DNA of 64,000 nucleotides from an uncultured Eubacteriales bacterium (GTDB lineage Bacteria > Bacillota > Clostridia > Peptostreptococcales > Anaerovoracaceae): assembly GCA_900317675.1 (NCBI GenBank), contig ONHU01000002.1, positions 10,697 through 74,696 of the forward strand. The letters run 5' to 3'. The notes below the pieces were generated by a model. That model did not search any database, was not told the origin of the DNA, and saw nothing but the letters and a program-made list of their open reading frames with translations. Positions 1 to 64,000 of this stretch are shown here, in pieces; within the stretch, counting starts at the first letter, position 1, and the number at the start of each line of letters is the position of its first letter. A program made the translations under genes and the position numbers.

Positions 1-484
1 CGATGAAGGCGAAGACAAGATGAGTTTTGAGATAGCTGACGGAAAGGCTGTCATGAAATTCGATAATAATAAAGTAATCATCAATACATTCTCAGGAAAA
101 TTCATTGATTACGGAAGGATCCTTAACAAGCAGGGAGATATAAATGTAAGAGTAAAGAGAAATGATCTCCTCCGAAGCACAGAAAGAGCTTCGCTTCTCG
201 CATCCGTACAGAACAATAATCTTATAAGATTTGATATAGACAATGATTTGATAGTCATTAAGTCTCTTAATGAAGAAGGAAATATAGAAGAAAAAGTTGA
301 GATCATCAATGACGGAGAAGGACTTGAAATTGGTCTCAATTCTAAATATCTGAAAGATGCCCTGAGCGTGATAGAAGACGAAGAAATTCTTATTAACTTC
401 AAAGACAGCATCAGCCCGTGTGTTATAAAACCTCTTAAAGGAGAGAAATACTCATATCTCATCCTTCCGATCAGAATGAATTAA
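1..484 (+). CDS. dnaN: DNA polymerase III beta sliding clamp, C-terminal part (5' end outside window)
   Basis: Frame is open from the window edge. The tail GLEIGLNSKYLKDALSVIEDEEILINFKDSISPCVIKP...YLILPIRMN is typical of clamp domain III. A hairpin terminator follows. Confidence 0.85.
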   Translation, partial: DEGEDKMSFEIADGKAVMKFDNNKVIINTFSGKFIDYGRILNKQGDINVRVKRNDLLRSTERASLLASVQNNNLIRFDIDNDLIVIKSLNEEGNIEEKVEIINDGEGLEIGLNSKYLKDALSVIEDEEILINFKDSISPCVIKPLKGEKYSYLILPIRMN

Positions 485-511
485 AAAAATCGCCGAAAGG
501 CGATTTTTTTA
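484..511. terminator. Bidirectional intrinsic terminator between dnaN and psuG
   Basis: AAAAAAATCGCC-GAAA-GGCGATTTTTTT: a perfect 6-bp GC-rich stem flanked by an A-run and a T-run, between convergent genes. Confidence 0.7.
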
Positions 512-545
512 TGTCCTTCAATGAAGAATAAATATGAATCATCAA

Positions 546-1457
546 TTATTTGCAGAGTTCTGCAGCTGTAAGAGCTGCAACTTTCGCATTGTTGAATACC
601 AGTCTTATATTGGAATCCAGGCTGTCCCCTCCCGTAATGTCTTTTACTTTAGCAAGAAGGAAAGGAGTGGTTTCTTTTCCTTTGATTCCGAGTTTCTTAC
701 ACTCTTCGATCGCTGCATCGATTGCAGGATTGATGATTTCAGGATCCATTGAGTATTCTTCAGGAATAGGATTTCCTACGAGTATTCCGCCTCTGAGACC
801 GAGTTCAAGATGAGTATTGAAGAATTTTGCAAGCATCTTCGGATCATCTACTCTGTAATCAACTTTGAATCCGCTCTTTCTTGTATAGAAAGCAGGCATA
901 TCTTCTGTTCCGAAACCGATTACAGGTACTCCGTGGGTTTCGAGATATTCAAGTGTAAGTCCGATATCAAGTATGGATTTGCATCCTGCGCAGACTACCA
1001 TTACAGGTGTCTGGGCAAGTTCTTCAAGGTCAGCGCTTATATCCATAGTTGTTTCAGCACCTCTGTGGACACCGCCGATACCTCCGGTTGCAAAGACTTT
1101 GATTCCTGCCATATGGGCAATCATCATTGTAGTTGTTACAGTACATGCTCCGTCCTCCCCTTTTGCGCAGAGCATTGCAAGGTCTCTTCTTGAAGCTTTC
1201 GTAATTTCAGGTCCTTTTTTTCCGAAATATTCGATTTCTTCAGGAGTAAGGCCTGCCTTAAGTCTTCCGCCTATGATAGCGATCGTAGCGGGAACTGCTC
1301 CGTTATCTCTTATGATCTGCTCTACCTGAAGAGCAGTCTCAACATTCTGAGGATAAGGCATTCCGTGAGAGATAATTGTGGATTCGAGAGCTACTACCGG
1401 CTTGCCGGATTCTATTGCCTCTTTTACTTCAGGCTTGATATCAAGATATCTATTCAT
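546..1457 (-). CDS. psuG: Pseudouridine-5'-phosphate glycosidase
   Basis: 303 aa. N-terminus ...KPEVKEAIESGKPVVALESTIISHGMPYPQNVETA is the PsuG/IndA signature. AAGGAG RBS upstream. Confidence 0.9.
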   Translation of the reverse strand: MNRYLDIKPEVKEAIESGKPVVALESTIISHGMPYPQNVETALQVEQIIRDNGAVPATIAIIGGRLKAGLTPEEIEYFGKKGPEITKASRRDLAMLCAKGEDGACTVTTTMMIAHMAGIKVFATGGIGGVHRGAETTMDISADLEELAQTPVMVVCAGCKSILDIGLTLEYLETHGVPVIGFGTEDMPAFYTRKSGFKVDYRVDDPKMLAKFFNTHLELGLRGGILVGNPIPEEYSMDPEIINPAIDAAIEECKKLGIKGKETTPFLLAKVKDITGGDSLDSNIRLVFNNAKVAALTAAELCK

Positions 1458-1487
1458 AAATTAACTCCTTTTCATTTATATGATTGG

Positions 1488-2432
1488 TTATTTTAATCTT
1501 ATAACTTCTATATCTGCTGATTTTATTTTTTTAAGAGCGCTTTCTCTGCTGAGATCAGGATTATTAGTCTCATTTACTGCAAGTGTCATAGATGCGACTG
1601 CGTTAGCTGCTTTTGCAATATCAGTGAGACTGTTATTTTTATCAAGAGATGCCCAGGCTATGGCAGCCATAGCAGAATCACCGGCCCCTGTAGTAGATAC
1701 TATTTCAGAAGGATAGGATGATATTTTATAAATGCCTTCCTTACCGGCAGCTATGATACCTTCAGAACCTGCGGAAATAAATATCCTGTTTACTCCCTGA
1801 TCCAGAAAACTCTGAGCCGCTTTAACATAACCGTTGTCATCGCTGATAGTTATATCCGTGAGATATTCAGCTTCAAGCTTATTCGGTTTGATAGTATCTA
1901 TTCCTCTCAGGCATCCTTTTATTTTTGATGAGTGCGCTGTGGAAACAGTGTCTATATATACAGGAACACTGCATATATCTATGAGATGCATCAGAGATTC
2001 TCTGGATATGTTGCTGTCAGAAATGACCGCAGCTGAATGATTGATTATATCTTTAAGAGAATCGATATATTCAGGATCGATCAGATCTGTTATTTCTACA
2101 TGAGAAACAGCAAGATCCATGTTTCCGCTGTCATCATTTATATACATATACATAGATGAGCGCATATCGTCGCTGATCAGTGAATGATCAGTATCTATTC
2201 CGGCATCATGACAGTATCTGAGCATTTCTCTTCCGAGTACATCTTTACCTGCTGCAGTTATGAGTTTTGTATCTACGCCGAGAAGAGCAAGATTGTGAGC
2301 TATATTTCTTCCTACTCCGCCGTAGCTTATAGATATCCTGCCGGGATTAGAGTCACCTGCTACGAGCTTTTTATAAGGATGGCCTCCTATATCGATATTA
2401 GAAGCTCCTATTACTACTATGTAATCTTTCAT
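1488..2432 (-). CDS. psuK: PfkB-family carbohydrate kinase, probable pseudouridine kinase
   Basis: 314 aa. VVIGASNIDIGG near the N-terminus and TTGAGDS near the C-terminus (ribokinase/PfkB motifs). Lies immediately upstream of psuG. Confidence 0.75.
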   Translation of the reverse strand: MKDYIVVIGASNIDIGGHPYKKLVAGDSNPGRISISYGGVGRNIAHNLALLGVDTKLITAAGKDVLGREMLRYCHDAGIDTDHSLISDDMRSSMYMYINDDSGNMDLAVSHVEITDLIDPEYIDSLKDIINHSAAVISDSNISRESLMHLIDICSVPVYIDTVSTAHSSKIKGCLRGIDTIKPNKLEAEYLTDITISDDNGYVKAAQSFLDQGVNRIFISAGSEGIIAAGKEGIYKISSYPSEIVSTTGAGDSAMAAIAWASLDKNNSLTDIAKAANAVASMTLAVNETNNPDLSRESALKKIKSADIEVIRLK

Positions 2433-3021
2433 CTGTCTGTTTCTGACTGTTTTGTTCTTTTATCTTGCTGATCCAGCATTTATGACACATAGCAGTGTAT
2501 CTGTCATTTCCGCCGAGCATTACCTGATCGCCTTCAGTGATGATTCTTCCGTTTTCATCAAATCTTGCATTGACAGTAGCCTTGCGGCCGCATTCGCATA
2601 TCGTTTTGATTTCTGTTATGGAATCCGCAAGTTCCATGAGTCTCATTGCTCCCGGAAAAAAGTGAGTGAGGAAATCCGTTCTGAGACCAAAACACAGAAC
2701 CGGCAGGTTTTCTTCATCTACGAGAGTCCTGAGATCATCTATCTGTGAAGGTGTGAGAAACTGTGATTCATCAGAAATAATGACATCGCAGTCGCCGCAT
2801 CTGTGATATTCAGCAATGATATCTGTATCAGGATATATCACGTGAGCTTTCTGTCTGAGTCCTATGCGGCTCTGGATTATATCCGCTCCGTCTCTTGTAT
2901 CTGTACCCGGCTTAATGAGCCATACAGACATCCCCTTTTCTTCATAGTTGAACTTGGTTATAAGGGCCTGGGCAGATTTTGAAGAACCCATTGCTCCGTA
3001 TTTGAAATATAGTTTAGCCAT
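2398..3021 (-). CDS. tdk: Thymidine kinase
   Basis: MAKLYFKYGAMGSSKSAQAL P-loop plus C-terminal Cys pairs (CECG...CHKC). The ATG at 3021 is 7 nt after GGAGA. The 3' end overlaps the psuK start by 35 nt. Confidence 0.9.
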   Translation of the reverse strand: MAKLYFKYGAMGSSKSAQALITKFNYEEKGMSVWLIKPGTDTRDGADIIQSRIGLRQKAHVIYPDTDIIAEYHRCGDCDVIISDESQFLTPSQIDDLRTLVDEENLPVLCFGLRTDFLTHFFPGAMRLMELADSITEIKTICECGRKATVNARFDENGRIITEGDQVMLGGNDRYTAMCHKCWISKIKEQNSQKQTDERLHSSNRSF

Positions 3022-3285
3022 CAATATTCTCCTTATCTGTTCTGAATGTACATCAGATACAGAAAAATAATTTATAACACTTTTTTACTAATCATACAAT
3101 AATAAAATTACAGTGTCACGCAGACCGGACCGGTATATAAAACTTCTCAAATCCAGGATAATAAATTATCATAAATATTTTTGAAAGATTCTGTATTCTA
3201 TTTTTTGTACATATAGATTATAATTATGGACGTATGGAAATGTATGATTTCCTGTTGTTTGTTAATTGACCTTGAGGAGGGAATT

Positions 3286-4419
3286 ATGAAAAAATTTCTT
3301 GTAATGCTCCTCGCTGCTGTAATGGTATTTTCATTTGCAGCCTGCGGGGGAGGATCATCATCAGAAGAAGCTGCTGCTGATGATACCATGAAGGTAGCAA
3401 TGGTTACTGACTATGGTGACATCACAGACCAGTCCTTCAACCAGACAACATACGAAGCATGCAAGGCATTCTGTGAATCCAACGATGTAGAATTCACATA
3501 TAAGAAGCCTGCTTCCGATGCTGACGCAGACCGTGTTTCTTCAATCGAAGAAGCTATCGAAGAGGGTTACAATGTAATCGTAATGCCTGGATATGCATTC
3601 GCTAATGCTATCTATGAAGTAGCTCCTCTTTATGAAAATGTTAAGTTCGTTGCTCTTGACGTAAGTGAAGGAGACCTCACTGCATATGGCGAGAGAGAAT
3701 TCGACGGACCTAACGTATACAGCGCAGTATACCAGGAAGAGATCGCTGGTTACATGGCTGGATATGCTGCAGTTAAGCTCGGATACACCAAGCTCGGATT
3801 CCTCGGCGGAATGGCAGTTCCTGCAGTACAGAGATACGGCCACGGATTCGTTCAGGGCGCTGACGCTGCTGCTTCAGAACTCGGCAAATCAGACGTAGAA
3901 ATCAAGTACGTATATGGCGGACAGTTCTTCGGAGATGCTGATATCACAGCTGCTATGGACACATGGTATGGCGCAGGCACAGAGTGCGTATTCGCTTGCG
4001 GCGGCGGAATCTATTCATCAGCTGCTGAAGCTGCTGCTAAGACAGGCGGCAAGGTTATCGGCGTAGACGTTGACCAGGCCGGCATCATTGACGGAGCATA
4101 TGGCGAAGGCATGACAGTTACATCTGCTATGAAGGGCCTTGGCGCTACAGTCAATACTCTTCTCGGAGCTATCAAGGATGGCAAGTGGGATGAATATGCA
4201 GGCCAGATCCAGAACCTCGGACTTGTTTCAGAGACTCCATCTGAAAACTATGTACAGCTTCCGGATTCAACACAGTGGGCTGACGGATTCCAGCAGGCTG
4301 ATTATGAGACTCTTGTAAAGGAACTCTTCGACGGAACAAGAACAGTTTCCGCAGATATCGATGCTATCCCTGCAACAACAGCTGTAAAGGTTGATGATCA
4401 GGGCGCTATCAAGGGTTAG
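3286..4419 (+). CDS. BMP-family (PnrA/Med-like) ABC substrate-binding lipoprotein, probable nucleoside binding
   Basis: Lipoprotein signal MKKFLVMLLAAVMVFSFAACGG after a GAGGAGGG RBS. The ORF-track start at 3226 was rejected. Followed by ATPase and two permease genes. Confidence 0.85.
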   Translation: MKKFLVMLLAAVMVFSFAACGGGSSSEEAAADDTMKVAMVTDYGDITDQSFNQTTYEACKAFCESNDVEFTYKKPASDADADRVSSIEEAIEEGYNVIVMPGYAFANAIYEVAPLYENVKFVALDVSEGDLTAYGEREFDGPNVYSAVYQEEIAGYMAGYAAVKLGYTKLGFLGGMAVPAVQRYGHGFVQGADAAASELGKSDVEIKYVYGGQFFGDADITAAMDTWYGAGTECVFACGGGIYSSAAEAAAKTGGKVIGVDVDQAGIIDGAYGEGMTVTSAMKGLGATVNTLLGAIKDGKWDEYAGQIQNLGLVSETPSENYVQLPDSTQWADGFQQADYETLVKELFDGTRTVSADIDAIPATTAVKVDDQGAIKG

Positions 4420-4451
4420 TGATCTACTGTTAACTTACAACTGATAATTTT

Positions 4452-4494
4452 AAAAAAAAGACGGTTTCAGTTCATTGCTGAAGCCGTCTTTTTA
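4452..4494 (+). terminator. Hairpin plus T-run after the binding-protein gene (partial terminator/attenuator)
   Basis: AAGACGGTTTCAG-ttcattg-CTGAAGCCGTCTT followed by TTTT. Confidence 0.6.
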
Positions 4495-4572
4495 TTGAGA
4501 GAATACGTGTTTTCTGTTATATTTAAAAGGTAAATTATTGGTTATTTTATAGAGACGGAGGAACAGGATTTT

Positions 4573-6144
4573 ATGGATGCACCTTATGCCATAGAAATGG
4601 TGAATATCACCAAGAGATTCCCCGGCATCATAGCTAATGACAACATCACCTTGCAGCTGCGCAAAGGAGAGATCCACGCCTTGCTTGGTGAAAACGGTGC
4701 CGGAAAATCCACCCTCATGTCCGTTCTGTTCGGTCTGTATCAGGCTGAAGAAGGCGTAATCAAAAAGGACGGGAAAGAGGTAAAGATCAATAATCCTAAT
4801 GATGCCAACGATCTTGGTATAGGAATGGTACATCAGCACTTCAAGCTGGTCCAGTGCTTTACTGTACTGGAGAATATCATCCTCGGCGTTGAGTCGACTA
4901 AGGGCGGCGTGCTTCAGATGGATGAAGCGAGAGCCAAGGTCAAGGCACTTTCCGAAAAGTATGGTCTTCAGGTAGATCCGGACGCCAAGATCGAAGACAT
5001 TACAGTTGGAATGCAGCAGAGGACTGAGATCCTCAAGATGCTCTTCAGGGACAATGAAATCCTCATTTTCGACGAGCCTACTGCCGTACTTACACCGCAG
5101 GAGATCGAAGAACTGATGGTGATCATGAATAACCTCAGAGAAGAAGGCAAATCAATTCTTTTTATCACTCATAAGCTTAACGAAATAAAGGCAGTAGCTG
5201 ACAGAGTTACAGTTCTCCGCCGCGGCAAGTACATCGGTACAGTTGATGTTGCAACTACATCAAAAGAAGAGATGAGCCGCATGATGGTAGGCCGTGATGT
5301 CAACATGGTCGTTGACAAAGAACCGGCAAAACCGGGAGATGTCATTCTCAAGGTAGAGAACATGACAGTTGCTTCCAAGATGCACTCAAACAACGCCGTC
5401 AAACATGTTAACCTCGAGGTACATGAAGGAGAAATCGTCTGTATCGCAGGTATCGACGGCAACGGCCAGACCGAATTCGTATATGGTCTTACAGGAATGG
5501 AGCCTCTGGTTGAAGGAAAGATCACTCTCTGCGGTGAAGATATCACCAAGAGTTCTATCAGACAGGACAGACACAAACACGGACTTGTCCTTGACTACCC
5601 TCTGGAATACAACATGATCCTGCAGAGATATTATCAGCCTGATTTTACTTCCGGAGCAGGATTCCTCAAGAGAAAAGAGATTCGTGAATACTCCGAGAGA
5701 CTTGAGAAAGAATACGACGTAAGATCCGGTCAGGGTCCTATCACTATCGCAAGAGCTATGTCCGGAGGTAACCAGCAGAAAGCGATCATAGCCAGAGAAA
5801 TCGACAAGGATCACAAACTGCTTGTTGCTGTACAGCCTACAAGAGGTCTGGATGTAGGAGCTATCGAAGGAGTCCACAGACAGCTGATTGAGGAGAGAGA
5901 CAACGGACGTGCCGTTCTGCTGATCTCACTTGAACTCGAAGAGGTCATGAACGTTCCTGACAGGATCCTCGTAATGTACGAAGGCGAGATCGTCGGAGAA
6001 CTCGACCCTAAGAAGACGACAGTCGAAGAGCTCGGTCTCTACATGGCAGGAGCTAAGAGAAATGTTACCGTCGATGCTAATTCAAGCGAGATAGAAGAAT
6101 CTGAAGTCATTGATACTGCGGCAGCCAGAAAGGAGGAAGCATAA
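4573..6144 (+). CDS. ABC transporter ATP-binding protein with duplicated ATPase domains
   Basis: 523 aa. Walker A GENGAGKST, signature LSGGNQQK in the second half, Walker B ILIFDEPT. Confidence 0.9.
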   Translation: MDAPYAIEMVNITKRFPGIIANDNITLQLRKGEIHALLGENGAGKSTLMSVLFGLYQAEEGVIKKDGKEVKINNPNDANDLGIGMVHQHFKLVQCFTVLENIILGVESTKGGVLQMDEARAKVKALSEKYGLQVDPDAKIEDITVGMQQRTEILKMLFRDNEILIFDEPTAVLTPQEIEELMVIMNNLREEGKSILFITHKLNEIKAVADRVTVLRRGKYIGTVDVATTSKEEMSRMMVGRDVNMVVDKEPAKPGDVILKVENMTVASKMHSNNAVKHVNLEVHEGEIVCIAGIDGNGQTEFVYGLTGMEPLVEGKITLCGEDITKSSIRQDRHKHGLVLDYPLEYNMILQRYYQPDFTSGAGFLKRKEIREYSERLEKEYDVRSGQGPITIARAMSGGNQQKAIIAREIDKDHKLLVAVQPTRGLDVGAIEGVHRQLIEERDNGRAVLLISLELEEVMNVPDRILVMYEGEIVGELDPKKTTVEELGLYMAGAKRNVTVDANSSEIEESEVIDTAAARKEEA

Positions 6145-7307
6145 TGAAAGATAAGAAATTTTCATTAAAGAATCCGTCCTTACAGTCGATATTGACATCT
6201 CTGATCTGTATCATCCTTGGTTTGCTGATCGGTTATATCGTACTTCTCATGATCAATCCTGCAGGAGCCGGAGAGGCGATCAAGACGATCCTGCTTAACT
6301 TCCTGTCAAGATCAAGCGCGGCTGCTCAGATGAAAGCACTCGGTAATACGCTTGCCAAAACAGCGCCGCTGCTGATGTGCGCTCTTTCGATCTGTTTCTG
6401 CTATAAGGTCGGACTCTTTAATATCGGAGCTCCGGGACAGTATGAAGCAGGCGCGTGCATCGGTCTTTACGCTGCTCTGGCATGGCATATGAACTGGGTA
6501 CTCTGCCTGATATTCGCTGCGCTTGCAGGCGCTGTAGTAGGAGCGATCTCAGGTGCGCTCAAGGCTTACAGAAATGTTAACGAAGTTATTTCCGGCATCA
6601 TGCTTAACTGGATCATGCTCTACCTGACCAATATGGTACTGTCGAGCAAGAAGGTCAAGGATCCTGCAAGTCCTTATACCATCAAGCTTATGTCCGGAAA
6701 CAAGAGCGCGCTGATCCCTTCAGCGGGACTCAACAAGCTCTTTGCAAACAATACAACTGTTACGATAGCTATCCCTCTCGCGATCCTCTTTGCGATCCTG
6801 ATCTGGGTCATCCTGTCGAAGACAAAATTCGGCTACGAGCTGCGTGCTACCGGTTTCAATAAGGAAGCAGCAAGATATGCCGGAATGAAAGAAAAACAGA
6901 ATATCATCATCACACTGGCAATCGGCGGCGCCCTTGCAGGTGTCGGTGCTGCTTTCCTCTTCCTTACAGGGTATCAGGAATGGTCAACGACTCAGACTTC
7001 CGTCCCGGGCATGGGATTCAACGGTATCGCGGCTACATTCCTCGGAGGACTGCATCCGATCGGGACGATTTTCGCATCGTTCTTCATCCAGTCCATTACA
7101 GACGGCGGCGCGCTTATCAACAAGTCAGTATATCCTTCGCAGATCTCAGACCTGATCTCTTCGATCATCATCTACCTCTGCGCATTTGTACTGTTCTTCA
7201 AGTACGCGCTCAATAAGTGGATAAGCAAGAGAGATAAGGGCGGCCCTAATGTAAACGACGTCCCTGTCACAGACAATGCTGCAAAAAAAGAAGGAGGTGA
7301 CAAGTAA
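6144..7307 (+). CDS. ABC transporter permease
   Basis: 387 aa, multi-pass hydrophobic. Start overlaps the ATPase stop (ATAATG). Confidence 0.85.
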   Translation: MKDKKFSLKNPSLQSILTSLICIILGLLIGYIVLLMINPAGAGEAIKTILLNFLSRSSAAAQMKALGNTLAKTAPLLMCALSICFCYKVGLFNIGAPGQYEAGACIGLYAALAWHMNWVLCLIFAALAGAVVGAISGALKAYRNVNEVISGIMLNWIMLYLTNMVLSSKKVKDPASPYTIKLMSGNKSALIPSAGLNKLFANNTTVTIAIPLAILFAILIWVILSKTKFGYELRATGFNKEAARYAGMKEKQNIIITLAIGGALAGVGAAFLFLTGYQEWSTTQTSVPGMGFNGIAATFLGGLHPIGTIFASFFIQSITDGGALINKSVYPSQISDLISSIIIYLCAFVLFFKYALNKWISKRDKGGPNVNDVPVTDNAAKKEGGDK

Positions 7308-8248
7308 TGGTACTGTTACTGCAATACACTATCATATTCGCCTCTGTACTTTGCCTCGTGGCTCTCGGAGGATGCTTCTCGGAGCACTCAGGAGTTATCA
7401 ACCTGGGACTTGAAGGTATAATGGTAATGGGAGCGCTCGGCGGAGCTGTAACGATGTTCCTCCTCCCTGCCGGCACATCCAAGATCGTCATTGTACTTGC
7501 TACAACACTGTTCGCTATACTGATCGGAATGATCTATTCCTGCCTGCTGGGTCTCGCCTGCATCAACTTCAAGGCTGATCAGACACTCGTAGGTACAGCT
7601 ATGAACCTGCTCGCAACAGCAGCAGCAACAGTATTCGTAAGAGCTATGAATACATCGATCAACCCTGACAATGTATCCAGCTCGATCCAGTACATCCAGC
7701 CTAAAAAGGCATTCCTGAAATACATCGGCGGATTTGAGTTCAACTGGTTCATGGTCATGGCAGTCGTTCTGCTGATCGCATCGTGGTTTGTCCTCTATAA
7801 GACAAAATTCGGACTCAGGCTCATGGCCTGCGGCGAAAATCCACAGGCAGCTGACTCTGTAGGTATCAACGTATATAAAATGCGCTGGGCAGGTGTACTG
7901 ATCTCCGGCTTCCTCGGCGGACTCGGAGGAATCGTATACATCACAGCAGGCGTATCAGAGTGGAAATTCGAAATGGGCGTTGCCGGCTTCGGCTTCCTGG
8001 CACTTGCTGTAATGATCTTCGGTCAGTGGAAACCAACCAGGATCGCGCTTGCTGCCCTGCTCTTCGGACTCTTCCGTGCTCTGTCCAACGTTTACACAGG
8101 TATTCCGATCCTGGCCGCAATGAAGCTGCCAAGCACGGTATACAATATGCTGCCGTACATTATTTCACTTGTCGTACTCGCATTCACATCCAAGAATTCG
8201 AGAGCGCCTAAGGCAGAAGGTATTCCTTACGACAAGGGAATGCGTTAA
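7307..8248 (+). CDS. ABC transporter permease
   Basis: 313 aa, multi-pass hydrophobic. Start overlaps the previous stop. Confidence 0.85.
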   Translation: MVLLLQYTIIFASVLCLVALGGCFSEHSGVINLGLEGIMVMGALGGAVTMFLLPAGTSKIVIVLATTLFAILIGMIYSCLLGLACINFKADQTLVGTAMNLLATAAATVFVRAMNTSINPDNVSSSIQYIQPKKAFLKYIGGFEFNWFMVMAVVLLIASWFVLYKTKFGLRLMACGENPQAADSVGINVYKMRWAGVLISGFLGGLGGIVYITAGVSEWKFEMGVAGFGFLALAVMIFGQWKPTRIALAALLFGLFRALSNVYTGIPILAAMKLPSTVYNMLPYIISLVVLAFTSKNSRAPKAEGIPYDKGMR

Positions 8249-8336
8249 AAAACCTGTCGCTTTATTGCGATTTGTATAATGCTGTTCTGAAAGCCCGGGC
8301 TCACGTCCGGGCTTCCGATAAAAAAGGAGAAACATC

Positions 8337-8987
8337 ATGGATGTAAAAAAAATACTGGGTCACTGTGACCACACCCTTCTGAAGCAGACTGCTACATGGG
8401 ATGACATCAGACAGATCATCGATGACGGCATCAAATATCAGACGGCAAGTGTCTGCATCCCTCCTTCATATGTAAGGCAGGCTGCTGAATACGCAAAAGG
8501 CAGAGTCAAAATCTGTACCGTCATAGGATTCCCGAACGGATATAACACCACAGCAGTAAAAGCATTCGAGACCGGAGATGCTATAGACGGCGGTGCTGAC
8601 GAGATCGATATGGTCATCAACATCGGCTGGGTCAAAGATAAGAAGTGGGATGATATCGAGCATGAGATCAGTACTCTCAAAGAGATCTGTGGAGATCATA
8701 TTCTTAAAGTCATCGTTGAGACCTGCATGCTCACAGATGAAGAAAAGGCTAAAATGTGCGAATTGGTTACATTTGCCGGAGCTGATTATATCAAAACTTC
8801 AACCGGATTCGGCGGCGGCGGAGCTACTTTCGAGGATATTAAGCTGTTCTCTGAAAATATCGGCGAGGGAGTCAGGATGAAGGCATCGGGAGGCATCGCA
8901 AGCCTTGAGGATGCGGAGAAATTCATGGAACTCGGAGCTGACAGACTCGGTACCAGCCGTATTGTCAAGATCGTAAAAGAACAGTAG
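8337..8987 (+). CDS. deoC: Deoxyribose-phosphate aldolase
   Basis: 216 aa. DHTLLK..., [11 protein letters not shown], and DYIKTSTGF containing the Schiff-base Lys. Confidence 0.9.
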
Positions 8988-9128
8988 AGACTCGATGTAA
9001 AAACGGTTTTACGCTTACAGGTAATGTTTATCGTTAATTTATCAAATATCCTATAAAGGATAATTAATTGGGCGATAAAACAATATGATTATAAATATCG
9101 AAATAATATTACAGAAAGGAAGCGCAAA

Positions 9129-9923
9129 ATGATTGATTATACAGAAGGCGCAGGCCATCAGTATCATGTCGGAGTCCGTCCGGGAGATGTCGGCAGATAT
9201 GTGATCCTTCCGGGAGATCCCAAGAGAGTACCTAAGATCGCAGCGTATTTTGACAATGCTGAGCAGGTCGCTGACAGCCGTGAGTATCTGACTTATACAG
9301 GCACGCTTGACGGTGTCAGAGTCAGCTGCACCAGCACAGGCATCGGCGGTCCGTCTGCATCGATAGCGCTTGAAGAACTCGCAAATGTCGGCGCTGATAC
9401 TTTTATCAGAGTAGGCACCTGCGGAGGCATGGACATTAACGTCAAAGGCGGAGATGTTGTAGTCGCGACCGGAGCAGTCCGTATGGAAGGCACATCCAAG
9501 GAATACGCTCCGATAGAATATCCTGCAGTTGCGGATCTTGAAGTTACGATCGCTCTGACTGAAGCGGCAAAGAAAATCGGAGCCGAATATCACGCGGGAG
9601 TTGTCCAGTGCAAGGATGCGTTCTATGGTCAGCATATGCCGGAAGCACTGCCTAACAGCCACGAGCTCCTTAATAAGTGGGAAGCATGGCTGCGCATGGG
9701 ATGCAAGGCATCAGAAATGGAATCAGCAGCCCTCTTTATTGCCGGAGGATACCGCAGAGTCAGAGTAGGATCATGTTTCCTTGTAGTTGCCAATCAGGAA
9801 AGAGAGAAAGCCGGACTGCCTAATCCGCAGGAACATGACACGGATCTCGCTATCCGTGTAGCAGTTGAGGCGATCAGACTGATGATAGCCGAAGATAAAG
9901 CCAGGGAGGAAAGACAGAAATGA
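9129..9923 (+). CDS. udp: Uridine phosphorylase (PNP/UDP-1 family)
   Basis: 264 aa. ILPGDPKRV...[17 protein letters not shown]...EYPAVAD...EMESAALF align closely with my recollection of E. coli Udp. Confidence 0.8.
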
Positions 9924-11086
9924 GCAAAAGAGTATTCTGGATAGTTCTCGACAGTGTCGGGTGCGGTGAAGCTCCGGACGCTGCTGCTTTTGGCGATGCG
10001 GGATGCGATACCCTCGGAACATGTGTCCGCAGCGGACTTTTAGATGCGCCTAATCTCACAAAACTCGGACTTTTTAATATCGAAGGAACCTCATTCAGAG
10101 ATCCTAAGGAAGATGTCACAGGCTGCTACTGCAGAATGCAGGAACAGTCTTTCGGCAAGGACACTACAGTGGGACACTGGGAAATGGCCGGAATGACCTC
10201 CCTTACCCCGCTCCCTACCTATCCTGACGGTTTTCCTCAGGAGATCCTGGATAAGATCAAAGAAGCAACCGGAAGAGATATTCTCTGCAACAAACCGTAT
10301 TCAGGGACTGAGGTCATCAAGGATTACGGCAGAGAGCACGTCGAAACCGGCGCTCTGATCGTGTATACCAGCGCTGACTCTGTTCTTCAGATCGCAGCTC
10401 ACGAGGACATCGTTCCGATCGAAGAACTGTACGACATCTGCCATAAGGCAAGAGAGATCATGCAGGGCGAGCATGGAGTCGGACGAATCATAGCCCGTCC
10501 GTTTGAAGGCGAGTGGCCGTATAAGAGAACTGTAAGACGTCATGACTACAGTCTGCAGCCGGCCAGAGAGACCGTTCTTGATGCTCTTAAGGATGCCGGT
10601 TATGTCAATATCGGTGTCGGCAAGATCAAGGACATCTTCGCCGGCAAGAGTGTAATGGTAAGCTATCCTAACAAGGGAAACGATGCCAATATGGAAAGGA
10701 CGATCGATGTCGCCAAAAGTGATTTCGAAGGACTTTGCTATGTCAATCTGGTAGATACCGATATGATATACGGTCACAGAAGAGACGTTCCTGCATATAC
10801 TAAGGCAATCAATGATTTTGATGTGCAGCTTGGGACCCTTATGAAGGAACTCAGAGCTGACGATATGATAATGATCACAGCGGACCATGGCTGCGATCCG
10901 GGCTTTACCGGTACAGATCATACACGCGAGTATGTACCTTGCCTGATTTATGGTAAAAACCTTCGCAAGGGTGTAGATCTCGGAACAAGAAATACCTTCG
11001 CGGATCAGGCTGCGACGATCGGCGAATATTTCGGACTTTCATACCGCGGCGACGGAGAATCCTTCCTTGCGGATATAAAGGAGTAA
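9920..11086 (+). CDS. deoB: Phosphopentomutase
   Basis: 388 aa. [33 protein letters not shown] motifs. 4-nt overlap with udp. Confidence 0.9.
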
Positions 11087-11090
11087 TTTG

Positions 11091-12524
11091 ATGGCTGATA
11101 CAATAGCTGCTATTTCTACAGCGCCGGGTGAAGGCGGAATCGGGATCGTCAGAGTCAGCGGCCCTGCCAGTCTGGAACTGATGCGCAAGATGATGGCCGG
11201 ATGTCCGGAGGATGTGGAGCCAAGACACGCTTATTACGGAAAAGTAGTAGCCGACAGCTCTGATCCGGAAGCAGAAACAATAGATGAGGCAGTTTTTCTC
11301 TATATGAAAAGCCCTGCTTCATATACCGGAGAGGATATGCTTGAGATTCAGGGTCATGGAAGCAATGCATCTCTTAAGGCGATACTCAGAGCAGTACTGA
11401 ACTCGGGGATCAGCGGTGTTCGCATGGCGGAGCCCGGGGAATTTACCAAAACAGCTTTTCTCAATGGAAAAATGGACCTCACTCAGGCCGAGGCTGTCAT
11501 TGATATCATCAAGGCCAAGACTGACATGTCCCTTACGATCGCAGAGAACCAGAGAGAGGGCAGACTCGGGGATGCTGTCAGAGAGATCCGTGATTTCCTG
11601 CTTGATATCCTTGCTGAAATGGCTGTCGATATCGATTATCCGGAAGAAGAAGTCTATGATGAATATGAATATCCGGATTCAGTCGGCGAAGAGAAGATTT
11701 CCGACCTTGTCGGCAAGCTTCGCTGGGTCATTTCGGATGTCCAGGATCTTATCGATACGGCAAATATCGGCAGGATAGCCAGAGATGGTGTACGGGCCGT
11801 TATCGTCGGCAAACCTAACGCGGGCAAAAGTACACTTATGAATGCTCTTCTGGGTGAAGGCAGAGTCATCGTTACGGACGTTCCGGGAACAACAAGAGAT
11901 ACAGTAGAAGAAACTGCTTCGATGGCAGGGATCCCTATCGTTCTGGTCGATACTGCCGGCCTCAGAGAAACAGAAGACGAGGTCGAAAAGATCGGAATTG
12001 AGAGGACTACACAGGCGCTTGCCGGCGCTGATATTATCATTCTGGTCCTTGACGGCAGTTCAAGACTTGATGAAGATGACGAGAAGATCCTTGGGTTTAT
12101 TGAGAACATGAACGCCGGAAATATCATAGCCGTCATCAACAAGCAGGATCTCGGCAGAACTATTACCGAAGAAGAGGTCCTCAATAAGCTTCCGGAAGCT
12201 ACTGTTATCACCACATCCCTCATTGGATCCGCAGCAAACGACGCGGCCAAAGAGATATCGGAAAAGATCGGCGAACTTCTTGAACTTGGCAGCATCAACT
12301 TCAGCGAAACCAACATTATCACGAATGAAAGACATCTCCGGCTTCTGAGAAACGCCGAGATGAATCTGGACGAAGCGATCGCGATGCTCCAGAACGGAGA
12401 ACCTCTGGAGGTTGCAGAGCTCTCTGCTCACTATGCCTATAATTCACTGGGAATTATCCTGGGAGAGGAAGCCGGTGAAGAGGTCCTCGACAGAGTTTTC
12501 AGCAAATTCTGTCTGGGCAAGTAA
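11091..12524 (+). CDS. mnmE: tRNA modification GTPase MnmE
   Basis: DTIAAISTAPGEGGIGIVRVSG N-terminus, G-domain GKPNAGKST/DTAG/NKQD, C-terminal FCLGK motif. Confidence 0.92.
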   Translation: MADTIAAISTAPGEGGIGIVRVSGPASLELMRKMMAGCPEDVEPRHAYYGKVVADSSDPEAETIDEAVFLYMKSPASYTGEDMLEIQGHGSNASLKAILRAVLNSGISGVRMAEPGEFTKTAFLNGKMDLTQAEAVIDIIKAKTDMSLTIAENQREGRLGDAVREIRDFLLDILAEMAVDIDYPEEEVYDEYEYPDSVGEEKISDLVGKLRWVISDVQDLIDTANIGRIARDGVRAVIVGKPNAGKSTLMNALLGEGRVIVTDVPGTTRDTVEETASMAGIPIVLVDTAGLRETEDEVEKIGIERTTQALAGADIIILVLDGSSRLDEDDEKILGFIENMNAGNIIAVINKQDLGRTITEEEVLNKLPEATVITTSLIGSAANDAAKEISEKIGELLELGSINFSETNIITNERHLRLLRNAEMNLDEAIAMLQNGEPLEVAELSAHYAYNSLGIILGEEAGEEVLDRVFSKFCLGK

Positions 12525-12555
12525 TAAATTAATGTATTAAACAGATATATTTCCT

Positions 12556-14562
12556 ATGACTGAAACGATCAATTCAGACAGATACAACATAATAGTCATC
12601 GGTGCCGGCCACGCTGGATGCGAGGCCGGTCTTGTTGCGGCCAGAATGGGCATGACTTCAGCGATTTTCTGCACAGATATCGAATCTGTTGCTATGATGC
12701 CGTGCAATCCTTCCATCGGAGGAACAGGCAAGGGCCATCTGGTCAGAGAGATCGACGCGCTTGGCGGTGAGATGGGACTGAATACAGACAAAACATTCAT
12801 CCAGTCCAAAATGCTCAATACCTCTAAAGGCCCTGCGGTCCATTCTCTCAGAGCTCAGGCAGACAAGCACAGATATCATGATGAGATGCTCAGTACGATC
12901 AGAAGCCAGAAAAATCTGGATCTGATCGTTGCCGAGATCACGGATTTTATTGTCGAGCATGCAGAGGACGAAGCCGTTGAAAGCTCTGATTCTTCCGCAT
13001 ACAGATGCCGCGGAAAGATCACAGGCGTCAGGACAGCAGACGGACGCGCCTTTTATGCCGATGCTGTTGTCATATGCACAGGAACTTTCCTTGGCGGAAA
13101 GATATTTATCGGAGACAACGTCACTGTTTCAGGACCTGCAGGTCTGCCTCCGGCATGCGAGCTCGGAGAGAACCTACGAAGGCTTGGTTTTCCTGTCCGC
13201 AGATTCAAGACAGGAACTCCTGCGAGGATGCTCAGAGACACACTTGACTATTCAAGGATGAAAGAGCAGAAAGGTGATGAGCGTATCGTGCCTTTCAGCT
13301 TTATGAATGAAGATAACGAATACCACATAGACCAGATCTCGTGCTGGCTCTCTTATACCAACGAGGAGACTCACAGGATCATTCTCGATAATATCGATAA
13401 GTCTGCCATGTACTCGGGCAACATTGTCGGGGTCGGCCCGAGATACTGTCCGTCTATTGAGGACAAAGTATCGCGTTTCACGGACAGAAAGAGACATCAG
13501 CTGTTTGTTGAACCTGAAGGGCTCGATACGGACTGGATGTATATACAGGGGATGAGTTCCAGCCTTCCTGAAGATGTACAGCATCAGTTCTATGCTACGA
13601 TACCCGGACTTGAGCATGCTGAGATAGTTGCCCCGGCTTATGCCATAGAGTATGACTGTGTCGATCCGCTTTCTCTCAGACCAAGTCTTGAAAGCAAGAT
13701 CCTCGAAAATCTTTTCTGCGCAGGTCAGTTCAACGGCAGTTCCGGTTATGAAGAAGCTGCAGCCCAGGGACTTATCGCAGGTATCAACGCTGTCAGAAAG
13801 CTTCGCGGTCAGTCACCGCTTGTTTTAAGAAGAGATCAGGCGTACATCGGAGTTCTTATTGATGACCTTGTAACCAAAGGGACCAATGAGCCTTACAGGA
13901 TCATGACCTCAAGAGCCGAGTACAGGCTGCTTCTCAGGCAGGATAACGCAGACCGGAGACTGACGCCTGTAGGCTATGAGTACGGTTCGGTCACTGAGGA
14001 GAGATATCAGAGATTCCTGAGCAAGTGCTCCCGCGTGGATGCTGAGATCAGCAGACTGAGAAGCAAGAAGACTGATATCGATTCTTTCAGAGAATTTCTG
14101 TACAGACATGAGTGCGATATGCAGACCGGTAAGCTGGATCCGGCAGTTATAGAAAGAAAGCGCATAGATATTGCCGAGACCGGCAATCAGTACTTTGCAG
14201 ATATTCTCAAACGGCCTCTTATTACATATGATGATCTGGCGGAGATCGACGATGATACGAGACCTCTTCTTGGCAGCAATGAAAAGACCGAAGTCGAAGT
14301 AATGATGAAGTACGACGGCTATATCCGCAAGCAGGTCAGCGAAGTAGAAAAGCTCAGGAATCTTGAGTCAAAACGCCTCAGAGAAGATCTTGAATACAAT
14401 GAGATCAAAGGTCTCAGGCTTGAAGCACGCCAGAAGCTTTCAGAGATCCGTCCCCGCACTGTGGGTCAGGCAAGCAGGATCTCAGGAGTATCTCCTGCGG
14501 ATATCAATGTACTGCTTATATTCCTTGAAAAGGAAATGCGCTCAGCTCAGACTAATAACTAA
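12556..14562 (+). CDS. mnmG: tRNA uridine 5-carboxymethylaminomethyl modification enzyme MnmG (GidA)
   Basis: 668 aa. VIGAGHAGCEA FAD motif; GPRYCPSIEDK. Confidence 0.92.
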   Translation: MTETINSDRYNIIVIGAGHAGCEAGLVAARMGMTSAIFCTDIESVAMMPCNPSIGGTGKGHLVREIDALGGEMGLNTDKTFIQSKMLNTSKGPAVHSLRAQADKHRYHDEMLSTIRSQKNLDLIVAEITDFIVEHAEDEAVESSDSSAYRCRGKITGVRTADGRAFYADAVVICTGTFLGGKIFIGDNVTVSGPAGLPPACELGENLRRLGFPVRRFKTGTPARMLRDTLDYSRMKEQKGDERIVPFSFMNEDNEYHIDQISCWLSYTNEETHRIILDNIDKSAMYSGNIVGVGPRYCPSIEDKVSRFTDRKRHQLFVEPEGLDTDWMYIQGMSSSLPEDVQHQFYATIPGLEHAEIVAPAYAIEYDCVDPLSLRPSLESKILENLFCAGQFNGSSGYEEAAAQGLIAGINAVRKLRGQSPLVLRRDQAYIGVLIDDLVTKGTNEPYRIMTSRAEYRLLLRQDNADRRLTPVGYEYGSVTEERYQRFLSKCSRVDAEISRLRSKKTDIDSFREFLYRHECDMQTGKLDPAVIERKRIDIAETGNQYFADILKRPLITYDDLAEIDDDTRPLLGSNEKTEVEVMMKYDGYIRKQVSEVEKLRNLESKRLREDLEYNEIKGLRLEARQKLSEIRPRTVGQASRISGVSPADINVLLIFLEKEMRSAQTNN

Positions 14563-14567
14563 CAGAT

Positions 14568-15230
14568 ATGAACGGAAACGAAACGACTGCTGCTCTCATC
14601 GCAGCTTTAACAGAGAAATACGGAAAAGAAACGGCAGACAGACTGGTTTCATATATTGATCTCGTCCTCGACAGAAATCAGCATATCAACCTTACTGCAG
14701 TCCGCGACAGAGATGAAGCAATGCAGAAGCATCTTGCTGACTCTCTTTCTGTTACTTCTCTGCCGGAATACAGCAAGGCAGAGAAAATCATTGATGTCGG
14801 AACCGGAGCAGGTTTTCCGGGCGCGCTTCTTGCTATTGCGGATCCGGACAAAGAATTCGTTCTCCTTGACTCTACTCTCAAACGGCTCAGAGTCATTGAT
14901 GAATTTGCTGCTTCTCTTGATGCAGACAACATCAGCACAGTACATGCCAGGGCAGAGGAGATCCAGAAAGATCCTGAATTTAAGGAGGCTTTCGATCTGT
15001 GTGTCTCCAGAGCTGTGGCAAGTCTGGATAAGCTGGCTGGCTGGTGTCTTCCCTTTGTTAAGCCCGGCGGGACTTTCGTTGCATACAAGGGCGGGAATTA
15101 TCAGGAAGAACTGAAGCTTGCCGATAAAAGCCTCAGAAAGTTCAAAGGGAAGCTTGACAGAGTGGTGCATGTCGGATCTGAAGCAGACGATATCTCAGGA
15201 CATGTGCTTCTGGTAATCAGTAAACGATAA
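14568..15230 (+). CDS. rsmG: 16S rRNA (guanine527-N7)-methyltransferase
   Basis: 220 aa. INLTAVRD, DVGTGAGFPG SAM motif. Position after mnmG. Confidence 0.88.
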   Translation: MNGNETTAALIAALTEKYGKETADRLVSYIDLVLDRNQHINLTAVRDRDEAMQKHLADSLSVTSLPEYSKAEKIIDVGTGAGFPGALLAIADPDKEFVLLDSTLKRLRVIDEFAASLDADNISTVHARAEEIQKDPEFKEAFDLCVSRAVASLDKLAGWCLPFVKPGGTFVAYKGGNYQEELKLADKSLRKFKGKLDRVVHVGSEADDISGHVLLVISKR

Positions 15231-15232
15231 AT

Positions 15233-15248
15233 TGTTTCACGTGAAACA
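15233..15248. promoter_or_regulatory. parS centromere site (perfect consensus)
   Basis: TGTTTCACGTGAAACA, a 16-bp perfect palindrome equal to the Firmicute parS consensus, 3 nt after the rsmG stop. Confidence 0.85.
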
Positions 15249-15262
15249 ATGCTGAAAGACTC

Positions 15263-15292
15263 AAGGACGCTTATCAGGAGCGTCCTTTTTTG
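15263..15292 (+). terminator. Intrinsic terminator of the mnmEG-rsmG unit
   Basis: AAGGACGCT-tatcagg-AGCGTCCTT followed by TTTTT. Confidence 0.65.
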
Positions 15293-15322
15293 TCTGAAGA
15301 AGGGAAATAAGCACATAAATAA

Positions 15323-15338
15323 TGTTTCACGTGAAACA
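15323..15338. promoter_or_regulatory. parS centromere site (second perfect copy)
   Basis: TGTTTCACGTGAAACA again, 90 bp from the first copy and upstream of parA. Confidence 0.85.
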
Positions 15339-15585
15339 TGTTATTGTAACCAGGCACAATATGTAGTAGCTGGTGAAGCGGAAAACCACCATACATCCGA
15401 TGCATATTATTTAGACCAGTATAATCACGCAATCTACACATACTGTCATCAAGAAACCTTGGAATAAACAGACAAAAAGAAGTATAATACAATGAAGTAT
15501 TTAATCGGGCAGTGTGCGTTTCCGGAAGATCCACCGCAAAGTGGGCTTCCTTAAATGCGTCAAAAAAGCCCCGGGAGGTTTATGC

Positions 15586-16374
15586 ATGGGCAAAGCGATC
15601 GCTATATTCAACCAGAAAGGCGGAGTAGGCAAAACAACAACCAATATCAATCTGGCAGCCTGCCTGGCTAACAGAGGCAAGAAAGTTCTGATGGTCGATA
15701 TCGACCCTCAGGGCAATACGACCAGCGGTATAGGTATCAGAAAGAGGACTCTCAAGACAACTCTGTATGACTGTCTGATCGATGAGACTTTTGATGTAAG
15801 AAAAGCTATCCTGCCGACGAATACGGAGAATCTTTTCATAATTCCGGCAAGCGTGGACCTTGCGGGAGCCGAGGTCGAGCTCGCCCAGCTGGAAGCCAGA
15901 GAGAGAAGACTCAAGAGGGTCATTGACGCGGTACGTAAGGATTATGATTTTATCCTCGTCGACTGCCCTCCTTCGCTTGGAGTACTCACTATCAACTCTC
16001 TTACGGCAGTGGACAGCGTTCTGATCCCGATCCAGTGCGAATTCTATGCTCTTGAGGGAGTAAGTCAGCTGATAAGCACGATCGAGATGGTCAGAAAGAG
16101 ACTCAATCCATCTCTGTACATCGACGGAGTCATACTCAGCATGTTTGACGGCAGGACCAATCTGTCTCAGGCCGTAGTACAGGATGTAAGAAGCTTTTTC
16201 GGCTCTGCTATGTATGAAACGATCATTCCGAGAAACGTAAGACTCGCAGAGGCGCCAAGCTATGGCGTTCCAATCATAAAATATGACCCGTCCGCACCGG
16301 GCGCTAAAGCATATCAGGCATTCACCAAGGAGTTTCTCGCAAGAGAAAGAGCAAGAAGGAAAGCGAAGAAATAG
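15586..16374 (+). CDS. parA: Chromosome partitioning ATPase ParA/Soj
   Basis: MGKAIAIFNQKGGVGKTTT deviant Walker A after a GGGAGG RBS. The ORF-track start at 15514 was rejected. Confidence 0.9.
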   Translation: MGKAIAIFNQKGGVGKTTTNINLAACLANRGKKVLMVDIDPQGNTTSGIGIRKRTLKTTLYDCLIDETFDVRKAILPTNTENLFIIPASVDLAGAEVELAQLEARERRLKRVIDAVRKDYDFILVDCPPSLGVLTINSLTAVDSVLIPIQCEFYALEGVSQLISTIEMVRKRLNPSLYIDGVILSMFDGRTNLSQAVVQDVRSFFGSAMYETIIPRNVRLAEAPSYGVPIIKYDPSAPGAKAYQAFTKEFLARERARRKAKK

Positions 16375-16376
16375 AA

Positions 16377-17336
16377 ATGGCAAGGAAAGCAGGACTGGGA
16401 CGGGGACTCGATGCGCTCTTTGCTGATGCAGCCCCGATAAGCGAAGAACAGCAGGCAGAAAACACAAAGAGCAAAAAAGCAGCGGCAGATCTGAGTAAAG
16501 CAGAAGAAACACCAGAAAGCACAGACAGAGACCGCGTATTATACATAGATATAAATGACATCAAACCTAACAGCGCGCAGCCGAGAAGCGTTTTCGACGA
16601 AGAAAAGCTGAAAGAGCTTGCAGGGTCGATCAAGGCGAACGGAGTCATACAGCCTCTGATCGTACGTGAAGGCAAAACCGGATACGAGCTGGTAGCAGGT
16701 GAACGAAGATGGAGAGCATCCCGTATCGCGGGGCTCAGAAAGATTCCATGCATCGTAAGGGATTTTGACGACAGGCAGAACGCGATCGTCGCCATTATCG
16801 AAAACATGCAGAGAGAAGATCTGAACCCGATCGAAGAAGCCGCAGGTCTCAAGGCGATGACCGAAAAATACGGTTTCACGCAGGAGCAGATCTCGGTATC
16901 CCTCGGACGCAGCAGGACATATATCGCCAACAGCATCAGACTGCTGAAGCTGCCTCCTGAGATACAGGAGTACGTGTCCAGCGGACAGATGTCCGCGGCT
17001 CACGGAAGAACCATCATTAACATACCGGATAAGGTAAAACAGAAAGAAATCGCGGACAAGATCATCCGGAACGATCTTTCCGTAAGGGCTACCGAAAAAC
17101 TGGCGGAGAGAGTCAAAGACGAACTCAGGCCGGAAAGAAAGCGCCGCAAAGGCTACGAAGAAGCGCAGAAGCAGGGAAAATCAGAAGATGTACTTGCAGT
17201 TGAGCGCGAATTAATGACACTGACAGGAACAAAAGTAAACATAACCGGAGACAGCAAAGGCAAACTTGAGCTCGAGTATTACAGCATAGAGGAACTGAAC
17301 AGACTCATAGATATCATCAGAGAGGCATTCAGATAA
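16377..17336 (+). CDS. parB: Chromosome partitioning protein ParB/Spo0J
   Basis: 319 aa. QPR..F, GVIQPLIVR, ELVAGERRWRAS (ParB box), helix-turn-helix region. Confidence 0.9.
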   Translation: MARKAGLGRGLDALFADAAPISEEQQAENTKSKKAAADLSKAEETPESTDRDRVLYIDINDIKPNSAQPRSVFDEEKLKELAGSIKANGVIQPLIVREGKTGYELVAGERRWRASRIAGLRKIPCIVRDFDDRQNAIVAIIENMQREDLNPIEEAAGLKAMTEKYGFTQEQISVSLGRSRTYIANSIRLLKLPPEIQEYVSSGQMSAAHGRTIINIPDKVKQKEIADKIIRNDLSVRATEKLAERVKDELRPERKRRKGYEEAQKQGKSEDVLAVERELMTLTGTKVNITGDSKGKLELEYYSIEELNRLIDIIREAFR

Positions 17337-17348
17337 GAAGGTGCAGAC

Positions 17349-19100
17349 ATGAAAAAGAGTTTTATTACCCAGCTTCCGATACCTGCATGTGTCGTGGGAA
17401 AAGACGGAAACGTTGTAAAAGCGAATTCTTTCATCAAAAATGTATTCCTGTATGAGGATATAGTTGGGACTAATTTCTTCGCGCTGACCGGAGTCAAAAG
17501 AGATATACTGCTGACCGCCAACAACGAAGAAGTCATAATCGAGAAAAACAAGAGACTTTTTAAGCTCTGGACCAACGAAAACCCGAAGCCGGACGAGGAT
17601 ATCGCCGTACTCTTTGACGAAGCGACGGCAAGAGAATCGTTCCGGACCAAGCTTGAGGCAGACCGCGCAGTCATCATGTATATCAACATAGATAATTATG
17701 ATGAACTGGTGGCAAGCTCGCTCGACGAAAACAAAAGAGCGATCCCTTCCAGGATAGACAGTATCGTCAGGAAGTGGGGCGCGTCCTACGATTCGCCGGT
17801 AATCAGTATAAATGATGATAAATACATCATGTATACCAATTTCAGCAAGCTGGAAAAAATGGTCAAGGACAGTTTCAGCGTACTCGATGAGGTCAGAAAG
17901 ATAGAATCCGAGGCCGACTTCCCGGCATCTGTAAGTATAGGTGCCGGATGCTCAGAGATATCTCTGGTCGAGTCCACAGAACTTGCAGAGGCAGCGCTTG
18001 AACTTGCCCTCGGACGAGGCGGCGATCAGGCGGTTGTCAAGACTGATGAGGGCACCAAGTACTACGGCGGTACTCTTCAGGCAATCGAAAAGAGCAACAG
18101 AGGTAAGGCCAGAGTCATAGCTCACGCAATGAAGGCCATGATCAAGGACGCTGACAAGATCCTGATCATGGGTCACCGCTGGCCGGATATGGATGCGTTC
18201 GGTTCTGCGATCGGCGCTTCGGCAATCTGCAGATATCTCGGAAAAGAATCGTTTATTGTCATAGATAAACATAACGAAGCACTCGATTACATCTTCAATC
18301 AGGCAGAAGATTCCGGAGATTACAACATAATAAAACAGGAAAAGGCCATCAAAATGGTCACGCCGGATACTCTGCTGATCATAGTAGATACCAACAGACC
18401 GGTGCTGGTCGAAAGCATGGACCTTGTCGACGAGTGTAAGACGAGGATCATCATCGATCACCACAGACTGACAGACGATTCATTCCAGAACGCTTCTATA
18501 GCGTACATCGAATCCTATGCATCCTCGGCAAGCGAGCTTATGGCAGAGCTTCTCCAGAACATCTCCCAGAAGAGGTTTATCAACAAGTTTGAAGCAGAAG
18601 CAATGCTTGCAGGCATAAGAGTAGATTCAAACAATTTCTCCGGAAGGACAGGTGTCCGCACTTTTGAAGCCGCTGCATGGCTCAAGAGAGCAGGAGCTGA
18701 CGCGACTGAAGTCAAGAAATTCTTCCAGATGGAACAGACGGATTTCAAGTCAAAAGCCAGCGCGCTGGCACGCGCTGAATTTACCGATTACGGCATAGCT
18801 TATGCGACAACACGCGGACATACCGGAAACTCACCTATCATCAACGCTCAGGTAGCAGATGAGCTTCTGATGATAAAAGGCGTGAAGGCATCCTTCGTAC
18901 TGGGCATCAATGAGAAAAACCAGACGATCATCAGCGCAAGGTCTCTCGGTGAGATCAACGTGCAGTCTCTGATGGAGAAATTCGGCGGAGGCGGACATTT
19001 CACATCTTCCGCCGCTCAGGTAGAAGAACCGCTTGAGGTTGTCGAAGAACAGCTTAAAAAGATAGTGAAATCCAGCATTTCAAAGGAAAAAGAGGAATAA
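17349..19100 (+). CDS. gdpP: DHH/DHHA1 phosphodiesterase with PAS-like and degenerate GGDEF-like N-terminal regions (GdpP/YybT-like, no transmembrane helices)
   Basis: 583 aa. MGHRWPDMDAFGSAIG (DHH), IIDHHR, GGGGH (DHHA1). Conserved position upstream of rplI-dnaB. Confidence 0.65.
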   Translation: MKKSFITQLPIPACVVGKDGNVVKANSFIKNVFLYEDIVGTNFFALTGVKRDILLTANNEEVIIEKNKRLFKLWTNENPKPDEDIAVLFDEATARESFRTKLEADRAVIMYINIDNYDELVASSLDENKRAIPSRIDSIVRKWGASYDSPVISINDDKYIMYTNFSKLEKMVKDSFSVLDEVRKIESEADFPASVSIGAGCSEISLVESTELAEAALELALGRGGDQAVVKTDEGTKYYGGTLQAIEKSNRGKARVIAHAMKAMIKDADKILIMGHRWPDMDAFGSAIGASAICRYLGKESFIVIDKHNEALDYIFNQAEDSGDYNIIKQEKAIKMVTPDTLLIIVDTNRPVLVESMDLVDECKTRIIIDHHRLTDDSFQNASIAYIESYASSASELMAELLQNISQKRFINKFEAEAMLAGIRVDSNNFSGRTGVRTFEAAAWLKRAGADATEVKKFFQMEQTDFKSKASALARAEFTDYGIAYATTRGHTGNSPIINAQVADELLMIKGVKASFVLGINEKNQTIISARSLGEINVQSLMEKFGGGGHFTSSAAQVEEPLEVVEEQLKKIVKSSISKEKEE

Positions 19101-19102
19101 AC

Positions 19103-19546
19103 ATGGAAGTCATACTGAAAAAAGACGTAAAAGGAACAGGCAAAGAAGGTCAGATCGTAAAGGTAAGCGACGGTTTTGCGCGCAACAAGCTCATCCCGGG
19201 AGGATTTGCGGTTGAAGCAACCGAGGCTAACAAGAGAGCGATAGCAAGAGAAAAGGCTAAGGCTGCAGAAAAGTACGCAGCTGACAAAGCTGCCGCAGAG
19301 GAGCTCGCAAAGCAGCTGACTGCAGCTCCGGTCGTAGTCAAAACGAAAGTAGGAGACAACGGCAAGCTCTTCGGATCGATCACATCTATGGATATCGCGC
19401 AGGCTGTTTCCGAGCAGCTCGGAACAGAGGTGGACAAGAAGAAGATCGTGCTTGACAAGCCTATCAAGGAGACCGGGATCTTTGATGTTGACGTAAAGCT
19501 TTTCACAGATGTGACAGCCAAGGTTAAGGTTAAGATCGAAGGATAG
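19103..19546 (+). CDS. rplI: 50S ribosomal protein L9
   Basis: 147 aa. MEVILKKDVKGTGKEGQIVKVSDGFARN. Confidence 0.92.
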   Translation: MEVILKKDVKGTGKEGQIVKVSDGFARNKLIPGGFAVEATEANKRAIAREKAKAAEKYAADKAAAEELAKQLTAAPVVVKTKVGDNGKLFGSITSMDIAQAVSEQLGTEVDKKKIVLDKPIKETGIFDVDVKLFTDVTAKVKVKIEG

Positions 19547-19559
19547 GGACATTTCGCAT

Positions 19560-20945
19560 ATGGATGAAGAAAGAAGCACCAATGTTCCTGTTCCTCCACA
19601 GGATATAGAGGCGGAAAAAGCGGTGCTCGGCGCCATGCTCAAGAGCCAGGACGCCAGAGCAGATGTCAGCAGCATACTTACGCCCGGAGATTTTTACCTG
19701 AACGAACATCAGGAGATCTTCAGGACGATGCTTGAAATGGAGCAAAAGGGAGTCGGCGTAGACATCACTACTGTGTATTCCGCGCTGAGACAGAGAAAGA
19801 CCGCGGAGATGGTCGGCGGCATCACGTACCTCAGCAGGCTGATGGACGAGACCATTGTAGTTTCGAATGCGAAATTTTACGCGGACACTGTTTCAGACAA
19901 ATCCAAAATGAGACAGCTGATCTCTGAAGCAGAAAGGATCAGGGAATCCGCGTATTCAAGCGAGCTTCCTCCGGGAGATATCCTCGACACTGCAGAGCAG
20001 AGGATCCTCGAGATCGCGCAGAAGACGCAGCGGACCAGATATACAGATATCAGCGAGGTCATCGTTGAGAATATCAAGGAGATCCAGGAGCTCGAAAGAC
20101 AGGGCGGAGAGATCAAGGGCATAGAGACAGGCTTCAGAGATGTAGACAAGATACTGGGCGGCTTCCAGAAGACCGACCTGATCATCCTGGCGGCTCGTCC
20201 GGGCGTCGGAAAGACAGCTTTTGCGCTCAATATAGCCGAGCATGCCGCAGCCATAGGCCATAAGGTAATGGTGTTCAGCCTTGAGATGTCCAATCTGCAG
20301 CTCGGGCAGAGACTTCTTTCTATGACATCCAGCGTACCGCTTGAAAATATCCGCCGCGGAGAGATAAGCCCTGAAGACTGGGACAGCCTGAGCGCTGCCC
20401 AGGACAGCTTCTACGGCGCGGATATGGTAATAGACGAATCGTCGTCTATCACACCGATCGAAATGAAGAACAAATGCCGCAGGTACAAGCAGGAGAAAGG
20501 CGGACTCGATCTTGTCATCATCGACTATCTCCAGCTGATGAGTATGGGCGGCTACAGAATAGAGCAGAGAGAAAAAGAAATCGGAGCGATTACCAGATCG
20601 ATCAAGATCATGGCCAAAGAGCTCGGATGCGCAGTCATCCTGCTGTCTCAGCTCTCCAGAGGACCTGAGCAGCGCGGAGGAGATCATATGCCGAAGCTTT
20701 CAGACCTCAGAGATTCCGGAGCGATCGAGCAGGATGCTGACGTTGTTATCTTCCTCAAGAGAGAGGACTACTACCAGAGCGATGATGAAAGGGCGCAGGT
20801 GGATAATTCCACAGGGCTCACATGCATCGTGAACATCGCAAAACACAGAAACGGACCTGTCGGGAGCGCGACTCTCGCATGGGTGCCGAGATATGTCAAA
20901 TTCGGAAACATCGCGCACGAACAGTCCGTACCGGGACAGTTCTGA
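19560..20945 (+). CDS. dnaB: Replicative DNA helicase
   Basis: 461 aa. PPQDIEAEKAVLGAML N-terminus, Walker A ARPGVGKTAF, IIDYLQLM, SQLSR. Confidence 0.92.
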   Translation: MDEERSTNVPVPPQDIEAEKAVLGAMLKSQDARADVSSILTPGDFYLNEHQEIFRTMLEMEQKGVGVDITTVYSALRQRKTAEMVGGITYLSRLMDETIVVSNAKFYADTVSDKSKMRQLISEAERIRESAYSSELPPGDILDTAEQRILEIAQKTQRTRYTDISEVIVENIKEIQELERQGGEIKGIETGFRDVDKILGGFQKTDLIILAARPGVGKTAFALNIAEHAAAIGHKVMVFSLEMSNLQLGQRLLSMTSSVPLENIRRGEISPEDWDSLSAAQDSFYGADMVIDESSSITPIEMKNKCRRYKQEKGGLDLVIIDYLQLMSMGGYRIEQREKEIGAITRSIKIMAKELGCAVILLSQLSRGPEQRGGDHMPKLSDLRDSGAIEQDADVVIFLKREDYYQSDDERAQVDNSTGLTCIVNIAKHRNGPVGSATLAWVPRYVKFGNIAHEQSVPGQF

Positions 20946-20969
20946 CGCATAGCATACCAATTTTAAAAC

Positions 20970-22328
20970 ATGGCCAAGACCAGATTTATAACAGGCGAAC
21001 GCAGGGATATCTTCCTGTACAGTACAAGAGTAGAGAATCTTTTCATTAACGAGTTCCTTCCGGATGCTCCGGGGGACTGTGTTAAGGTGTTTCTTTTTGG
21101 TCTCATGTACGCCCAGTTCAATCAGGAGATAGACTCCAGGACAATGGCGCTCACACTCGGAATGACCGAAAAGGATGTCGATAATGCCTGGAAATACTGG
21201 GAAGCCAGAGGTCTGGTCAGCTATATCAGAGGAGCAGACGAAGGAAGCACTGAGATCAGATTCATCAGGCAGATAGAGCAGTTCTATGGAAAATCCTACG
21301 AAGAGCCTGCCGGGGAACCTGAAACCGAAGAAGCAGGCGCTGATGAGAGCGCAGAAGAGATCATCGAAAGAATCACCAATCAGCATCTCAGAGCGATTTT
21401 CCACAAATACCAGGATCTGACCGGAAGGACGATTTCCAGGGTGGAAGCCGGCAAACTCACAGACGCGATCAAGGAGTACAATATCGAGCCGGACGTTCTG
21501 GATTTTGCCATAGATTACTGCGCGGGAATAGATAAATACAGCGTAGATTATATCTTCAAGGTGGCTCTGCGCTGGACGGAAGACGGAGCGAGAGATGTCT
21601 CGACAGTCAAGCAGATGCTCGACAGACGCAGCAAACGAAATGACGCGTACAGAAAAGTCTTTTCAGAGCTCGGCTTCAGCAGGCTTCCGAATCCATCCGA
21701 CCGCGAGATCATGGACAGATGGTTCGATGTTCTCGGATGCTCGCTCGCTGATGTCCTGAATGCCTGCAAGGCAGCCGGAGGAATGAGAGAGCCTAATCTG
21801 AGATATGTGAACAAGGTCATAGAAAACAGGATCCTTGAAAAAGGCGGCGTTAATACGCGCACAGCGGAAAAAGCGCGCAATGCAGCGCAGGACGCGCCGG
21901 TCACCCAGCCGGCAGCGCCTGAAGAGATGGCTAAGGTCAGCCGCAAGGTCCTGAGAGACTACTATGAATATATAAGAAACGAAGAGGATGCAGCGCACAG
22001 AAACAGAGTAGCTGAAGTGACAGCCGCGCTGCCTTCCATGAATGATATTTTTACCGCCGAAGCCCGTCTGAACAGTGCAGTGATCACTATGAAGCCGGGA
22101 CCGGACGCAAAAGAAAAAAGACAGCAGTTAAAGATCAGAAGACAGGAGCTTGAGGAATCCAAGAAAGAGCTCCTGACAAGCAGCGGTTATCCTGAGGACT
22201 ACCTTGAACGGAAGTACAGATGCAGTATCTGCCGGGATACCGGATATACAGATGAGGGAAGGGTCTGCACATGCGCAAAGGAGCGTGCAGAAGAGGCTTA
22301 TAAATGGATCCAGAAAAGAAACCAGTAG
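20970..22328 (+). CDS. DnaD/DnaB_2-domain replication protein with C-terminal Cys4 element
   Basis: 452 aa. DnaD-like repeats (DYIFKVALRWTEDG..., LRYVNKVIENR). C-terminal CSICRDTGYTDEGRVCTC. Confidence 0.6.
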   Translation: MAKTRFITGERRDIFLYSTRVENLFINEFLPDAPGDCVKVFLFGLMYAQFNQEIDSRTMALTLGMTEKDVDNAWKYWEARGLVSYIRGADEGSTEIRFIRQIEQFYGKSYEEPAGEPETEEAGADESAEEIIERITNQHLRAIFHKYQDLTGRTISRVEAGKLTDAIKEYNIEPDVLDFAIDYCAGIDKYSVDYIFKVALRWTEDGARDVSTVKQMLDRRSKRNDAYRKVFSELGFSRLPNPSDREIMDRWFDVLGCSLADVLNACKAAGGMREPNLRYVNKVIENRILEKGGVNTRTAEKARNAAQDAPVTQPAAPEEMAKVSRKVLRDYYEYIRNEEDAAHRNRVAEVTAALPSMNDIFTAEARLNSAVITMKPGPDAKEKRQQLKIRRQELEESKKELLTSSGYPEDYLERKYRCSICRDTGYTDEGRVCTCAKERAEEAYKWIQKRNQ

Positions 22329-24214
22329 AGGTATATGCTGAAAAGGGCGAGACAAAGCTGCCGGAAGTAGATCCGGATGAGCTGAAGGCTTTGGCTTTAG
22401 CGTACGCTAAATATCTTGCCGAGCACGATATGGAGCCTGGTGAGCCTACTTTTACAGACACGATACCTGAAATACCTGAAACTGAGAAAACAGAAGAAAC
22501 TGAACCCGTGGCAGAGACCGCGGATACAGCAGATCAGACCGAAGCAGCTGAAGAACCTGCTGAACCTGAAGAGGCAGAGCAGCCTGCTGAAACTGAAAAG
22601 AACGAAAAACCGCAGAAAAAAGACAGGAAGAAACAGAAAAAGGTCCGTGCTGACAGAAAGTCGCGCAAAATGTTTGCTGCGGCCGAATTATCTCAGGAGC
22701 AGATCACGGCACTTGCCGAGGAACTGGAAAAAGCAGGCAGAAAGACCGGCTTCATGGCGCGAGTGATCGACTTCCATGACAGACTCCAGAACAATGATGA
22801 AGAAGCCGGAATGAAAACAAGGCAGAATTTCATCAAAGCCTCGCACAACATCATCTCAACTTACCGCCAGTCAAGAAGGACGATCGGCATCGCCCTTCTC
22901 CTGATCGGTATCATTGCGGCTGTTATTCTTGCTGTTTTTGACAGATATACAGTCTATGAGTACGCATACAACGGCATGACTCTCGGTTATGTCAGCAGCC
23001 AGGAAGAAATAACCGATGTTCTGGATGTAGCCGGAACGATGATGACACAGAATTCATCCGGAGGGACTGAGATCAGTTTCACGGCCAACAAGAATGTGAC
23101 GTTCAAACTGGTCGACGGCAGAGACAAGAGTCTGGACGATGCGGATACGGCATTAAATAAACTGGTCTATATGACGGATATCGAGACGGAGGCATTCGGC
23201 GTATACGACGGAGACAAGCTTGCGGCTGTAGTGAAGAGCAACGAAGACGCTGAGGAACTCCTTGCTGATGCGAAAGCTGTTCTGAGCGAACCGGATGAGG
23301 GCATGAAGATCGTTTCGGCAGACTTCACCAATCAGCTGGATATCAGGCCGGTCAATGTACTGCTGACAAGCGTCCAGAGCAATGAGGATGCGCTGGAAAT
23401 GATGATCGAAGGCGGCAGCATGGAGATCTATCATATCGTTGAGGAAGGCGAGGACGCCAATAGCCTGTCAGCGGCATTCGGTACAGATGCTGCGAACATT
23501 TTCAACGAGGACAACAGCGAGACAGCGTCCGAAATAAGACAGGGAGACAAGGTCTGCATCCATGAGATCGTCGATCCGGTCAGTGTCAAACTCGTTGAGA
23601 CAGGCAGGATGAAACAGACCATCGAATATGATACGGTCAAAGAGGAATCCGAGGACTACTACAAAGGAGACACCCATACAGCGCAGGAGGGTGTTGACGG
23701 AATCCAGATCTTTGAAGGTACTCTCTACAAGATCGGAGGAAAGGTCTCCAGAAGAGATGCCAAGAGCATAGAGACAGTTAGAGAGAAGCAGGACAAGATC
23801 ATTCTGGTCGGTACAGCGGAAAGACCGAAGACTGCGCCTACGGGAACATACAGGATCCCGACTGAAAACTATATTATCTCGTCCAACTTCGGACCTAGAT
23901 GGGGACGTCTGCATTCCGGTGTGGATATGGCGGCGCCGGGAGGCACACCAATCTATGCTACTGACGGCGGAGAGGTAATCAGAGCTTCATATTATTCCGG
24001 CTACGGTAACTGTATAGATATTGACCATGGCAACGGAAGAGTGACCAGATACGGACACTGCAGCAAGATCCTTGTAAACGTAGGAGATATGGTATACCAG
24101 GGGCAGCTGATCGGACTTGTAGGAAGTACCGGAAACAGTACAGGAAACCATCTCCATTTCGAGATACGTTTCAACGATGTCCCTACGGATCCAAGACCAT
24201 ATCTCGGTATATAA
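22304..24214 (+). CDS. Membrane-anchored M23 (LytM-type) metallopeptidase with a G5-like domain
   Basis: 636 aa. Acidic/K-rich cytoplasmic N-terminus, one transmembrane helix (IGIALLLIGIIAAVILAVF), HSGVDMAAP...GNHLHFEI. The start may lie downstream, since the ORF overlaps the previous gene by 25 nt. Confidence 0.8.
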   Translation: MDPEKKPVEVYAEKGETKLPEVDPDELKALALAYAKYLAEHDMEPGEPTFTDTIPEIPETEKTEETEPVAETADTADQTEAAEEPAEPEEAEQPAETEKNEKPQKKDRKKQKKVRADRKSRKMFAAAELSQEQITALAEELEKAGRKTGFMARVIDFHDRLQNNDEEAGMKTRQNFIKASHNIISTYRQSRRTIGIALLLIGIIAAVILAVFDRYTVYEYAYNGMTLGYVSSQEEITDVLDVAGTMMTQNSSGGTEISFTANKNVTFKLVDGRDKSLDDADTALNKLVYMTDIETEAFGVYDGDKLAAVVKSNEDAEELLADAKAVLSEPDEGMKIVSADFTNQLDIRPVNVLLTSVQSNEDALEMMIEGGSMEIYHIVEEGEDANSLSAAFGTDAANIFNEDNSETASEIRQGDKVCIHEIVDPVSVKLVETGRMKQTIEYDTVKEESEDYYKGDTHTAQEGVDGIQIFEGTLYKIGGKVSRRDAKSIETVREKQDKIILVGTAERPKTAPTGTYRIPTENYIISSNFGPRWGRLHSGVDMAAPGGTPIYATDGGEVIRASYYSGYGNCIDIDHGNGRVTRYGHCSKILVNVGDMVYQGQLIGLVGSTGNSTGNHLHFEIRFNDVPTDPRPYLGI

Positions 24215-24280
24215 AAAAGACTTCGTCGGCCCTGCCTTCAGGGCGGGGCCCCGGAGAATCAAACATCCTGGGGAGACCTG

Positions 24281-24859
24281 ATGTCAAAAGACACTGAAAG
24301 ATACACAAGCTATAATGAATACAAGGCCGCGGACGCGATGTCTGAGCTTTCTCCTGAAGATCAGGAGCTGGCGGAAAAGATCGAAAAAAGGCGGATCCGC
24401 AGCAGGAGAATAATAAAGCGCAGAAAACTGCTGATGGTCTCAGCCACCATCGTTCTTTTCGCTGTGCTTCTGACAATGTGCGGGCGCGAGATCGTCAGGC
24501 TCAAGGCAGAGAACCTCTCCCTCAGAAGGCAGCATACGCAGCTTCTTGAAGAGAGAGACCGTCTGCAGAAGGAGCTTGAGAATGTAGACAACAAGGAATA
24601 CATAAAAGATCAGGCCCGCAAGCAGCTCAGACTCCTCGATCCGGGAGAACTGGTCTTTATATTCGAAGACGGTGAGCCGGGGAAGGAAGCTGAGGCTGAA
24701 AACGAAGACGGCAAGGAAGAGAAAGATAATACTGCGCCAGATGCTATTAATATGGCTGATATCATCTCGCAAGGCGTCGATCAGGCTGTGATCGACGGAC
24801 AGTCTGCCGCAACGGAAGCAGTGGAAGAGTACGAAGAGTATGAGGAAGATGAGGAGTGA
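24281..24859 (+). CDS. Septum formation initiator family protein (FtsB/DivIC-like)
   Basis: 192 aa. One transmembrane helix, a coiled coil, then KEYIKDQARKQLRLLDPGE. Confidence 0.7.
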   Translation: MSKDTERYTSYNEYKAADAMSELSPEDQELAEKIEKRRIRSRRIIKRRKLLMVSATIVLFAVLLTMCGREIVRLKAENLSLRRQHTQLLEERDRLQKELENVDNKEYIKDQARKQLRLLDPGELVFIFEDGEPGKEAEAENEDGKEEKDNTAPDAINMADIISQGVDQAVIDGQSAATEAVEEYEEYEEDEE

Positions 24860-24865
24860 TGACCT

Positions 24866-25474
24866 ATGATCAGATACACTGACGAAGGAAAGCTCCGCAT
24901 AGAAAAGGCGATCATCGTCGAAGGGCGTGATGACGCAGATGCTGTATCAAAAGCCTGTGATGCCATGATCATCACTACCCATGGAGCCGGCATCAGGCAG
25001 GAGACATGGAAGGTCATAGAAAAAGCATACAGAGAGACCGGGATCATCATCCTGACAGATCCGGATCACGCCGGCGAAGAGATCAGACGCAGACTGACTG
25101 ACAGGTTTCCTGAGGCGATCCAGTGCTGGATGGCAAGAGAGGATGCCGTTCTCGGCGATGATATCGGTGTTGAGAATGCCAATGCAGCGGCTATACAGGC
25201 AGCACTGATAAGAGCGGCCGAGCTGCGCGAAGCGGCAGAAGGCGCAGCTTCTCAGGATAACGGCCGCGCTGAGGACAGGGAGGTCACAGCAGAAGATCTT
25301 TCGCGGCTGGGACTTTCCGGCACTGAAGGCGCAATGGAACGCAGGGCGGCAGTCTGCGATAAACTCGGGATCGGATACTGTAATTCCAGAATGCTGATCA
25401 AAAGGCTCAGGGGCTTCCGCATAGGATACGAAGAACTGCGCAGGACAGATGCGCTTGTAAACGGAGATAAATGA
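24866..25474 (+). CDS. rnmV: Ribonuclease M5 (Toprim)
   Basis: KAIIVEGRDDADAV...IIILTDPDHAGEEIRRRL. Directly upstream of rsmA, as in Bacillus. Confidence 0.85.
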   Translation: MIRYTDEGKLRIEKAIIVEGRDDADAVSKACDAMIITTHGAGIRQETWKVIEKAYRETGIIILTDPDHAGEEIRRRLTDRFPEAIQCWMAREDAVLGDDIGVENANAAAIQAALIRAAELREAAEGAASQDNGRAEDREVTAEDLSRLGLSGTEGAMERRAAVCDKLGIGYCNSRMLIKRLRGFRIGYEELRRTDALVNGDK

Positions 25475-26337
25475 GTAAGAATAAAAGAAACAGCAGAAAG
25501 AGTCATGTCCCGGCAGGAGCCGGTATCAGGCCGGTCAAAAGCCTCGGACAGAACTTTCTCATAGATGAAGAGGTCATCGGGAGAATCGTAGAGGGAAGCG
25601 GGATCAGCAAGGACACCCTTGTGATCGAGATCGGTCCGGGAACAGGCGCACTCACGCTTCCTCTTGCAGAAGCAGCGGGACATGTCACGGCGATAGAGCT
25701 CGATGAAAGAGTCATTCCGGGACTCAGGGTCAAGACCTTCAGCCTTGGAAATGTGGATATTATACATGAGGATATCCTCAAAACAGACCTGCAGAGGCTT
25801 ATTTCTGAAGGGCTTGAGAAGTATGGTCTGAAAGAAGTCAGGATAGTTGGCAATCTGCCTTACTACATCACGACGCCGATCATCATGAAGCTTCTCGAAG
25901 AGCATACCGGCGCGGAAAGCATCACGGTCATGATGCAGAAAGAGGTTGCTGACAGAATCGCTGCTGAACCGGGGACAAAACCAGCCGGCGCGATAACATA
26001 TTCCGTCCACTACTATGCGGACGTAACAAGGATAACAGACGTCGGAAGAGAATCTTTCTATCCGGCACCGAAAGTCGATTCTGCTGTCCTGAGACTGGAC
26101 CTGAGGGAGGAACCTCCTGTAAAGGTCTCGGACATGGATCTGTACTTTAACTGTATAAAGGCAGGCTTTTCACACAGGAGGAAAACACTCCTCAACTCGC
26201 TTATGTCCCTTGGAGGATATGATAAAGCCGAGATAGAAGCTGCGCTTCACAGATCGGGCATAGAACCGGAGCGCAGAGCAGAAAGCCTGAGCATGGAGGA
26301 ATTCGCAGAACTGGCGGATTCGCTCAAGGAGGCATAA
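25471..26337 (+). CDS. rsmA: 16S rRNA (adenine1518/1519-N6)-dimethyltransferase
   Basis: 288 aa. LGQNFLID, EIGPGTGALT, GNLPYYITTPI. Confidence 0.9.
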   Translation: MSKNKRNSRKSHVPAGAGIRPVKSLGQNFLIDEEVIGRIVEGSGISKDTLVIEIGPGTGALTLPLAEAAGHVTAIELDERVIPGLRVKTFSLGNVDIIHEDILKTDLQRLISEGLEKYGLKEVRIVGNLPYYITTPIIMKLLEEHTGAESITVMMQKEVADRIAAEPGTKPAGAITYSVHYYADVTRITDVGRESFYPAPKVDSAVLRLDLREEPPVKVSDMDLYFNCIKAGFSHRRKTLLNSLMSLGGYDKAEIEAALHRSGIEPERRAESLSMEEFAELADSLKEA

Positions 26338-26338
26338 A

Positions 26339-28444
26339 TTGCGAAACATCGAAAAACTGAAATGGGTCCTGTCGCTGATCCTATCTCCGCTGAGGAGACT
26401 GGGAAGCGAACTGGCAAGAGTTTTTCTGAAAATATTCCCTAGAAGAGCAGCGAAATATTTCGATGCTGATCTTCATGAGGTCAAATATATCCTGTGGATG
26501 GCATTGTATGCTTTTGTCATCAATCTGTACATCGAGACCTTTGCGAGACTGCAGACAGGAATCACGGAAGGCATCAGGTGGGCAGTGACCCATCCGGTCA
26601 TTTTTCTCTACAACATGCTGATCATATTCAGCACCATGACACTGGCGCTTCTTTTCAAAAGAAGGCGCTTCGTATGGTTCATCATCTCGCTGGTATGGGT
26701 CATTATCGGATCCGTCAACGGCGCTATTCTTCTTTCCAGGATGACCCCATTCACTCTGTATGATATGCAGAATTTCGCCGACGGACTTACCATCATGACT
26801 ACATATTACAGTATGTGGCAGATCATTCTCGGCGCGGTCGTCTTAGCTCTCGGCACGATAGCGATCGTCATGATATTCATCAGAAGCGAGAAATGGAGAA
26901 ACATCAGGTACAAAAAGAGTATCGCTGCTATTCTGGTCACTGCCGCGCTGACGGCAGGTGCAACGGCAGCCATGATTAACACAGGTACCATCGGAACATT
27001 CTTCGGAAACCTCAACTATGCTTACAGGGACTACGGGATGCCTTACTGTTTTATCATGACATCTGCTAACGCGGGCATCTCAAGACCGAAAGGCTATTCA
27101 GAAGAACTGATCACAGACATTCTCGAGAATAAGACGGAAAAAGGAACGGATACCTTGCTTACGAGGAAAAACGACAGCAAAGAGCATCCGAACATCATCG
27201 TGCTTCAGATGGAATCTTTTACCGTGGCGCAGGATTACGCCAATATCGAGGTGGACCGCGATCCTACACCGGTATTCAACGACCTGTATAAGAAATACAC
27301 TTCCGGAAGCTTCACTGTACCTGCATGCGGAGCGGGAACAGCCAATACGGAATTTGAAGTGCTGACAGGTATAAGCGCTAAATTCTTCGGGCCGGGAGAA
27401 TACCCTTACAAGGGGAAGCTGCGCAAGAAGACTCTTGAGAATATGGCGTATGTCGCCAAGAGCCACGGATACCGTACAAGCGCGCTTCACGACCACAGAG
27501 CCCTTTTCTATAACCGCAATGAAGTATACGCCAATATGGGTTTTGATACTTTCACATCCGTCGAGTATATGAACAATGTATCGTTTACGCCGACGAACTG
27601 GTGCAAGGATACTGTCCTCACAGGAGAGATAATGGATATTATGCGTTCCAGCGAGGAGAGAGACTTCCTGCATGTCATCTCTGTAGAGGGACATGGCGCG
27701 TATCCGACAGAAAGAGTCTTTAAGAATCCTTATACAACAGTCACCTGTGACGATGAAGAAACTAAATGGAAATATGAATACTATCTCAATGAGTGTCATG
27801 AGATGGATACCTTCATCGGAGAACTCATACAAGCGATCGAAGAAGCTGATGAGCCTACAGTAATGATCATATACGGCGATCACATACCGGCTCTGGATGT
27901 CAAGGAAGAGAACTACAAAGCGGACAGCCTGTATCAGACGAGATATGTCATCTGGGACAACATCGGTCTTCAGAAGGAAGACAGAGACATCACGTCCTAT
28001 CAGAGCGGAGCGATCCTCCTTGAAGATGCCGGTCTCGTCCATGAGGGGATCCTGTTTGACTATCAGCAGACCACATCCCAGGACGATCCAGACTATCTCG
28101 AGGATATGGAAGCTCTTGCATACGATATGCTGTACGGCAAAAACTATGCTTTCGGCGGAAGCACACCTTACAAGACTTCGGACATGAAGATGGGTCACAA
28201 GGATATCAGTATCGAGGAGGTCAAAAAGATCGGAGACAGATACTATATCAGAGGAAACAACTTCACCGAGAGATCGATCATCAGCCTCAGAGGCAAGCAG
28301 CTTTCGACTGTATACCTGTCGCCTACACTGCTGGCACTGACAGAAGAAGTGGATCCGGATGACATTGAGCTTCTGGAGGTAAGCCAGGTCGATAAGTCTG
28401 AAGAAGAGATCCTTACGACAGTAGGCGCGAATGAGGAATTATAA
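26339..28444 (+). CDS. LTA-synthase-family membrane sulfatase/phosphoglycerol transferase
   Basis: 701 aa. About 5 N-terminal transmembrane helices followed by a sulfatase-type domain (NIIVLQMESF...TANTEFEVLTG). TTG start. Confidence 0.72.
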   Translation: MRNIEKLKWVLSLILSPLRRLGSELARVFLKIFPRRAAKYFDADLHEVKYILWMALYAFVINLYIETFARLQTGITEGIRWAVTHPVIFLYNMLIIFSTMTLALLFKRRRFVWFIISLVWVIIGSVNGAILLSRMTPFTLYDMQNFADGLTIMTTYYSMWQIILGAVVLALGTIAIVMIFIRSEKWRNIRYKKSIAAILVTAALTAGATAAMINTGTIGTFFGNLNYAYRDYGMPYCFIMTSANAGISRPKGYSEELITDILENKTEKGTDTLLTRKNDSKEHPNIIVLQMESFTVAQDYANIEVDRDPTPVFNDLYKKYTSGSFTVPACGAGTANTEFEVLTGISAKFFGPGEYPYKGKLRKKTLENMAYVAKSHGYRTSALHDHRALFYNRNEVYANMGFDTFTSVEYMNNVSFTPTNWCKDTVLTGEIMDIMRSSEERDFLHVISVEGHGAYPTERVFKNPYTTVTCDDEETKWKYEYYLNECHEMDTFIGELIQAIEEADEPTVMIIYGDHIPALDVKEENYKADSLYQTRYVIWDNIGLQKEDRDITSYQSGAILLEDAGLVHEGILFDYQQTTSQDDPDYLEDMEALAYDMLYGKNYAFGGSTPYKTSDMKMGHKDISIEEVKKIGDRYYIRGNNFTERSIISLRGKQLSTVYLSPTLLALTEEVDPDDIELLEVSQVDKSEEEILTTVGANEEL

Positions 28445-28497
28445 AAAATGAACAGGCGACGGCTGCGTATCCGAACCGCGGGTACGGCTTTCGCCTC

Positions 28498-28521
28498 GTG
28501 CCGGCTTATTGCAGCCGGCAC
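28498..28521 (+). terminator. GC-rich hairpin downstream of the ltaS-like gene, in the rho leader
   Basis: GTGCCGGC-ttattgca-GCCGGCAC. No clear U-tract. Confidence 0.35.
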
Positions 28522-28570
28522 CTATACACCTTTCTTAAGTACCCAATCTTAAAATGGAGGACTGGAATTT

Positions 28571-29824
28571 ATGTCTGAAGAACAGATCAATGAAATAACA
28601 GAAGAAGTGAAGACGGAAGACGCTGAGGATCAGGTTCCGGCTGAGGCCGGCGGGGAGAAGCCTGAAGCTGCATCAGCTGAAGCAGCAGAAACAGAAGAGA
28701 TCCAGGAGGAAAGACCTGAAGTCGAAGGTATCCTTGAGATCGCCGAAGACGGCTTTGGCTTTCTGAGATTCGACAACTTCCTCACTTCCAATAAAGATAT
28801 CTACGTATCCAACAGTCAGATCAGGCGTTTCGGACTGAGGACCGGGGACAAGATCCACGGAATCACCAGAAAACCACGCGCCAATGAGCGCTTCGGAGCG
28901 CTTTTATACGTCAAGTCAGTAAACGGCATGGACCCGGGTGCTTCCAGAAGGCGCCCTCACTTTGATGATCTGACACCGGTTTTCCCTGACGAGAAGATCG
29001 TGCTGGAGAATTCAAGCATTGACCTTTCGACACGTGTCATGGATCTTGTCGCGCCGATCGGCAGAGGACAGAGAGGACTGATCGTCGCTCAGCCGAAAGC
29101 CGGCAAGACCGTACTGCTCAAGAAGATCGCCGCTTCCGTGGAAGCAAAGTATCCGGATATCGAGCTGATCGTACTGCTCGTTGACGAAAGACCTGAGGAA
29201 GTCACTGATATGAAGAGAAGTCTTCAGCGCGGCGAGGTGATCTATTCGACTTTTGACGAGGAGACAAAACACCATGTCAAGGTCGCGCAGATGGTCATCG
29301 AGAGAGCCAAGAGGCTGGCCGAGTCCGGCAAGGACGTTATGATCCTTCTGGATTCGATCACGAGGCTGGCCAGGGCTTACAATATGGAAGTACCTTCCTC
29401 CGGAAGGACGCTTTCCGGAGGACTCGATCCGGGCGCGCTTCATCCGCCTAAGAAGTTTTTCGGAACAGCCCGCAATCTTGAAGAGGGCGGAAGCGTAACG
29501 ATACTGGCAACAGCGCTTGTAGATACAGGAAGCCGTATGGACGACGTGATCTACGAGGAATTCAAAGGTACAGGCAATATGGAGCTTCATCTTGACAGAC
29601 AGCTTTCCGAGCGCAGGATATTCCCTGCGATCGATCTGTACAAGTCAGGGACCAGACGTGAAGATCTGCTTCTCACGCAGGAGGAATATCAGGTCATGTT
29701 CATGCTGAGAAGAGCGATGTCTTCGGGTTCTGTGCAGGATATTACGGAAGAGATCATAGACAATCTCTCAAGCACTAAGAGCAATCAGGACTTCGTGAAC
29801 TTCATGCTCAAAAAAATGAGGTAG
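28571..29824 (+). CDS. rho: Transcription termination factor Rho
   Basis: 417 aa. Acidic N-terminus, [14 protein letters not shown], Walker [17 protein letters not shown]. Confidence 0.92.
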
Positions 29825-29836
29825 ACAGCGGCTACA

Positions 29837-31936
29837 ATGGCAAAACTTGATTACAGCAAAATTTTCATAAAAGAGGCCTGCCCGACATCGATCGGCGGAC
29901 AGGCTGTAATGGAAGGGGTCATGATGCAGGGCCCTGAGAGGATCGCGCTCGCTATGAGACTTCCGTCAGGCGAACTGTATCTCAAGACAAAACTGAGACC
30001 AACCGATCCGCCGGCGATGAAAGTGCCGGTCGTAAGAGGCGTGGTTGCTTTTGCGCGATCTCTGATCAACGGCATGACCACGCTGATGGAATCCGCTGAC
30101 ATTCTCGAGAAATTCGCGCCGGAAGAATACGCCGGTGAAGAGTCTCGCCTTGAGAAGTGGATCAACAGCAAATTCGGACAGAGGGCAGCATGGAACATCC
30201 TGATGACGATTTCTCTGGTGATCGCGGTCGTCATCTCCATAGCTCTGTTCGTTATATTCCCGACCTGGGTCGTCAATTTCCTTGGCAGATGGATCGCCAG
30301 CTCGCTGGTCCTCAATCTGATCGAAGGAGTCCTCAGGATACTGATTTTCATCGGATATATCCTTCTGATACGGCGCATGGATGAGATCAACACGCTTTTC
30401 CGCTATCACGGAGCCGAGCACAAAACGATACACTGCTATGAGAACAATCTGGAGCTGACGCCTGAAAACGCTCAGCAGTTTTATACCCTCCATCCGCGGT
30501 GCGGGACAAGCTTCCTGTGCTTTGTGCTGATCATCAGCCTGCTGCTGTTCAGCTTCCTGGGATGGCCGAACCTGCTGCTGCGTATCCTTTCAAGGCTGCT
30601 TCTGATCCCAGTCATCGCGGGGCTTAGCTATGAACTCCTCAAATGGGCCGGAAGATCCGACAGCCGCATCGTCAGGATCCTGAGCTATCCGGGTCTGATG
30701 CTTCAGAAACTTACAACCGCAGAACCGACAGATGAGCAGCTTGAAGTCGGGATCCTTTCGCTCAAGGCGGTGCTGGTGGATAAGGACATGCCTGTGATCG
30801 AAGGCTTTGTCGACAAAGACGGCAAGATGATCGGGGACTCATTCTGGAAACCGGGCTCAGAGGTCATGAGCCGGAAGCTTCCGGATGATGAAGAGGAGAT
30901 CACCGCGGCAGACGAAGAGAGCATCAACGAGGCAATCAGATTTCTTGATGATCTTGACGAAGAAGGATATGAAAAAGTTGAAGGTCCATCCGGAGACGGG
31001 GTATCGCTGCCTCAGGCAATAGCGGATCACTTCCAGGAGGAGGCTAAATCCTCCATCCTCCAGAGACGCTTCACTGCAGATATCAAAACGATAGAAAACG
31101 CCCTTAACTGGGGCCGCGCTGCGCTCAGTATGGTAGAAAACGGCAGGAATGAAGCCAGGATCATACTTCAGTACGCAACGGGACTCACACAGTCTGAACT
31201 TATCACCAAGAGCAAGGAACTGATGGACGATGACGATTTTGAAGAATATGAAAAACGCATCCATGACAGACTGACCGGAACACCGCTTCAGTACATCCTC
31301 GGGATGCAGGAATTCATGGGACTGCCGATCAGGGTCAATCCGTCCGTGCTGATCCCGAGACTGGACACCGAGGTCGTCGTTGAAGAGGCGATCCGTATCA
31401 TCCGGGAAAAAGGCTGGAATCACCCTGATATCCTGGATCTGTGCACGGGAAGCGGAGTCATAGGCGTGACCATCGCGTATAAAATCCCTGAGGCCATCGT
31501 CACAATGACAGACTTGAGCGAGGATGCGATCCGTACTGCGATGAGCAACGCCGAGCTCAATGAAGTCAACCGCAAGTGTGTCTTCCTGCAGGGCGATATG
31601 TTCGACGCGCTTCCTGCAGACAGACAGTACGATATGATCATAAGCAATCCGCCATACATTGAATCCGATGTGATAGACACTCTGAGCATAGAGGTCAGAG
31701 AACACGAGCCCAAAATGGCGCTTGACGGAGGAAGCGACGGCCTGGATTTCTACAGGATCATAGCCGAAGACGCAAGTTCCCACTTAAGATCGGGCGGCGT
31801 ACTGGTCCTCGAGATAGGAGCAGAACAGGCGGGATCCGTCAAGAGACTTCTCATGAAGAACAAGGCCTGGGACAATATCCGCAAAATACAGGATCTTGCA
31901 GGGCTGGACAGAGCGATCATCGCTGAAAGAATGTGA
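29837..31936 (+). CDS. prmC: Fusion protein: DUF1385 membrane domain plus release-factor glutamine methyltransferase PrmC
   Basis: 699 aa. N-terminal half has IGGQAVMEGVMMQG and HGAEHKTIH...HPRCGTSF (DUF1385). C-terminal half has LQYILG..F, LIPRLDTE, DLCTGSG, ISNPPYI (HemK/PrmC). Confidence 0.85.
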   Translation: MAKLDYSKIFIKEACPTSIGGQAVMEGVMMQGPERIALAMRLPSGELYLKTKLRPTDPPAMKVPVVRGVVAFARSLINGMTTLMESADILEKFAPEEYAGEESRLEKWINSKFGQRAAWNILMTISLVIAVVISIALFVIFPTWVVNFLGRWIASSLVLNLIEGVLRILIFIGYILLIRRMDEINTLFRYHGAEHKTIHCYENNLELTPENAQQFYTLHPRCGTSFLCFVLIISLLLFSFLGWPNLLLRILSRLLLIPVIAGLSYELLKWAGRSDSRIVRILSYPGLMLQKLTTAEPTDEQLEVGILSLKAVLVDKDMPVIEGFVDKDGKMIGDSFWKPGSEVMSRKLPDDEEEITAADEESINEAIRFLDDLDEEGYEKVEGPSGDGVSLPQAIADHFQEEAKSSILQRRFTADIKTIENALNWGRAALSMVENGRNEARIILQYATGLTQSELITKSKELMDDDDFEEYEKRIHDRLTGTPLQYILGMQEFMGLPIRVNPSVLIPRLDTEVVVEEAIRIIREKGWNHPDILDLCTGSGVIGVTIAYKIPEAIVTMTDLSEDAIRTAMSNAELNEVNRKCVFLQGDMFDALPADRQYDMIISNPPYIESDVIDTLSIEVREHEPKMALDGGSDGLDFYRIIAEDASSHLRSGGVLVLEIGAEQAGSVKRLLMKNKAWDNIRKIQDLAGLDRAIIAERM

Positions 31937-31965
31937 TCACCGGAGAAAAGCGGGGGACGCAAACT

Positions 31966-32598
31966 ATGACAGAAAGAGAAAAAATGCTTGCCGGTATGCT
32001 TTACGATCCGGCCGACGAAGAAATCATGTCTGAACAGCTGACATACAAAGACAAGCTGTATGAGTACAACCATCTGCGCCCTTCAGAGGCCGCGCGCCGT
32101 GTGCAGCTTATGCGCGAGATGTTTGCGGAGTGTGGTGAAAACAACTACTTTGAAGCGCCGCTGAACGCCAACTGGGGAGGACACAATGTTTACCTCGGGT
32201 CCAACATCTATGCGAACTATAATCTGACACTTGTTGATGACGGCAGGATCTACATAGGCGACTGGTGCAAGTTCGGTCCCAATGTGACACTCGCTACTCC
32301 CGGTCACCCGGTGCTGCCCGAGCTTCGCAGAGGCAGACTCCTTCAGTTCAACAAAGACATCCATATTAAGGACAATGTCTGGATCGGCGCCGGCGCGGTA
32401 GTATGTCCCGGCGTAACGATCGGTGAAAACAGCGTCATAGGCGCCGGAAGTGTCGTGACCAGAGATATCCCGGCAAACGTAGTAGCTTATGGTAATCCGT
32501 GCAGAGTGAAACGTAAGATCAGCCGGCTCGACAGGGAGAGATTTTTCAGAGATGAGAGGATCGACTGGCGGGAGATCGAAAAACAGGATCTCAGATAA
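31966..32598 (+). CDS. maa: Maltose/galactoside O-acetyltransferase (hexapeptide repeat)
   Basis: MTEREKMLAGMLYDP start, hexapeptide repeats (IGDWCKFGPNVTL..., VWIGAGAVVCPGVTIGENSVIGAGSVV). The ORF-track start at 31933 is also possible. Confidence 0.75.
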   Translation: MTEREKMLAGMLYDPADEEIMSEQLTYKDKLYEYNHLRPSEAARRVQLMREMFAECGENNYFEAPLNANWGGHNVYLGSNIYANYNLTLVDDGRIYIGDWCKFGPNVTLATPGHPVLPELRRGRLLQFNKDIHIKDNVWIGAGAVVCPGVTIGENSVIGAGSVVTRDIPANVVAYGNPCRVKRKISRLDRERFFRDERIDWREIEKQDLR

Positions 32599-32631
32599 GC
32601 CGGCAGCAGATAGAAAAAGGAGGATATAGTC

Positions 32632-32820
32632 ATGTGCCTTTCAACTGTATACAGAAACGAAGTCAGCGATGCCAACATGCTCGCGAAGAATGTTGCGGAT
32701 GTGAGGATCGAAAACGGAAAGATCCTGTTCACGGATCTCATGGGGATCCGCACGGTTTTCGACGGAACTCTTGAAAAAGTGGATCTGATGGACAATTACA
32801 TCATCGTTAAGGATCTGTGA
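32632..32820 (+). CDS. CooT-family small protein (putative Ni-binding, N-terminal Met-Cys)
   Basis: 62 aa. MCLSTVY...V..VRIENGKILFTDLMG...VDLMDNYIIVKDL follows the CooT pattern (MC..a.vY, ...DL...I.l). GGAGGA RBS. Confidence 0.65.
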   Translation: MCLSTVYRNEVSDANMLAKNVADVRIENGKILFTDLMGIRTVFDGTLEKVDLMDNYIIVKDL

Positions 32821-32844
32821 TCTGATAGTAAAAGGGAGAAAGAT

Positions 32845-33984
32845 ATGTATTACAACAAGTTTCAGGATATCGAACTGTCAGCTCTCGGAATGGGCTGTAT
32901 GAGACTTCCGGTCATCGACGGCGATGACAACAGACCGGATGAAAAAGCTGTCTCCGAAATGGTCGATTATGCTATGGCAAACGGTATCAACTATTATGAT
33001 ACTGCATGGGGCTATCATGGAGGAAACAGCGAGACTGTTCTCGGCAAGGCCCTTGCAAAATACGATCATAAGGACTATTACATCGCATCGAAGTTCCCCG
33101 GCTATGACCTTTCCAATTTCGACAGGATCGAGGAGATCTTTGAAGCTCAGCTCGAAAAGTGCGGTGTGGACTATTTTGATTTCTATCTCTTCCACAATGT
33201 GTGCGAGATGAACATTGACAAGTACCTCGATGATGAGATCGGACTGCGCGATTTCCTGGTGAAACAGAAAGAAGCCGGACGCATCAGACATCTGGGATTC
33301 TCCTGCCATGGTACGCTTGAGACGATGCACAGATTCATTAAGAAATACTGGAGAGATCTTGAGTTCTGCCAGATCCAGCTCAACTATCTCGACTTCGAAT
33401 TCCAGGACGCAAGACTCAAGGTCGAAGAACTCAACAATCTCGGTATCCCTATCTGGGTAATGGAGGGACTCAGAGGCGGTAAGCTGGCTAAATCCTGCCT
33501 GGGAGCAGAGAAACTGCTTGCAAAGAGCAATCCTGAATGGACTCCGGCCAACTGGGCTTTTGCTTTCCTCGAATCAGTACCGGGAGTTACAATGATACTT
33601 TCAGGCATGTCGGATCTTGAGCAGCTGAAGCAGAATATTGAATTCTTCAGTGAGAAGAGGGAGATAAGTGATGATGATATCGCGACACTGCTGACTGCAG
33701 CTCACTTCGATGTGACAGGAAAGAATTCCGGAACCGTTCCTTGTACAGCCTGCAGATACTGCACCACACACTGCCCTCAGGGACTGGATATTCCGAGACT
33801 GCTCGCGCTGTACAATGAGCATGCGTACAGCGAAGGAGGCTTCATCGCGCCGATGGCACTTGCAGCCATCGATCCGGATAAACTGCCGTCGGCATGCATT
33901 GGATGCGGAGCCTGCGCGAAAGTCTGCCCTCAGCAGATCGATATACCGGGAACAATGAAAAAATTCACAGAGCTGCTCGGATAG
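32845..33984 (+). CDS. Aldo/keto reductase fused to a C-terminal 2x[4Fe-4S] ferredoxin-like domain
   Basis: 379 aa. GMGCMRLP, NYYDTAWGYH...SE (AKR), then CTACRYCTTHCP and CIGCGACAKVCP. Confidence 0.8.
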   Translation: MYYNKFQDIELSALGMGCMRLPVIDGDDNRPDEKAVSEMVDYAMANGINYYDTAWGYHGGNSETVLGKALAKYDHKDYYIASKFPGYDLSNFDRIEEIFEAQLEKCGVDYFDFYLFHNVCEMNIDKYLDDEIGLRDFLVKQKEAGRIRHLGFSCHGTLETMHRFIKKYWRDLEFCQIQLNYLDFEFQDARLKVEELNNLGIPIWVMEGLRGGKLAKSCLGAEKLLAKSNPEWTPANWAFAFLESVPGVTMILSGMSDLEQLKQNIEFFSEKREISDDDIATLLTAAHFDVTGKNSGTVPCTACRYCTTHCPQGLDIPRLLALYNEHAYSEGGFIAPMALAAIDPDKLPSACIGCGACAKVCPQQIDIPGTMKKFTELLG

Positions 33985-34010
33985 GACAAGCAGCCCGCAA
34001 ATGATGGCAA

Positions 34011-34043
34011 AGCCCGCAGACTGTTATTGTTTGCGGGTTTTTC
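34011..34043 (+). terminator. Intrinsic terminator after the AKR gene
   Basis: CCCGCAGAC-tgttatt-GTTTGCGGG followed by TTTTT. Confidence 0.6.
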
Positions 34044-34212
34044 ATTACTGACCGCCAATTCATAAAATGACGTGCGTAAGCCGTTTGTCCTTGAAAATAC
34101 ATTTCTCCTAGGTTACACTTTTAACAAAGATACGCAGGGACGCTTCGCCGGTCAGGCGGTGCGCCTCCGTGTCAATGGAGAGGGAAAGAAAGAAATAAGA
34201 AAGAGGTGTTCC

Positions 34213-35415
34213 ATGAAAGATCTTAAGCATCTTTTGTACTTTGAGGATCTCCTCCAGAATGCCAACAACGAACTGATCGAGCAGGCCCGTTCAGAGGGTC
34301 GTATCTGCGCAGCTTTCACTTGTGAAAATCTGCCTGAGCCTCTGATGAACCTCGGCAATGCCTTTTCAGTTCGTCTTTTTGCGCCTAATTCCGGCTCGCT
34401 GGATATTGCGACATATTATATGACCAATCTCCTGTGCGAGACGAGCCGCGCCCTTCTGGAGAGAGCGATTGAAGGAGGCTTTAATTTTGCCGACTGTCTG
34501 ATCGCCGCTGACGGATGCACTATGATGAACCGTGCGGCAGAGAATATGTGTCTTCTGAATACAATGGACGAAGACAAGAAGAAATTCTTCTATGAATTTA
34601 TGGAGATCCCGCTCAAGGCTGACGAAAACGGAGTGGAGCTGCTGGTGCTCCAGTGCAAAAACCACATACTGAAGCCGCTCAGCGAGAGATATGGAATAGA
34701 CGTTTCGGATGATGCGATACTCAAGGCTGTAGAAGAGCACAACGAAGTATGCAGACTCTTAAGAGAACTCGGTGAATTCCGCAAAGAAGAAGATCCGAGG
34801 ATCACAGGCTACGAGTTTGCTGTATTTACACTCGCATCCTACGTAGCGCCAAAATATCTTCTCATAGATAAACTCAGAGAGACCCTGGAGGAGGTCAGGA
34901 CAAGAGAGCCGGACGGCAAGAAGTGGCGCGCGCGCGTCATGGTAGTCGGCTCCGAGGTCGACGATGTCGCCTTCATCAAGCTCATCGAGGGATGCGATAC
35001 TTATGTATGCGCAGACAGATACTGCTTCGGATCATTCCCGGGCAGGGAACCGATCGTGATCGATCCTGCATCCGATGAGGATATCCTCACACAGGTCTGC
35101 CGCCATTACGTATACTGGGGCCAGTGTCCGCGTATGATGAACATGGACAAGGTCTACGGCCGCAAGAAATATGTCAACGATATAGCAAAAGAATATAACG
35201 CCGACGGAATCATCTATGAGCAGGTCAAGTTCTGCGACCCGTGGGCTTACGAGAGGATGCTCGGTTCACACATGCTCCGCGAGGATTACGGATTTCCTGT
35301 CCTCTCGGTAGACAGGCCGTACAATATCGCGTCCGGCGCCGGCCAGATGCGCACAAGAGTGCAGGCTTTCGTTGAGAGCATCGAGATCAAGAAGCTGCAG
35401 GGAGGTGAGAAGTAA
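34213..35415 (+). CDS. HAD/BCR-family component D small (beta-like) subunit, paralog 1 (S1)
   Basis: 400 aa from the ATG at 34213 (AAGAGG RBS; the ORF-track start at 34072 was rejected). MKDLKHLLYFEDLL. Conserved Cys in FTC, DGCT, KFCDPW. C-terminal RVQAFVESIEIKKLQ. Confidence 0.85.
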   Translation: MKDLKHLLYFEDLLQNANNELIEQARSEGRICAAFTCENLPEPLMNLGNAFSVRLFAPNSGSLDIATYYMTNLLCETSRALLERAIEGGFNFADCLIAADGCTMMNRAAENMCLLNTMDEDKKKFFYEFMEIPLKADENGVELLVLQCKNHILKPLSERYGIDVSDDAILKAVEEHNEVCRLLRELGEFRKEEDPRITGYEFAVFTLASYVAPKYLLIDKLRETLEEVRTREPDGKKWRARVMVVGSEVDDVAFIKLIEGCDTYVCADRYCFGSFPGREPIVIDPASDEDILTQVCRHYVYWGQCPRMMNMDKVYGRKKYVNDIAKEYNADGIIYEQVKFCDPWAYERMLGSHMLREDYGFPVLSVDRPYNIASGAGQMRTRVQAFVESIEIKKLQGGEK

Positions 35416-37019
35416 TGGCATACAAACGAATGAAAAAGATCGCCAACCCTAAAAGAAGAAAAGGCGAGCAGACGCTGGGACATCTCTATCCGACCAACGG
35501 CAAAAGCAAAGTTATGAGGCGCCGCGAATGGAGAGGTGTAAAGGATACCCTTTATGATTACACCAGATGGCTGTACATCATGTCTATCCTGGCAAGGTTC
35601 ATCTCCAAACCGAGAAACGTAAAAGCCATGTTCCGCTACAGATGGATGGCGAACTATCTGGCAGTTCCGCACATGATGGACAAGTTCACCCTCGGACTCC
35701 GCGATGAGCCTCTTCGCATCACACACACGGCAATGAATTTTGTCATCTACGATGTTGCCAAGACCATGGACAATATCTTCAGAGGAGACCGCAGGACAGG
35801 CAATGATGAAGAGTTCTCCCGTCACTGCGTTCTGACAGACGAAAATGCGATGACAGCATTCATGATGGGCTTTGACGAGACAAAGGCGATCCTCAGAGAG
35901 GTGCCTACCATGTTCGTTGCCAACCTGCTGACCCAGTATTCAACGACACACTATCTTGATGTCGCTCAGGAATTCGGACTTCCGGGAGATGTCTGCCCGA
36001 TGCCTGAGGCAGAAGCAGGAATATCCATCGATGACGACTTTGCTGTTCTCGGATGCTGCGCAGTTCAGGTCAACACCACCTGCGACGGTTCGCTTATGGG
36101 AAACGGCGTCATAGCAAGCAGACTCGAAAGAGAGTACGGAATCCCGACCTTCCAGCTGGCAGCTCCTATGCGCCACCGCGAGGATGACGTCCAGAAATAT
36201 GCTGCAGAGGATATCAAGGCAGCGATCAAATTCGTAGAAGACCATGCCGGCGAGAAGTGGAACTGGGACCGATACTTCGAATGCGCCAAGAGAGTCAATG
36301 ATGCTACCAGAAACAGGATGGAGTGGCTGGACATCAACAGCACATATTATCCGCAGTTCGTGGGATCTGTTTTCTCTCTCTACAATGATACTAACTACAT
36401 GGGCAACTGCGGCCGGTCAGAGCTCTTCCCGCCTATAGACAAGAAGATCATGAAGCTTGTCCATAAGGGCTACAAGAGAAAGACGATGATGGCTCCGGAG
36501 TACAGGCACAGATGCATCATCTGGGGCGTGCAGCCGCAGTACAACATCCACATGCTCTACTGGATGATCAACTGCTGGGGTGTACTGCCGCTGACGGACA
36601 TGCTGTCAATGGTCAACACCCGTATGATCGCAGAAGAGGATACTCCTGAAAACAGAGAACAGGCTTACTACGACATGGCATGGCTCAACGAAAACATGAT
36701 CATGCGTAACCGTACACACGGAGGATACAAAGTGCTCGTCGATGAGCTCTGGGAGTTCTGTGAGATGATGAACGCGGATATGGTCATGATGTGGGAACAC
36801 ATGTCATGCAAGGCGCTCGACGGACTTCACGGTATGTTCGAAGAGCAGGGCAGAGAGCGCGGCATCCATGTCGTATGGGTCTGTCACGATCTGTGCGACC
36901 CTCGTGTATACACACGCCAGGCGATCCGCGATGAGTTCAGTCAGTACATGAGAACAGTAATGCGCGAGGAGCCTATCGATCCGACGCTCGAAAACATACC
37001 TGATGAGAATATGTGGTAG
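35415..37019 (+). CDS. HAD/BCR-family component D large (alpha-like) subunit, paralog 1 (L1)
   Basis: 534 aa. Start overlaps the S1 stop (TAATG). GLPGDVCP, TCDGS, HMSCKALDG Cys motifs. Paralogous to L2 and L3. Confidence 0.8.
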   Translation: MAYKRMKKIANPKRRKGEQTLGHLYPTNGKSKVMRRREWRGVKDTLYDYTRWLYIMSILARFISKPRNVKAMFRYRWMANYLAVPHMMDKFTLGLRDEPLRITHTAMNFVIYDVAKTMDNIFRGDRRTGNDEEFSRHCVLTDENAMTAFMMGFDETKAILREVPTMFVANLLTQYSTTHYLDVAQEFGLPGDVCPMPEAEAGISIDDDFAVLGCCAVQVNTTCDGSLMGNGVIASRLEREYGIPTFQLAAPMRHREDDVQKYAAEDIKAAIKFVEDHAGEKWNWDRYFECAKRVNDATRNRMEWLDINSTYYPQFVGSVFSLYNDTNYMGNCGRSELFPPIDKKIMKLVHKGYKRKTMMAPEYRHRCIIWGVQPQYNIHMLYWMINCWGVLPLTDMLSMVNTRMIAEEDTPENREQAYYDMAWLNENMIMRNRTHGGYKVLVDELWEFCEMMNADMVMMWEHMSCKALDGLHGMFEEQGRERGIHVVWVCHDLCDPRVYTRQAIRDEFSQYMRTVMREEPIDPTLENIPDENMW

Positions 37020-37069
37020 AAATCCCGTCCCGCACAGACCGGCAGGACGCGAAGAAACAAGAAGAATCA

Positions 37070-37104
37070 AAAGAGAGATCCCGGAAACGGGATCTCTCTT
37101 GTTA
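37070..37104. terminator. Bidirectional terminator between L1 and the convergent lipoprotein gene
   Basis: AGAGAGATCCCG-gaaa-CGGGATCTCTCT: a 12-bp perfect stem with A-rich and T-rich flanks. Confidence 0.7.
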
Positions 37105-37124
37105 CATGAAACAGATCTCTTCTG

Positions 37125-38168
37125 TTACTGTGCCGTGAACGATGCCAGAAACTCTTCGAATACGGCCACATCGTCGTCTGTCAGAGCAGGGGCATCCGCG
37201 ATCAGATTGCCGTCAGAGTCATAGGAGCTCGCGCTCATGGTTATGATGTATAAAGCGCCGTCTGCCATAAAACCGGAAGTGCAGATGCGCAGGTTCCCAT
37301 CTGAATCAGGACGCTTCGATATGAAGCCCTCATTCCCCGCGATCGTAGTCGGATCTGCATCCTGCGCGTTTACGCTGTACTCCTCTTCAAGAGCAGCAGC
37401 CGCTTCCTCGCTTGATACATCGAGTTCAGTGTAGTCCGATTCATCAGTCTTGCTTATGCTGATGAGGAGGTTGTCCTTCGACATGTTGATAAATGAATCT
37501 GTGGTATCGGTAACCTCATATCCATCCGGTACAGTATATGTGAAAGCGCCGATGGAATTCTCCGGAATCCCTTTTTGCTGCATCGAAGCGCCGTCACCCG
37601 GCGTTACACTGGATATGATTTTATCGAATATTGCAACTTCGTCGCTGCCCAGAAGAGCCGCACCTTCTTTTGGCGTCCCGTCTTCTTCTACTGCGGACGG
37701 ATCGGCGAGTGTCAGTCTGTATACCGTGTCGTCATATATCCATGCTGCATTGAGATATAAATATTCGCCGTCTCCGGCTTTACGTTTGAGGTATACCGCG
37801 TCACTGCCGCAGATCTCAATTGACTCCTGCTCGAGATCATATTTGCTGATGTTTTCGTCAGAAGCTTTGCATACCTTATCGAAAAATTCCTGAACTGTCA
37901 TTTCGCTGTAGGCAGGGTCCAGGGACTCGAGAGCTCCCTCGGTGAGCATCTGGACGTTCAGGGAATATCCGCTGTCAGCGCCGCTGTATATAGAATAGCT
38001 GTCAGGCGCGAATTCAGTCAGTGACCAGTCGTCAGGCACAGTAAAAACGATGCTTCCGAGACCGGCATTGGCATCTGTATTCGACGGCTGTCCGCCTCCG
38101 CCGCATCCGGCGAATGAAAAAATCAGCGCAATGACTGAAAGCGCCACTATTATTTTTTTTCTTATCAT
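37125..38168 (-). CDS. Lipoprotein of unknown function (two internal repeats)
   Basis: 347 aa. MIRKKIIVALSVIALIFSFAGCGGG lipobox. Repeated FTVPDDW.../FTYTVPDGY... modules. AAGGAG RBS. Confidence 0.7.
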   Translation of the reverse strand: MIRKKIIVALSVIALIFSFAGCGGGGQPSNTDANAGLGSIVFTVPDDWSLTEFAPDSYSIYSGADSGYSLNVQMLTEGALESLDPAYSEMTVQEFFDKVCKASDENISKYDLEQESIEICGSDAVYLKRKAGDGEYLYLNAAWIYDDTVYRLTLADPSAVEEDGTPKEGAALLGSDEVAIFDKIISSVTPGDGASMQQKGIPENSIGAFTYTVPDGYEVTDTTDSFINMSKDNLLISISKTDESDYTELDVSSEEAAAALEEEYSVNAQDADPTTIAGNEGFISKRPDSDGNLRICTSGFMADGALYIITMSASSYDSDGNLIADAPALTDDDVAVFEEFLASFTAQ

Positions 38169-38235
38169 GATATGTCTCCTTATCTGAATCTTCCGTTTCT
38201 CTCGCGGAAGCCTGCAGCCCGGATCTCAGCCCGGA

Positions 38236-38556
38236 CTAACCGGCATTATTGATGAGAGAAAGAGCCTCCTCGATGAGGTCGTTGCTTTCGCCAAGCTTGT
38301 CGACAGCCTGATGGATCAGGTCACCGCTCACTTCGTCAAAGCAGTGAGCAAGATCATGAAGCTCCTCTGCATGGTGGCGGTTGTGGTTCAGCATATAGGT
38401 GAGAAGAGCCAGAGCTTCCTCAGGAGAAGAAGCAGGCGCGTGACTGTGTGAATGGACAGTGCCGTCCGCGTGTGTGTGGACATGAGTATGTCCGTCATGC
38501 TCATGCTCGTGCCTGACTGCATGTGTCGTTGTATCGTTTCCTTCTTTGCTGCACAT
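38236..38556 (-). CDS. Small histidine-rich putative metal-binding protein
   Basis: 106 aa from the ATG at 38556 (GGAGGA RBS). HAVRHEHEHDGHTHVHTHADGTVHSHSH followed by a helical LLTYMLNHNRHHAEELHDLAH. The longer ORF to 38871 would overlap the divergent gene. Confidence 0.6.
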   Translation of the reverse strand: MCSKEGNDTTTHAVRHEHEHDGHTHVHTHADGTVHSHSHAPASSPEEALALLTYMLNHNRHHAEELHDLAHCFDEVSGDLIHQAVDKLGESNDLIEEALSLINNAG

Positions 38557-38662
38557 GGTGATTCCTCCGCAGGTAGATTTTTTCTTGCAATTATTATAAT
38601 ATTCCATTAATGAGAGGTCTACAACCGGCTTTTTCGAAAAATCAGGAACCGGGAGAATACAT

Positions 38663-39622
38663 ATGGATAACATCATTGAATCGCGCCATAAACAGATAAA
38701 CGGAAAAATAGCGGTGATCGGACTGGGTGCTACAGGCTCGCCGATCGCGGATATGCTGTACCGGAAGTACGCGGACAGGTTTGTTCTGCTCTCGGACAGC
38801 AGGCATGCCGAAAGGCTCAGCAGCGGGCTTCTCCATATCAACGGCAGGACCTTCGATCCGGATGTGATCACGCCTGAGACCTATAACGGAGAAAAGATAG
38901 GGGTGCTTTTCATCTGCGTCAAGAATTACAGCATCGATGAAACGGCTGACCAGATCGCGGATATGATCGACGAAGATACGATACTCATGCCTCTGCAGAA
39001 CGGACTCTTCTCATACAACTATCTGAGAGAGCACCTTCCTGACAACATAGTCCTTGAAGGATTCGTACAGGGTCCCAATACAAGGATATACGGAAATGAC
39101 ATAGTATACCAGAATCCGGGAGTATATCATCTCGGGAAGAACTTCAGCGGAATGAAGGGTTATGCAAAGGCTGTATATGAGATCCTCCGGGATGCCGGAG
39201 TGCCATGCGTGCTGGAAGACGATATCAGACATGCTATCTGGTGCAAGCTGATGATCAATGTGGCCGGCAACGCGCTGACTGCTCTTACCGATCTTGACTA
39301 TGTCATGATCAGAAGCTCTGCGGAAGCGCAGAAGATCTGCCGCACGATCATGCAGGAGTACAAATTCGTAGCAGCTACGGAAGACGTCCTCATCACAGAG
39401 GCAGACATTTCCGAGGCGATGAACTATTTCATGACCTACAGCGAGTCAAAACTCACATCCATGCTCGAGGACGTCATGAACAAGAGGCAGACAGAGAACG
39501 AATTCATAGCCGGATACATCAAGCGGCTTGCCCAGAAGAATGGCGTGAACGCTCCGTTTATCGACATGCTCTACTCGATCATGCGCATCAAGGAAGATGT
39601 CTATCTCGGAAAGCTCAGATAG
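38663..39622 (+). CDS. 2-dehydropantoate 2-reductase family (PanE/ApbA) oxidoreductase, copy 1
   Basis: 319 aa. KIAVIGLGATGS Rossmann motif, VKNY, C-terminal SMLEDV...R.TE (ApbA_C). Confidence 0.78.
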   Translation: MDNIIESRHKQINGKIAVIGLGATGSPIADMLYRKYADRFVLLSDSRHAERLSSGLLHINGRTFDPDVITPETYNGEKIGVLFICVKNYSIDETADQIADMIDEDTILMPLQNGLFSYNYLREHLPDNIVLEGFVQGPNTRIYGNDIVYQNPGVYHLGKNFSGMKGYAKAVYEILRDAGVPCVLEDDIRHAIWCKLMINVAGNALTALTDLDYVMIRSSAEAQKICRTIMQEYKFVAATEDVLITEADISEAMNYFMTYSESKLTSMLEDVMNKRQTENEFIAGYIKRLAQKNGVNAPFIDMLYSIMRIKEDVYLGKLR

Positions 39623-39661
39623 CAGGAACAATATGCCGGAAACACTCATAAATAAGACCGG

Positions 39662-39697
39662 AAGGCCCTTGCGGAACCATCTCCGCAGGGCCTTTTA
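39662..39697 (+). terminator. Intrinsic terminator after PanE-like copy 1
   Basis: GGCCC(T)TGCGGA-acca/tc-TCCGCAGGGCC followed by TTTT. Confidence 0.7.
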
Positions 39698-39736
39698 TCT
39701 GTACGGGCGGTCATCAAAATAGTGCGCTGAACGCCT

Positions 39737-39750
39737 GGTCAGACCCCATA
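39737..39750 (+). repeat. Direct repeat copy 1, GGTCAGACCCCATA
   Basis: 14-nt exact repeat. Also the 5' arm of the inverted repeat GGTCAGA...TCTGACC (39737-39765). Confidence 0.6.
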
Positions 39751-39940
39751 TAGAGTATTCTGACCAAATGTAAAATAAAGTTCTAAAAAAATACAAAATT
39801 ACGGACAAAAACCCCCTGACGGGGATGCCATTTTCATTGACACATTAATCACAAGAGACTTAAAATATTACCAATAGTATAATGTTGGGAGTAGTGCGTC
39901 CGGAGGTATTTTTGTCTGTTTTTCAGACCGTTTTACTGCC

Positions 39941-39954
39941 GGTCAGACCCCATA
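39941..39954 (+). repeat. Direct repeat copy 2, GGTCAGACCCCATA
   Basis: Identical 14-mer, 40 nt upstream of the S2 start. Both copies are preceded by GCC(T/-)G and an AGTGCG element further upstream. Confidence 0.6.
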
Positions 39955-39993
39955 CAGACACTTTGTAATAAGAGGGAGGAAAGGTGACACACA

Positions 39994-41184
39994 ATGCGTG
40001 ATTTAAAGCATCTGATCTACTTTGAGGACCTTTTGCAGGAGGCAAACAATGACCTCGTGCGGAAGGGCAAGGAAGACGGCAATCTGTGTCTCGGATACAC
40101 TTGCTACTTCATGCCGGAAGTCCTCCTCGATCTGCCGGGATGTTTCTCGGTCAGACTGAGAGCGCCTAAGTGCACATCTCCGGATATGGCATCTTACTAT
40201 ATGTCCGGCAGAACCTGTCACTATGGCAGATCACTTCTTGAAAGAGCCCTGGAAGGCGGATACAACTTCATCGACGCCCAGCTCGCTACAGAGACCTGCA
40301 CGGTCACATGCAGATTCCAGGAGCATCTTGGCTACATGGATGACGTTATCAACAACTCGACATTCAAAACAGAGTTCACAGACGTTCCGTTCAAGAAAAA
40401 CGAAAACAGCATCGACCACTACAGGAAGCAGCTCAAGCTTCACGTTCTCGATTTCCTTGAAAGAGAGTATGGCGTAGACACTTCCGATGAAGCCATTCTC
40501 AAGGCAATCGAGATCAACAACGAAGTCAACGACATCATCACAGAGATCGGTAATTTCCGCAAACTCGATAACCCTACCATTACCGGATATGAGTTCAGCG
40601 TCATCACACTGGTATCGATGGTCTGCCCTAAGTATCTGATCGTCGACAAGCTCAGAGAGACGCTCGAGGAACTCAGGACAAGAGAGCCGGATGATAAGCC
40701 GAACTACAAGATCAAGGTCCTGCTCGCAGGTTCCGAGAACGATGACCCTGACTTCATCAAACTGATCGAAGGCTGCGGAGCTCTCGTAGTTGCTGACAGA
40801 TACTGCTATGGCTCACTTGAGGCCAGAAACCACATCAACATCGAGGAAGGCGACGATCCTCTGACTGCTGTCGCCAAGCACTATCTGCTTACGAGCCAGT
40901 GCGCAAGATTCATGGAGCAGAAGGAGATGAGAAACCGCAAGAAAGTCATCGCTGACTACGCCAAGGAATACAAGGCCGACGGTATCATTGTGGCATCCAA
41001 CAAGTTCTGCGAATACTGGAGCTATGAGAGAATGATCGATACCATCATACTCCCAAGAGACTACGGATTCCCGGTATGCTCCATCGAGAAAGAGTACATC
41101 AACACAGCATCCGGACAGCTGAGGACCAGATTCCAGGCGTTCGTTGAGAGTGTTGAACTCAAGAAGATCCAGGAGGTCAAGTAA
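39994..41184 (+). CDS. HAD/BCR-family component D small subunit, paralog 2 (S2)
   Basis: 396 aa. MRDLKHLIYFEDLL. Cys in YTC, ETCT, KFCEYW. C-terminal RFQAFVESVELKKIQ. GGGAGG RBS. Confidence 0.85.
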   Translation: MRDLKHLIYFEDLLQEANNDLVRKGKEDGNLCLGYTCYFMPEVLLDLPGCFSVRLRAPKCTSPDMASYYMSGRTCHYGRSLLERALEGGYNFIDAQLATETCTVTCRFQEHLGYMDDVINNSTFKTEFTDVPFKKNENSIDHYRKQLKLHVLDFLEREYGVDTSDEAILKAIEINNEVNDIITEIGNFRKLDNPTITGYEFSVITLVSMVCPKYLIVDKLRETLEELRTREPDDKPNYKIKVLLAGSENDDPDFIKLIEGCGALVVADRYCYGSLEARNHINIEEGDDPLTAVAKHYLLTSQCARFMEQKEMRNRKKVIADYAKEYKADGIIVASNKFCEYWSYERMIDTIILPRDYGFPVCSIEKEYINTASGQLRTRFQAFVESVELKKIQEVK

Positions 41185-41185
41185 G

Positions 41186-42823
41186 ATGAAGAAACCTGAT
41201 TTGAAGAAACTCAAAGAAGTCGACTTCAAGAAGGCTGCTAAGGATTTCGTCTACGGCAAGCCTCACGGAGAAAGAAGACTGGGCGACCTGTACATCCCTA
41301 AGACAGGTCTTTACAAACACAGAGAATGGCGCGGTATCAAGGATACCATGTACTATTTCAACAACATCTGGCTGTACAACTACGGAATGATCGTCCGTGA
41401 CCTCATGGTTTACGGCGGCGGCCCTAAGGGCGCGATCCAGTTCCTCAAGGGTACATGGAGATACAGATGGATGGGCCAGACATACCTGACAGTAATGCAC
41501 TGGTTCGACAGAAACCTTGAAGGTATGAGAGGCGAGGCTCTCAGAGGATCCGCATGGCATTTCAGAGGCATCACAAGCGCATGCCTCCTGCAGATCACCG
41601 GATGGTTCAACAGAGACCTTAACATCGGCGGAGATGCTGCACTCAGAGCTAAGACGATCGGTCATGACGAGACTCTGTGGGGCGGAATCTTCTATCCGTA
41701 CACAGACCAGGGAATCGAGAACATTCCTCTGCAGATGATCCCTTACTTTGTAACATGCCACTGCAACAACCACACAGTACTGAACTACATCGATGCATCT
41801 CAGGCATACGGACTCCCGGGCGACCCTTGTCCGATGTGCCAGGCAGAAGCGGGAATCTTTATTGAAGACGATGTTCCGGATTCATACGTAGCACTCATCA
41901 CAACGAACGAAGCATGCGACGGTTCCGTAGGAACATCTGTCATTCAGGACTGGATGATCAACAAGCCGCTCTTCGCAATGCCGCAGCCGATGCAGTTCGA
42001 TGACGATTCAGTCCTCGAGAACTGCGCTAAGGAAATCGAAGGCGCATGGAGATTCACAGAAGAACAGCTCGGAGTAGAGTTCCACTGGGATGAGCTCGTC
42101 AAGAGACTTGAGCAGCAGAACGAACTTCAGAGATTCGAGTGGGAGAAGTGGGACGTTGCTGCCAACACTAACAACTATCCGATCAACGGCGTAGCTCAGG
42201 CCCTTTACAGAATCTTCCAGTCACAGTACGGTGACAGACCTCTCTGGCATGACGTTGACAAACGCGTCAAGAAGATCATGGACAAGTGCGTTGAAGAAAA
42301 AATCAACACCTTCCCGATGACACGCCACAGAGTTATCGCATGGAGCTGTGCTCCTCTGTACTACTCAGCATGGTGCACATGGGCATACAACTGCTGGGGA
42401 CTCAATACCATCATCAACATGGACTCGCTGATGTTCGACATGGAGATCCGCACAGACTCATATGAGAACTGCCTGCTCGATATGGCGAAGTATCATGAAT
42501 GGGCTCCGATGAGAAGAATGGCTGTAGGCGGACTGCAGCACATCTTCGAGCTCTGGGAGAACATGGAAAAGTTCAATTGCGACATGGTCATGATGTACGA
42601 CCAGCTGCAGTGCAAGGGCATGCAGGGTGTCGTAGGACTGTTCGAAGATGAGTTCAGAGCACGTAACATCCACGCTATCTGGATGCCACATGCACTGCCT
42701 GATAAGAGAACTGTTCCGAGATCTCAGATCAGACAGATCATCAATGACTACATGTTCACTGTAATGGGCGAAGAACCGCTCGATCCGTCACTGCTTGACT
42801 TTGACGATATCGACAGCTGGTAG
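41186..42823 (+). CDS. HAD/BCR-family component D large subunit, paralog 2 (L2)
   Basis: 545 aa from the ATG at 41186 (AGGAGG RBS inside the S2 3' end). GLPGDPCP, ACDGS, LQCKGMQG. Confidence 0.8.
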   Translation: MKKPDLKKLKEVDFKKAAKDFVYGKPHGERRLGDLYIPKTGLYKHREWRGIKDTMYYFNNIWLYNYGMIVRDLMVYGGGPKGAIQFLKGTWRYRWMGQTYLTVMHWFDRNLEGMRGEALRGSAWHFRGITSACLLQITGWFNRDLNIGGDAALRAKTIGHDETLWGGIFYPYTDQGIENIPLQMIPYFVTCHCNNHTVLNYIDASQAYGLPGDPCPMCQAEAGIFIEDDVPDSYVALITTNEACDGSVGTSVIQDWMINKPLFAMPQPMQFDDDSVLENCAKEIEGAWRFTEEQLGVEFHWDELVKRLEQQNELQRFEWEKWDVAANTNNYPINGVAQALYRIFQSQYGDRPLWHDVDKRVKKIMDKCVEEKINTFPMTRHRVIAWSCAPLYYSAWCTWAYNCWGLNTIINMDSLMFDMEIRTDSYENCLLDMAKYHEWAPMRRMAVGGLQHIFELWENMEKFNCDMVMMYDQLQCKGMQGVVGLFEDEFRARNIHAIWMPHALPDKRTVPRSQIRQIINDYMFTVMGEEPLDPSLLDFDDIDSW

Positions 42824-42834
42824 AAAGGAGGCCG

Positions 42835-43065
42835 ATGATGAAGAGAAAGGCTAAGAAAAAAAGAACTGTCGGCAGGTTCATTAAGAAAACGCTCAGACTC
42901 GGAGTGCTCGCTTATGCCGGACTGTTTTGCGTATTTTACTATGATCTCGACGGAAAGCTGCTCTACTACGTTGTTGAGCCGTTCTTGAAGAACCACTTCG
43001 ACAACATGGAGAGAAGAGATCCGACGACAGTACCATACGAACAGATCGATTCGGAGTACATGTAA
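42835..43065 (+). CDS. Small single-pass membrane protein (K-rich N-terminus), homolog of 50038-50220
   Basis: 76 aa. Strong GGAGG RBS 5 nt upstream. KKKRTVGRFIKKTLRLGVLAYAGLFCVFYYDLDGKLLYY. Confidence 0.55.
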   Translation: MMKRKAKKKRTVGRFIKKTLRLGVLAYAGLFCVFYYDLDGKLLYYVVEPFLKNHFDNMERRDPTTVPYEQIDSEYM

Positions 43066-43068
43066 AGT

Positions 43069-43166
43069 GAATCGCTTGTTCCGTCTCCCGAGTACGACTC
43101 GCGTCTCGCGCCGGCGACGCAGCGGTACTAAGCTCTGTCTTCGCCTGCGGCACGGAACAATGCGAT
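43069..43166 (+). other. GC-rich structured non-coding element (about 98 nt, closed by a 15-bp stem) containing a conserved motif
   Basis: AATCGCTTGTTCCGT (43069-43083) pairs with ACGGAACAA(T)GCGATT (43151-43166). It encloses the sub-hairpins CGAGT-acg-ACTCG and GCGTC...GACGC and the motif at 43118-43146. No U-tract. Confidence 0.5.
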
Positions 43167-43274
43167 TGAAACAGGAAAGCTGATGTGAACTGTATCGTTT
43201 CACTCACAAGCCTTGCAGCCTCATCAGTTTTTCAAAGATATAAGTTAAAAATACAGAAAGAAGTTACAGCAATT

Positions 43275-45191
43275 ATGAAGAAGAAGTTTAAAGCTGAATC
43301 CCAGCGTCTGCTGGATCTGATGATCAATTCGATCTATACGCACAAGGAGATTTTCCTGCGTGAGATCATTTCCAATGCATCTGATGCTATCGACAAAATG
43401 TGCTATCTTGCGCTGACGGACAAGTCGGTGGGTATGAACAGGAGCGATTTTGAGATCATCATCACTCTCGACAAGGAGAACCGTACGCTTACGGTCAGCG
43501 ACAACGGGATCGGCATGAATGAGGAAGAGCTCGAGAAGAATCTCGGAACCATCGCTTTCTCAGGAAGCAGGAAGTTCTCCGAAGAGATCGAGAAGGCTGA
43601 CAAAGCGAAGGAAGGCGCAGCAGCTGCGTCCCTTGCCGATCAGGTCGATATCATCGGACAGTTCGGAGTCGGCTTTTACTCAGCATTCATGGTAGCAGAC
43701 AAGGTCGAAGTCGTAACCAGAAAATACGGCGAAGACAAGGCCTGGAGATGGGTTTCTGAGGGAGCCGGGGGCTATACGATCGAAGAGGCAGAGCGTGACA
43801 GTCAGGGAACTGATGTCATCATGCACATCAGACAAGACGGCGAAGACAAGGATGAGTTCAGCCAGTACATGAGGGAGTACCCTATATACAAACTCGTAAA
43901 GAAGTACTCGGACTACATCCGCTTCCCGATCAAGATGCTGATGCCGCATCCTCAGATCAAGGAAGGCTCTGATCCGAAGAACCCGGAATATGAAGAGGTA
44001 TACGAATACGAAGTGTTCAACTCGATGGTTCCTCTGTGGCAGCGCAAGAGAGCGGAGGTCACCAAAGAGGAATACGAAGAGTTCTACAAATCGACGTTCC
44101 AGGATGATCTGGCTCCGCTTGAGACTATCACGGTCTCGGTTGAAGGAATCGTCAGCTATGACGCTCTGATGTTCATCCCGGAAAAGGTGCCTAACAAGTA
44201 CTATACGGACGACTTCACGGGAGGTCTTCAGCTTTACAGTTCCGGCGTCCTGATTATGGATCAGTGCAAAGAACTGCTCCCTGAATATTTCAACTTTGTC
44301 AGGGGCGTTGTCGACTCGCCGGATCTGTCCCTCAATATTTCAAGAGAAGTGCTCCAGCATGACAGACAGCTGAGACTGATCTCCAGGAATCTTGAGAAAA
44401 AGATCCGCGGCAAGCTCGAAGATATGAGGGACAATGACCGCGAGAAATACGAGACCTTCTACAAGAGCTTCGGCCGTCAGATCAAGCTCTGCGCGCTCGA
44501 TGACTACGGTAAGTACAAAGAAGAACTCCAGGATTTCCTGATGTTCTACTCCTCGACAGAAAAGAAGCTCGTGACGCTTGCTGAGTATGTCGGCAGGATG
44601 AAGGAAGATCAGGAGTACATCTACTACGCAAGCGGAGACAGTCTTGACGCAGTAGACAAGATGCCTCAGACAGAGATCCTCAAAGACAAAGGCATCGAGA
44701 TCCTGTACTTTATCGACAGCACGGATGAGTTCGTCTCGGATATGTTCAGAAGCTACAAGGACAAGAAGTACATGTCGGTCATCGACGGAGACTTCGATCT
44801 CGGAGACGGCAAGACAGACGAGCAGATGACTGAGACATTCAAAGACACCTTTGATTTTGTCAAGGAGACGCTCGGAGATAAGGTCGATGTAGTAAAAGCT
44901 ACGACCAAGCTGAAGTCTCATCCTGTATGCATATCAAGCGGAGACGGCATTACGTTCGAAATGGAGAAATACTTTACAGCCGTCAATCCGGAGCTTGGCA
45001 TGAAAGCCAAGAGGATCCTTGAGCTCAATGTGGATCACAAAGCGTTCCTGGCGCTTGACAGGGCAAGGCTCGATGATCCGGAAAGAGCTAAGAAGATGTG
45101 CGAGGTCCTCCTCAATCAGGCTCTCCTGATCGCAGGACTTCCGATCAACGATCCTTCAGACTACACAGACATCGTATGCTCATTCTTCTAA
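43275..45191 (+). CDS. htpG: Molecular chaperone HtpG (Hsp90)
   Basis: 638 aa from the ATG at 43275. FKAESQRLLDLMINSIYTHKEIFLREIISNASDAIDK, GQFGVGFYSAFMVAD. The ORF-track start at 43185 was rejected. Confidence 0.9.
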   Translation: MKKKFKAESQRLLDLMINSIYTHKEIFLREIISNASDAIDKMCYLALTDKSVGMNRSDFEIIITLDKENRTLTVSDNGIGMNEEELEKNLGTIAFSGSRKFSEEIEKADKAKEGAAAASLADQVDIIGQFGVGFYSAFMVADKVEVVTRKYGEDKAWRWVSEGAGGYTIEEAERDSQGTDVIMHIRQDGEDKDEFSQYMREYPIYKLVKKYSDYIRFPIKMLMPHPQIKEGSDPKNPEYEEVYEYEVFNSMVPLWQRKRAEVTKEEYEEFYKSTFQDDLAPLETITVSVEGIVSYDALMFIPEKVPNKYYTDDFTGGLQLYSSGVLIMDQCKELLPEYFNFVRGVVDSPDLSLNISREVLQHDRQLRLISRNLEKKIRGKLEDMRDNDREKYETFYKSFGRQIKLCALDDYGKYKEELQDFLMFYSSTEKKLVTLAEYVGRMKEDQEYIYYASGDSLDAVDKMPQTEILKDKGIEILYFIDSTDEFVSDMFRSYKDKKYMSVIDGDFDLGDGKTDEQMTETFKDTFDFVKETLGDKVDVVKATTKLKSHPVCISSGDGITFEMEKYFTAVNPELGMKAKRILELNVDHKAFLALDRARLDDPERAKKMCEVLLNQALLIAGLPINDPSDYTDIVCSFF

Positions 45192-45200
45192 GGAGATAAA

Positions 45201-45968
45201 ATGTCAGAAACACGTGACACCAAAATTTTAACAGTTGCAGGCAAAGGCGGCGTCGGAAAGACGTCGATCAGCTCGGCTATGGTCAGGATCCTCACAGAGG
45301 AATACCCTGACGCAAGGATCCTGGCGATCGATGCTGATCCGGCGATCGGGCTTACTACAGCTCTCGGAGTAGAGCCTACAGACACTCTTGACGGGATCCG
45401 CAAGAAGATCGTCGGAAGCGTCGAGGACGGACGTCCGAAGGAAGCGATCGAGATGCTCAACGAAGCAAGGTTCAGGATCTTCGATACAATGGTCGAAGAG
45501 AACAGATTCAGTTTTCTTGCCATCGGAAGACCTGAGGCTGCCGGATGCTACTGCAAGGTAAACGCATATCTCAAAGAGGTCATCAGCCTTCTGGCTAATG
45601 ATTTCGACTATGTGGTGATAGACGGCGAAGCCGGGATCGAGCAGATCAACCGCCGCGTCATGGAAAAGGTCACACACCTTTTCCTCATCACAGACCCGAG
45701 CCGCAAAGGCTGCAAGGTAGTGGATACGATCAAGTCCGTTGCTGACGAACTGGTGATGTACGACAAGTGCGGAGTCATCGTCAACAGGGTCAAGGAAGAA
45801 TCCATACCATATATTAAGATCGAATCGGCAGAGGTCCTTGCATACATCCCTGATGACAAGGCCCACTCCGACAACGATATAATGGGCATCAGCGTCTTCG
45901 ATCTGCCGGAGGATTCTCCGGTCATGAAAGGGACCAGGGAAGCCCTCAAGAAGATGCAGATAATTTAG
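45201..45968 (+). CDS. CooC/AcsF-family P-loop ATPase with CxC metal motif
   Basis: 255 aa. VAGKGGVGKTS deviant Walker A, AIDADP, GRPEAAGCYCKVNAYL (CxC), VVIDGEAGIEQ. Begins 9 nt after the htpG stop. Confidence 0.8.
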   Translation: MSETRDTKILTVAGKGGVGKTSISSAMVRILTEEYPDARILAIDADPAIGLTTALGVEPTDTLDGIRKKIVGSVEDGRPKEAIEMLNEARFRIFDTMVEENRFSFLAIGRPEAAGCYCKVNAYLKEVISLLANDFDYVVIDGEAGIEQINRRVMEKVTHLFLITDPSRKGCKVVDTIKSVADELVMYDKCGVIVNRVKEESIPYIKIESAEVLAYIPDDKAHSDNDIMGISVFDLPEDSPVMKGTREALKKMQII

Positions 45969-46033
45969 CCGGGGCGGCAGAGGGAGCTTTTCCCTGCGGC
46001 CAAGGCGCTTTATAAGAGAGGGAGGTTTTTACA

Positions 46034-47224
46034 TTGAAAGACTTGAAGCATTTAATCTACTTCGAGAACCTTCTGGACAACGCAGACAATGAGCTGGTGG
46101 AACAGGCCAGGAAAGACGGCAAGATGATCATGGGTTATACCTGCTATCACATTCCTGAAGTTCTCCTGAACGTTGACAACTGCGTGTCGGTGAGACTGCG
46201 TGCTCCTAGAACAGGATCGGTCGACATTTCCACATATTATATGTCGAACTATGTATGTGAATTTGCACGCGCTCTGCTGGAGAGGGCTATCGAGGGAGGA
46301 TATCAGTTCCTGGACGGACTTGCGGCAGTCGATGCCTGTTCGATGATGAACAGATTCTACGAGCACTTCGGCATACTCAAGTGCAACAACAAGGATCATT
46401 TCTTCCTGCCTATCCTGGACGTTCCTTACAAGACAGAGGAATTCTCCTACAGACACATGCAGAGACAGTTTGAGGCAAGACTCCTGCCGGCAATGCAGGA
46501 GAATCTGGGAACAGATATCTCAGACGCCAAGATCCGTGAAGCAGTCGCAATGCACAATGAAGTCTGCAAGGTCATCCAGGAGATCAGCGAGATGCGTAAG
46601 GCAGACAACCCTGTTATCACAGGATACGAGTTCCATGTGATCAATCTTGTCTCCTACACATGCCCTAAGTATCTGATACTTCCTTATCTCAAGGAGACTC
46701 TTGAGGAGCTCAGGAAGAGAAAACCGGATGAGAAACTGCCGAGAGCAAGAGTCGGCATCGTGGGTTCTGAGATCGATGATCCTGAGTTCACCAAGATGAT
46801 CGAGGATGCGGGAGCAAGAGTGGTATTCGACAGACATTGCTTCGGATCGATCCCTGGCAGAGAAGTGATCGAGCTTTCAGATAAGGAAGACGCACTTCCG
46901 CAGATCGTTCGCCACTATATGAATACTTCTGAGTGCGCTCGTTATATCGCAGACAACAAAGTACAACAGAGAAGAGAAACTGCTGACAGACTGGCGAAGG
47001 AATTCAAGGCAGACGGCATCATCTACGAGCAGATGAAGTACTGCGATTTCTGGGGATTTGAAAGAGCCCTCGTCAGCCACATCATGGCAGAAGAATACGG
47101 CTGGCCGGTACTGTCCATAGACAGACTGTACAACGCAAGAGGATCCGGACAGCTCAGAACTAGATTCCAGGCGTTCGTTGAATCGCTGGAGATCAAGAAG
47201 ATCCAGAAAGGAGGCAAGAAGTAA
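46034..47224 (+). CDS. HAD/BCR-family component D small subunit, paralog 3 (S3)
   Basis: 396 aa. TTG start 9 nt after GGGAGG. (M)KDLKHLIYFENLL. Cys in YTC, DACS, KYCDFW. C-terminal RFQAFVESLEIKKIQ. Confidence 0.82.
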   Translation: MKDLKHLIYFENLLDNADNELVEQARKDGKMIMGYTCYHIPEVLLNVDNCVSVRLRAPRTGSVDISTYYMSNYVCEFARALLERAIEGGYQFLDGLAAVDACSMMNRFYEHFGILKCNNKDHFFLPILDVPYKTEEFSYRHMQRQFEARLLPAMQENLGTDISDAKIREAVAMHNEVCKVIQEISEMRKADNPVITGYEFHVINLVSYTCPKYLILPYLKETLEELRKRKPDEKLPRARVGIVGSEIDDPEFTKMIEDAGARVVFDRHCFGSIPGREVIELSDKEDALPQIVRHYMNTSECARYIADNKVQQRRETADRLAKEFKADGIIYEQMKYCDFWGFERALVSHIMAEEYGWPVLSIDRLYNARGSGQLRTRFQAFVESLEIKKIQKGGKK

Positions 47225-48975
47225 TGGTACTGACAACAGAATTATTAGGCATCAGGAATTCTCTTGCCGAGAAGAAGGAACTCAAAGCTAAGAAAGCAGC
47301 CGCAAAGGGCAAAGTAAAATATCCGAATCCTGCATTCTGGCGCTGCAAGGACAATATGGACTTCAAGGCGCAGGGCAAGAACCTCATGGAAGTCGGCAAG
47401 ATCATCATGGAGATGACCAAGGAAGCCGACATCAAGGGCTTCTGCGCTAAGCAGGTTGACAGGTGCAAGGACGACCTTGCAAGATGCGCACTTGAGATCA
47501 GACAGGCAAAAGAGATGAGCCCGGAAGAGCGCAAGGAGGTCTTCCTCTACGGAGAGAGAACTCTCGGTAAGCTCTACCGCAAGGGTGACATGGTTCCTGT
47601 AAGAAGAGAGTGGAGAGGCGCTGCAGATACAGCATATGACTTCTACAGATGGGGCAAGATGTGGCTTATGCTGCTCACCACATTCAGCAGAGACCTTATC
47701 CCGGCGCTCAACTCGACATTCTACTACAGATGGATGATCTCATATTTCTGCTGCGTAGGCTTCATGGACAAGAACACCTCCGGACAGAAGGGAAGCGCTC
47801 TGAAGATGTCGCACCTGATGACATATGACATCTTCCGTTATGTAGCTGAGAACCTGGTATTCCTCGCTAAGTGTGACAAGAAGAACGGTAACTCCGCAGC
47901 ACTCAACAAGAAGGTCGTACTCTTCGACGAGATGACAATGGGACAGATCATGGCAGGATTCCCTGATCTCCTCGGTATCCCTTACCAGCTGATGCCGGTA
48001 TTCCTGGTATCCGAGATCGACCAGCTCACGTGCGTTCCTTATATCGACGCTGTTGAGAGTTTCGGTCTCCCTGCTGATACCTGCCCGGTACCAAGCTCAG
48101 AATGCGGAGCTCTCGTAATCGACGCTCTGCCGCACATGGGATCATGCTTTATTTCAAGTTCGATGCCTTGCGATGGTTCGGTAATGGCTTCTGAATACAT
48201 GTCAAGAAGATTCCCGGATCTGCCGGTATATCACCTGACATTCCCTGTCAGATACGAATACGAAGAGACAACGCAGGATGCTGTTGAAGACATCAAGGGC
48301 TGCATCAAGTTTGTTGAGAAAGTCACAGGCGCTAAGTGGAGCTGGGATGCTTACTTCAAGCAGATGAAGCGTTTCAACGAGGAAACTGCATATGAGCTGC
48401 AGAAGTGGGAAGTCAACAAGACTGACTATCCGCAGATCATCGGACCTTCCTACGAACTGTTCCGTAAGTGGAACTACGAAATGGACGGCGGAGCTGACCC
48501 TCGTGTCATCAAGACTTTTGAAAAGGTCAATGACATCATGATGAAGGGTTATGAGAGACGCGAGGAAGCATGGCGCAACAAGATGCGCTACAGAGGAATC
48601 GTATGGTCCTGCCCTGCACACTACTATGCTAACTTCAGTAACTGGCTTGCTAACTGCTGGGGTATCGACATCCTCGTAGAGATGGAATCCCTCAACTTCA
48701 CCAAGGTTCTCGAGACAGAGGACAAGGAAGAGGCTCTGATGGATCTGGCAAGGCTCTACGAAAGAATGGTAATGAGAAGACATACCAACGGCGGATACCA
48801 CAACGTAGTTGACGAGATGTGGAGACAGGTCGAAGACTGGAGAGCAGAGATGGACCCTAGAACAGTCTCCAGAAAGTCCATGAGAGACAAGGTCAACGAA
48901 TACATGAGGACAGTCATGAGAGCTGAGCCTGTAGACCCGACACTCTGCGACTTCGACGACGAGCTTGGAATGTAA
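47224..48975 (+). CDS. HAD/BCR-family component D large subunit, paralog 3 (L3), divergent: N-terminal extension and internal C-terminal deletion
   Basis: 583 aa. Start overlaps the S3 stop (TAATG). GLPADTCP and PCDGS are present, but the ..SCK.. segment conserved in L1 and L2 is missing. Confidence 0.78.
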   Translation: MVLTTELLGIRNSLAEKKELKAKKAAAKGKVKYPNPAFWRCKDNMDFKAQGKNLMEVGKIIMEMTKEADIKGFCAKQVDRCKDDLARCALEIRQAKEMSPEERKEVFLYGERTLGKLYRKGDMVPVRREWRGAADTAYDFYRWGKMWLMLLTTFSRDLIPALNSTFYYRWMISYFCCVGFMDKNTSGQKGSALKMSHLMTYDIFRYVAENLVFLAKCDKKNGNSAALNKKVVLFDEMTMGQIMAGFPDLLGIPYQLMPVFLVSEIDQLTCVPYIDAVESFGLPADTCPVPSSECGALVIDALPHMGSCFISSSMPCDGSVMASEYMSRRFPDLPVYHLTFPVRYEYEETTQDAVEDIKGCIKFVEKVTGAKWSWDAYFKQMKRFNEETAYELQKWEVNKTDYPQIIGPSYELFRKWNYEMDGGADPRVIKTFEKVNDIMMKGYERREEAWRNKMRYRGIVWSCPAHYYANFSNWLANCWGIDILVEMESLNFTKVLETEDKEEALMDLARLYERMVMRRHTNGGYHNVVDEMWRQVEDWRAEMDPRTVSRKSMRDKVNEYMRTVMRAEPVDPTLCDFDDELGM

Positions 48976-49027
48976 ATGAGCTGTCAGCAAGCCCCTCGCA
49001 CAGCAAATATACATGCATAAAGAAGGG

Positions 49028-49056
49028 GCAGCGGTGCTAAGCTCTGACGTCGCCTG
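49028..49056 (+). repeat. Second copy of the conserved non-coding motif GCAGCGGTRCTAAGCTCTG..(N3)..TCGCCTG
   Basis: 18/19 identity with 43118-43136, plus TCGCCTG at the same offset. Lies 53 nt after the L3 stop. Confidence 0.55.
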
Positions 49057-49097
49057 ACGTTGAAGAGACTCTAGACTGACCAATTGTTAAAAAATAG

Positions 49098-49126
49098 TTT
49101 ACAATGCCCGCGGTACTGAATATAAT
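49098..49126 (+). promoter_or_regulatory. Putative sigma-A promoter for the activase operon
   Basis: TTTACA, 17 nt, TATAAT, located 47 nt upstream of the activase ATG. Confidence 0.5.
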
Positions 49127-49172
49127 GTGGGCAGAATAGTACTTTTATTCAAAAAGAAGGAGAGAAAGAATC

Positions 49173-49964
49173 ATGAAATATTATGGCGGCTGTGATGTAG
49201 GTTCAACTTATACAAAGGCAGTTATTCTTGATGAGGACGGCAAGATGGTAGCTGATACCACTATCAAGAGCAAGATCAATTCAGAGGCAAGCGCAAAACT
49301 TGCTATGGATGAGGTTCTCGGCAAGGTTGGCCTCAAGTCCTCAAAGGAACTCGCTTACCTCATCGGAACAGGTTACGGACGTAACAAGGTTCCTTTCGCT
49401 GACGAAAACATCTCCGAGATTTCCTGCCACGCTATGGGCGTTCACGTAACAGACCCATCCGTAAAGGCTATCATCGATATCGGCGGACAGGACGTTAAGG
49501 GTATCGCAGTTGATACTGACGGAACAGTTAAGAACTTCGCTATGAATGATAAGTGCGCAGCCGGAACGGGCAGATTCTACGAAGCAATGGCAAGATCCTT
49601 CGAAATGACTCTTCCTGAGTTCTCAAAGCTCTCACTGACAGCTAAGAACGTAATTCCTATCACTGCACAGTGCACAGTATTCGCAGAGTCCGAGGTTATC
49701 ACTCTCGTAGGCGAAAACAAGCCAATGGACGAGATCGCTGCTGGAATCCAGATGGCTGTAGCTAAGAGATGCTTCGTAATGGCTAAGAAGGCCGGCGCTA
49801 CTGACTCCATCACACTGACAGGCGGATGCGCTAAGAACGACGGACTCAAGGACGCGATCGAGCACGTACTCAAGCTCAAGGTCATCAACCTCAAGACTGA
49901 CCCGCAGCTGATGGGAGCACTTGGTGCTGCTGAATTCGCTCGCCAGAAGGGACAGGCAAAGTAG
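49173..49964 (+). CDS. HgdC/BcrAD/BadFG-type activating ATPase (archerase) of radical dehydratases/reductases
   Basis: 263 aa. GCDVGSTYTKAVILDEDG, DIGGQDVKG, NDKCAAGTGRF, AQCTVFAESEV, LTGGCAKN. Single-domain, homodimer-type. Confidence 0.88.
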   Translation: MKYYGGCDVGSTYTKAVILDEDGKMVADTTIKSKINSEASAKLAMDEVLGKVGLKSSKELAYLIGTGYGRNKVPFADENISEISCHAMGVHVTDPSVKAIIDIGGQDVKGIAVDTDGTVKNFAMNDKCAAGTGRFYEAMARSFEMTLPEFSKLSLTAKNVIPITAQCTVFAESEVITLVGENKPMDEIAAGIQMAVAKRCFVMAKKAGATDSITLTGGCAKNDGLKDAIEHVLKLKVINLKTDPQLMGALGAAEFARQKGQAK

Positions 49965-50037
49965 TCCGCCGGGGCTATATCAGACAGATCCGTTCTGCAG
50001 ACTAAACCGCAGACGGAAGAACTGAAAGGAGCACAAC

Positions 50038-50220
50038 ATGGCAAAAAAGAAAAAATGTCCTGTATGCAGGGTAGTCGGCACAACAGTCAAGATCGGCTGC
50101 ATCGCAACAGGCGCACTCTTTACGGTCTATATGCTCAACCTCGACCAGAAGCTGCTCGCCTGGTCATATGCAAGAGTCAATGAGATCTTCGACCGTAAAC
50201 CGGTAGACATCAAGTTCTAA
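50038..50220 (+). CDS. Small single-pass membrane protein, homolog of 42835-43065
   Basis: 60 aa. GGAG RBS 6 nt upstream. MAKKKKCPVCRVVGTTVKIGCIATGALFTVYMLNLDQKLLAW. Confidence 0.5.
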   Translation: MAKKKKCPVCRVVGTTVKIGCIATGALFTVYMLNLDQKLLAWSYARVNEIFDRKPVDIKF

Positions 50221-50239
50221 AATTCTTAATCATGCATAG

Positions 50240-50269
50240 GCGCCCTCACGTTTACAGGCGTGAGGGCGC
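50240..50269 (+). terminator. Strong hairpin after the activase operon (no U-tract)
   Basis: GCGCCCTCACG-tttacagg-CGTGAGGGCGC, an 11-bp perfect stem. Confidence 0.45.
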
Positions 50270-50773
50270 TAATATAATAGAAATTATTGCAGTGATCAAT
50301 AATGTGCAATGAGCGGGTACCGGAATAAGCAGGTCAGCTTGCGGGATATCACGGCACAAAAGCAGTTTGCGAAAAGATTGTACATGAAAAGCCGGAAATG
50401 ACGCTTCTGTGTACAATACTTTGCAGCCGGAACCGGGCTGCCGGGGTGAAAGAGAAGAATCACATTCCAACTAAGGAGTTTTTTGCCCGTATAAGGGCAT
50501 GATAGAGCGATTATCAGCTGTTATTATGTGAAAAGCAGAAATTATAATGCATTAATGCTCTGAAAACAGATAAGCAGAGAGATTTATTGTACATATCAAG
50601 GGCTTTTTCGCCGTTTCATGTACAGTTTTCAATAAAAGTCCGCTGCACGCAATGCAGAAGTGATGTGAACCGATGGCTCGGCATACCAGCCGGCGGTGCG
50701 GAACATCAAAACGAAGAAGCGGACAGATAATGTTAAGATCGATGTATCGACGAGATAATAAAGAGGGATAATA

Positions 50774-51511
50774 ATGGAACTGTATAATTCTATAATCGAC
50801 AAGATCGACGGCCTGCTTGGCAGTTCTGCGCCAAGACGCTATGACTATGACCCTGATAAAACCTGGGAGGATGTAGGCGGCAACCAGCTCGTCATGCTCA
50901 AAGAGTCCGCGTACGAGCTCGGCGGGGATAACAAGCCTGCAGTCAACTACGCCTGTGTCACATCAGGTGACTATGTGGACAAGGATGAGATCCTGGTATA
51001 CGGAAGAGACCTCAGAGAGATCAGAGGAAGCGTTCCTTTTGCCAGAATCGCGATCATTAAGGTCAGTGATCTCGCCGGAGAGAATGAGGAGGATACCGAA
51101 CCGCTCTTCAGAGCGATCCAGGATATCGACTTTGTAAAATATCACGTATATCCTAAGGGCTATATGATCAGATCATCTTCTGACAGTTTCCGTGAGCAGG
51201 TAAGAGTATCTAAGGAAGCAGTCAGGAAGGGCATCACGTTTGAGCAGGTCGGAAACTCCTATATCACTCAGTTCAAAAAGAATCCCGACGTCCTTGCAGT
51301 AAAGCTTATCTTCGCTACAGTGGATGACGCGGATTATGCTGAGATGAAGAAGGATGCCAAAAAAGTCAGAGACATCACCAAGACTCTGTCCAAGATCCTC
51401 GAAGGAATGGCGACAGACTGCCACAGCTGCAGCCTCAAAGAGATCTGCGATGAAGTTGAAGGACTCAAGGAACTCCACTTCGGAAAAGAAAAGAAAGAAT
51501 TCAAAGGATAA
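50774..51511 (+). CDS. Stand-alone protein probably related to the central region of acetyl-CoA synthase (AcsB/CdhC), ending in CxxCx5C
   Basis: 245 aa. LKESAYELGG..., VRVSKEAVRKGITFEQVGNSYITQFKK and the terminal DCHSCSLKEIC resemble my recollection of the ACS segment preceding the A-cluster domain. No CGCF A-cluster motif. Confidence 0.5.
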   Translation: MELYNSIIDKIDGLLGSSAPRRYDYDPDKTWEDVGGNQLVMLKESAYELGGDNKPAVNYACVTSGDYVDKDEILVYGRDLREIRGSVPFARIAIIKVSDLAGENEEDTEPLFRAIQDIDFVKYHVYPKGYMIRSSSDSFREQVRVSKEAVRKGITFEQVGNSYITQFKKNPDVLAVKLIFATVDDADYAEMKKDAKKVRDITKTLSKILEGMATDCHSCSLKEICDEVEGLKELHFGKEKKEFKG

Positions 51512-51655
51512 TTTTTTGATAAAACCCTTGAAATAATGCAGTTTGAGTGATATATTTATCGAGCTGTCGCTTTGACGGACATCATCTGCTGATGAGTGTG
51601 TACAGCGGGGCAGCGAAGAAACGTTTCTATATAAATTACAGAAAGAGGTACCAAC

Positions 51656-51853
51656 ATGAAGGAAGGAATCCATCCTGATTATAAGGAATGTAAAGTTACT
51701 TGCGCATGTGGGAATACATTCACAACTCTCTCCAACAAGGACGAGATGAGAGTAGACATCTGCAGTGAGTGCCACCCATTCTTCACAGGCCAGCAGAAGT
51801 TTGCTAACAGAGGCGGCCGTGTTGAGAAGTTCAAGAACAAGTACAACCTGTAA
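51656..51853 (+). CDS. rpmE: 50S ribosomal protein L31 (Zn-ribbon type)
   Basis: 65 aa. [10 protein letters not shown]-x-C and [10 protein letters not shown]. Confidence 0.92.
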
Positions 51854-51870
51854 TCAACACAGAACAAAAG

Positions 51871-51905
51871 GAGACCGGAGCAAATTGCTCCGGTCTTGTT
51901 GTTTA
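51871..51905. terminator. Bidirectional terminator shared by rpmE and argF
   Basis: AGACCGGAGC-aaatt-GCTCCGGTCT with T-rich flanks on both strands. Confidence 0.7.
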
Positions 51906-51922
51906 TTGCAGACTTACGATTA

Positions 51923-52927
51923 TCAGCTCAGGTCTCCGATGGTGGCGACTACGACTGCTTTGATGGAGTGAAGCCGGTTCTCTGCCTCGTCGAATACCAC
52001 GGAATTCTTTCCGGAGAACACTTCCTCAGTTACTTCACGTATGTCGTATCCGAGAGCCATCTGCTCCGCTGCCATGGTTGTCCTGAAATCATGGAAAGAC
52101 GGCAGACAGTGCATGAAGAGGCAATCAGGGTTTCCGGTCTGTGCCATCATCTCTTCTGTGACCTTGAAAGGAGAGAGGAGACGGACTCTCTCAGGGATCT
52201 GATCTTCCTCTCCCATTGAAGCCCAGATATCGGTATAGATGACATCCGCACCCTCAAGACAGGAAGGATCGGAGCTGACAACGATCTCGGCGCCTGTCTC
52301 TGCTGCGACGGCGCTTACCTTGGCAAGCACATCGCTGTCGACCTGCTCTGCGAGCTCGGCAGGACCATATGCGGCAAATTTCATACCCATCTTGGCACAT
52401 CCGTACATCCACGCGTAGGACATATTGTTTCTGATATCTCCGACAAATACGACTTTGACTTCGCTGAGAGGCTTGTCGATATGCTCTTCTATCGTGAGAA
52501 TATCGGCAAGGATCTGCGTAGGATGATCGACATCCGTAAGCCCGTTCCATACAGGCACGCCGGCATTGGCAGCGAGCTCTTCGACGACCTCCTGACTGTA
52601 GCCTCTGTATTCGATCCCATCGTAAAAGCGGCCGAGCACTTTGGCAGTATCTGCGATGCTTTCCTTCTTGCCCATCTGCGAACTCTTCGGATCGAGATAG
52701 GTAGCTCCGCCGCCTTCATCCAAAGCTGCGACCTCAAAAGAGCAGCGGGTTCTCGTCGAAGTCTTTTCGAACAGCAGAACTATATTCCTGCCGGTGAGAG
52801 CAGTTCCCTTTATCCCGGATTTTTTCTTTGCCTTCAGATCGTGAGCAAGGTCAAGCAGGTACCTGATTTCCTCCGGTGTAAAATCCATTAGTGTAAGGAA
52901 GCTTCTTCCTTTCAGATCGATCTTCAT
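51923..52927 (-). CDS. argF: Ornithine carbamoyltransferase
   Basis: 334 aa. STRTRCSFE, HPTQILAD, DIWASMGEE, HCLP. Confidence 0.9.
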   Translation of the reverse strand: MKIDLKGRSFLTLMDFTPEEIRYLLDLAHDLKAKKKSGIKGTALTGRNIVLLFEKTSTRTRCSFEVAALDEGGGATYLDPKSSQMGKKESIADTAKVLGRFYDGIEYRGYSQEVVEELAANAGVPVWNGLTDVDHPTQILADILTIEEHIDKPLSEVKVVFVGDIRNNMSYAWMYGCAKMGMKFAAYGPAELAEQVDSDVLAKVSAVAAETGAEIVVSSDPSCLEGADVIYTDIWASMGEEDQIPERVRLLSPFKVTEEMMAQTGNPDCLFMHCLPSFHDFRTTMAAEQMALGYDIREVTEEVFSGKNSVVFDEAENRLHSIKAVVVATIGDLS

Positions 52928-52996
52928 AATCTCTTAACTCCCGTGTTATCATAACTGCCGGAATTCCGGCAGGGCTTGGCTCAGGTTTATATTATG

Positions 52997-54172
52997 TCAG
53001 TCCAGTACTTTTTTCAGGACGGCTATCGCTCCATCGAGCTCTGCGTCGCTTATCGTCAGAGGAGGCAGAAGTCTCAGGCGGTCCTGCGCAGGTATAGCAA
53101 GAGCACCTTCTTCCATCAGGCGGCTGACAGCCTCGTTTCCGCTCATGTCCTTAAGGTCGATGCCTACCATCATGCCGAGTCCGTCAAGACCGCTTACAGA
53201 CTTCATGTCTGAAAGAGCGCTCCTGAGGCGGGCTGCTTTTGCTCTTAATGTTTCGAGGAAAGCCTCATCCAGAGTATCGAGCACGACGCACGCTCCCGCG
53301 CAGGCGACAGGATTCATGCCAAAAGTCGAACCGTGATCTCCCGGGACCAGTACGTCACAGGTCTTAGGACTGCAGATGATGCCGCCTATCGGAAGACCGG
53401 CGCCGATGCCTTTGGCAAAAGACACGATATCCGGTATTATATCATACTGCTCAAAAGCGAAGAGGGTCCCGGTGCGCCCGATGCCCGCCTGGACTTCATC
53501 GTCTATGAAGAGGATGTCCTTGTCTTTGCACAGCCCGGCGGCAGCAGAGACAAAGGCCCTGTCAAGCGCGTGCACTCCGCCTTCTCCCTGGACAAGCTCC
53601 ATCAGGAAGGCGCATGGATCGTACTTAGCTGTAAGCTCTTCGAGCTGAGCGATATTATCTACCTCTGCATGGATAAATCCCGGAGCGAGAGGGGCGAAGA
53701 CCTCCTGCGCCTCAGCTAGACCTGTCGCTGTAACAGTAGCGATGGTCCTTCCGTGGAAAGATTTCTTCAGCGAGATGATCGTATTCTTCCTGTGGTCAGC
53801 AAGGGTGTTTCCGTACTTTCTTGCTGTCTTGATCGCGGCTTCGTTAGCCTCGCCGCCGGAATTAGCGAACCAGACCTTGCTGAGTCCGCTTCTCTTCACG
53901 AGCTTCTCCGCAAGCATCACACCCGGTTCAGAATAATACAGATTGGATGTATGCTGCACCTTGTGAAGCTGCGCAGTCACTGCCTCAAGCCATGCGTCAT
54001 TGCCGTAACCTAGAGAATTTGCCCCGTAGCCGCTGCACAGATCATAGTACTTCCGGCCGTTCACATCAGTCAGAACAGCGCCCTCTGCATGATCGATCAC
54101 GATGTCGTAGCGGTTATAAGTATGGACGATATACTTCAGATCGTTTTCTTTAAGCTGGGTGCGGTCCATCAT
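52997..54172 (-). CDS. argD: Acetylornithine aminotransferase (class III PLP)
   Basis: 391 aa. DEVQAGIGRTG, SFAKGIGAGLPIG. Located within the arg operon. Confidence 0.85.
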   Translation of the reverse strand: MMDRTQLKENDLKYIVHTYNRYDIVIDHAEGAVLTDVNGRKYYDLCSGYGANSLGYGNDAWLEAVTAQLHKVQHTSNLYYSEPGVMLAEKLVKRSGLSKVWFANSGGEANEAAIKTARKYGNTLADHRKNTIISLKKSFHGRTIATVTATGLAEAQEVFAPLAPGFIHAEVDNIAQLEELTAKYDPCAFLMELVQGEGGVHALDRAFVSAAAGLCKDKDILFIDDEVQAGIGRTGTLFAFEQYDIIPDIVSFAKGIGAGLPIGGIICSPKTCDVLVPGDHGSTFGMNPVACAGACVVLDTLDEAFLETLRAKAARLRSALSDMKSVSGLDGLGMMVGIDLKDMSGNEAVSRLMEEGALAIPAQDRLRLLPPLTISDAELDGAIAVLKKVLD

Positions 54173-55068
54173 AAGCTGCTCCCTTCTTTGTAATATCTCT
54201 CGCCGTCCTTGAGGATCACAGTTCCGACACCTCTGTCGGTGAAGATCTCAAGCAGGAGACAGTGAGGAATGCTGCCGTTAAGAATGTGTACTCTGTTGAC
54301 TCCGCTCTCAACGGAATGGATGCAGTTGCGGATCTTAGGAATCATGCCTCCTGAGATAGTACCTTTCTCGATCAGCTGCTCCGCTTCAGCGATGCTCAGT
54401 TCGGAGATAAAAGAATCCGGGTCATCAGGATCCATATATACTCCTGAAGTATCCGTCAGGAACGTAAGCTTGTCAGCCTGGAGTGCCTGCGCGATCTCTG
54501 CCGCGGCGTGATCTCCGTTGATGTTGTAAGAGTGTCCGCTCTCGTCCATTCCGATCGGATAGATAATAGGCAGGAAATCGTTGGCAAGCAGATCCATGAT
54601 GATCTTGGTATCTACATTCGTGATCTCCCCGACATATCCGATATCCAGTCCCTGCGGCGAAGCCTTGCGGACTGTGAGGAGTCTGCCGTCCTTACCGGAG
54701 ATCCCGCATGCGCGGACACCGAGCTGCTGTGCCAGCGTGACCAGATCGCTGTTGACCTTGCCAAGAACCATTTCCGCGATCTCAAGTGTATCCGCATCCG
54801 TCACTCGAAGTCCTTCGATAAAATTCGGTTCGATACCGGTCTTGCGCATCCAGCTGCTGATCTCTTTGCCGCCGCCGTGTACGATCACAGGCTTGAAGCC
54901 TACGAGCTTGAGCAGGACAGCGTCTTCGATCACATGCTTCATCAGCTCGTCATCAAGCATAGCGCTTCCGCCGTACTTGATTACGATGATCTTGCGGTTG
55001 AATCTCTGTATATATGGCAGCGCCTCGATGAGGACGCTGGCTTTTTCCATGTATTTCTGATTTACCAT
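54169..55068 (-). CDS. argB: Acetylglutamate kinase
   Basis: 299 aa. IVIKYGGSAM, VIVHGGG, INGDHAAAEIA. Confidence 0.9.
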   Translation of the reverse strand: MVNQKYMEKASVLIEALPYIQRFNRKIIVIKYGGSAMLDDELMKHVIEDAVLLKLVGFKPVIVHGGGKEISSWMRKTGIEPNFIEGLRVTDADTLEIAEMVLGKVNSDLVTLAQQLGVRACGISGKDGRLLTVRKASPQGLDIGYVGEITNVDTKIIMDLLANDFLPIIYPIGMDESGHSYNINGDHAAAEIAQALQADKLTFLTDTSGVYMDPDDPDSFISELSIAEAEQLIEKGTISGGMIPKIRNCIHSVESGVNRVHILNGSIPHCLLLEIFTDRGVGTVILKDGERYYKEGSSL

Positions 55069-55104
55069 TCTGTTACTTCCTTTTCAGTCCTGTTTTCTGA
55101 CGTC

Positions 55105-56322
55105 CTATGAACGATAGGATCCGTTGATCTTCACATAGTCGTATGTAAGATCACATCCCCATGCGTATGCGTCCGCATCTCCGTCATGCAGATCGACTTC
55201 GACTGTGACGTGTTTCTTCGAAAGGATCTCGGTCGCAAAATCATCGTCGAACGGGATCGATGCAGAGGCTTTGCATACAAGGACTTCTCCGGCCTCTGAT
55301 TTGACGGACACATCGATATCCGAAACATCGAACTCAGCATCGGTATAGCCGATCGCGCAGAGGATGCGGCCCCAGTTCGCGTCAGAGGCGAAGACGGCAG
55401 CCTTGAAAAGCGAAGAGCAGATGATGCTCTTGGAGACGAGTCTTGCGGTCTCCTTGTCAGGCGCGCCTGACACATGCGCTTCGAGAAGCTTTGTGCATCC
55501 CTCGCCGTCGCCGGCGATCATTTTCGAAAGCTCTACAGCAACGACATGAAGAGCCTCGCAGAAAGTCTTGTAGTCTTCGTCTGTTTCGGTGATCTCAGGA
55601 TTGCCGGCAAGTCCGTTTGCGATCACTACGACAGTGTCATTGGTGGAAGAGTCACCGTCAACACTTACCTGGTTGTAGCTGTCTGCGATCTCATCGTGAA
55701 GAGCCTTGCTGACAAGCTCCTTGCTGATCGCGCAGTCAGTTGAGATAAAACTCAGCATTGTGCCCATGTTGATATGGATCATACCGCTTCCCTTGGCGAT
55801 CCCGCCGAGCGTGCAGGTCTTGCCGCCGGTTTCGAACTGAACGGCGTATTCCTTGATATATGTATCTGTTGTGAGGATCGCAAGCGCTGCGTCCGCTGAT
55901 CCGTCAGCAGAAAGAGAGCTGACCAGAGCCGGCATCGAATCTTCGAAAGGCTTGATCGGAAGCGGCACGCCGATGACGCCTGTAGCTGCAGGCAAAACAT
56001 CTTCGCTTTTGATGCCGAGGCATTTTGCAGCGATCGCGGTAGCTGCTTCAGCGACTTCCTCGCCGTCAGGCGTGCATGTGTTAGCGTTTCCGCTGTTGCA
56101 GAGAATGGCCTGAGCCACGCCGTCTGCGATGTGTCTTCTGGTGACAGCTATATGAGCCGCTTTGACTTTGTTTTTGGTATATACGGCAGCGGCATTTCCC
56201 GGAACTTCACTTACGATGAGAGCAAGATCTGTCTTGTCCGCATTATTTCTGATACCGCTGTAAACTCCTCCTGCTTTGAATCCCTTAGCTGCGGTGACTC
56301 CGCCGCTGATGACTTTTATCAT
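55105..56322 (-). CDS. argJ: Bifunctional ornithine acetyltransferase / N-acetylglutamate synthase
   Basis: 405 aa. GVTAAKGFKAGG, autoprocessing region HINMGTMLSFISTD, C-terminal YVKINGSYRS. Confidence 0.9.
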   Translation of the reverse strand: MIKVISGGVTAAKGFKAGGVYSGIRNNADKTDLALIVSEVPGNAAAVYTKNKVKAAHIAVTRRHIADGVAQAILCNSGNANTCTPDGEEVAEAATAIAAKCLGIKSEDVLPAATGVIGVPLPIKPFEDSMPALVSSLSADGSADAALAILTTDTYIKEYAVQFETGGKTCTLGGIAKGSGMIHINMGTMLSFISTDCAISKELVSKALHDEIADSYNQVSVDGDSSTNDTVVVIANGLAGNPEITETDEDYKTFCEALHVVAVELSKMIAGDGEGCTKLLEAHVSGAPDKETARLVSKSIICSSLFKAAVFASDANWGRILCAIGYTDAEFDVSDIDVSVKSEAGEVLVCKASASIPFDDDFATEILSKKHVTVEVDLHDGDADAYAWGCDLTYDYVKINGSYRS

Positions 56323-56346
56323 TACTGTTCCCCCTTTTCTTCAATA

Positions 56347-57276
56347 TTATATAAGGCCTGTTGTCTCTTCCCTGCCGAGCATAATGTTCAGATTCTGCAG
56401 AGCGGCGCCGGAAGCGCCTTTCCCCAGGTTGTCATATTCTGCCATCAGCAGGATCCGTTCGTCATTGCCGGATACATACAGAGCCATCGAAGCCGATCCG
56501 GAGAGACGGTCAGAATACATGAAACCGCCGGGCGGATCTGTGTCTTTTACTGTTATAAGAGGCTCACCGGCATATCTGCATCTGAGCACTTCGCGAATGT
56601 CGTCTGCTGAAGCCTTCGTCTCAAACTGAGAAGCGTGGAGCTGGACGGTCATGACCATGCCGCTGTAGAAATCACCTACGACCGGACTGAAGCACGGTTC
56701 GTATGTAAGGCCGGTCATCGCGACCATCTCAGGTAGATGCTTGTGACTCTGTGTGAGCGCGTACTGCGCAGGCGAGTCAAGTTCAGACGGTCTGGCCGGA
56801 TCTTCATAGCGCGCGATCATTGACTTTCCTCCGCCTGAGTAGCCGGTCACGCAGAAGCAGCTGAGAAGAGCGTCTTTTCCGATGATCCCGGCATCAACAA
56901 GCGGTCTTGTCAGAAGGATGAAACCGCTGGCATGACATCCCGGGTTGGCGACTCTGGTGCTGTTGCGGATCAGATCCCTCTGTCCGGGAGCCAGCTCCGG
57001 CATCCCGTAGGTCCAGCCTTTGCTTGTGCGGTGGCGGCTGGAAGTATCGATCAGCGCTGCATCCTTCGGCGCAAGAAGAGCGATCTCTTCGGATGCCTTG
57101 TCCGGAAGACACAGGATACTGACATCAGCTTCACTGATCATTTCAAGGCGCTTTTCTGTGTTTTTTCTATCCGCAGGATCGATGGCGAGCAGGTTTATCT
57201 CAGGATCATTACATAAATATTCACTGATCCTCAGCCCTGTCGTGCCGTGACCCCCATCGACAAAGACCTTATACAA
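56347..57276 (-). CDS. argC: N-acetyl-gamma-glutamyl-phosphate reductase (short type)
   Basis: About 310 aa from the TTG at 57276, 7 nt after GGAGGA. (M)YKVFVDGGHGTTGLRI, PGCHASG active-site Cys. The ORF-track start at 57345 was rejected. Confidence 0.85.
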   Translation of the reverse strand: MYKVFVDGGHGTTGLRISEYLCNDPEINLLAIDPADRKNTEKRLEMISEADVSILCLPDKASEEIALLAPKDAALIDTSSRHRTSKGWTYGMPELAPGQRDLIRNSTRVANPGCHASGFILLTRPLVDAGIIGKDALLSCFCVTGYSGGGKSMIARYEDPARPSELDSPAQYALTQSHKHLPEMVAMTGLTYEPCFSPVVGDFYSGMVMTVQLHASQFETKASADDIREVLRCRYAGEPLITVKDTDPPGGFMYSDRLSGSASMALYVSGNDERILLMAEYDNLGKGASGAALQNLNIMLGREETTGLI

Positions 57277-57344
57277 CTTGTGATCCTCCGTATTTTTCAA
57301 CAATATAGTTAGGACAATAATAGGGGAAATATATAACGGATGCA

Positions 57345-57370
57345 AGCATATTTATACATTTTTTTGTATA
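57345..57370. promoter_or_regulatory. Candidate ArgR (ARG-box-like) operator upstream of argC
   Basis: The minus strand reads TGTATAAATATGCT overlapping the 18-bp palindrome TATACA-N6-TGTATA. AT-rich, about 70-95 nt upstream of the argC start. Confidence 0.3.
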
Positions 57371-57528
57371 AAATATAGTGCTGCACACAGATCCTCCCGG
57401 ATACCATGCGTCCGAAGCGGTCTTCAGGACAAGAAAAAACAAGAAGAATATGTGAATTGCTGTATCAAATGACATTTTTTGTGTATAATAAATTGGTTTG
57501 GAATGAGAACAGAAAGGTAATAAGAATA

Positions 57529-58596
57529 ATGTTTGACAAGTTAGACTTTATTACGGAAAAATATCAGGAGCTCAGCGAGAAGGTTGCTGACCCTGCTGTC
57601 ATATCCGATCAGAAGACATGGCAGAAATACATGAAAGAAATGGCTGAGATCGAGCCGATCGTCAAGTCCTATGAAGCGTACAGAAAGATGCAGAGCGACC
57701 TTGCTGACGCGAGAGAGATCATGGATCTTGAAGACGACGAAGAGATGAAGGAAATGGCTAAGGAAGAAGCCAAGGAACTTGAGGACAAGATGGCAAAAGC
57801 CCAGGAAGACCTCAAGGTTCTCCTGCTGCCTAAGGACCCTAACGATGACAAGAACGTCATCCTGGAGATAAGAGCGGGCACAGGCGGGGAGGAAGCTGCT
57901 CTCTTCGGAAACGATCTCCTGAGAATGTATCTGAGATATGCTGAGCGCCGCAGATGGAAAGCTGAGATCATCGAGATCAGCGACACCGGTATCGGCGGGA
58001 TCAAGGAAGCGGTCGTCATGATAAAAGGTAAAGGCGCTTATTCAAGACTCAAGTTCGAGTCAGGCGTACACAGAGTACAGAGAGTACCTGAGACCGAATC
58101 ATCCGGACGCATCCACACATCCGCAGCGACAGTAGCGGTATTGCCGGAAGTCGATGATGTGGAAGTCGAGATCAACCCTAACGATGTCAAGGTTGATGTA
58201 TACAGAGCTTCAGGAAACGGCGGCCAGTGCGTCAACACTACAGACTCGGCCGTAAGAATGACACATCTGCCAACCGGAATCGTCGTTACATGCCAGGATG
58301 AAAAATCCCAGATCCAGAACAGAGAGAAGGCCATGAGAGTCCTCAAGGCAAGACTCTACGACAAAATGGTTCAGGAGCAGAACGACAAGATCTCCGCAGA
58401 CAGAAGAAGCCAGGTAGGATCCGGAGACAGATCGGAACGTATCAGAACCTACAACTTCCCGCAGGGGAGAGTGACCGATCACAGGATCAACCTCACACTC
58501 TACAAGCTTGAGCAGTTCCTCGACGGGGATATCGATGAAGCGGTAGACGGCCTCATCACTGCTGATCAGGCAGAAAAAATGCGTGATTTCGGCTAA
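57529..58596 (+). CDS. prfA: Peptide chain release factor 1
   Basis: 355 aa from the ATG at 57529. PAV tripeptide context, GGQ ([12 protein letters not shown]). Confidence 0.92.
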
Positions 58597-58669
58597 GATA
58601 TTAAGATTATTATAAAATTATTACGATGTGCCCTTTGATACCCATCCGGCACACTTCACAGAGCAGCGA

Positions 58670-59701
58670 ATGACGACAGAAAGATTAACAACAGAGCTAG
58701 AGGATATACTCAGGGCGGGAGACATCATCCGGTACGGCGGACTGGTGGCTTTTCCCACCGAGACGGTTTACGGCCTGGGGGCCAATGCTCTTGATGCAGA
58801 GGCTGTCAGATCCGTCTATGCCGCAAAAGGCAGACCATCTGACAATCCGATGATCGTTCACATAGCTGAGCGTGAAGATCTCGAGCCTCTGATCAGAGGC
58901 GGGCTCGGATCCCTTTCAGAAGATGCAGTTAAGGCAATGGATGCTTTCTGGCCCGGACCTCTGACCATGATCTTTCACAAGTCAGACGCGGTTCCGGACG
59001 CTACGACGGGAGGGCTCGATACAGTCGCTGTGAGGATGCCGTCCAACCGGACAGCATACATGCTGATCGCAGCTTCGCTCAGACCGATCGCAGCTCCGAG
59101 CGCCAATCTCTCCGGAAAGCCAAGTCCGACCACAGCAGAGGATGTGCTCGAGGACATGGACGGACGCATAGACGCGGTCATCATGGGAGAGCAGTGTGAA
59201 GTCGGGATAGAATCCACGGTACTTGATCTGACCGGAGAGGTCCCGACGATACTCAGACCGGGCATCGTAACAAAAGAGCAGCTGACAGAAGCCCTTGGCC
59301 GGGAAGTCGTTTACTATAACGGCTTACTGGAAAAGCCGGCGGAAACCGCGGATCCGGAAGACGGAGTAGCAGATACAGACTTCAAGCCAAAGTCGCCCGG
59401 AATGAAATACCGCCATTATTCGCCTAAGGCCAAGGTGGTGCTGATCGAAGGAAACCGGGAGGAATTTACCGAAAAAGCAAAAGCAATCGGCATCGAGGCG
59501 ATACATAACGGCATGAAGCCTGCAGTGCTCGACTACAGAGGCAACGAGCGTACGGCTGCACACGACCTTTTTGCAGACCTCAGAAAATTTGACAGACAGG
59601 GATATGACCTCATACTCATACGGACGCTTGAGGAGTCGGGCCTCGGATTCAGTGTCATGAACCGCATGCTCAAAAGCGCAGGTTATGACGTAGTAAAATA
59701 G
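58670..59701 (+). CDS. L-threonylcarbamoyladenylate synthase (Sua5/YwlC type, with C-terminal domain)
   Basis: GGLVAFPTETVYGLGANA, KGRPSDNPMIVH, SANLSGKPSPT. The start is uncertain (GTG at 58628 or ATG at 58670). Confidence 0.85.
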   Translation: MTTERLTTELEDILRAGDIIRYGGLVAFPTETVYGLGANALDAEAVRSVYAAKGRPSDNPMIVHIAEREDLEPLIRGGLGSLSEDAVKAMDAFWPGPLTMIFHKSDAVPDATTGGLDTVAVRMPSNRTAYMLIAASLRPIAAPSANLSGKPSPTTAEDVLEDMDGRIDAVIMGEQCEVGIESTVLDLTGEVPTILRPGIVTKEQLTEALGREVVYYNGLLEKPAETADPEDGVADTDFKPKSPGMKYRHYSPKAKVVLIEGNREEFTEKAKAIGIEAIHNGMKPAVLDYRGNERTAAHDLFADLRKFDRQGYDLILIRTLEESGLGFSVMNRMLKSAGYDVVK

Positions 59702-59768
59702 AACCGTCAGTAACGGGATAGGGACAGAACAGCAGTTATAAAACACAAACGAACGGAGGAACTTAGTA

Positions 59769-60398
59769 ATGGCTAAAATAATGGTATTCGATCATCCGCT
59801 GATCCAGCACAAGGTCTCACTGATGAGAGACAAGAACACTACCAGCAAGGAATTCAGACATCTCGCAAGAGAGGTAGCGATGCTGATGGCTTTTGAGGTC
59901 ACAAGAGACCTTCCGACAATGGACGTTGAAATCGAAACTCCTATCTGCAAGACTACCGTCAAAAAGCTGGCAGGAATGGACGTAGCTGTAGTTCCTATCC
60001 TGAGAGCGGGACTGGGATTCGTAGACGGCATGCTCGAGATCATTCCGAATGCCAAGGTTGGACACGTAGGACTGTACAGAGATCCTGAGACAAAGGAACC
60101 TGTAGAATACTACTGCAAGCTTCCTGAAGATATCGACAAGAGAAGAGTCATCATCGTAGATCCGATGCTTGCTACAGGCGGAAGCGCTATTGCAGCTGTT
60201 GATTTCGTCAAGAAGAGAGGCGGAAAGGACATAAGCTTCATGTGCCTCATCGCAGCTCCTGAAGGAATCGACGCTCTCGAGAAAGCGCATCCGGATGTAG
60301 ACATCTTCATCGCAGCCAAGGACGAGAAGCTCAATGAGAACGCTTACATCGTACCTGGTCTGGGAGACGCAGGAGACAGGATCTTCGGAACAAAATAG
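59769..60398 (+). CDS. upp: Uracil phosphoribosyltransferase
   Basis: 209 aa. [36 protein letters not shown]. Confidence 0.92.
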
Positions 60399-60447
60399 AT
60401 TCTGTTTCATCCGGGAAGACCCGGGGAAACGGCAAAACGATCACAAG

Positions 60448-60490
60448 GCAGGCAGGTGCGCAGCAGCGCGGCTGCCTGCTTTTCGCTTTT
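60448..60490 (+). terminator. Intrinsic terminator after upp
   Basis: GCAGGCAG...CTGCCTGC followed by TTTTCGCTTTT. Confidence 0.6.
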
Positions 60491-60580
60491 CCGGCGAAGG
60501 CGGGGGGACGATAGCAGAGCGGATGGTTACAGCTTCGGTTGATTTCGCTTGGGCTGTAGATTAGAATAGGAGGATGCGAT

Positions 60581-60892
60581 ATGAGAGCGGCGATCCTCAT
60601 TTCTGTAATGGCGTCCGTGACGATGATGCTCCGGTTTCTTCCTTTTATAGTGTTCCGCCGCCGCGTCCCGGCGTACATCAGTTACCTCGGCGAGGTACTG
60701 CCTCCGGCGATCATAGGGATGCTGGTCATATACTGTCTTAAGGATGTTGAACTTGCGTCGGGAACACATGGGATACCTGAACTGATCGCTGCTGCTTGTG
60801 TGGTGATCCTTCAGATATGGAAGCGGCAGCCTATCATAAGCATACTTTGCGGGACAGCAGTATATATGCTGCTCGTGCAGCTTGTGTTCTGA
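60581..60892 (+). CDS. AzlD-family small membrane protein (branched-chain amino acid exporter subunit-like)
   Basis: 103 aa, about 3-4 transmembrane helices. ...[11 protein letters not shown]... is typical of AzlD. GGAGGA RBS. Confidence 0.55.
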
Positions 60893-61076
60893 AGCATATA
60901 GTATAGTAGAAAACAGACCAAAAGCAGAAAGAATCATCCCAGTCTACCGGTAGAAAACAGTAACGGAGAAACAACGACATATAGTAGCAGCAGGAGCGTA
61001 AGCGGAGAAAATAACATGCGCTCCTGCTTTTGTTTACGAAAAATTTCGTTAAATAAATAATTTTTGTAGTTTTCGC

Positions 61077-61105
61077 TTGCTGAAAAAAGAATCTTAAAGT
61101 ACAAT
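61077..61105 (+). promoter_or_regulatory. Putative sigma-A promoter of the PanE-like/AEC operon
   Basis: TTGCTG, 17 nt, TACAAT. Confidence 0.45.
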
Positions 61106-61116
61106 ACAAGTGTCGT

Positions 61117-61135
61117 ATGTCAGACAAAGGACAAA
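61117..61135 (+). repeat. GACAAA-repeat motif copy 1 (ATGTCAGACAAAGGACAAA)
   Basis: 19-nt exact match to 63535-63553. Lies 12 nt downstream of the putative -10 box. Confidence 0.6.
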
Positions 61136-61195
61136 GAGAAATTAATACCCAAGCTAATCCATAAAGTCATTATCAGAAACGGAGGACTATTGATT

Positions 61196-62134
61196 ATGAG
61201 AATCGGATTTGTCGGATGTGGAGCTATCGGAAGCTGCTACGCAAGTTTCCTTCTTTCAAAGCATGAAGTATGTGTTCTGGACACTTATGAACCAGTTATA
61301 GAAAACATCAAGAAGCACGGAATTCTTATTGACAGAAACACACCTGGATACGGAAATGGCGAGACTGTTGCTTATTTCCCGACGATTGCTACAACTGATC
61401 CTAAAGAGATCGGCGTTGTAGATCTGCTCATCGTATTCGTTCACTACAAGTTCCTGGAAGCAGCTGTACGCAATGCTCTTCCAATGATCGATGACCATAC
61501 AATGATTCTGTGCCTGCAGAATGGCTATGGTAACTATGATGAGATCGCTAAGGTCGTTCCTGAAGAACAGATCATCATAGGAAACACTGCGTTCGGCGCA
61601 ACACCGATCGAGCCGGGTCATGTCAGCCATACCGGTTACGGCGCTACCAACATGGGATCACCTAAGGCTCCTATGGCAAAGGTTGAGGAAGTTGCTGAAG
61701 CATTCCGCGAAGCCGGCCTTGAGGTCGATGTACATGAGAACGTTCTTAACGCTATCTGGCACAAGCTGTCCGCTAATGTATGCATCAACGGTGTAAGCGC
61801 ACTGCTCGAGACACCTAACGGATTCATCAGCAAAAACAGATATGCTAACGAGCTCGCAAAGATGCTGATCAAGGAAGCGATTGAGGTAGCTAATGCCAGC
61901 GGATGCACACTGGATTATGAAGAAGAACTCGAACACGCATATGATGTTTCTCGCAAAACTGACGAGACAGTCAGCTCAATGGTTCAGGCTGTAAGAAATC
62001 ATCGCGAGACAGAGATCATGATCATCAACGGCGCAGTTTCCAAACTCGGAAAGGAATACGGAATTCCGACTCCTTGCAATGACATGATTCTCAATCTTGT
62101 TCTTGCAAAGCAGTCACTGTATCTTGACAAATAA
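61196..62134 (+). CDS. 2-dehydropantoate 2-reductase family (PanE/ApbA) oxidoreductase, copy 2
   Basis: MRIGFVGCGAIGS Rossmann motif, ApbA_C-type SSMVQAV...RETE. Confidence 0.78.
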   Translation: MRIGFVGCGAIGSCYASFLLSKHEVCVLDTYEPVIENIKKHGILIDRNTPGYGNGETVAYFPTIATTDPKEIGVVDLLIVFVHYKFLEAAVRNALPMIDDHTMILCLQNGYGNYDEIAKVVPEEQIIIGNTAFGATPIEPGHVSHTGYGATNMGSPKAPMAKVEEVAEAFREAGLEVDVHENVLNAIWHKLSANVCINGVSALLETPNGFISKNRYANELAKMLIKEAIEVANASGCTLDYEEELEHAYDVSRKTDETVSSMVQAVRNHRETEIMIINGAVSKLGKEYGIPTPCNDMILNLVLAKQSLYLDK

Positions 62135-62208
62135 TCAGATTATAAAAGGGGGCAGACACTTTTGATGGTTTGCCCCATTATTTTACCCAAAAAAATAGAA
62201 GACAGCCT

Positions 62209-63126
62209 ATGGGGACAGCATATATCGTATTCAGACAGACTGTAGTAATGTTTCTGTACATGTCTGCAGGTTACTGCCTCTTCAAGACAGAAAAGATGAC
62301 CTATAAAGGGAGCCGGGATATCGCGACGCTCCTGGTCTGGCTTGTCATACCAGTTGTATTGGTCAACAGTTTCTGTGTTGAAAGAAGCATGAGCAGGATC
62401 ATTGAACTGCTCCAGAGCGCATTTGTGACCGCGCTCAGTCTGGTCATAGCGATGGCCATCGCAAAGCTGCTTTTCAGGGACAGACCGATAGACAATTTCG
62501 GGGCGGCATTCTCCAACGCCGGATTCATCGGCATACCGCTTGTCCAGGCAGCTCTCGGAGATGACGCAGTCTTCTGGATCGTCAGCATGGTGGCGATGAT
62601 GAACATGCTGCAGTGGTCTTACGGAGTAGGACTGCTGACAGGGGAGAGATCCGCTGTCGGACTCAGGCATCTTATATTCAATCCGATCCTGGTGGGGATC
62701 GGAATAGGACTGATCCTGTTTTTTACCGGTATCGGGGTACACCTTCCGGCAGTCGTTTCGGCGGCTCTAGCAGGCATCAGTTCCCTGAATGCTCCGCTGG
62801 CGATGATCGTCCTGGGCTCATATCTCGCACAGTCGGATCTTAAGAAACTGTTTACATCGCCCGGCTTGTACAAGCTGAGCGCGGTCCGGCTGATACTGAT
62901 CCCGCTGGTAACGCTTCTGGCGCTGCATTTTATCCCGGTACGCCCGGAGATCCTGATGACGGTATTCATTGGCGCCAGCACGCCGACAGGAGCTAATGTT
63001 GCGGTATACGCGCAGCTCTATGACAAGGACTATCCATATGCGTGTCAGGTCGTAGCGCTGACAACGCTGCTGTCGATCATCACACTGCCTCTGATGCTTA
63101 TGCTCGCTGATCCGCTCCTGGGCTAG
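62209..63126 (+). CDS. AEC-family (auxin efflux carrier / malate permease-like) transporter
   Basis: About 305 aa, about 10 transmembrane helices, NAGFIGIPL motif. The start is uncertain (62170 or 62209). Confidence 0.75.
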   Translation: MGTAYIVFRQTVVMFLYMSAGYCLFKTEKMTYKGSRDIATLLVWLVIPVVLVNSFCVERSMSRIIELLQSAFVTALSLVIAMAIAKLLFRDRPIDNFGAAFSNAGFIGIPLVQAALGDDAVFWIVSMVAMMNMLQWSYGVGLLTGERSAVGLRHLIFNPILVGIGIGLILFFTGIGVHLPAVVSAALAGISSLNAPLAMIVLGSYLAQSDLKKLFTSPGLYKLSAVRLILIPLVTLLALHFIPVRPEILMTVFIGASTPTGANVAVYAQLYDKDYPYACQVVALTTLLSIITLPLMLMLADPLLG

Positions 63127-63342
63127 CAGATCAGGAAAAGCAAAAATCAAAGGCGGACAGCAGAGAGAGTATAAAACTATATATAGTATCTGCAGCCGGT
63201 GATATTAACAAGATTCAGAACCTGAATAACGCTAAAAACGAGTCTGGCGGTCAATCGCTTGACAAAAAAATAATAAACAACAAAAAATTGGAAAAATTGT
63301 TGAAAAATGGGACACTCTTTTGTAATATTGCATTACATAATA

Positions 63343-63362
63343 ATGTCTGACAAATGACAAAA
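63343..63362 (+). repeat. GACAAA-repeat motif copy 2 (ATGTCTGACAAATGACAAAA)
   Basis: 17/19 match to the other copies. Overlaps a possible TGACAA -35 box paired with the TATAAT at 63379-63384. Confidence 0.5.
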
Positions 63363-63534
63363 GAATAACAAAGCAACCTATAATCTCCTTACGTACCCTC
63401 TAAGCTGTGCAGCGGATTATGTTAAACGCACCGCTGCATATGCAGGGGGAACAGATCAGCTCGTTAAATAATTAATTCTTATCAAAAACAATTGCCTAAA
63501 TTGCAGGAACACGATAACATTTGCATAGGATACA

Positions 63535-63553
63535 ATGTCAGACAAAGGACAAA
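63535..63553 (+). repeat. GACAAA-repeat motif copy 3 (ATGTCAGACAAAGGACAAA)
   Basis: Exact 19-mer, followed by further GACA units (CTGACACAAGACAAAG). Lies 97 nt upstream of the transketolase start. Confidence 0.6.
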
Positions 63554-63649
63554 CTGACACAAGACAAAGTTTCTTTCACAGCACAGTTATCGAAGTATGC
63601 AATGCCAAAAAAGATATTTTAAATCCCCAGTTAAATAAAGGAGAGACAC

Positions 63650-64000
63650 ATGAATGACATTTCTATGAAAGACCTCAAGAACAAAGCAACAGAGATGCGC
63701 ATGAAGGTCGTAGACATGATCTACAAGGCACAGTCCGGTCATCCGGGCGGATCACTTTCAGCTGCTGAGTTCGTAACAGCATGCTACTTCAAGTATATGA
63801 ATGTAGATCCGAAGAACCCGCAGTGGGAAGACCGCGACAGAATGGTCCTGTCAAAAGGACATGTCTGCCCGATCCAGTATGCCTGCCTTGGAACACTCGG
63901 ATATTTCCCTGAAGAAGTGCTTGACACTCTTCGTAAGGAAGGATCCCCTCTGCAGGGACATCCATCAATGATCAAGTGCCCTGGAATCGATATTTCCACA
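63650..64000 (+). CDS. tkt: Transketolase, N-terminal subunit of the split type (3' end outside window)
   Basis: Not in the ORF track because the frame runs off the window. The ATG at 63650 follows an AAAGGAGAG RBS. MNDISMKDLKNKATEMRMKVVDMIYKAQSGHPGGSLSAAE...LSKGH. Confidence 0.85.
   Translation, partial: MNDISMKDLKNKATEMRMKVVDMIYKAQSGHPGGSLSAAEFVTACYFKYMNVDPKNPQWEDRDRMVLSKGHVCPIQYACLGTLGYFPEEVLDTLRKEGSPLQGHPSMIKCPGIDIST

Follow-up and report, generated by a model that had tools for sequence, protein, structure and literature searches.

What kind of enzyme is encoded by a locus in which three pairs of genes related to the subunits of 2-hydroxyacyl-CoA dehydratases (HAD) and benzoyl-CoA reductases (BCR) lie beside one activating ATPase, proteins of the nickel-chaperone type and part of an acetyl-CoA synthase (ACS)? 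The locus is part of a 64-kb stretch of DNA (the window, to which all positions refer), and its source genome belongs to the rumen Clostridia. It represents a genuine BCR/HAD variant that is uncharacterised and a widespread enzyme system across many anaerobes that seems undescribed so far: no curated family was found for the system, and no paper or experiment on it was found in the literature.

Organisation of the locus

All six open reading frames of the small (S) and large (L) subunits match PF06050 in a family profile search, and all features named here are on the plus strand unless stated otherwise. The pairs are S1 (34213..35415; E=9.5e-79) and L1 (35415..37019; 534 aa, matched at residues 176-500), S2 (39994..41184; E=2.8e-87) and L2 (41186..42823; 545 aa from its ATG), and S3 (46034..47224; TTG start, E=1.1e-87) and L3 (47224..48975), the latter with the longest N-terminal extension. 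Each S/L junction is preceded by GGAGG and consists of a TAATG overlap or a 1-nt gap. Together with the TIGR00241 match of the activase, this confirms the preliminary description of the locus as three coupled pairs with one HgdC-type activase. The order of small before large gene, which had been taken as unusual, is also that of the bzdN-bzdO operon and hence typical enough of the family.

The pairs had further been called triplicated, which is misleading, as identity among L1, L2 and L3 is only 33-37% and each has orthologs in other families with 65-80% identity. The locus brings together three old isoenzyme types. The companions listed earlier (HtpG, a CooC-like ATPase, small hydrophobic proteins, a PanE-like protein and an aldo/keto reductase) are all present, but CooT, a CdhC-like protein and a His-rich protein had been missed.

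Cysteine motifs of the S and L subunits

The beta-type S subunits match PF06050 with 266-295 bits, the alpha-type catalytic L subunits with 92-97 bits and in their C-terminal two thirds only. The N- and C-terminal motifs of S and the GLPxDxCP, CDGS and (S/Q)CK motifs of L are present as first quoted, whereas the three conserved cysteines counted in S have become six (C37, C75, C102, C271, C305 and C341), invariant among 12 diverse S proteins. S2, with BzdN as its best PDB match (8s02_B, E=5.7e-23), pairs all six one-to-one with Cys36/73/100/263/293/327 of BzdN, which are the ligands of an [8Fe-9S] double-cubane cluster (PMC11971306). They also fit the spacing of the seven cysteines of DCCP minus its non-ligand cysteine (PMC7317905). 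In BzdN this cluster reportedly stores at least two electrons, and in the beta subunits of characterised HADs it is reduced to a [4Fe-4S]/[4Fe-5S] remnant (PMC11971306).

Identity between L and any of its solved relatives is about 14%, S and L both score far under every curated NCBIfam cut-off, and the L profile retrieves only 186 matches from 1.84 billion representative proteins at E<1e-30. This supports the uncharacterised branch of the family that had been proposed, and the branch is a deep one. The AF2 model of L1 (pLDDT 86.5, pTM 0.90) has BzdO, HadB and MbdO as its best Foldseek matches, and the target-normalised TM-score of L against the HadB fold is 0.74-0.77. In a profile alignment, C194, C223 and C465 of L1 pair with C95, C128 and C380 of BzdO, the three cysteines of its [4Fe-4S]-OH2 cluster. 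A helical N-terminal extension of 100-190 aa with REWRG and YRWM motifs sets L apart from BzdO; L2 has the conserved cysteines and both of these motifs. As a BzdO/HadB-like catalytic subunit, with its three cysteines and this extension, L is very divergent. The position of the catalytic His131 of BzdO is occupied by Ser in L, so that BCR-type Birch chemistry is not indicated.

The restriction of (S/Q)CK to L1 and L2 holds for the source genome, but its absence from L3 is due to an in-frame deletion of 114 nt (38 aa) near 48849, with which the third cluster cysteine is gone. The deletion is seen against three orthologs of 597-621 aa and is absent from close relatives and from an Oscillospiraceae ortholog; L3 of the source genome is probably crippled by it.

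Activase and accessory genes

The activase (49173..49964; PF01869, E=2e-55; TIGR00241, 214 bits), an ATPase of the HgdC/HadI/BzdQ type ('archerase'), is the only HgdC-type ATPase in the window and matches MbdQ (5e-62), HadI (6e-59) and HgdC (5e-53) in the PDB. Gene counts in the window suggest that it is common to all three S/L modules, and the sharing of one ATPase, already proposed in the preliminary description, fits the one to three S/L pairs per CooC/Act/CdhC-like set at the window and five other loci; a second activase could be encoded elsewhere in the genome.

Upstream of S1 lies a CooT-family small protein of 62 aa with an MC... start (32632..32820; PF10133, E=1e-16, 61 bits with the cut-off at 27), which has Cys2 and is of the nickel-chaperone type as judged by sequence. 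Nearly all Anaerovoracaceae relatives have CooT upstream of AKR-S1-L1. The aldo/keto reductase in this group carries a C-terminal 2x[4Fe-4S] ferredoxin domain (AKR-Fer4; 32845..33984; PF00248 and Fer4 families) and also adjoins S-L at four Oscillospiraceae loci, in either orientation. Between the first two pairs, a small protein on the minus strand (38236..38607; start codon uncertain) is His-rich in composition (HAVRHEHEHDGHTHVHTHADGTVHSHSH) and had no match in the family search; it has homologs beside CooT/HtpG at three loci and is a possible metal-binding accessory. It is followed by a PanE/ApbA-family 2-oxoacid reductase-like protein (38663..39622; PF02558, PF08546, TIGR00745), a variable companion in only some close relatives; at the distant locus L173 a PanE-family gene precedes S-L.

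Two small hydrophobic-helix proteins are present. The L-following type, sm2 (42835..43065), has a hydrophobic 19-mer and homologs (~55 aa, YFFNLDMK..EP.L.KHYD) directly after L in at least 25 loci of other families, while sm3 (50038..50220) lies between activase and CdhC-like gene and has a core, LFVVYFWNLDQKLL.W.Y..VN.IFDRK, conserved in dozens of loci and always in the order Act-sm3-CdhC-like. HtpG (Hsp90; 43275..45191, ORF opening at 43185; PF00183, NF003555, 661 bits) stands between sm2 and the CooC-like gene in 8 of 45 informative metagenome loci, plus Anaerovoracaceae relatives, and is a lineage-restricted companion.

The CooC-family MinD-type ATPase (45201..45968) has CooC1 as its best PDB match (3kje, E=4e-16), a deviant Walker A motif (GKGGVGKT) and a C-Y-C motif. 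Its GCYC is aligned with Cys112-x-Cys114 of CooC1 (PMC6006190) and unchanged in seven diverse homologs; the protein keeps the CXC metal-binding motif of CooC. The CdhC-like protein (50774..51511; PF03598) consists of an ACS middle domain, its profile matching ACS residues 333-492 (E=3e-11), and a DCxxCx5C C-terminus in which C216, C219 and C225 are invariant among 12 diverse homologs. Unlike ACS, it has no A-cluster nickel site; both the Cys-Gly-Cys that binds Ni and the greater part of the A-cluster domain are missing.

The CooC1-type Walker A and Cys-x-Cys site, Cys2 of CooT and the His-rich protein all resemble the CODH/ACS maturation system (CooC/AcsF, CooT, CooJ), but no CODH or ACS is found near the locus, and the accessory genes are embedded in BCR/HAD-type operons.

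Distribution and gene neighbourhood

Dozens of genomes and metagenome contigs, independent of each other, share the arrangement, which is far beyond chance. The range of the core set (S, L, activase, CooC-like, CdhC-like and small hydrophobic protein) extends from Clostridia of the rumen and gut to Desulfosporosinus, and S precedes L in every genome locus with enough upstream sequence. The neighbourhood is thus conserved; its absence from all other genomes would have told against the preliminary description. Act-sm3-CdhC-like forms a near-constant triad tightly linked to S/L; among 45 CdhC-like loci with usable flanks, S is present in 23, Act in 22, L in 21 and the CooC-like gene in 20, with most of the apparent exceptions being contigs cut just upstream of the CdhC-like gene. 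In Blautia, the genes overlap in a compact operon, CooC-Act-CdhC-S-L-sm-sm. That radical-enzyme pairs travel with nickel-chaperone-type proteins and an ACS fragment was unexpected.

Desulfosporosinus fructosivorans and other distant contigs carry the same module, with ACAD/EtfAB/FixCX/ECH, CoA-transferase/thiolase or AMP-ligase genes as neighbours. Many Oscillospiraceae have a solitary S-L-sm operon with housekeeping genes around it, and therefore inference of the substrate is weak.

A model for the system and its alternatives

With a probability of roughly 0.6, we regard the locus as a conserved, uncharacterised multi-component member of the BCR/HAD superfamily with the following architecture. 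Each S/L pair would form a heterodimer in which S, with a BzdN-type [8Fe-9S] double-cubane cluster, serves as the site of electron entry and storage and L, with a three-Cys [4Fe-4S] cluster and an open iron site, as the site of catalysis. The single HgdC-type ATPase, a putative homodimer bridging a [4Fe-4S] cluster, would deliver low-potential electrons to S at the cost of ATP and serve all three modules, which as old paralogs presumably act on different substrates. Carbonyl-activated organic acids, in all probability as CoA thioesters, are the most likely substrates, and the chemistry may be a ketyl-radical reduction or dehydroxylation, with the double-cubane beta subunit favouring a net reductase over a redox-neutral dehydratase. 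The CooC-family ATPase, the ACS-middle-domain CxxCx5C protein and the small hydrophobic proteins would be dedicated accessories, to which CooT, the His-rich protein and HtpG are added in the source lineage; their role could be metallocentre maturation, electron delivery or the handling of substrate or CoA. The double cubane of DCCP assembles in E. coli without special factors. As E. coli also assembles that of BzdNO in this way (PMC11971306), the CooC/CdhC-like set is left unexplained by the model.

An atypical branch acting on free acids or non-CoA carbonyls, with AKR-Fer4 and PanE-like proteins supplying or consuming the substrate, is an alternative that we consider rather unlikely. A scan of window ORFs with a length of 150 aa or more gave no CoA-transferase, ACAD/ETF or regulator, as had been noted before (the scan excluded ORFs 20-484, 1488-2432 and 2398-3024 at the window start, far from the locus), nor does the window hold a CoA-activating enzyme or ligase or a transporter. 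Two families have AKR-Fer4 next to S-L, other loci repeatedly include SDR, OYE-like and PanE-like reductases, and many S-L-sm operons are solitary. Distant members, however, lie among the genes for CoA enzymes named above, which leaves the earlier suggestion of a system not dependent on CoA thioesters unsupported; the CdhC-like protein, which is always linked to the system, has its homolog in the ACS domain that contacts CoA, and CoA-activating enzymes may be encoded elsewhere in the genome.

It is improbable that the locus encodes an ordinary 2-hydroxyacyl-CoA dehydratase of Stickland-type amino-acid fermentation whose CoA-transferase and dehydrogenases are encoded elsewhere. PF06050 heterodimers with a separate, presumably homodimeric HadI/HgdC-like activase, the HadB-like fold of L, the ACAD/ETF genes near distant relatives and a host within the amino-acid-fermenting Anaerovoracaceae would all suit the systems HadBC/HadI, HgdAB/HgdC, FldBC and LcdAB, and PanE-family enzymes can act as 2-hydroxyacid dehydrogenases. 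Against this, the HadC equivalog model gives 65-80 bits with a cut-off of 700, S keeps the full double-cubane cysteine set that HAD beta subunits have lost, L is as distant from HadB as from its other relatives and carries the N-terminal extension, the gene order is the reverse of hgdAB, and the window holds no 2-hydroxyacid dehydrogenase of the usual type. We know of no characterised HAD with CooC, ACS-fragment or small-protein partners.

A class I aryl- or alicyclic-carboxyl-CoA reductase with ATP-driven ring reduction, as in BzdNOPQ and MbdONPQ (8S02, 9GAI), is more doubtful still, even though the six-Cys beta and three-Cys alpha subunits of BzdN/BzdO are the nearest cofactor architecture and MbdQ is the closest match of the ASKHA ATPase. 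The Desulfosporosinus cluster holds Zn-ADH, ECH, SDR and ACAD genes, which we take to recall the Had/Dch/Oah steps, and locus L172 has two ATPase genes in tandem. The window has one such gene instead of two and no aromatic-pathway genes, the locus adds CooC-like, CdhC-like, small-protein and CooT partners, TIGR03190 (bzdN), with a cut-off of 454, reaches 80-102 bits, His131 is replaced in L, and fermenters of the gut and rumen carry the system in abundance and in housekeeping contexts.

Least probable of all is an enzyme that, like DCCP, reduces small molecules of the acetylene, azide or hydrazine type with the double cubane as active site: DCCP is the top PDB sequence match of the L profile and NF040772 (double_cubane) the top NCBIfam match of both S and L, the LPxxxCP and TTCDG motifs of L, the ligand cysteines of S and ATP-driven reduction through an archerase are shared, and the window lacks organic-substrate genes, but with NF040772, whose cut-off is 350, S reaches only 115-138 bits and L 21-34 bits, DCCP is a homodimer of one 7-Cys protein with two double cubanes (PMC7317905) where S/L would be a heterodimer whose L has lost one subcluster and keeps only three or four such cysteines, and the beta double cubane of BzdNO stores electrons and is not the active site (PMC11971306).

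Gene pairs and activase

Three gene pairs, each consisting of a beta-type subunit gene (S) followed by an alpha-type subunit gene (L), are located at 34213-35415 and 35415-37019 (S1/L1), 39994-41184 and 41186-42823 (S2/L2), and 46034-47224 and 47224-48975 (S3/L3). ORF listing and Pfam scans confirm the pairs of the preliminary description, with all six products above the PF06050 (HGD-D) gathering cut-off. The S/L junctions are formed by a TAATG overlap or a 1-nt gap, and each is preceded by GGAGG. Both components of the superfamily of benzoyl-CoA reductases (BCR) and 2-hydroxyacyl-CoA dehydratases (HAD) are present, namely the PF06050 component D and a PF01869 ATPase.

The claim of a single HgdC-type ATPase in the window was borne out as well. 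This activase (Act, 49173-49964) belongs to the BcrAD/BadFG ATPases (PF01869 189 bits, TIGR00241 214 bits), and its best solved relatives are MbdQ (5e-62), HadI (6e-59) and HgdC (5e-53). Bzd-type BCRs are defined by two different ATPase subunits, BzdP and BzdQ; the window holds one ATPase gene, whose product scores 172 bits against the bzdQ model TIGR03192 with its cut-off of 380. Going by gene counts, one Act would be common to all S/L modules, and further activases, CoA-transferases or CODH could be encoded elsewhere in the genome, beyond the window. In one distant locus (L172, GCA_041753395.1), an S-L pair is adjoined by two tandem BcrAD-type ATPase genes (5709-7315), followed by genes for CdhC-like and CooC proteins and a second S-L-Act set, which suggests that some members of the system use a BCR-like heterodimeric ATPase.

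Cofactor motifs of the S and L subunits

The PF06050 match spans the whole of the S proteins (266-295 bits), which are 50-53% identical to each other. Where three conserved cysteines had originally been noted, the S alignment contains six that are invariant in S1, S2 and S3 (C37, C75, C102, C271, C305 and C341). When S2 is aligned with BzdN (8s02_B, E=5.7e-23), a BzdN cysteine lies opposite each of the six, and the ligands of the [8Fe-9S] double-cubane cluster in the BzdNO structure are exactly Cys36/73/100/263/293/327 of BzdN (PMC11971306). The spacing also fits the 7-Cys motif of the double-cubane cluster protein (DCCP) less its non-ligand cysteine (motif: PMC7317905), and the six residues are invariant in 12 of 12 S proteins, those of Desulfosporosinus and a spirochaete included. 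The S alignment thus contains the six [8Fe-9S]-ligand cysteines of the BzdN-like subunit that characterises Bzd-type BCRs. We infer from these motifs that S is likely to be an [8Fe-9S] cluster carrier; the beta subunits of HADs no longer have such a cluster (PMC11971306).

The L proteins are more divergent, with a mutual identity of only 33-37% and a PF06050 match (92-97 bits) limited to the C-terminal two thirds. Their profile finds DCCP (9e-9), BzdO (4e-5) and MbdO in the PDB, and places C194 (GLPxDxCP), C223 (CDGS) and C465 ((S/Q)CK) opposite Cys95, Cys128 and Cys380 of BzdO, the ligands of its catalytic [4Fe-4S]-OH2 cluster (PMC11971306); in L1 and L2 all three are aligned. By superposition, the structures closest to an AlphaFold2 model of L1 (pLDDT 86.5, pTM 0.90) are BzdO, HadB and MbdO, with target-normalised TM-scores of 0.68-0.77 at a sequence identity of about 14%. 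According to this model and the alignment, residues 42-124 form an extra helical bundle with the family motifs REWRG.KDT and YRWM. Bzd-type BCRs combine the three BzdO-like cysteines with a catalytic Glu65/His131 pair, and the position of His131 is taken in L by Ser226 of the CDGS motif and is variable across the L family. Cys387 (NCWG) was considered as a fourth metal ligand in the pocket and was rejected for the family as a whole, being limited to a closer clade in a 24-sequence family alignment. A search of 1.84 billion representative proteins with the L profile gave 186 matches at E<1e-30 and 1049 at E<1e-3; judged by sequence, the L family is compact and well apart from mainstream HGD-D proteins.

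The absence of the (S/Q)CK motif from L3, stated in the preliminary description, is true of this sequence and peculiar to this genome. It is due to a clean in-frame deletion of 114 nt near 48849, at a short GAT microhomology, by which 38 residues are lost, the third [4Fe-4S] cluster cysteine among them. The L3 orthologs of two close relatives (L007 and L008, 620-621 aa) and of an Oscillospiraceae MAG (L070, 597 aa) are intact. Either this paralog is in decay or the deletion is an assembly variant, and unless the latter applies, the L3 encoded here is probably inactive.

Comparison with known families

Curated models place S and L outside the Bzd-type BCR, HAD and DCCP families: the bzdN model TIGR03190 (cut-off 454) gives 80-102 bits and the HadC equivalog NF052456 (cut-off 700) 65-80 bits, and against the double_cubane model NF040772 (cut-off 350) S reaches 115-138 bits and L 21-34 bits. 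The differences extend to the motifs. A HAD beta subunit has a three-Cys [4Fe-4S](-SH) cluster and no double cubane, whereas S has all six double-cubane cysteines; DCCP is a single 7-Cys protein forming a homodimer, whereas S has six of the seven cysteines and is always paired with L. The likeness to Bzd-type BCRs lies in the combination of a double-cubane-type beta with a three-Cys alpha subunit, and since the six cysteines of S and the three of L align to BzdN and BzdO, the cofactor layout is that of a Bzd-type BCR. The idea of a plasmalogen synthase like PlsA/PlsR, raised by the small membrane-like proteins, was discarded, as PlsA contains fused ATPase domains and DUF2229 and L has PF06050 only.

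NCBIfam (June 2026) offers no specific model for S, L or the CooC-like, CdhC-like, small hydrophobic-helix (sm) and CooT proteins found here. Full-text literature searches aimed at the system gave no paper that joins HGD-D/BcrAD proteins to CooC, CooT or ACS-like proteins, a description in a subscription journal being possible, and Haft's SAO/double-cubane preprint concerns a different gene neighbourhood. The system is classed as an enzyme of the BCR/HAD family that combines BCR-like cofactor motifs with a single activase, as in HADs, and an accessory set without precedent.

Accessory proteins

Among the companions originally described, HtpG, a MinD/CooC-like ATPase, an AKR with a 2x[4Fe-4S] tail and a PanE-like reductase agree with the Pfam results; Pfam, profile and ORF evidence adds CooT, a CdhC-like protein and a His-rich protein, all overlooked before. 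CooT (32632-32820) matches PF10133 with E=1e-16 and 61.4 bits, well above the gathering threshold of 27, and starts with MC; CooT proteins bind Ni through Cys2 (PMC6006190), so that both features of the family are present. The CooC-like ATPase (45201-45968) aligns with CooC1 (3kje, E=4e-16) and has the deviant Walker A motif GKGGVGKT as well as a C-Y-C motif, invariant in seven homologs, opposite Cys112/Cys114 of CooC1, which are strictly conserved and metal-binding (PMC6006190). It thus combines the Walker A variant and the putative Cys-x-Cys metal site of the CooC family. CODH/ACS itself is encoded neither in the window nor in the loci retrieved from other genomes.

A 12-sequence profile of the CdhC-like protein (50774-51511) matches the ACS middle domain (Moorella ACS 333-492, E=3e-11), a domain reported to interact with CoA (PMC12289521). 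This domain is the sole match to ACS (CdhC/AcsB), which is defined by an A-cluster domain with a four-Cys [4Fe-4S] and a Cys-Gly-Cys Ni site; the Ni site is absent. Near its C-terminus the CdhC-like protein has an invariant DCxxCx5C motif, and the chain stops 20 residues after CxxCx5C; its AF2 model (mean pLDDT 54) is too poor for a fold search. The gene is separated from sm3 by 554 nt (50221-50773) that contain no convincing ORF and no Rfam match, unlike most other genomes, in which the two genes abut or overlap.

The small His-rich protein (38236-38607, minus strand), which contains HAVRHEHEHDGHTHVHTHADGTVHSHSH, has no Pfam or NCBIfam match. Its homologs adjoin CooT and HtpG in three other loci (L001, L009 and L118), and a CooJ-like metal-binding role is possible by analogy. 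The small proteins sm2 and sm3 are homologous; in both, the N-terminus is basic, and a single hydrophobic helix and the motif Y(F/W)xxLDxK are present.

Conservation and metabolic context

Absence of this neighbourhood from other genomes had been proposed as a refutation; the neighbourhood recurs in loci found with L1 as well as with the CdhC-like protein. In the 80 genome loci found with L1, S lies directly upstream of L in all cases with upstream sequence. A sm2-type gene of about 55 aa directly follows L in at least 25 loci of Oscillospiraceae, Lachnospiraceae and others. In Blautia the system forms a compact operon of overlapping genes, CooC-Act-CdhC-S-L-sm-sm, while an Oscillospiraceae MAG has the order AKR(-) S L sm CooC S L Act sm CdhC. 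A metagenome scan seeded with the CdhC-like protein returned 80 loci, in which Act-sm3-CdhC-like is a near-constant triad; among the 45 with a flank of 3 kb or more on one side, sm was found in 30, S in 23, Act in 22, L in 21, CooC-like in 20 and HtpG in 8, and those without partners are mostly contigs cut just upstream of the CdhC-like gene. Clostridia of the rumen and the human gut have this clade in abundance, with thousands of members in single 90%-identity clusters, and it also occurs in sulfate reducers and spirochaetes.

Of the "triplicated" locus, the three paralog pairs stand and a recent triplication does not, as each paralog is closer to orthologs from other families than to its paralogs in the same genome. 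For each of the L1, L2 and L3 types, orthologs with 65-80% identity occur in other families, and the pairs are therefore old isoenzymes.

Contigs with existing Pfam annotation of the neighbouring genes were reached through a profile of distant L proteins. The locus of Desulfosporosinus fructosivorans reads sigma54 activator, CooC, S, L, Act, sm, sm, CdhC, Zn-ADH, EtfB, EtfA, FixC, FixX, acyl-CoA dehydrogenase, SDR and enoyl-CoA hydratase. L170 has EtfBA, FixCX and an acyl-CoA dehydrogenase (ACAD) and, further on, S, L, sm, S, L, CooC, Act, CdhC; L172 consists of S, L, Act, Act, CdhC, CooC, S, L, Act. L173 begins with Act, sm, CdhC and AcnX and later has two CoA-transferase subunits, thiolase, PanE-like, sm, S, L, CooC, Act, CdhC, sm and a 900-aa oxidoreductase, and L174 runs SDR, epimerase, CooC, S, L, Act, sm, CdhC, S, L, an 815-aa oxidoreductase, thiolase-like and AMP-dependent ligase, with the same core in L175. 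As these distant loci keep the CXC of CooC, the CxxCx5C of the CdhC-like protein, the sm motif and the six S cysteines, the accessory set is an ancient and integral part of the system.

The commonest metabolic context of the distant loci is CoA-thioester metabolism. The operon context of HADs (CoA-transferase, 2-hydroxyacid dehydrogenase, ACAD/ETF) is absent from the scanned ORFs of the window, as the preliminary description had it, and is found in part in distant relatives only; that the window lacks CoA genes is best read as local genome organisation. The reported CoA interaction of the ACS middle domain is, by analogy, a further lead towards CoA dependence of the S/L system.

An FeS/FAD oxidoreductase of 815-900 aa, of the family of the putative isoprene reductase IsrA, repeatedly adjoins the S/L module: on the opposite strand directly after S-L-sm in five loci (L043, L050, L055, L057 and L061), and at 14188-16890 in L173 and 11613-14060 in L174, the L173 protein being 51% identical to that of L043. 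The window has no such gene. In some loci a HypA gene adjoins it, and HypA, found beside S-L-sm in some Oscillospiraceae, was considered as a further nickel link; the IsrA family is already known for its HypA linkage, and since HypA is co-oriented with the ~900-aa oxidoreductase gene it was not counted as evidence on S/L. In the Oscillospiraceae MAG locus L070, an OYE-type FMN + FAD "enoate reductase-like" protein of 697 aa (17775-19868) is encoded directly downstream of the CdhC-like gene, which fits a dehydration/reduction pathway.

Proposed mechanism and a possible role of nickel

BCR/HAD enzymes catalyse some of the hardest reductions and eliminations of anaerobic metabolism, and to our knowledge only a handful have known substrates. 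In the S/L system Act, presumably a homodimer, would take an electron from ferredoxin or flavodoxin and drive it by ATP hydrolysis into the double cubane of S, from which electrons would be relayed to the [4Fe-4S] cluster of L, where the substrate would bind. Net reduction would be favoured over redox-neutral dehydration, both because the two-electron-capable double cubane is retained (PMC11971306) and because genes for electron supply recur, namely EtfAB/FixCX, IsrA-family FeS flavoproteins and AKR-Fer4.

Metal-site maturation, an electron or CoA adaptor and membrane tethering are roles that would fit the CooC-like, CdhC-like, sm, CooT, His-rich and HtpG proteins. Double-cubane assembly alone does not explain this set, because the cluster of BzdNO formed in E. 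coli without factors of the CooC or CdhC-like type (PMC11971306). The genomic link allows, with roughly one chance in five, a reading in which the S/L system would depend on a heterometal, likeliest nickel, delivered by the CooC-family ATPase with the help, here, of CooT and the His-rich protein to the CdhC-like protein or to catalytic L. Under this nickel reading the three invariant cysteines of the CdhC-like protein may possibly form a dimer-bridging Ni/Fe-S site. If true, the ATP-driven BCR/HAD radical enzymes would gain their first member that depends on Ni or on an ACS fragment, and maturation factors of the CODH/ACS type a new class of clients.

Outside aromatic degradation, the clade retains what is probably a double-cubane subunit of the BCR type, and it is linked genetically to proteins that are known elsewhere only from the maturation of Ni enzymes (CODH/ACS). 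Its substrate, once found, would bring a new reaction into gut and rumen metabolism, and the accessory proteins could reveal a new route of cofactor assembly or electron delivery for ATP-driven low-potential enzymes. The Blautia operon is a minimal system that is directly testable.

Genomic surroundings

The locus is flanked by rho and DUF1385-prmC on one side and by an arg operon and prfA on the other, near a mnmE-mnmG-rsmG-parAB-dnaB region. The closest genomes are rumen and ruminant-gut Anaerovoracaceae/Mogibacterium-like MAGs, with an L1 identity of 93-97%. A mobile island was rejected, given a GC content equal to that of the flanks and the same rho/prmC ... prfA setting in close relatives. 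Rfam at gathering thresholds gave no match, including to the NiCo riboswitch or any other RNA, and at E<=1 only a spurious snoRNA; promoter and terminator counts did not exceed those of shuffled sequences, so that they serve as hints to transcription units only.

The DUF1385-PrmC gene (29837-31936) is a fusion with the release-factor methyltransferase, and lies 25 kb from prfA (57406-58596), with the S/L locus and the arg operon in between. The slot between L1 and PanE is variable: here it holds a lipoprotein-like ORF (37125-38168, minus strand) with a signal peptide, a cysteine and a weak DUF4367 match, and in relatives 30-39% identical lipoprotein-like versions or other genes. A second PanE/ApbA paralog, followed by a Mem_trans/SBF-family transporter, lies at 61190-63126 and is possibly linked to the S/L locus.

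Follow-up and report, generated by a model that had tools for sequence, protein, structure and literature searches.

A CooC-type ATPase gene heads a conserved radical-enzyme cassette of gut and rumen Clostridia, with htpG as a probable facultative neighbor

The window, a 64,000-nucleotide stretch of DNA from an uncultured Eubacteriales bacterium, carries a gene for a CooC-family ATPase (the cooC-like gene) that is the first of six genes kept in a conserved order in many gut and rumen Clostridia: the cooC-like gene, the genes for a small (S) and a large (L) subunit, an activase gene, a gene for a microprotein of ~55-60 aa, and a gene for a truncated protein resembling acetyl-CoA synthase (ACS), named CdhCL. 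This linkage supports the view that the cooC-like gene serves the S/L radical-enzyme system in a dedicated accessory role. HtpG, encoded directly upstream of that gene here, is no fixed member of the cassette; we read it as a facultative neighbor, probably co-transcribed, and only as a candidate S/L chaperone. In the reading we prefer, and to which we give slightly better than an even chance, the ATPase and CdhCL would form an AcsF/ACS-like metal-handling pair serving the radical-enzyme system, with HtpG standing beside it. Our literature search found no paper describing the cooC-like/S/L/CdhCL arrangement or its htpG neighbor.

Table 1. Features of the locus, with positions counted from the first letter of the window
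Feature	Position	Strand	Description
S1/L1, third PF06050 pair, upstream	34072-35415 and 35415-37019	+	PF06050
S2 promoter-like site	39837..39866	+	TTGACA-18-TAAAAT, 11/12; possible start of a long transcription unit
S2, small subunit of pair 2	39994..41184	+	PF06050, BzdN/DCCP-like
L2, large subunit of pair 2	41186..42823	+	PF06050; ATG start
TM75, 75-aa microprotein with hydrophobic helix	42838..43065	+	paralogue of the 50038-50220 microprotein
Intergenic region, 209 nt, structured	43066..43274	+	a long hairpin followed by another with a U5 end
htpG, full-length bacterial Hsp90	43275..45191	+	ATG start, 638 aa; NF003555, PF00183
cooC-like (CooCL), CooC-family P-loop ATPase	45201..45968	+	ATG start, 255 aa; first gene of cassette
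S3, small subunit of pair 3	46034..47224	+	six invariant Cys: 37, 75, 102, 269, 301, 337
L3, large subunit of pair 3	47224..48975	+	PF06050 C-terminal half plus ~270-aa N-terminal extension
Activase promoter-like site	49098..49126	+	TTTACA-17-TATAAT, 11/12; strong
BcrAD/BadFG-type activase	49173..49964	+	PF01869 188.6 bits; TIGR00241 213.8 bits vs. cut-off 125.4
TM60, 60-aa microprotein	50038..50220	+	conserved C-terminal half ...NLDQKLL.W.Y..VN.IFDRK..DIKF
CdhCL, truncated ACS-like protein	50774..51511	+	PF03598 35.5 bits vs. cut-off 24
Cluster-closing terminator-like hairpin, 12 pairs	51871..51897	+	consensus scan

In the window, htpG and the cooC-like gene are flanked by two PF06050 pairs, S2/L2 (39994-42823) and S3/L3 (46034-48975). 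Gene calls bore out the preliminary description of this order and of its short gaps: 9 nt lie between the stop of htpG and the start of the cooC-like gene, whose AGGAG Shine-Dalgarno sequence overlaps that stop codon, and 65 nt separate the cooC-like stop from the TTG start of S3 at 46034. For L2, the mechanical ORF begins with a TTG at 41144, but relatives and the gene calls on conspecific contigs (545 aa) indicate the ATG at 41186. A consensus scan found no canonical terminator-like site on the + strand from 39994 to 49000, in agreement with the earlier statement that none lies between the cooC-like gene and S3; it did place one at 39667-39690, ahead of the S2 promoter-like site (39837-39866). 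Because there is no canonical terminator and the gaps shrink to 5-50 nt in relatives, the presence of htpG, the cooC-like gene, S3 and L3 on one transcript, which had been called likely, is plausible as far as the sequence can tell. In the Anaerovoracaceae, htpG has the pair-2 module on one side and the cassette on the other, and transcription starting at the S2 promoter probably runs through it; in this family the gap on its upstream side can be as small as 5-38 nt and that on its downstream side as small as 7-28 nt, and gaps of 5-38 nt on either side of htpG in several species point to shared transcription.

The 209-nt region immediately upstream of htpG forms two hairpin folds, both with a z of about -3.2, and the hairpin with its U5 tract may attenuate read-through or terminate part of the transcription. 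The region had no Rfam match and is missing or far shorter (5-50 nt) in many relatives. It contains one of the two copies of a 29-nt repeat (43119-43147), the other lying before the activase gene (49028-49056). The microprotein gene preceding it, TM75, also comes after L2 in relatives.

The PF06050 domain was found in S1-3 and L1-3, and by homology S and L are a BzdNO-like heterodimer of the class-I benzoyl-CoA reductase (BCR)/2-hydroxyacyl-CoA dehydratase (HAD)/double-cubane family. The best PDB match of S3 was BzdN (E 2e-27), with HadC and DCCP ranking next, and its residues C37/75/102/269/301/337, conserved in 100% of 77 S sequences, align with C36/73/100/263/293/327 of BzdN, the ligands of the [8Fe-9S] double cubane (PMC11971306). 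S carries this ligand set, from which the cluster itself is predicted. All NCBIfam equivalog scores fell far below their cut-offs, the best being close to none of them (double_cubane 138.5 vs. 350; BzdN 97.4 vs. 453.8; HadC 79.7 vs. 700), and L3 had no sequence match in the PDB. L3 of the window also has a unique in-frame deletion of 114 nt after about 48849, which removes 38 aa, among them a Cys that every complete orthologue and paralogue retains; the deletion may have left this strain with an inactive pair 3, or it may come from an error in assembly. The activase, an ATP-dependent electron injector, is the only one of the BcrAD/BadFG type found in the window. No activase, cooC-like or ACS-like gene belongs to pair S1/L1, nor does pair 2 have a cooC-like gene of its own. 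Under the preferred reading, all three S/L pairs would draw on a single activase, cooC-like gene and CdhCL.

A scan of species-representative genomes yielded 557 relatives, and the best 80 of these, each from a different species, were inspected, the cooC-like gene standing at the head of the cassette in all 80; they belong to the Anaerovoracaceae, Oscillospiraceae/Ruminococcaceae, Lachnospiraceae and others, and represent two orders. In all 74 loci with enough sequence, the gene next downstream of the cooC-like gene was a cassette gene: S in 69, the activase in three and CdhCL in two. Where at least 6 kb of downstream flank was available (40 loci), CdhCL followed the cooC-like gene on the same strand in every case and the activase in 38. 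Across the loci as a whole, 57 have a TM60-type microprotein gene separating the activase gene from that of CdhCL. Metagenome contigs show the identical gene order. Unbiased ORF clustering of the loci revealed no further gene family common to most of them, no recurrent CoA-transferase or ligase family, and no ferredoxin or flavodoxin gene constant in the cassette. Because no CoA-transferase or ligase family recurs nearby, something other than a CoA ester may be the substrate.

Some loci depart from the full order. In L071 and L074, a single lineage (98.6% identity in a neighboring gene), the cooC-like gene and CdhCL occur as a pair in a neighborhood from which S, L and the activase are absent, and in L024, L040 and L069 the cooC-like gene, the activase and CdhCL are contiguous as a trio. 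Since CdhCL stays beside the cooC-like gene even in the L071/L074 lineage, it is at least as likely as S/L to be the direct client of the ATPase, and the linkage leaves CdhCL, S/L and the activase all possible targets.

Both motifs attributed earlier to the cooC-like protein are present, the deviant Walker A sequence GKGGVGKTS at residues 14-22 and GCYCKVN, with the CxC pair C116/C118, at residues 115-121; the Walker A sequence, the CxC pair and an additional Cys190 are invariant in 12 aligned orthologues. The best match among solved structures was CooC1 of C. hydrogenoformans (3KJE; E 4e-16, about 62 bits), MinD being the next ATPase in the ranking (E 8e-7), and in the HMMER alignment C116-Y-C118 coincides with C112-Y-C114 of 3KJE. 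The form GKGGVGKT[T/S] defines the MinD/Mrp-class ATPases, and Cys112 and Cys114 of CooC1 are a metal-binding pair, with a site at the dimer interface that binds Zn or Ni, not a cluster (PMC6006190). The characterized CooC family members that the same review covers serve in metal insertion and hydrolyze ATP very slowly (PMC6006190). Orthologues of the cooC-like protein bear the JGI product name 'CO dehydrogenase maturation factor'. No NCBIfam model scored above its cut-off, with the MinD/ParA matches sub-threshold, and the protein belongs to a tight clade of its own, in which only a few full-length representatives of 50%-identity clusters reach at least 55% identity. A CODH or full-length ACS gene was found neither among the window ORFs scanned nor among the recurrent genes of the loci, and in place of the nickel-enzyme client expected for such a gene the sole ACS-related partner is a 245-aa fragment homologue.

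In this homologue, CdhCL, similarity to the ACS middle domain covers residues ~40-200 (PDB profile E 5e-8), and ACS chains are its top PDB matches, over the middle domain only. The motif C216-x2-C219-x5-C225-x9-H235 is invariant in 46 orthologues, and the protein ends 10 residues beyond it. The motif starts where the single-sequence alignment reaches, in its last aligned positions, Cys 509 of ACS (1RU3 numbering), which we take to be the first ligand of the A-cluster cubane; the profile alignment stops before the motif, and the homology to the A-cluster motif is one of position and pattern only. CdhCL has no Cys-Gly-Cys nickel site and thus not the full A-cluster ligand set, which consists of that site and four cubane Cys, and it scored far below the cut-off in all NCBIfam ACS equivalogs. 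Its structure prediction was unusable (pLDDT 49). No other gene accompanies the cooC-like gene as constantly as the ACS-like gene (50774-51511; 40/40 loci), which the preliminary description had missed.

AcsF is a nickel-insertion factor, and the cooC-like ATPase could be to CdhCL what AcsF is to acetyl-CoA synthase. The ATPase, as a nucleotide-dependent dimer, would bind a metal ion (or a cluster) through its four CxC cysteines and hand it to the Cys3His site of CdhCL, which in turn might be an accessory subunit, an electron-entry protein, or a cluster or metal donor for the activase-S/L system. We infer the identity of the metal and the direct client of the ATPase from homology and gene linkage. 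The preliminary description had instead proposed that HtpG and the ATPase may be a module dedicated to the folding and metallocluster maturation of the S/L proteins. Acting on S/L directly, such a module could, for example, insert a heterometal or couple two cubanes into [8Fe-9S], much as NifH contributes to forming the nitrogenase P cluster. The usual place of the cooC-like gene immediately upstream of S would fit such a module, as would the double-cubane ligands of S and the maturase role of NifH, an ATPase of the same class (PMC6006190). The proposal had also staked itself on the recurrence of the htpG linkage in related genomes, and the adjacency seen here does recur: in 19/19 Anaerovoracaceae species htpG immediately precedes the cooC-like gene. 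It does so in 0/53 of the other cassette-bearing species, however, and what holds of the proposed module is the dedication of the cooC-like gene, with a cassette gene always next to it, and not that of htpG. E. coli has yielded BzdNO complete with its [8Fe-9S] cluster in the absence of a dedicated maturase (PMC11971306), and therefore cluster assembly in S/L as such has no obvious need of a CooC protein. Furthermore, the cooC-like gene keeps CdhCL rather than S/L in the L071/L074 lineage, adjoins the activase and CdhCL in the three trios, and has no counterpart for pairs 1 and 2 of the window. Taken together, we regard direct action of an HtpG-ATPase module on S/L as unlikely.

The ATPase and CdhCL might also be a working redox or regulatory unit rather than maturation factors, with CdhCL as a dedicated low-potential [4Fe-4S] electron donor to the activase and the ATPase as its NifH-like nucleotide-gated partner. 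The contiguous trio is in keeping with this, and the Cys3His motif of CdhCL is of a kind capable of binding a cubane. CdhCL would then resemble the products of the ferredoxin genes in bcr/bzd clusters, and no ferredoxin or flavodoxin gene is constant in the present cassette. SIMIBI ATPases such as NifH, moreover, hold a cluster at the dimer interface (PMC6006190). Yet the characterized CooC members insert metals and hydrolyze ATP very slowly, the CxC site of CooC1 takes Zn or Ni rather than a cluster, and the activase already provides ATP-driven electron injection, so that we find such a unit doubtful and retain metal handling by the ATPase and CdhCL as the preferred reading.

HtpG scored 661.2 bits with the NCBIfam model NF003555 'molecular chaperone HtpG' (cut-off 371), and the domains PF00183 (HSP90), PF13589 and PF02518 (HATPase_c) span its residues 2-635. 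The N-terminal ATPase signature of Hsp90, a catalytic Glu and the ...ISNASDAxDK motif, is present as FKAES... and EIISNASDAIDKM, invariant in the HtpG alignment. A motif search found no CIRCE or CtsR box near htpG, and the gene has no flanking consensus promoter or terminator, so it does not have the signs of a terminator-bounded heat-shock unit of its own. Outside the Anaerovoracaceae, htpG was absent from the fetched flanks in 57 of the 60 species with the cassette; its presence in the other three (~552 kb of flank scanned) compares with roughly 0.2 expected by chance, a rough estimate for genomes of about 2.5-3 Mb with a single htpG each. On Oscillospiraceae-like gut contigs, htpG stands beside related or other S/L pairs in varying gene orders, and it adjoins S/L modules in nine species-like groups of gut contigs, with at least six gene orders. 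Its placements include upstream of the cooC-like gene, at the head of an S-L-microprotein operon, behind an S2-L2-microprotein unit and convergent with the cassette. Linkage to S/L was seen in 9 of the 11 informative HtpG groups and spans two bacterial orders, and two large groups of close htpG relatives, including loci with 10 kb on both sides, have no S/L neighbors.

On the gut contigs, the stretch immediately preceding htpG carries, in the orientation of htpG, a csoR-like gene and ORFs of 168 and 85 aa, with or without S/L modules in the vicinity, and therefore the linkage of htpG could be inherited synteny or whole-island transfer. S/L-linked and unlinked HtpGs are alike in their similarity to that of the window (65-70%), and the HtpG of one unlinked group shares 91% identity with a linked one. 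This fits a single ordinary orthologue, and with its match to the standard equivalog model HtpG is probably the organism's ordinary Hsp90, not a specialized one; the dedicated chaperone of the preliminary description found no support. The same observations, and the lack of a nearby htpG in most other cassette species, would be expected if the position of htpG had no functional meaning, the gene being a housekeeping one brought there by synteny or island transfer and the cassette working without HtpG. We consider this quite possible, if somewhat short of an even chance: it is at odds with the spread of the linkage over two orders, at least six gene orders and most informative HtpG groups, with its excess over the estimated chance level outside the Anaerovoracaceae, and with the tight gaps around htpG that suggest shared transcription. 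Because htpG is repeatedly placed beside S/L modules, the large S/L Fe-S proteins are candidate HtpG clients.

A more far-reaching reading, which we hold to be improbable, would combine S/L proteins as natural clients of Hsp90 with a new branch of the ATP-dependent BCR/HAD/double-cubane family that has a Ni, heterometal or special-cluster site on an ACS-derived subunit; there the AcsF-like ATPase would install the site on which enzyme activity depends. Should S/L indeed be Hsp90 clients, bacterial Hsp90 would gain a defined, genetically linked client class in anaerobes.

Among known systems, the cooC-like protein resembles CooC/AcsF (ChCooC1, 3KJE) in its length of about 255 aa, its Walker A GKGGVGKT and its CxC aligned to Cys112/Cys114. 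It resembles AcsF further in that its gene is in an operon with an ACS homologue, as acsF sits with acsB. In contrast to these systems, the operon of the window encodes a BCR/HAD-type enzyme, the ACS-like partner is without the Ni-binding Cys-Gly-Cys, and the ATPase has the extra invariant Cys190. CdhCL shares with ACS (AcsB/CdhC) the middle domain and a C-x2-C...C...H directly after it, where ACS has C-x2-C-x8-C-x9-C. However, the last ligand is His in CdhCL and Cys in ACS, CdhCL has 245 aa against about 730 and is without the N-terminal domain or the rest of the A-cluster domain, and its gene has no linked genes for CODH or corrinoid proteins.

With BzdNO + BzdPQ, HadBC/HadI and DCCP/DCCP-R the system has in common two homologous PF06050 subunits, a BcrAD/BadFG activase and the six [8Fe-9S] cysteines. 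It differs in that the S/L equivalog scores are far under the cut-offs, in the ~270-aa N-terminal extension of L, and in the three conserved genes that the cassette adds (cooC-like, microprotein and ACS-like); we know of none of these in bzd, had, fld or DCCP loci. As for HtpG, bacterial Hsp90 has few known clients or dependent systems, among them the NRPS/PKS megaenzymes of colibactin and pyoverdine, and a role in supporting large, complex enzymes would parallel the NRPS work (bioRxiv 10.1101/2025.07.01.662645). Unlike those clients, the candidates here are Fe-S radical enzymes, a kind that our literature search did not find reported for HtpG, and the linkage is confined to certain lineages, but in both cases a standard HtpG is associated with large complex enzymes, here through gene neighborhood alone.

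At the sequence level, the layout given in the preliminary description for htpG, the cooC-like gene and S3, together with the motifs, was borne out. The cooC-like start lies 9 nt after the htpG stop codon, which is overlapped by an AGGAG Shine-Dalgarno sequence, and S3 begins with a TTG codon at 46034, 65 nt past the cooC-like stop. A consensus scan of the + strand from S2 (39994) to the end of L3 (48975) returned no terminator, in agreement with the absence claimed earlier. Among solved structures, Carboxydothermus hydrogenoformans CooC1 (3KJE, E 4e-16) comes closest to the cooC-like protein; Cys116 and Cys118 of the latter align to Cys112 and Cys114 of CooC1, which hold Zn/Ni at the dimer interface (PMC6006190). 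The invariant CxC motif, the constant operon context and CooC1 as the best match spoke against a ParA/MinD-type positioning role, which was rejected; a separate parA/parB pair is found at 15514-17336. The window is part of a Mogibacterium-type Anaerovoracaceae genome from the rumen. Because the window also carries mnmE, mnmG, rsmG, parA, parB, a GdpP-like phosphodiesterase gene and dnaB (11088-20945), and its cumulative GC skew climbs steadily, the data suggest a location of the cluster near the chromosomal replication origin.

Genes and sequence signals of the cluster, with positions in the window
Feature	Position	Strand	Remarks
Aldo/keto reductase	32845-33984	+	with Fe-S domains
S1/L1	34072-37019	+	PF06050 pair
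PanE-like reductase	38663-39622	+	
Promoter-like site	39837-39866	+	preceded by terminator-like site; upstream of S2/L2
S2/L2	39994-42823	+	PF06050 pair
75-aa microprotein	42838-43065	+	3' of S2/L2
Structured gap, 209 nt	microprotein to htpG	+	hairpins
htpG	43275-45191 (ATG to stop)	+	638 aa; curated HtpG equivalog model 661 bits, cut-off 371
cooC-like gene	45201-45968	+	255 aa; GKGGVGKTS residues 14-22, GCYCKVN 115-121
S3/L3	46034-48975	+	3' of cooC-like gene
Promoter-like site	49098-49126	+	between S3/L3 and activase
Activase	49173-49964	+	sole activase found in window
60-aa microprotein	50038-50220	+	3' of activase
ACS-like gene (CdhCL)	50774-51511	+	245 aa, CdhC/ACS domain
Terminator-like hairpin	51871-51897	+	last element of cluster

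The + strand cluster is broken between L1 and the PanE-like gene by two minus-strand ORFs (37125-38871). One, of 347 aa, had no significant family; the shorter is a 106-aa DUF8180 protein in gene calls on conspecific contigs, and the mechanical 211-aa ORF at 38236-38871 is probably overlong.

Close homologues of the cooC-like protein (73-97% identity) are plentiful in Clostridia metagenome bins. With one genome per species, the scan gave 557 relatives, and the window proteins were mapped onto the loci of the best 80 of these 557 (63-95% identity), which are 80 different species of the Anaerovoracaceae (order Peptostreptococcales) and of the Oscillospiraceae, Ruminococcaceae, Lachnospiraceae and others (order Eubacteriales). 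Where enough sequence was available, the gene directly 3' of the cooC-like gene was S in 69 of 74 loci, the activase in three and the ACS-like gene in two, and nothing else. All 40 loci with at least 6 kb of downstream flank have the ACS-like gene further 3' on the same strand, and 38 of these 40 have the activase. A microprotein gene between the activase and the ACS-like gene is present in 57 loci. Unbiased ORF clustering over all loci revealed no further gene family common to most of them, and neither CoA-transferases nor ligases recurred as a family; only subsets share htpG or an OYE/FAD ene-reductase. That the cooC-like gene is a member of a conserved cassette (cooC-like, S, L, activase, microprotein and CdhCL genes) is, in our judgment, very likely. 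Three loci (L024, L040, and L069) show the order cooC-like, activase, ACS-like with an S/L pair adjoining, while at loci L071 and L074 (8145-11498) the cooC-like and ACS-like genes occur by themselves beside a divergent Fe-only-hydrogenase-like gene with ferredoxin domains, S, L and the activase being absent within 10 kb. These two loci are 98.6% identical in a neighboring gene and therefore represent one lineage.

The ene-reductase is an OYE-type FMN and FAD/NAD(P) enzyme of 758-778 aa, 2,4-dienoyl-CoA-reductase-like, found close to the cassette in about 25 non-redundant loci (29 fetched; for example, 7504-9780 on the - strand of the relative's locus L001) and, in many Oscillospiraceae loci, placed upstream of the cooC-like gene in divergent orientation. 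It is absent from the window and may hint at the substrate class.

The preliminary description had proposed that HtpG and the cooC-like ATPase form a two-protein maturation module for S/L. Its co-occurrence check came out divided: the link between the cooC-like gene and S held across the loci, whereas htpG was directly upstream of the cooC-like gene in 19 of the 19 Anaerovoracaceae species with enough flank but in none of the 53 other cassette species, and this distribution makes such a module unlikely. Only three of 60 non-Anaerovoracaceae species had htpG anywhere in the fetched locus. In one Anaerovoracaceae-related species, a sodium:alanine symporter gene (L027, 8351-9769) lies between htpG and the cooC-like gene. 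Homologue lists of HtpG (at least 86% identity) and CdhCL (at least 82%) were confined to close relatives and uninformative on the extent of linkage, which was assessed by locus scans instead.

A metagenome scan from the htpG side, seeded with an Oscillospiraceae HtpG (L035), gave 80 loci, and in about a third of them S/L-type modules adjoin htpG, in at least six arrangements. For example, htpG is the first gene of an S-L-microprotein operon, follows an S2-L2-microprotein(-activase) unit, lies 3' of cooC-like-S3-L3-activase on the same strand (L138), or is convergent with the cooC-like cassette. Grouping by 95% htpG nucleotide identity yielded nine species-like groups linked to S/L modules and two large unlinked groups, which include loci with 10 kb on either side. 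Similarity to the HtpG of the window is the same for linked and unlinked copies (65-70%), and one of the unlinked groups shares 91% identity with a linked group. A specialized paralogue was judged unlikely for this reason, and the data fit a single ordinary orthologue. HtpG is best seen as a general Hsp90 that would be expressed together with the S/L enzymes in Anaerovoracaceae, and it is plausible that the S/L proteins are its clients. That the adjacency of htpG is functionally meaningless is a serious possibility, somewhat less likely than not. In Oscillospiraceae-like gut contigs, htpG is immediately preceded on its own strand by a CsoR-family repressor gene (PF02583) and ORFs of 168 and 85 aa, with or without S/L modules nearby (L001, 17986-19133, - strand; L088-L167). 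The repressor has a His-rich N-terminus and a C...H-x3-C pattern, and the 168-aa ORF looks flavodoxin-like by eye only, with no Pfam match. A metal-sensing repressor in this position could have a bearing on the connection with CooC.

In several Anaerovoracaceae relatives, the gaps are so short (microprotein to htpG, 5-38 nt; htpG to cooC-like, 7-28 nt; cooC-like to S, 26-45 nt) that they fit one polycistronic message. The longer gap upstream of htpG in the window can form a long hairpin and a second one with a U5 end (z about -3.2 for either). The gap has no Rfam match, and scanning 32000-52500 against Rfam produced a single sub-threshold chance match; no relevant CIRCE or CtsR operator was found near htpG, and no convincing promoter could be placed in the gap. 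The simplest reading is therefore that transcription would read through from the S2 promoter into htpG, possibly with partial attenuation. Separate promoters may serve the activase gene and the ACS-like gene. Between the latter and the 60-aa microprotein are ~550 nt (50221-50773) with a strong promoter-like site (50251-50278, TTTACA-16-TATAAT), no ORF above 72 aa on either strand and no Rfam match; the corresponding genes abut in Oscillospiraceae loci, and the gap is shorter in Anaerovoracaceae relatives. A 29-nt direct repeat, GCAGCGGTRCTAAGCTCTGWCKTCGCCTG, occurs in just two copies in the window (43119-43147 and 49028-49056; 90% identical, none expected by chance), both intergenic, upstream of htpG and of the activase gene. 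Its core is also present in the L3-activase gap of three relatives (L008, L011, and L025); a shared operator and a small repeated element are both conceivable.

The best PDB match of S3 is BzdN of class I benzoyl-CoA reductase (8S02, E 2e-27), followed by HadC and DCCP. Residues C37/75/102/269/301/337 of S3 align to the [8Fe-9S] ligands of BzdN, C36/73/100/263/293/327 (PMC11971306), and are 100% conserved in 77 S sequences, S1 and S2 included. L carries PF06050 in its C-terminal half, a poorly conserved N-terminal extension of ~270 aa and a few invariant Cys, and L3 had zero matches among PDB sequences. CdhCL shows similarity to the acetyl-CoA synthase middle domain, both with Pfam (above the cut-off) and in a profile search of PDB (E 5e-8), and ends in a motif, C216-x2-C219-x5-C225-x9-H235, invariant in 46 orthologues. 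In the last aligned positions of a single-sequence alignment, the motif starts opposite ACS Cys509 (1RU3 numbering), which we take to be the A-cluster residue that ligates the cubane first. The AlphaFold2 model of CdhCL had a mean pLDDT of 49 (alignment of 18 sequences, all at least 82% identical). The microproteins, one 3' of L2-type subunits and another 3' of the activase, form a 55-76-aa family with a single hydrophobic helix and a strongly conserved C-terminal half (...NLDQKLL.W.Y..VN.IFDRK..DIKF; 57 loci). Neither window copy had a Pfam match, and the CPVC motif of the window microprotein is not kept beyond Anaerovoracaceae.

What we infer about the function of the cassette and of HtpG derives throughout from gene linkage and motifs. 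We propose that the ATPase of the cooC-like gene and the ACS-like protein work as a pair, analogous to AcsF with ACS. An ATP-dependent dimer of the ATPase would present a metal (or cluster) on four CxC cysteines and load the Cys3His site of the ACS-like protein, which could then act for the activase-S/L system, be it as a donor, an accessory subunit or an electron-entry protein. We lean towards this composite explanation, pair mechanism included. The pair is preferred over direct maturation of S/L because no other gene accompanies the ATPase gene as constantly as the ACS-like one does, because the two persist without S/L nearby, and because BzdNO with its [8Fe-9S] cluster was produced in E. 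coli without special factors (PMC11971306). The pair might also be a working redox unit and not a maturation system, which we consider improbable. The window has single activase, cooC-like and ACS-like genes, which probably serve all three S/L pairs.

Pair 3 itself has a clean in-frame 114-nt deletion in L3 (at about 48849/48850), flanked by GAT microhomology, which takes out 38 aa (IIIMYQNVACKNM...IEHDL), including a Cys conserved across all complete orthologues and in L1 and L2. Among 69 complete sequences, the deletion was found only in the window, and a same-species contig (L168; HtpG 100% identical) has a full 621-aa L3, so that either pair 3 may have lost its function in this strain or the deletion may come from faulty assembly. 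A look-up of the exact window L3 sequence gave no record.

BCR, HAD and double-cubane enzymes are not known to us to require more than an activase and generic Fe-S assembly. The S/L subfamily, which many Clostridia of the gut and rumen carry, is always accompanied by an ATPase of the CooC type and a Cys3His protein derived from ACS, which points to an unrecognized accessory requirement, possibly a non-iron metal or a dedicated electron-entry subunit. Parts of the Wood-Ljungdahl maturation machinery would be reused in another enzyme system, and heterologous expression of orphan S/L enzymes could include co-expression of cdhCL, of the cooC-like and microprotein genes and perhaps of htpG. Bacterial Hsp90 still has few natural clients, and the recurrent htpG neighborhood offers a candidate client class. 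Full-text literature searches gave no paper joining CooC/AcsF, an ACS-like protein or HtpG/Hsp90 with HAD, BCR or double-cubane enzymes, in line with the earlier remark that such a dependence is undescribed; nor are such factors mentioned in the BzdNO structure paper (PMC11971306) or in a double-cubane review. The combination is new, with every part from a known family. Judged by sequence, S/L form a distinct branch of the BCR/HAD/double-cubane family: S keeps the six BzdN-type Cys, but every NCBIfam equivalog score of S/L is far under the cut-off for known members. CdhCL differs from acetyl-CoA synthase in that it lacks the Ni-binding Cys-Gly-Cys of that enzyme.
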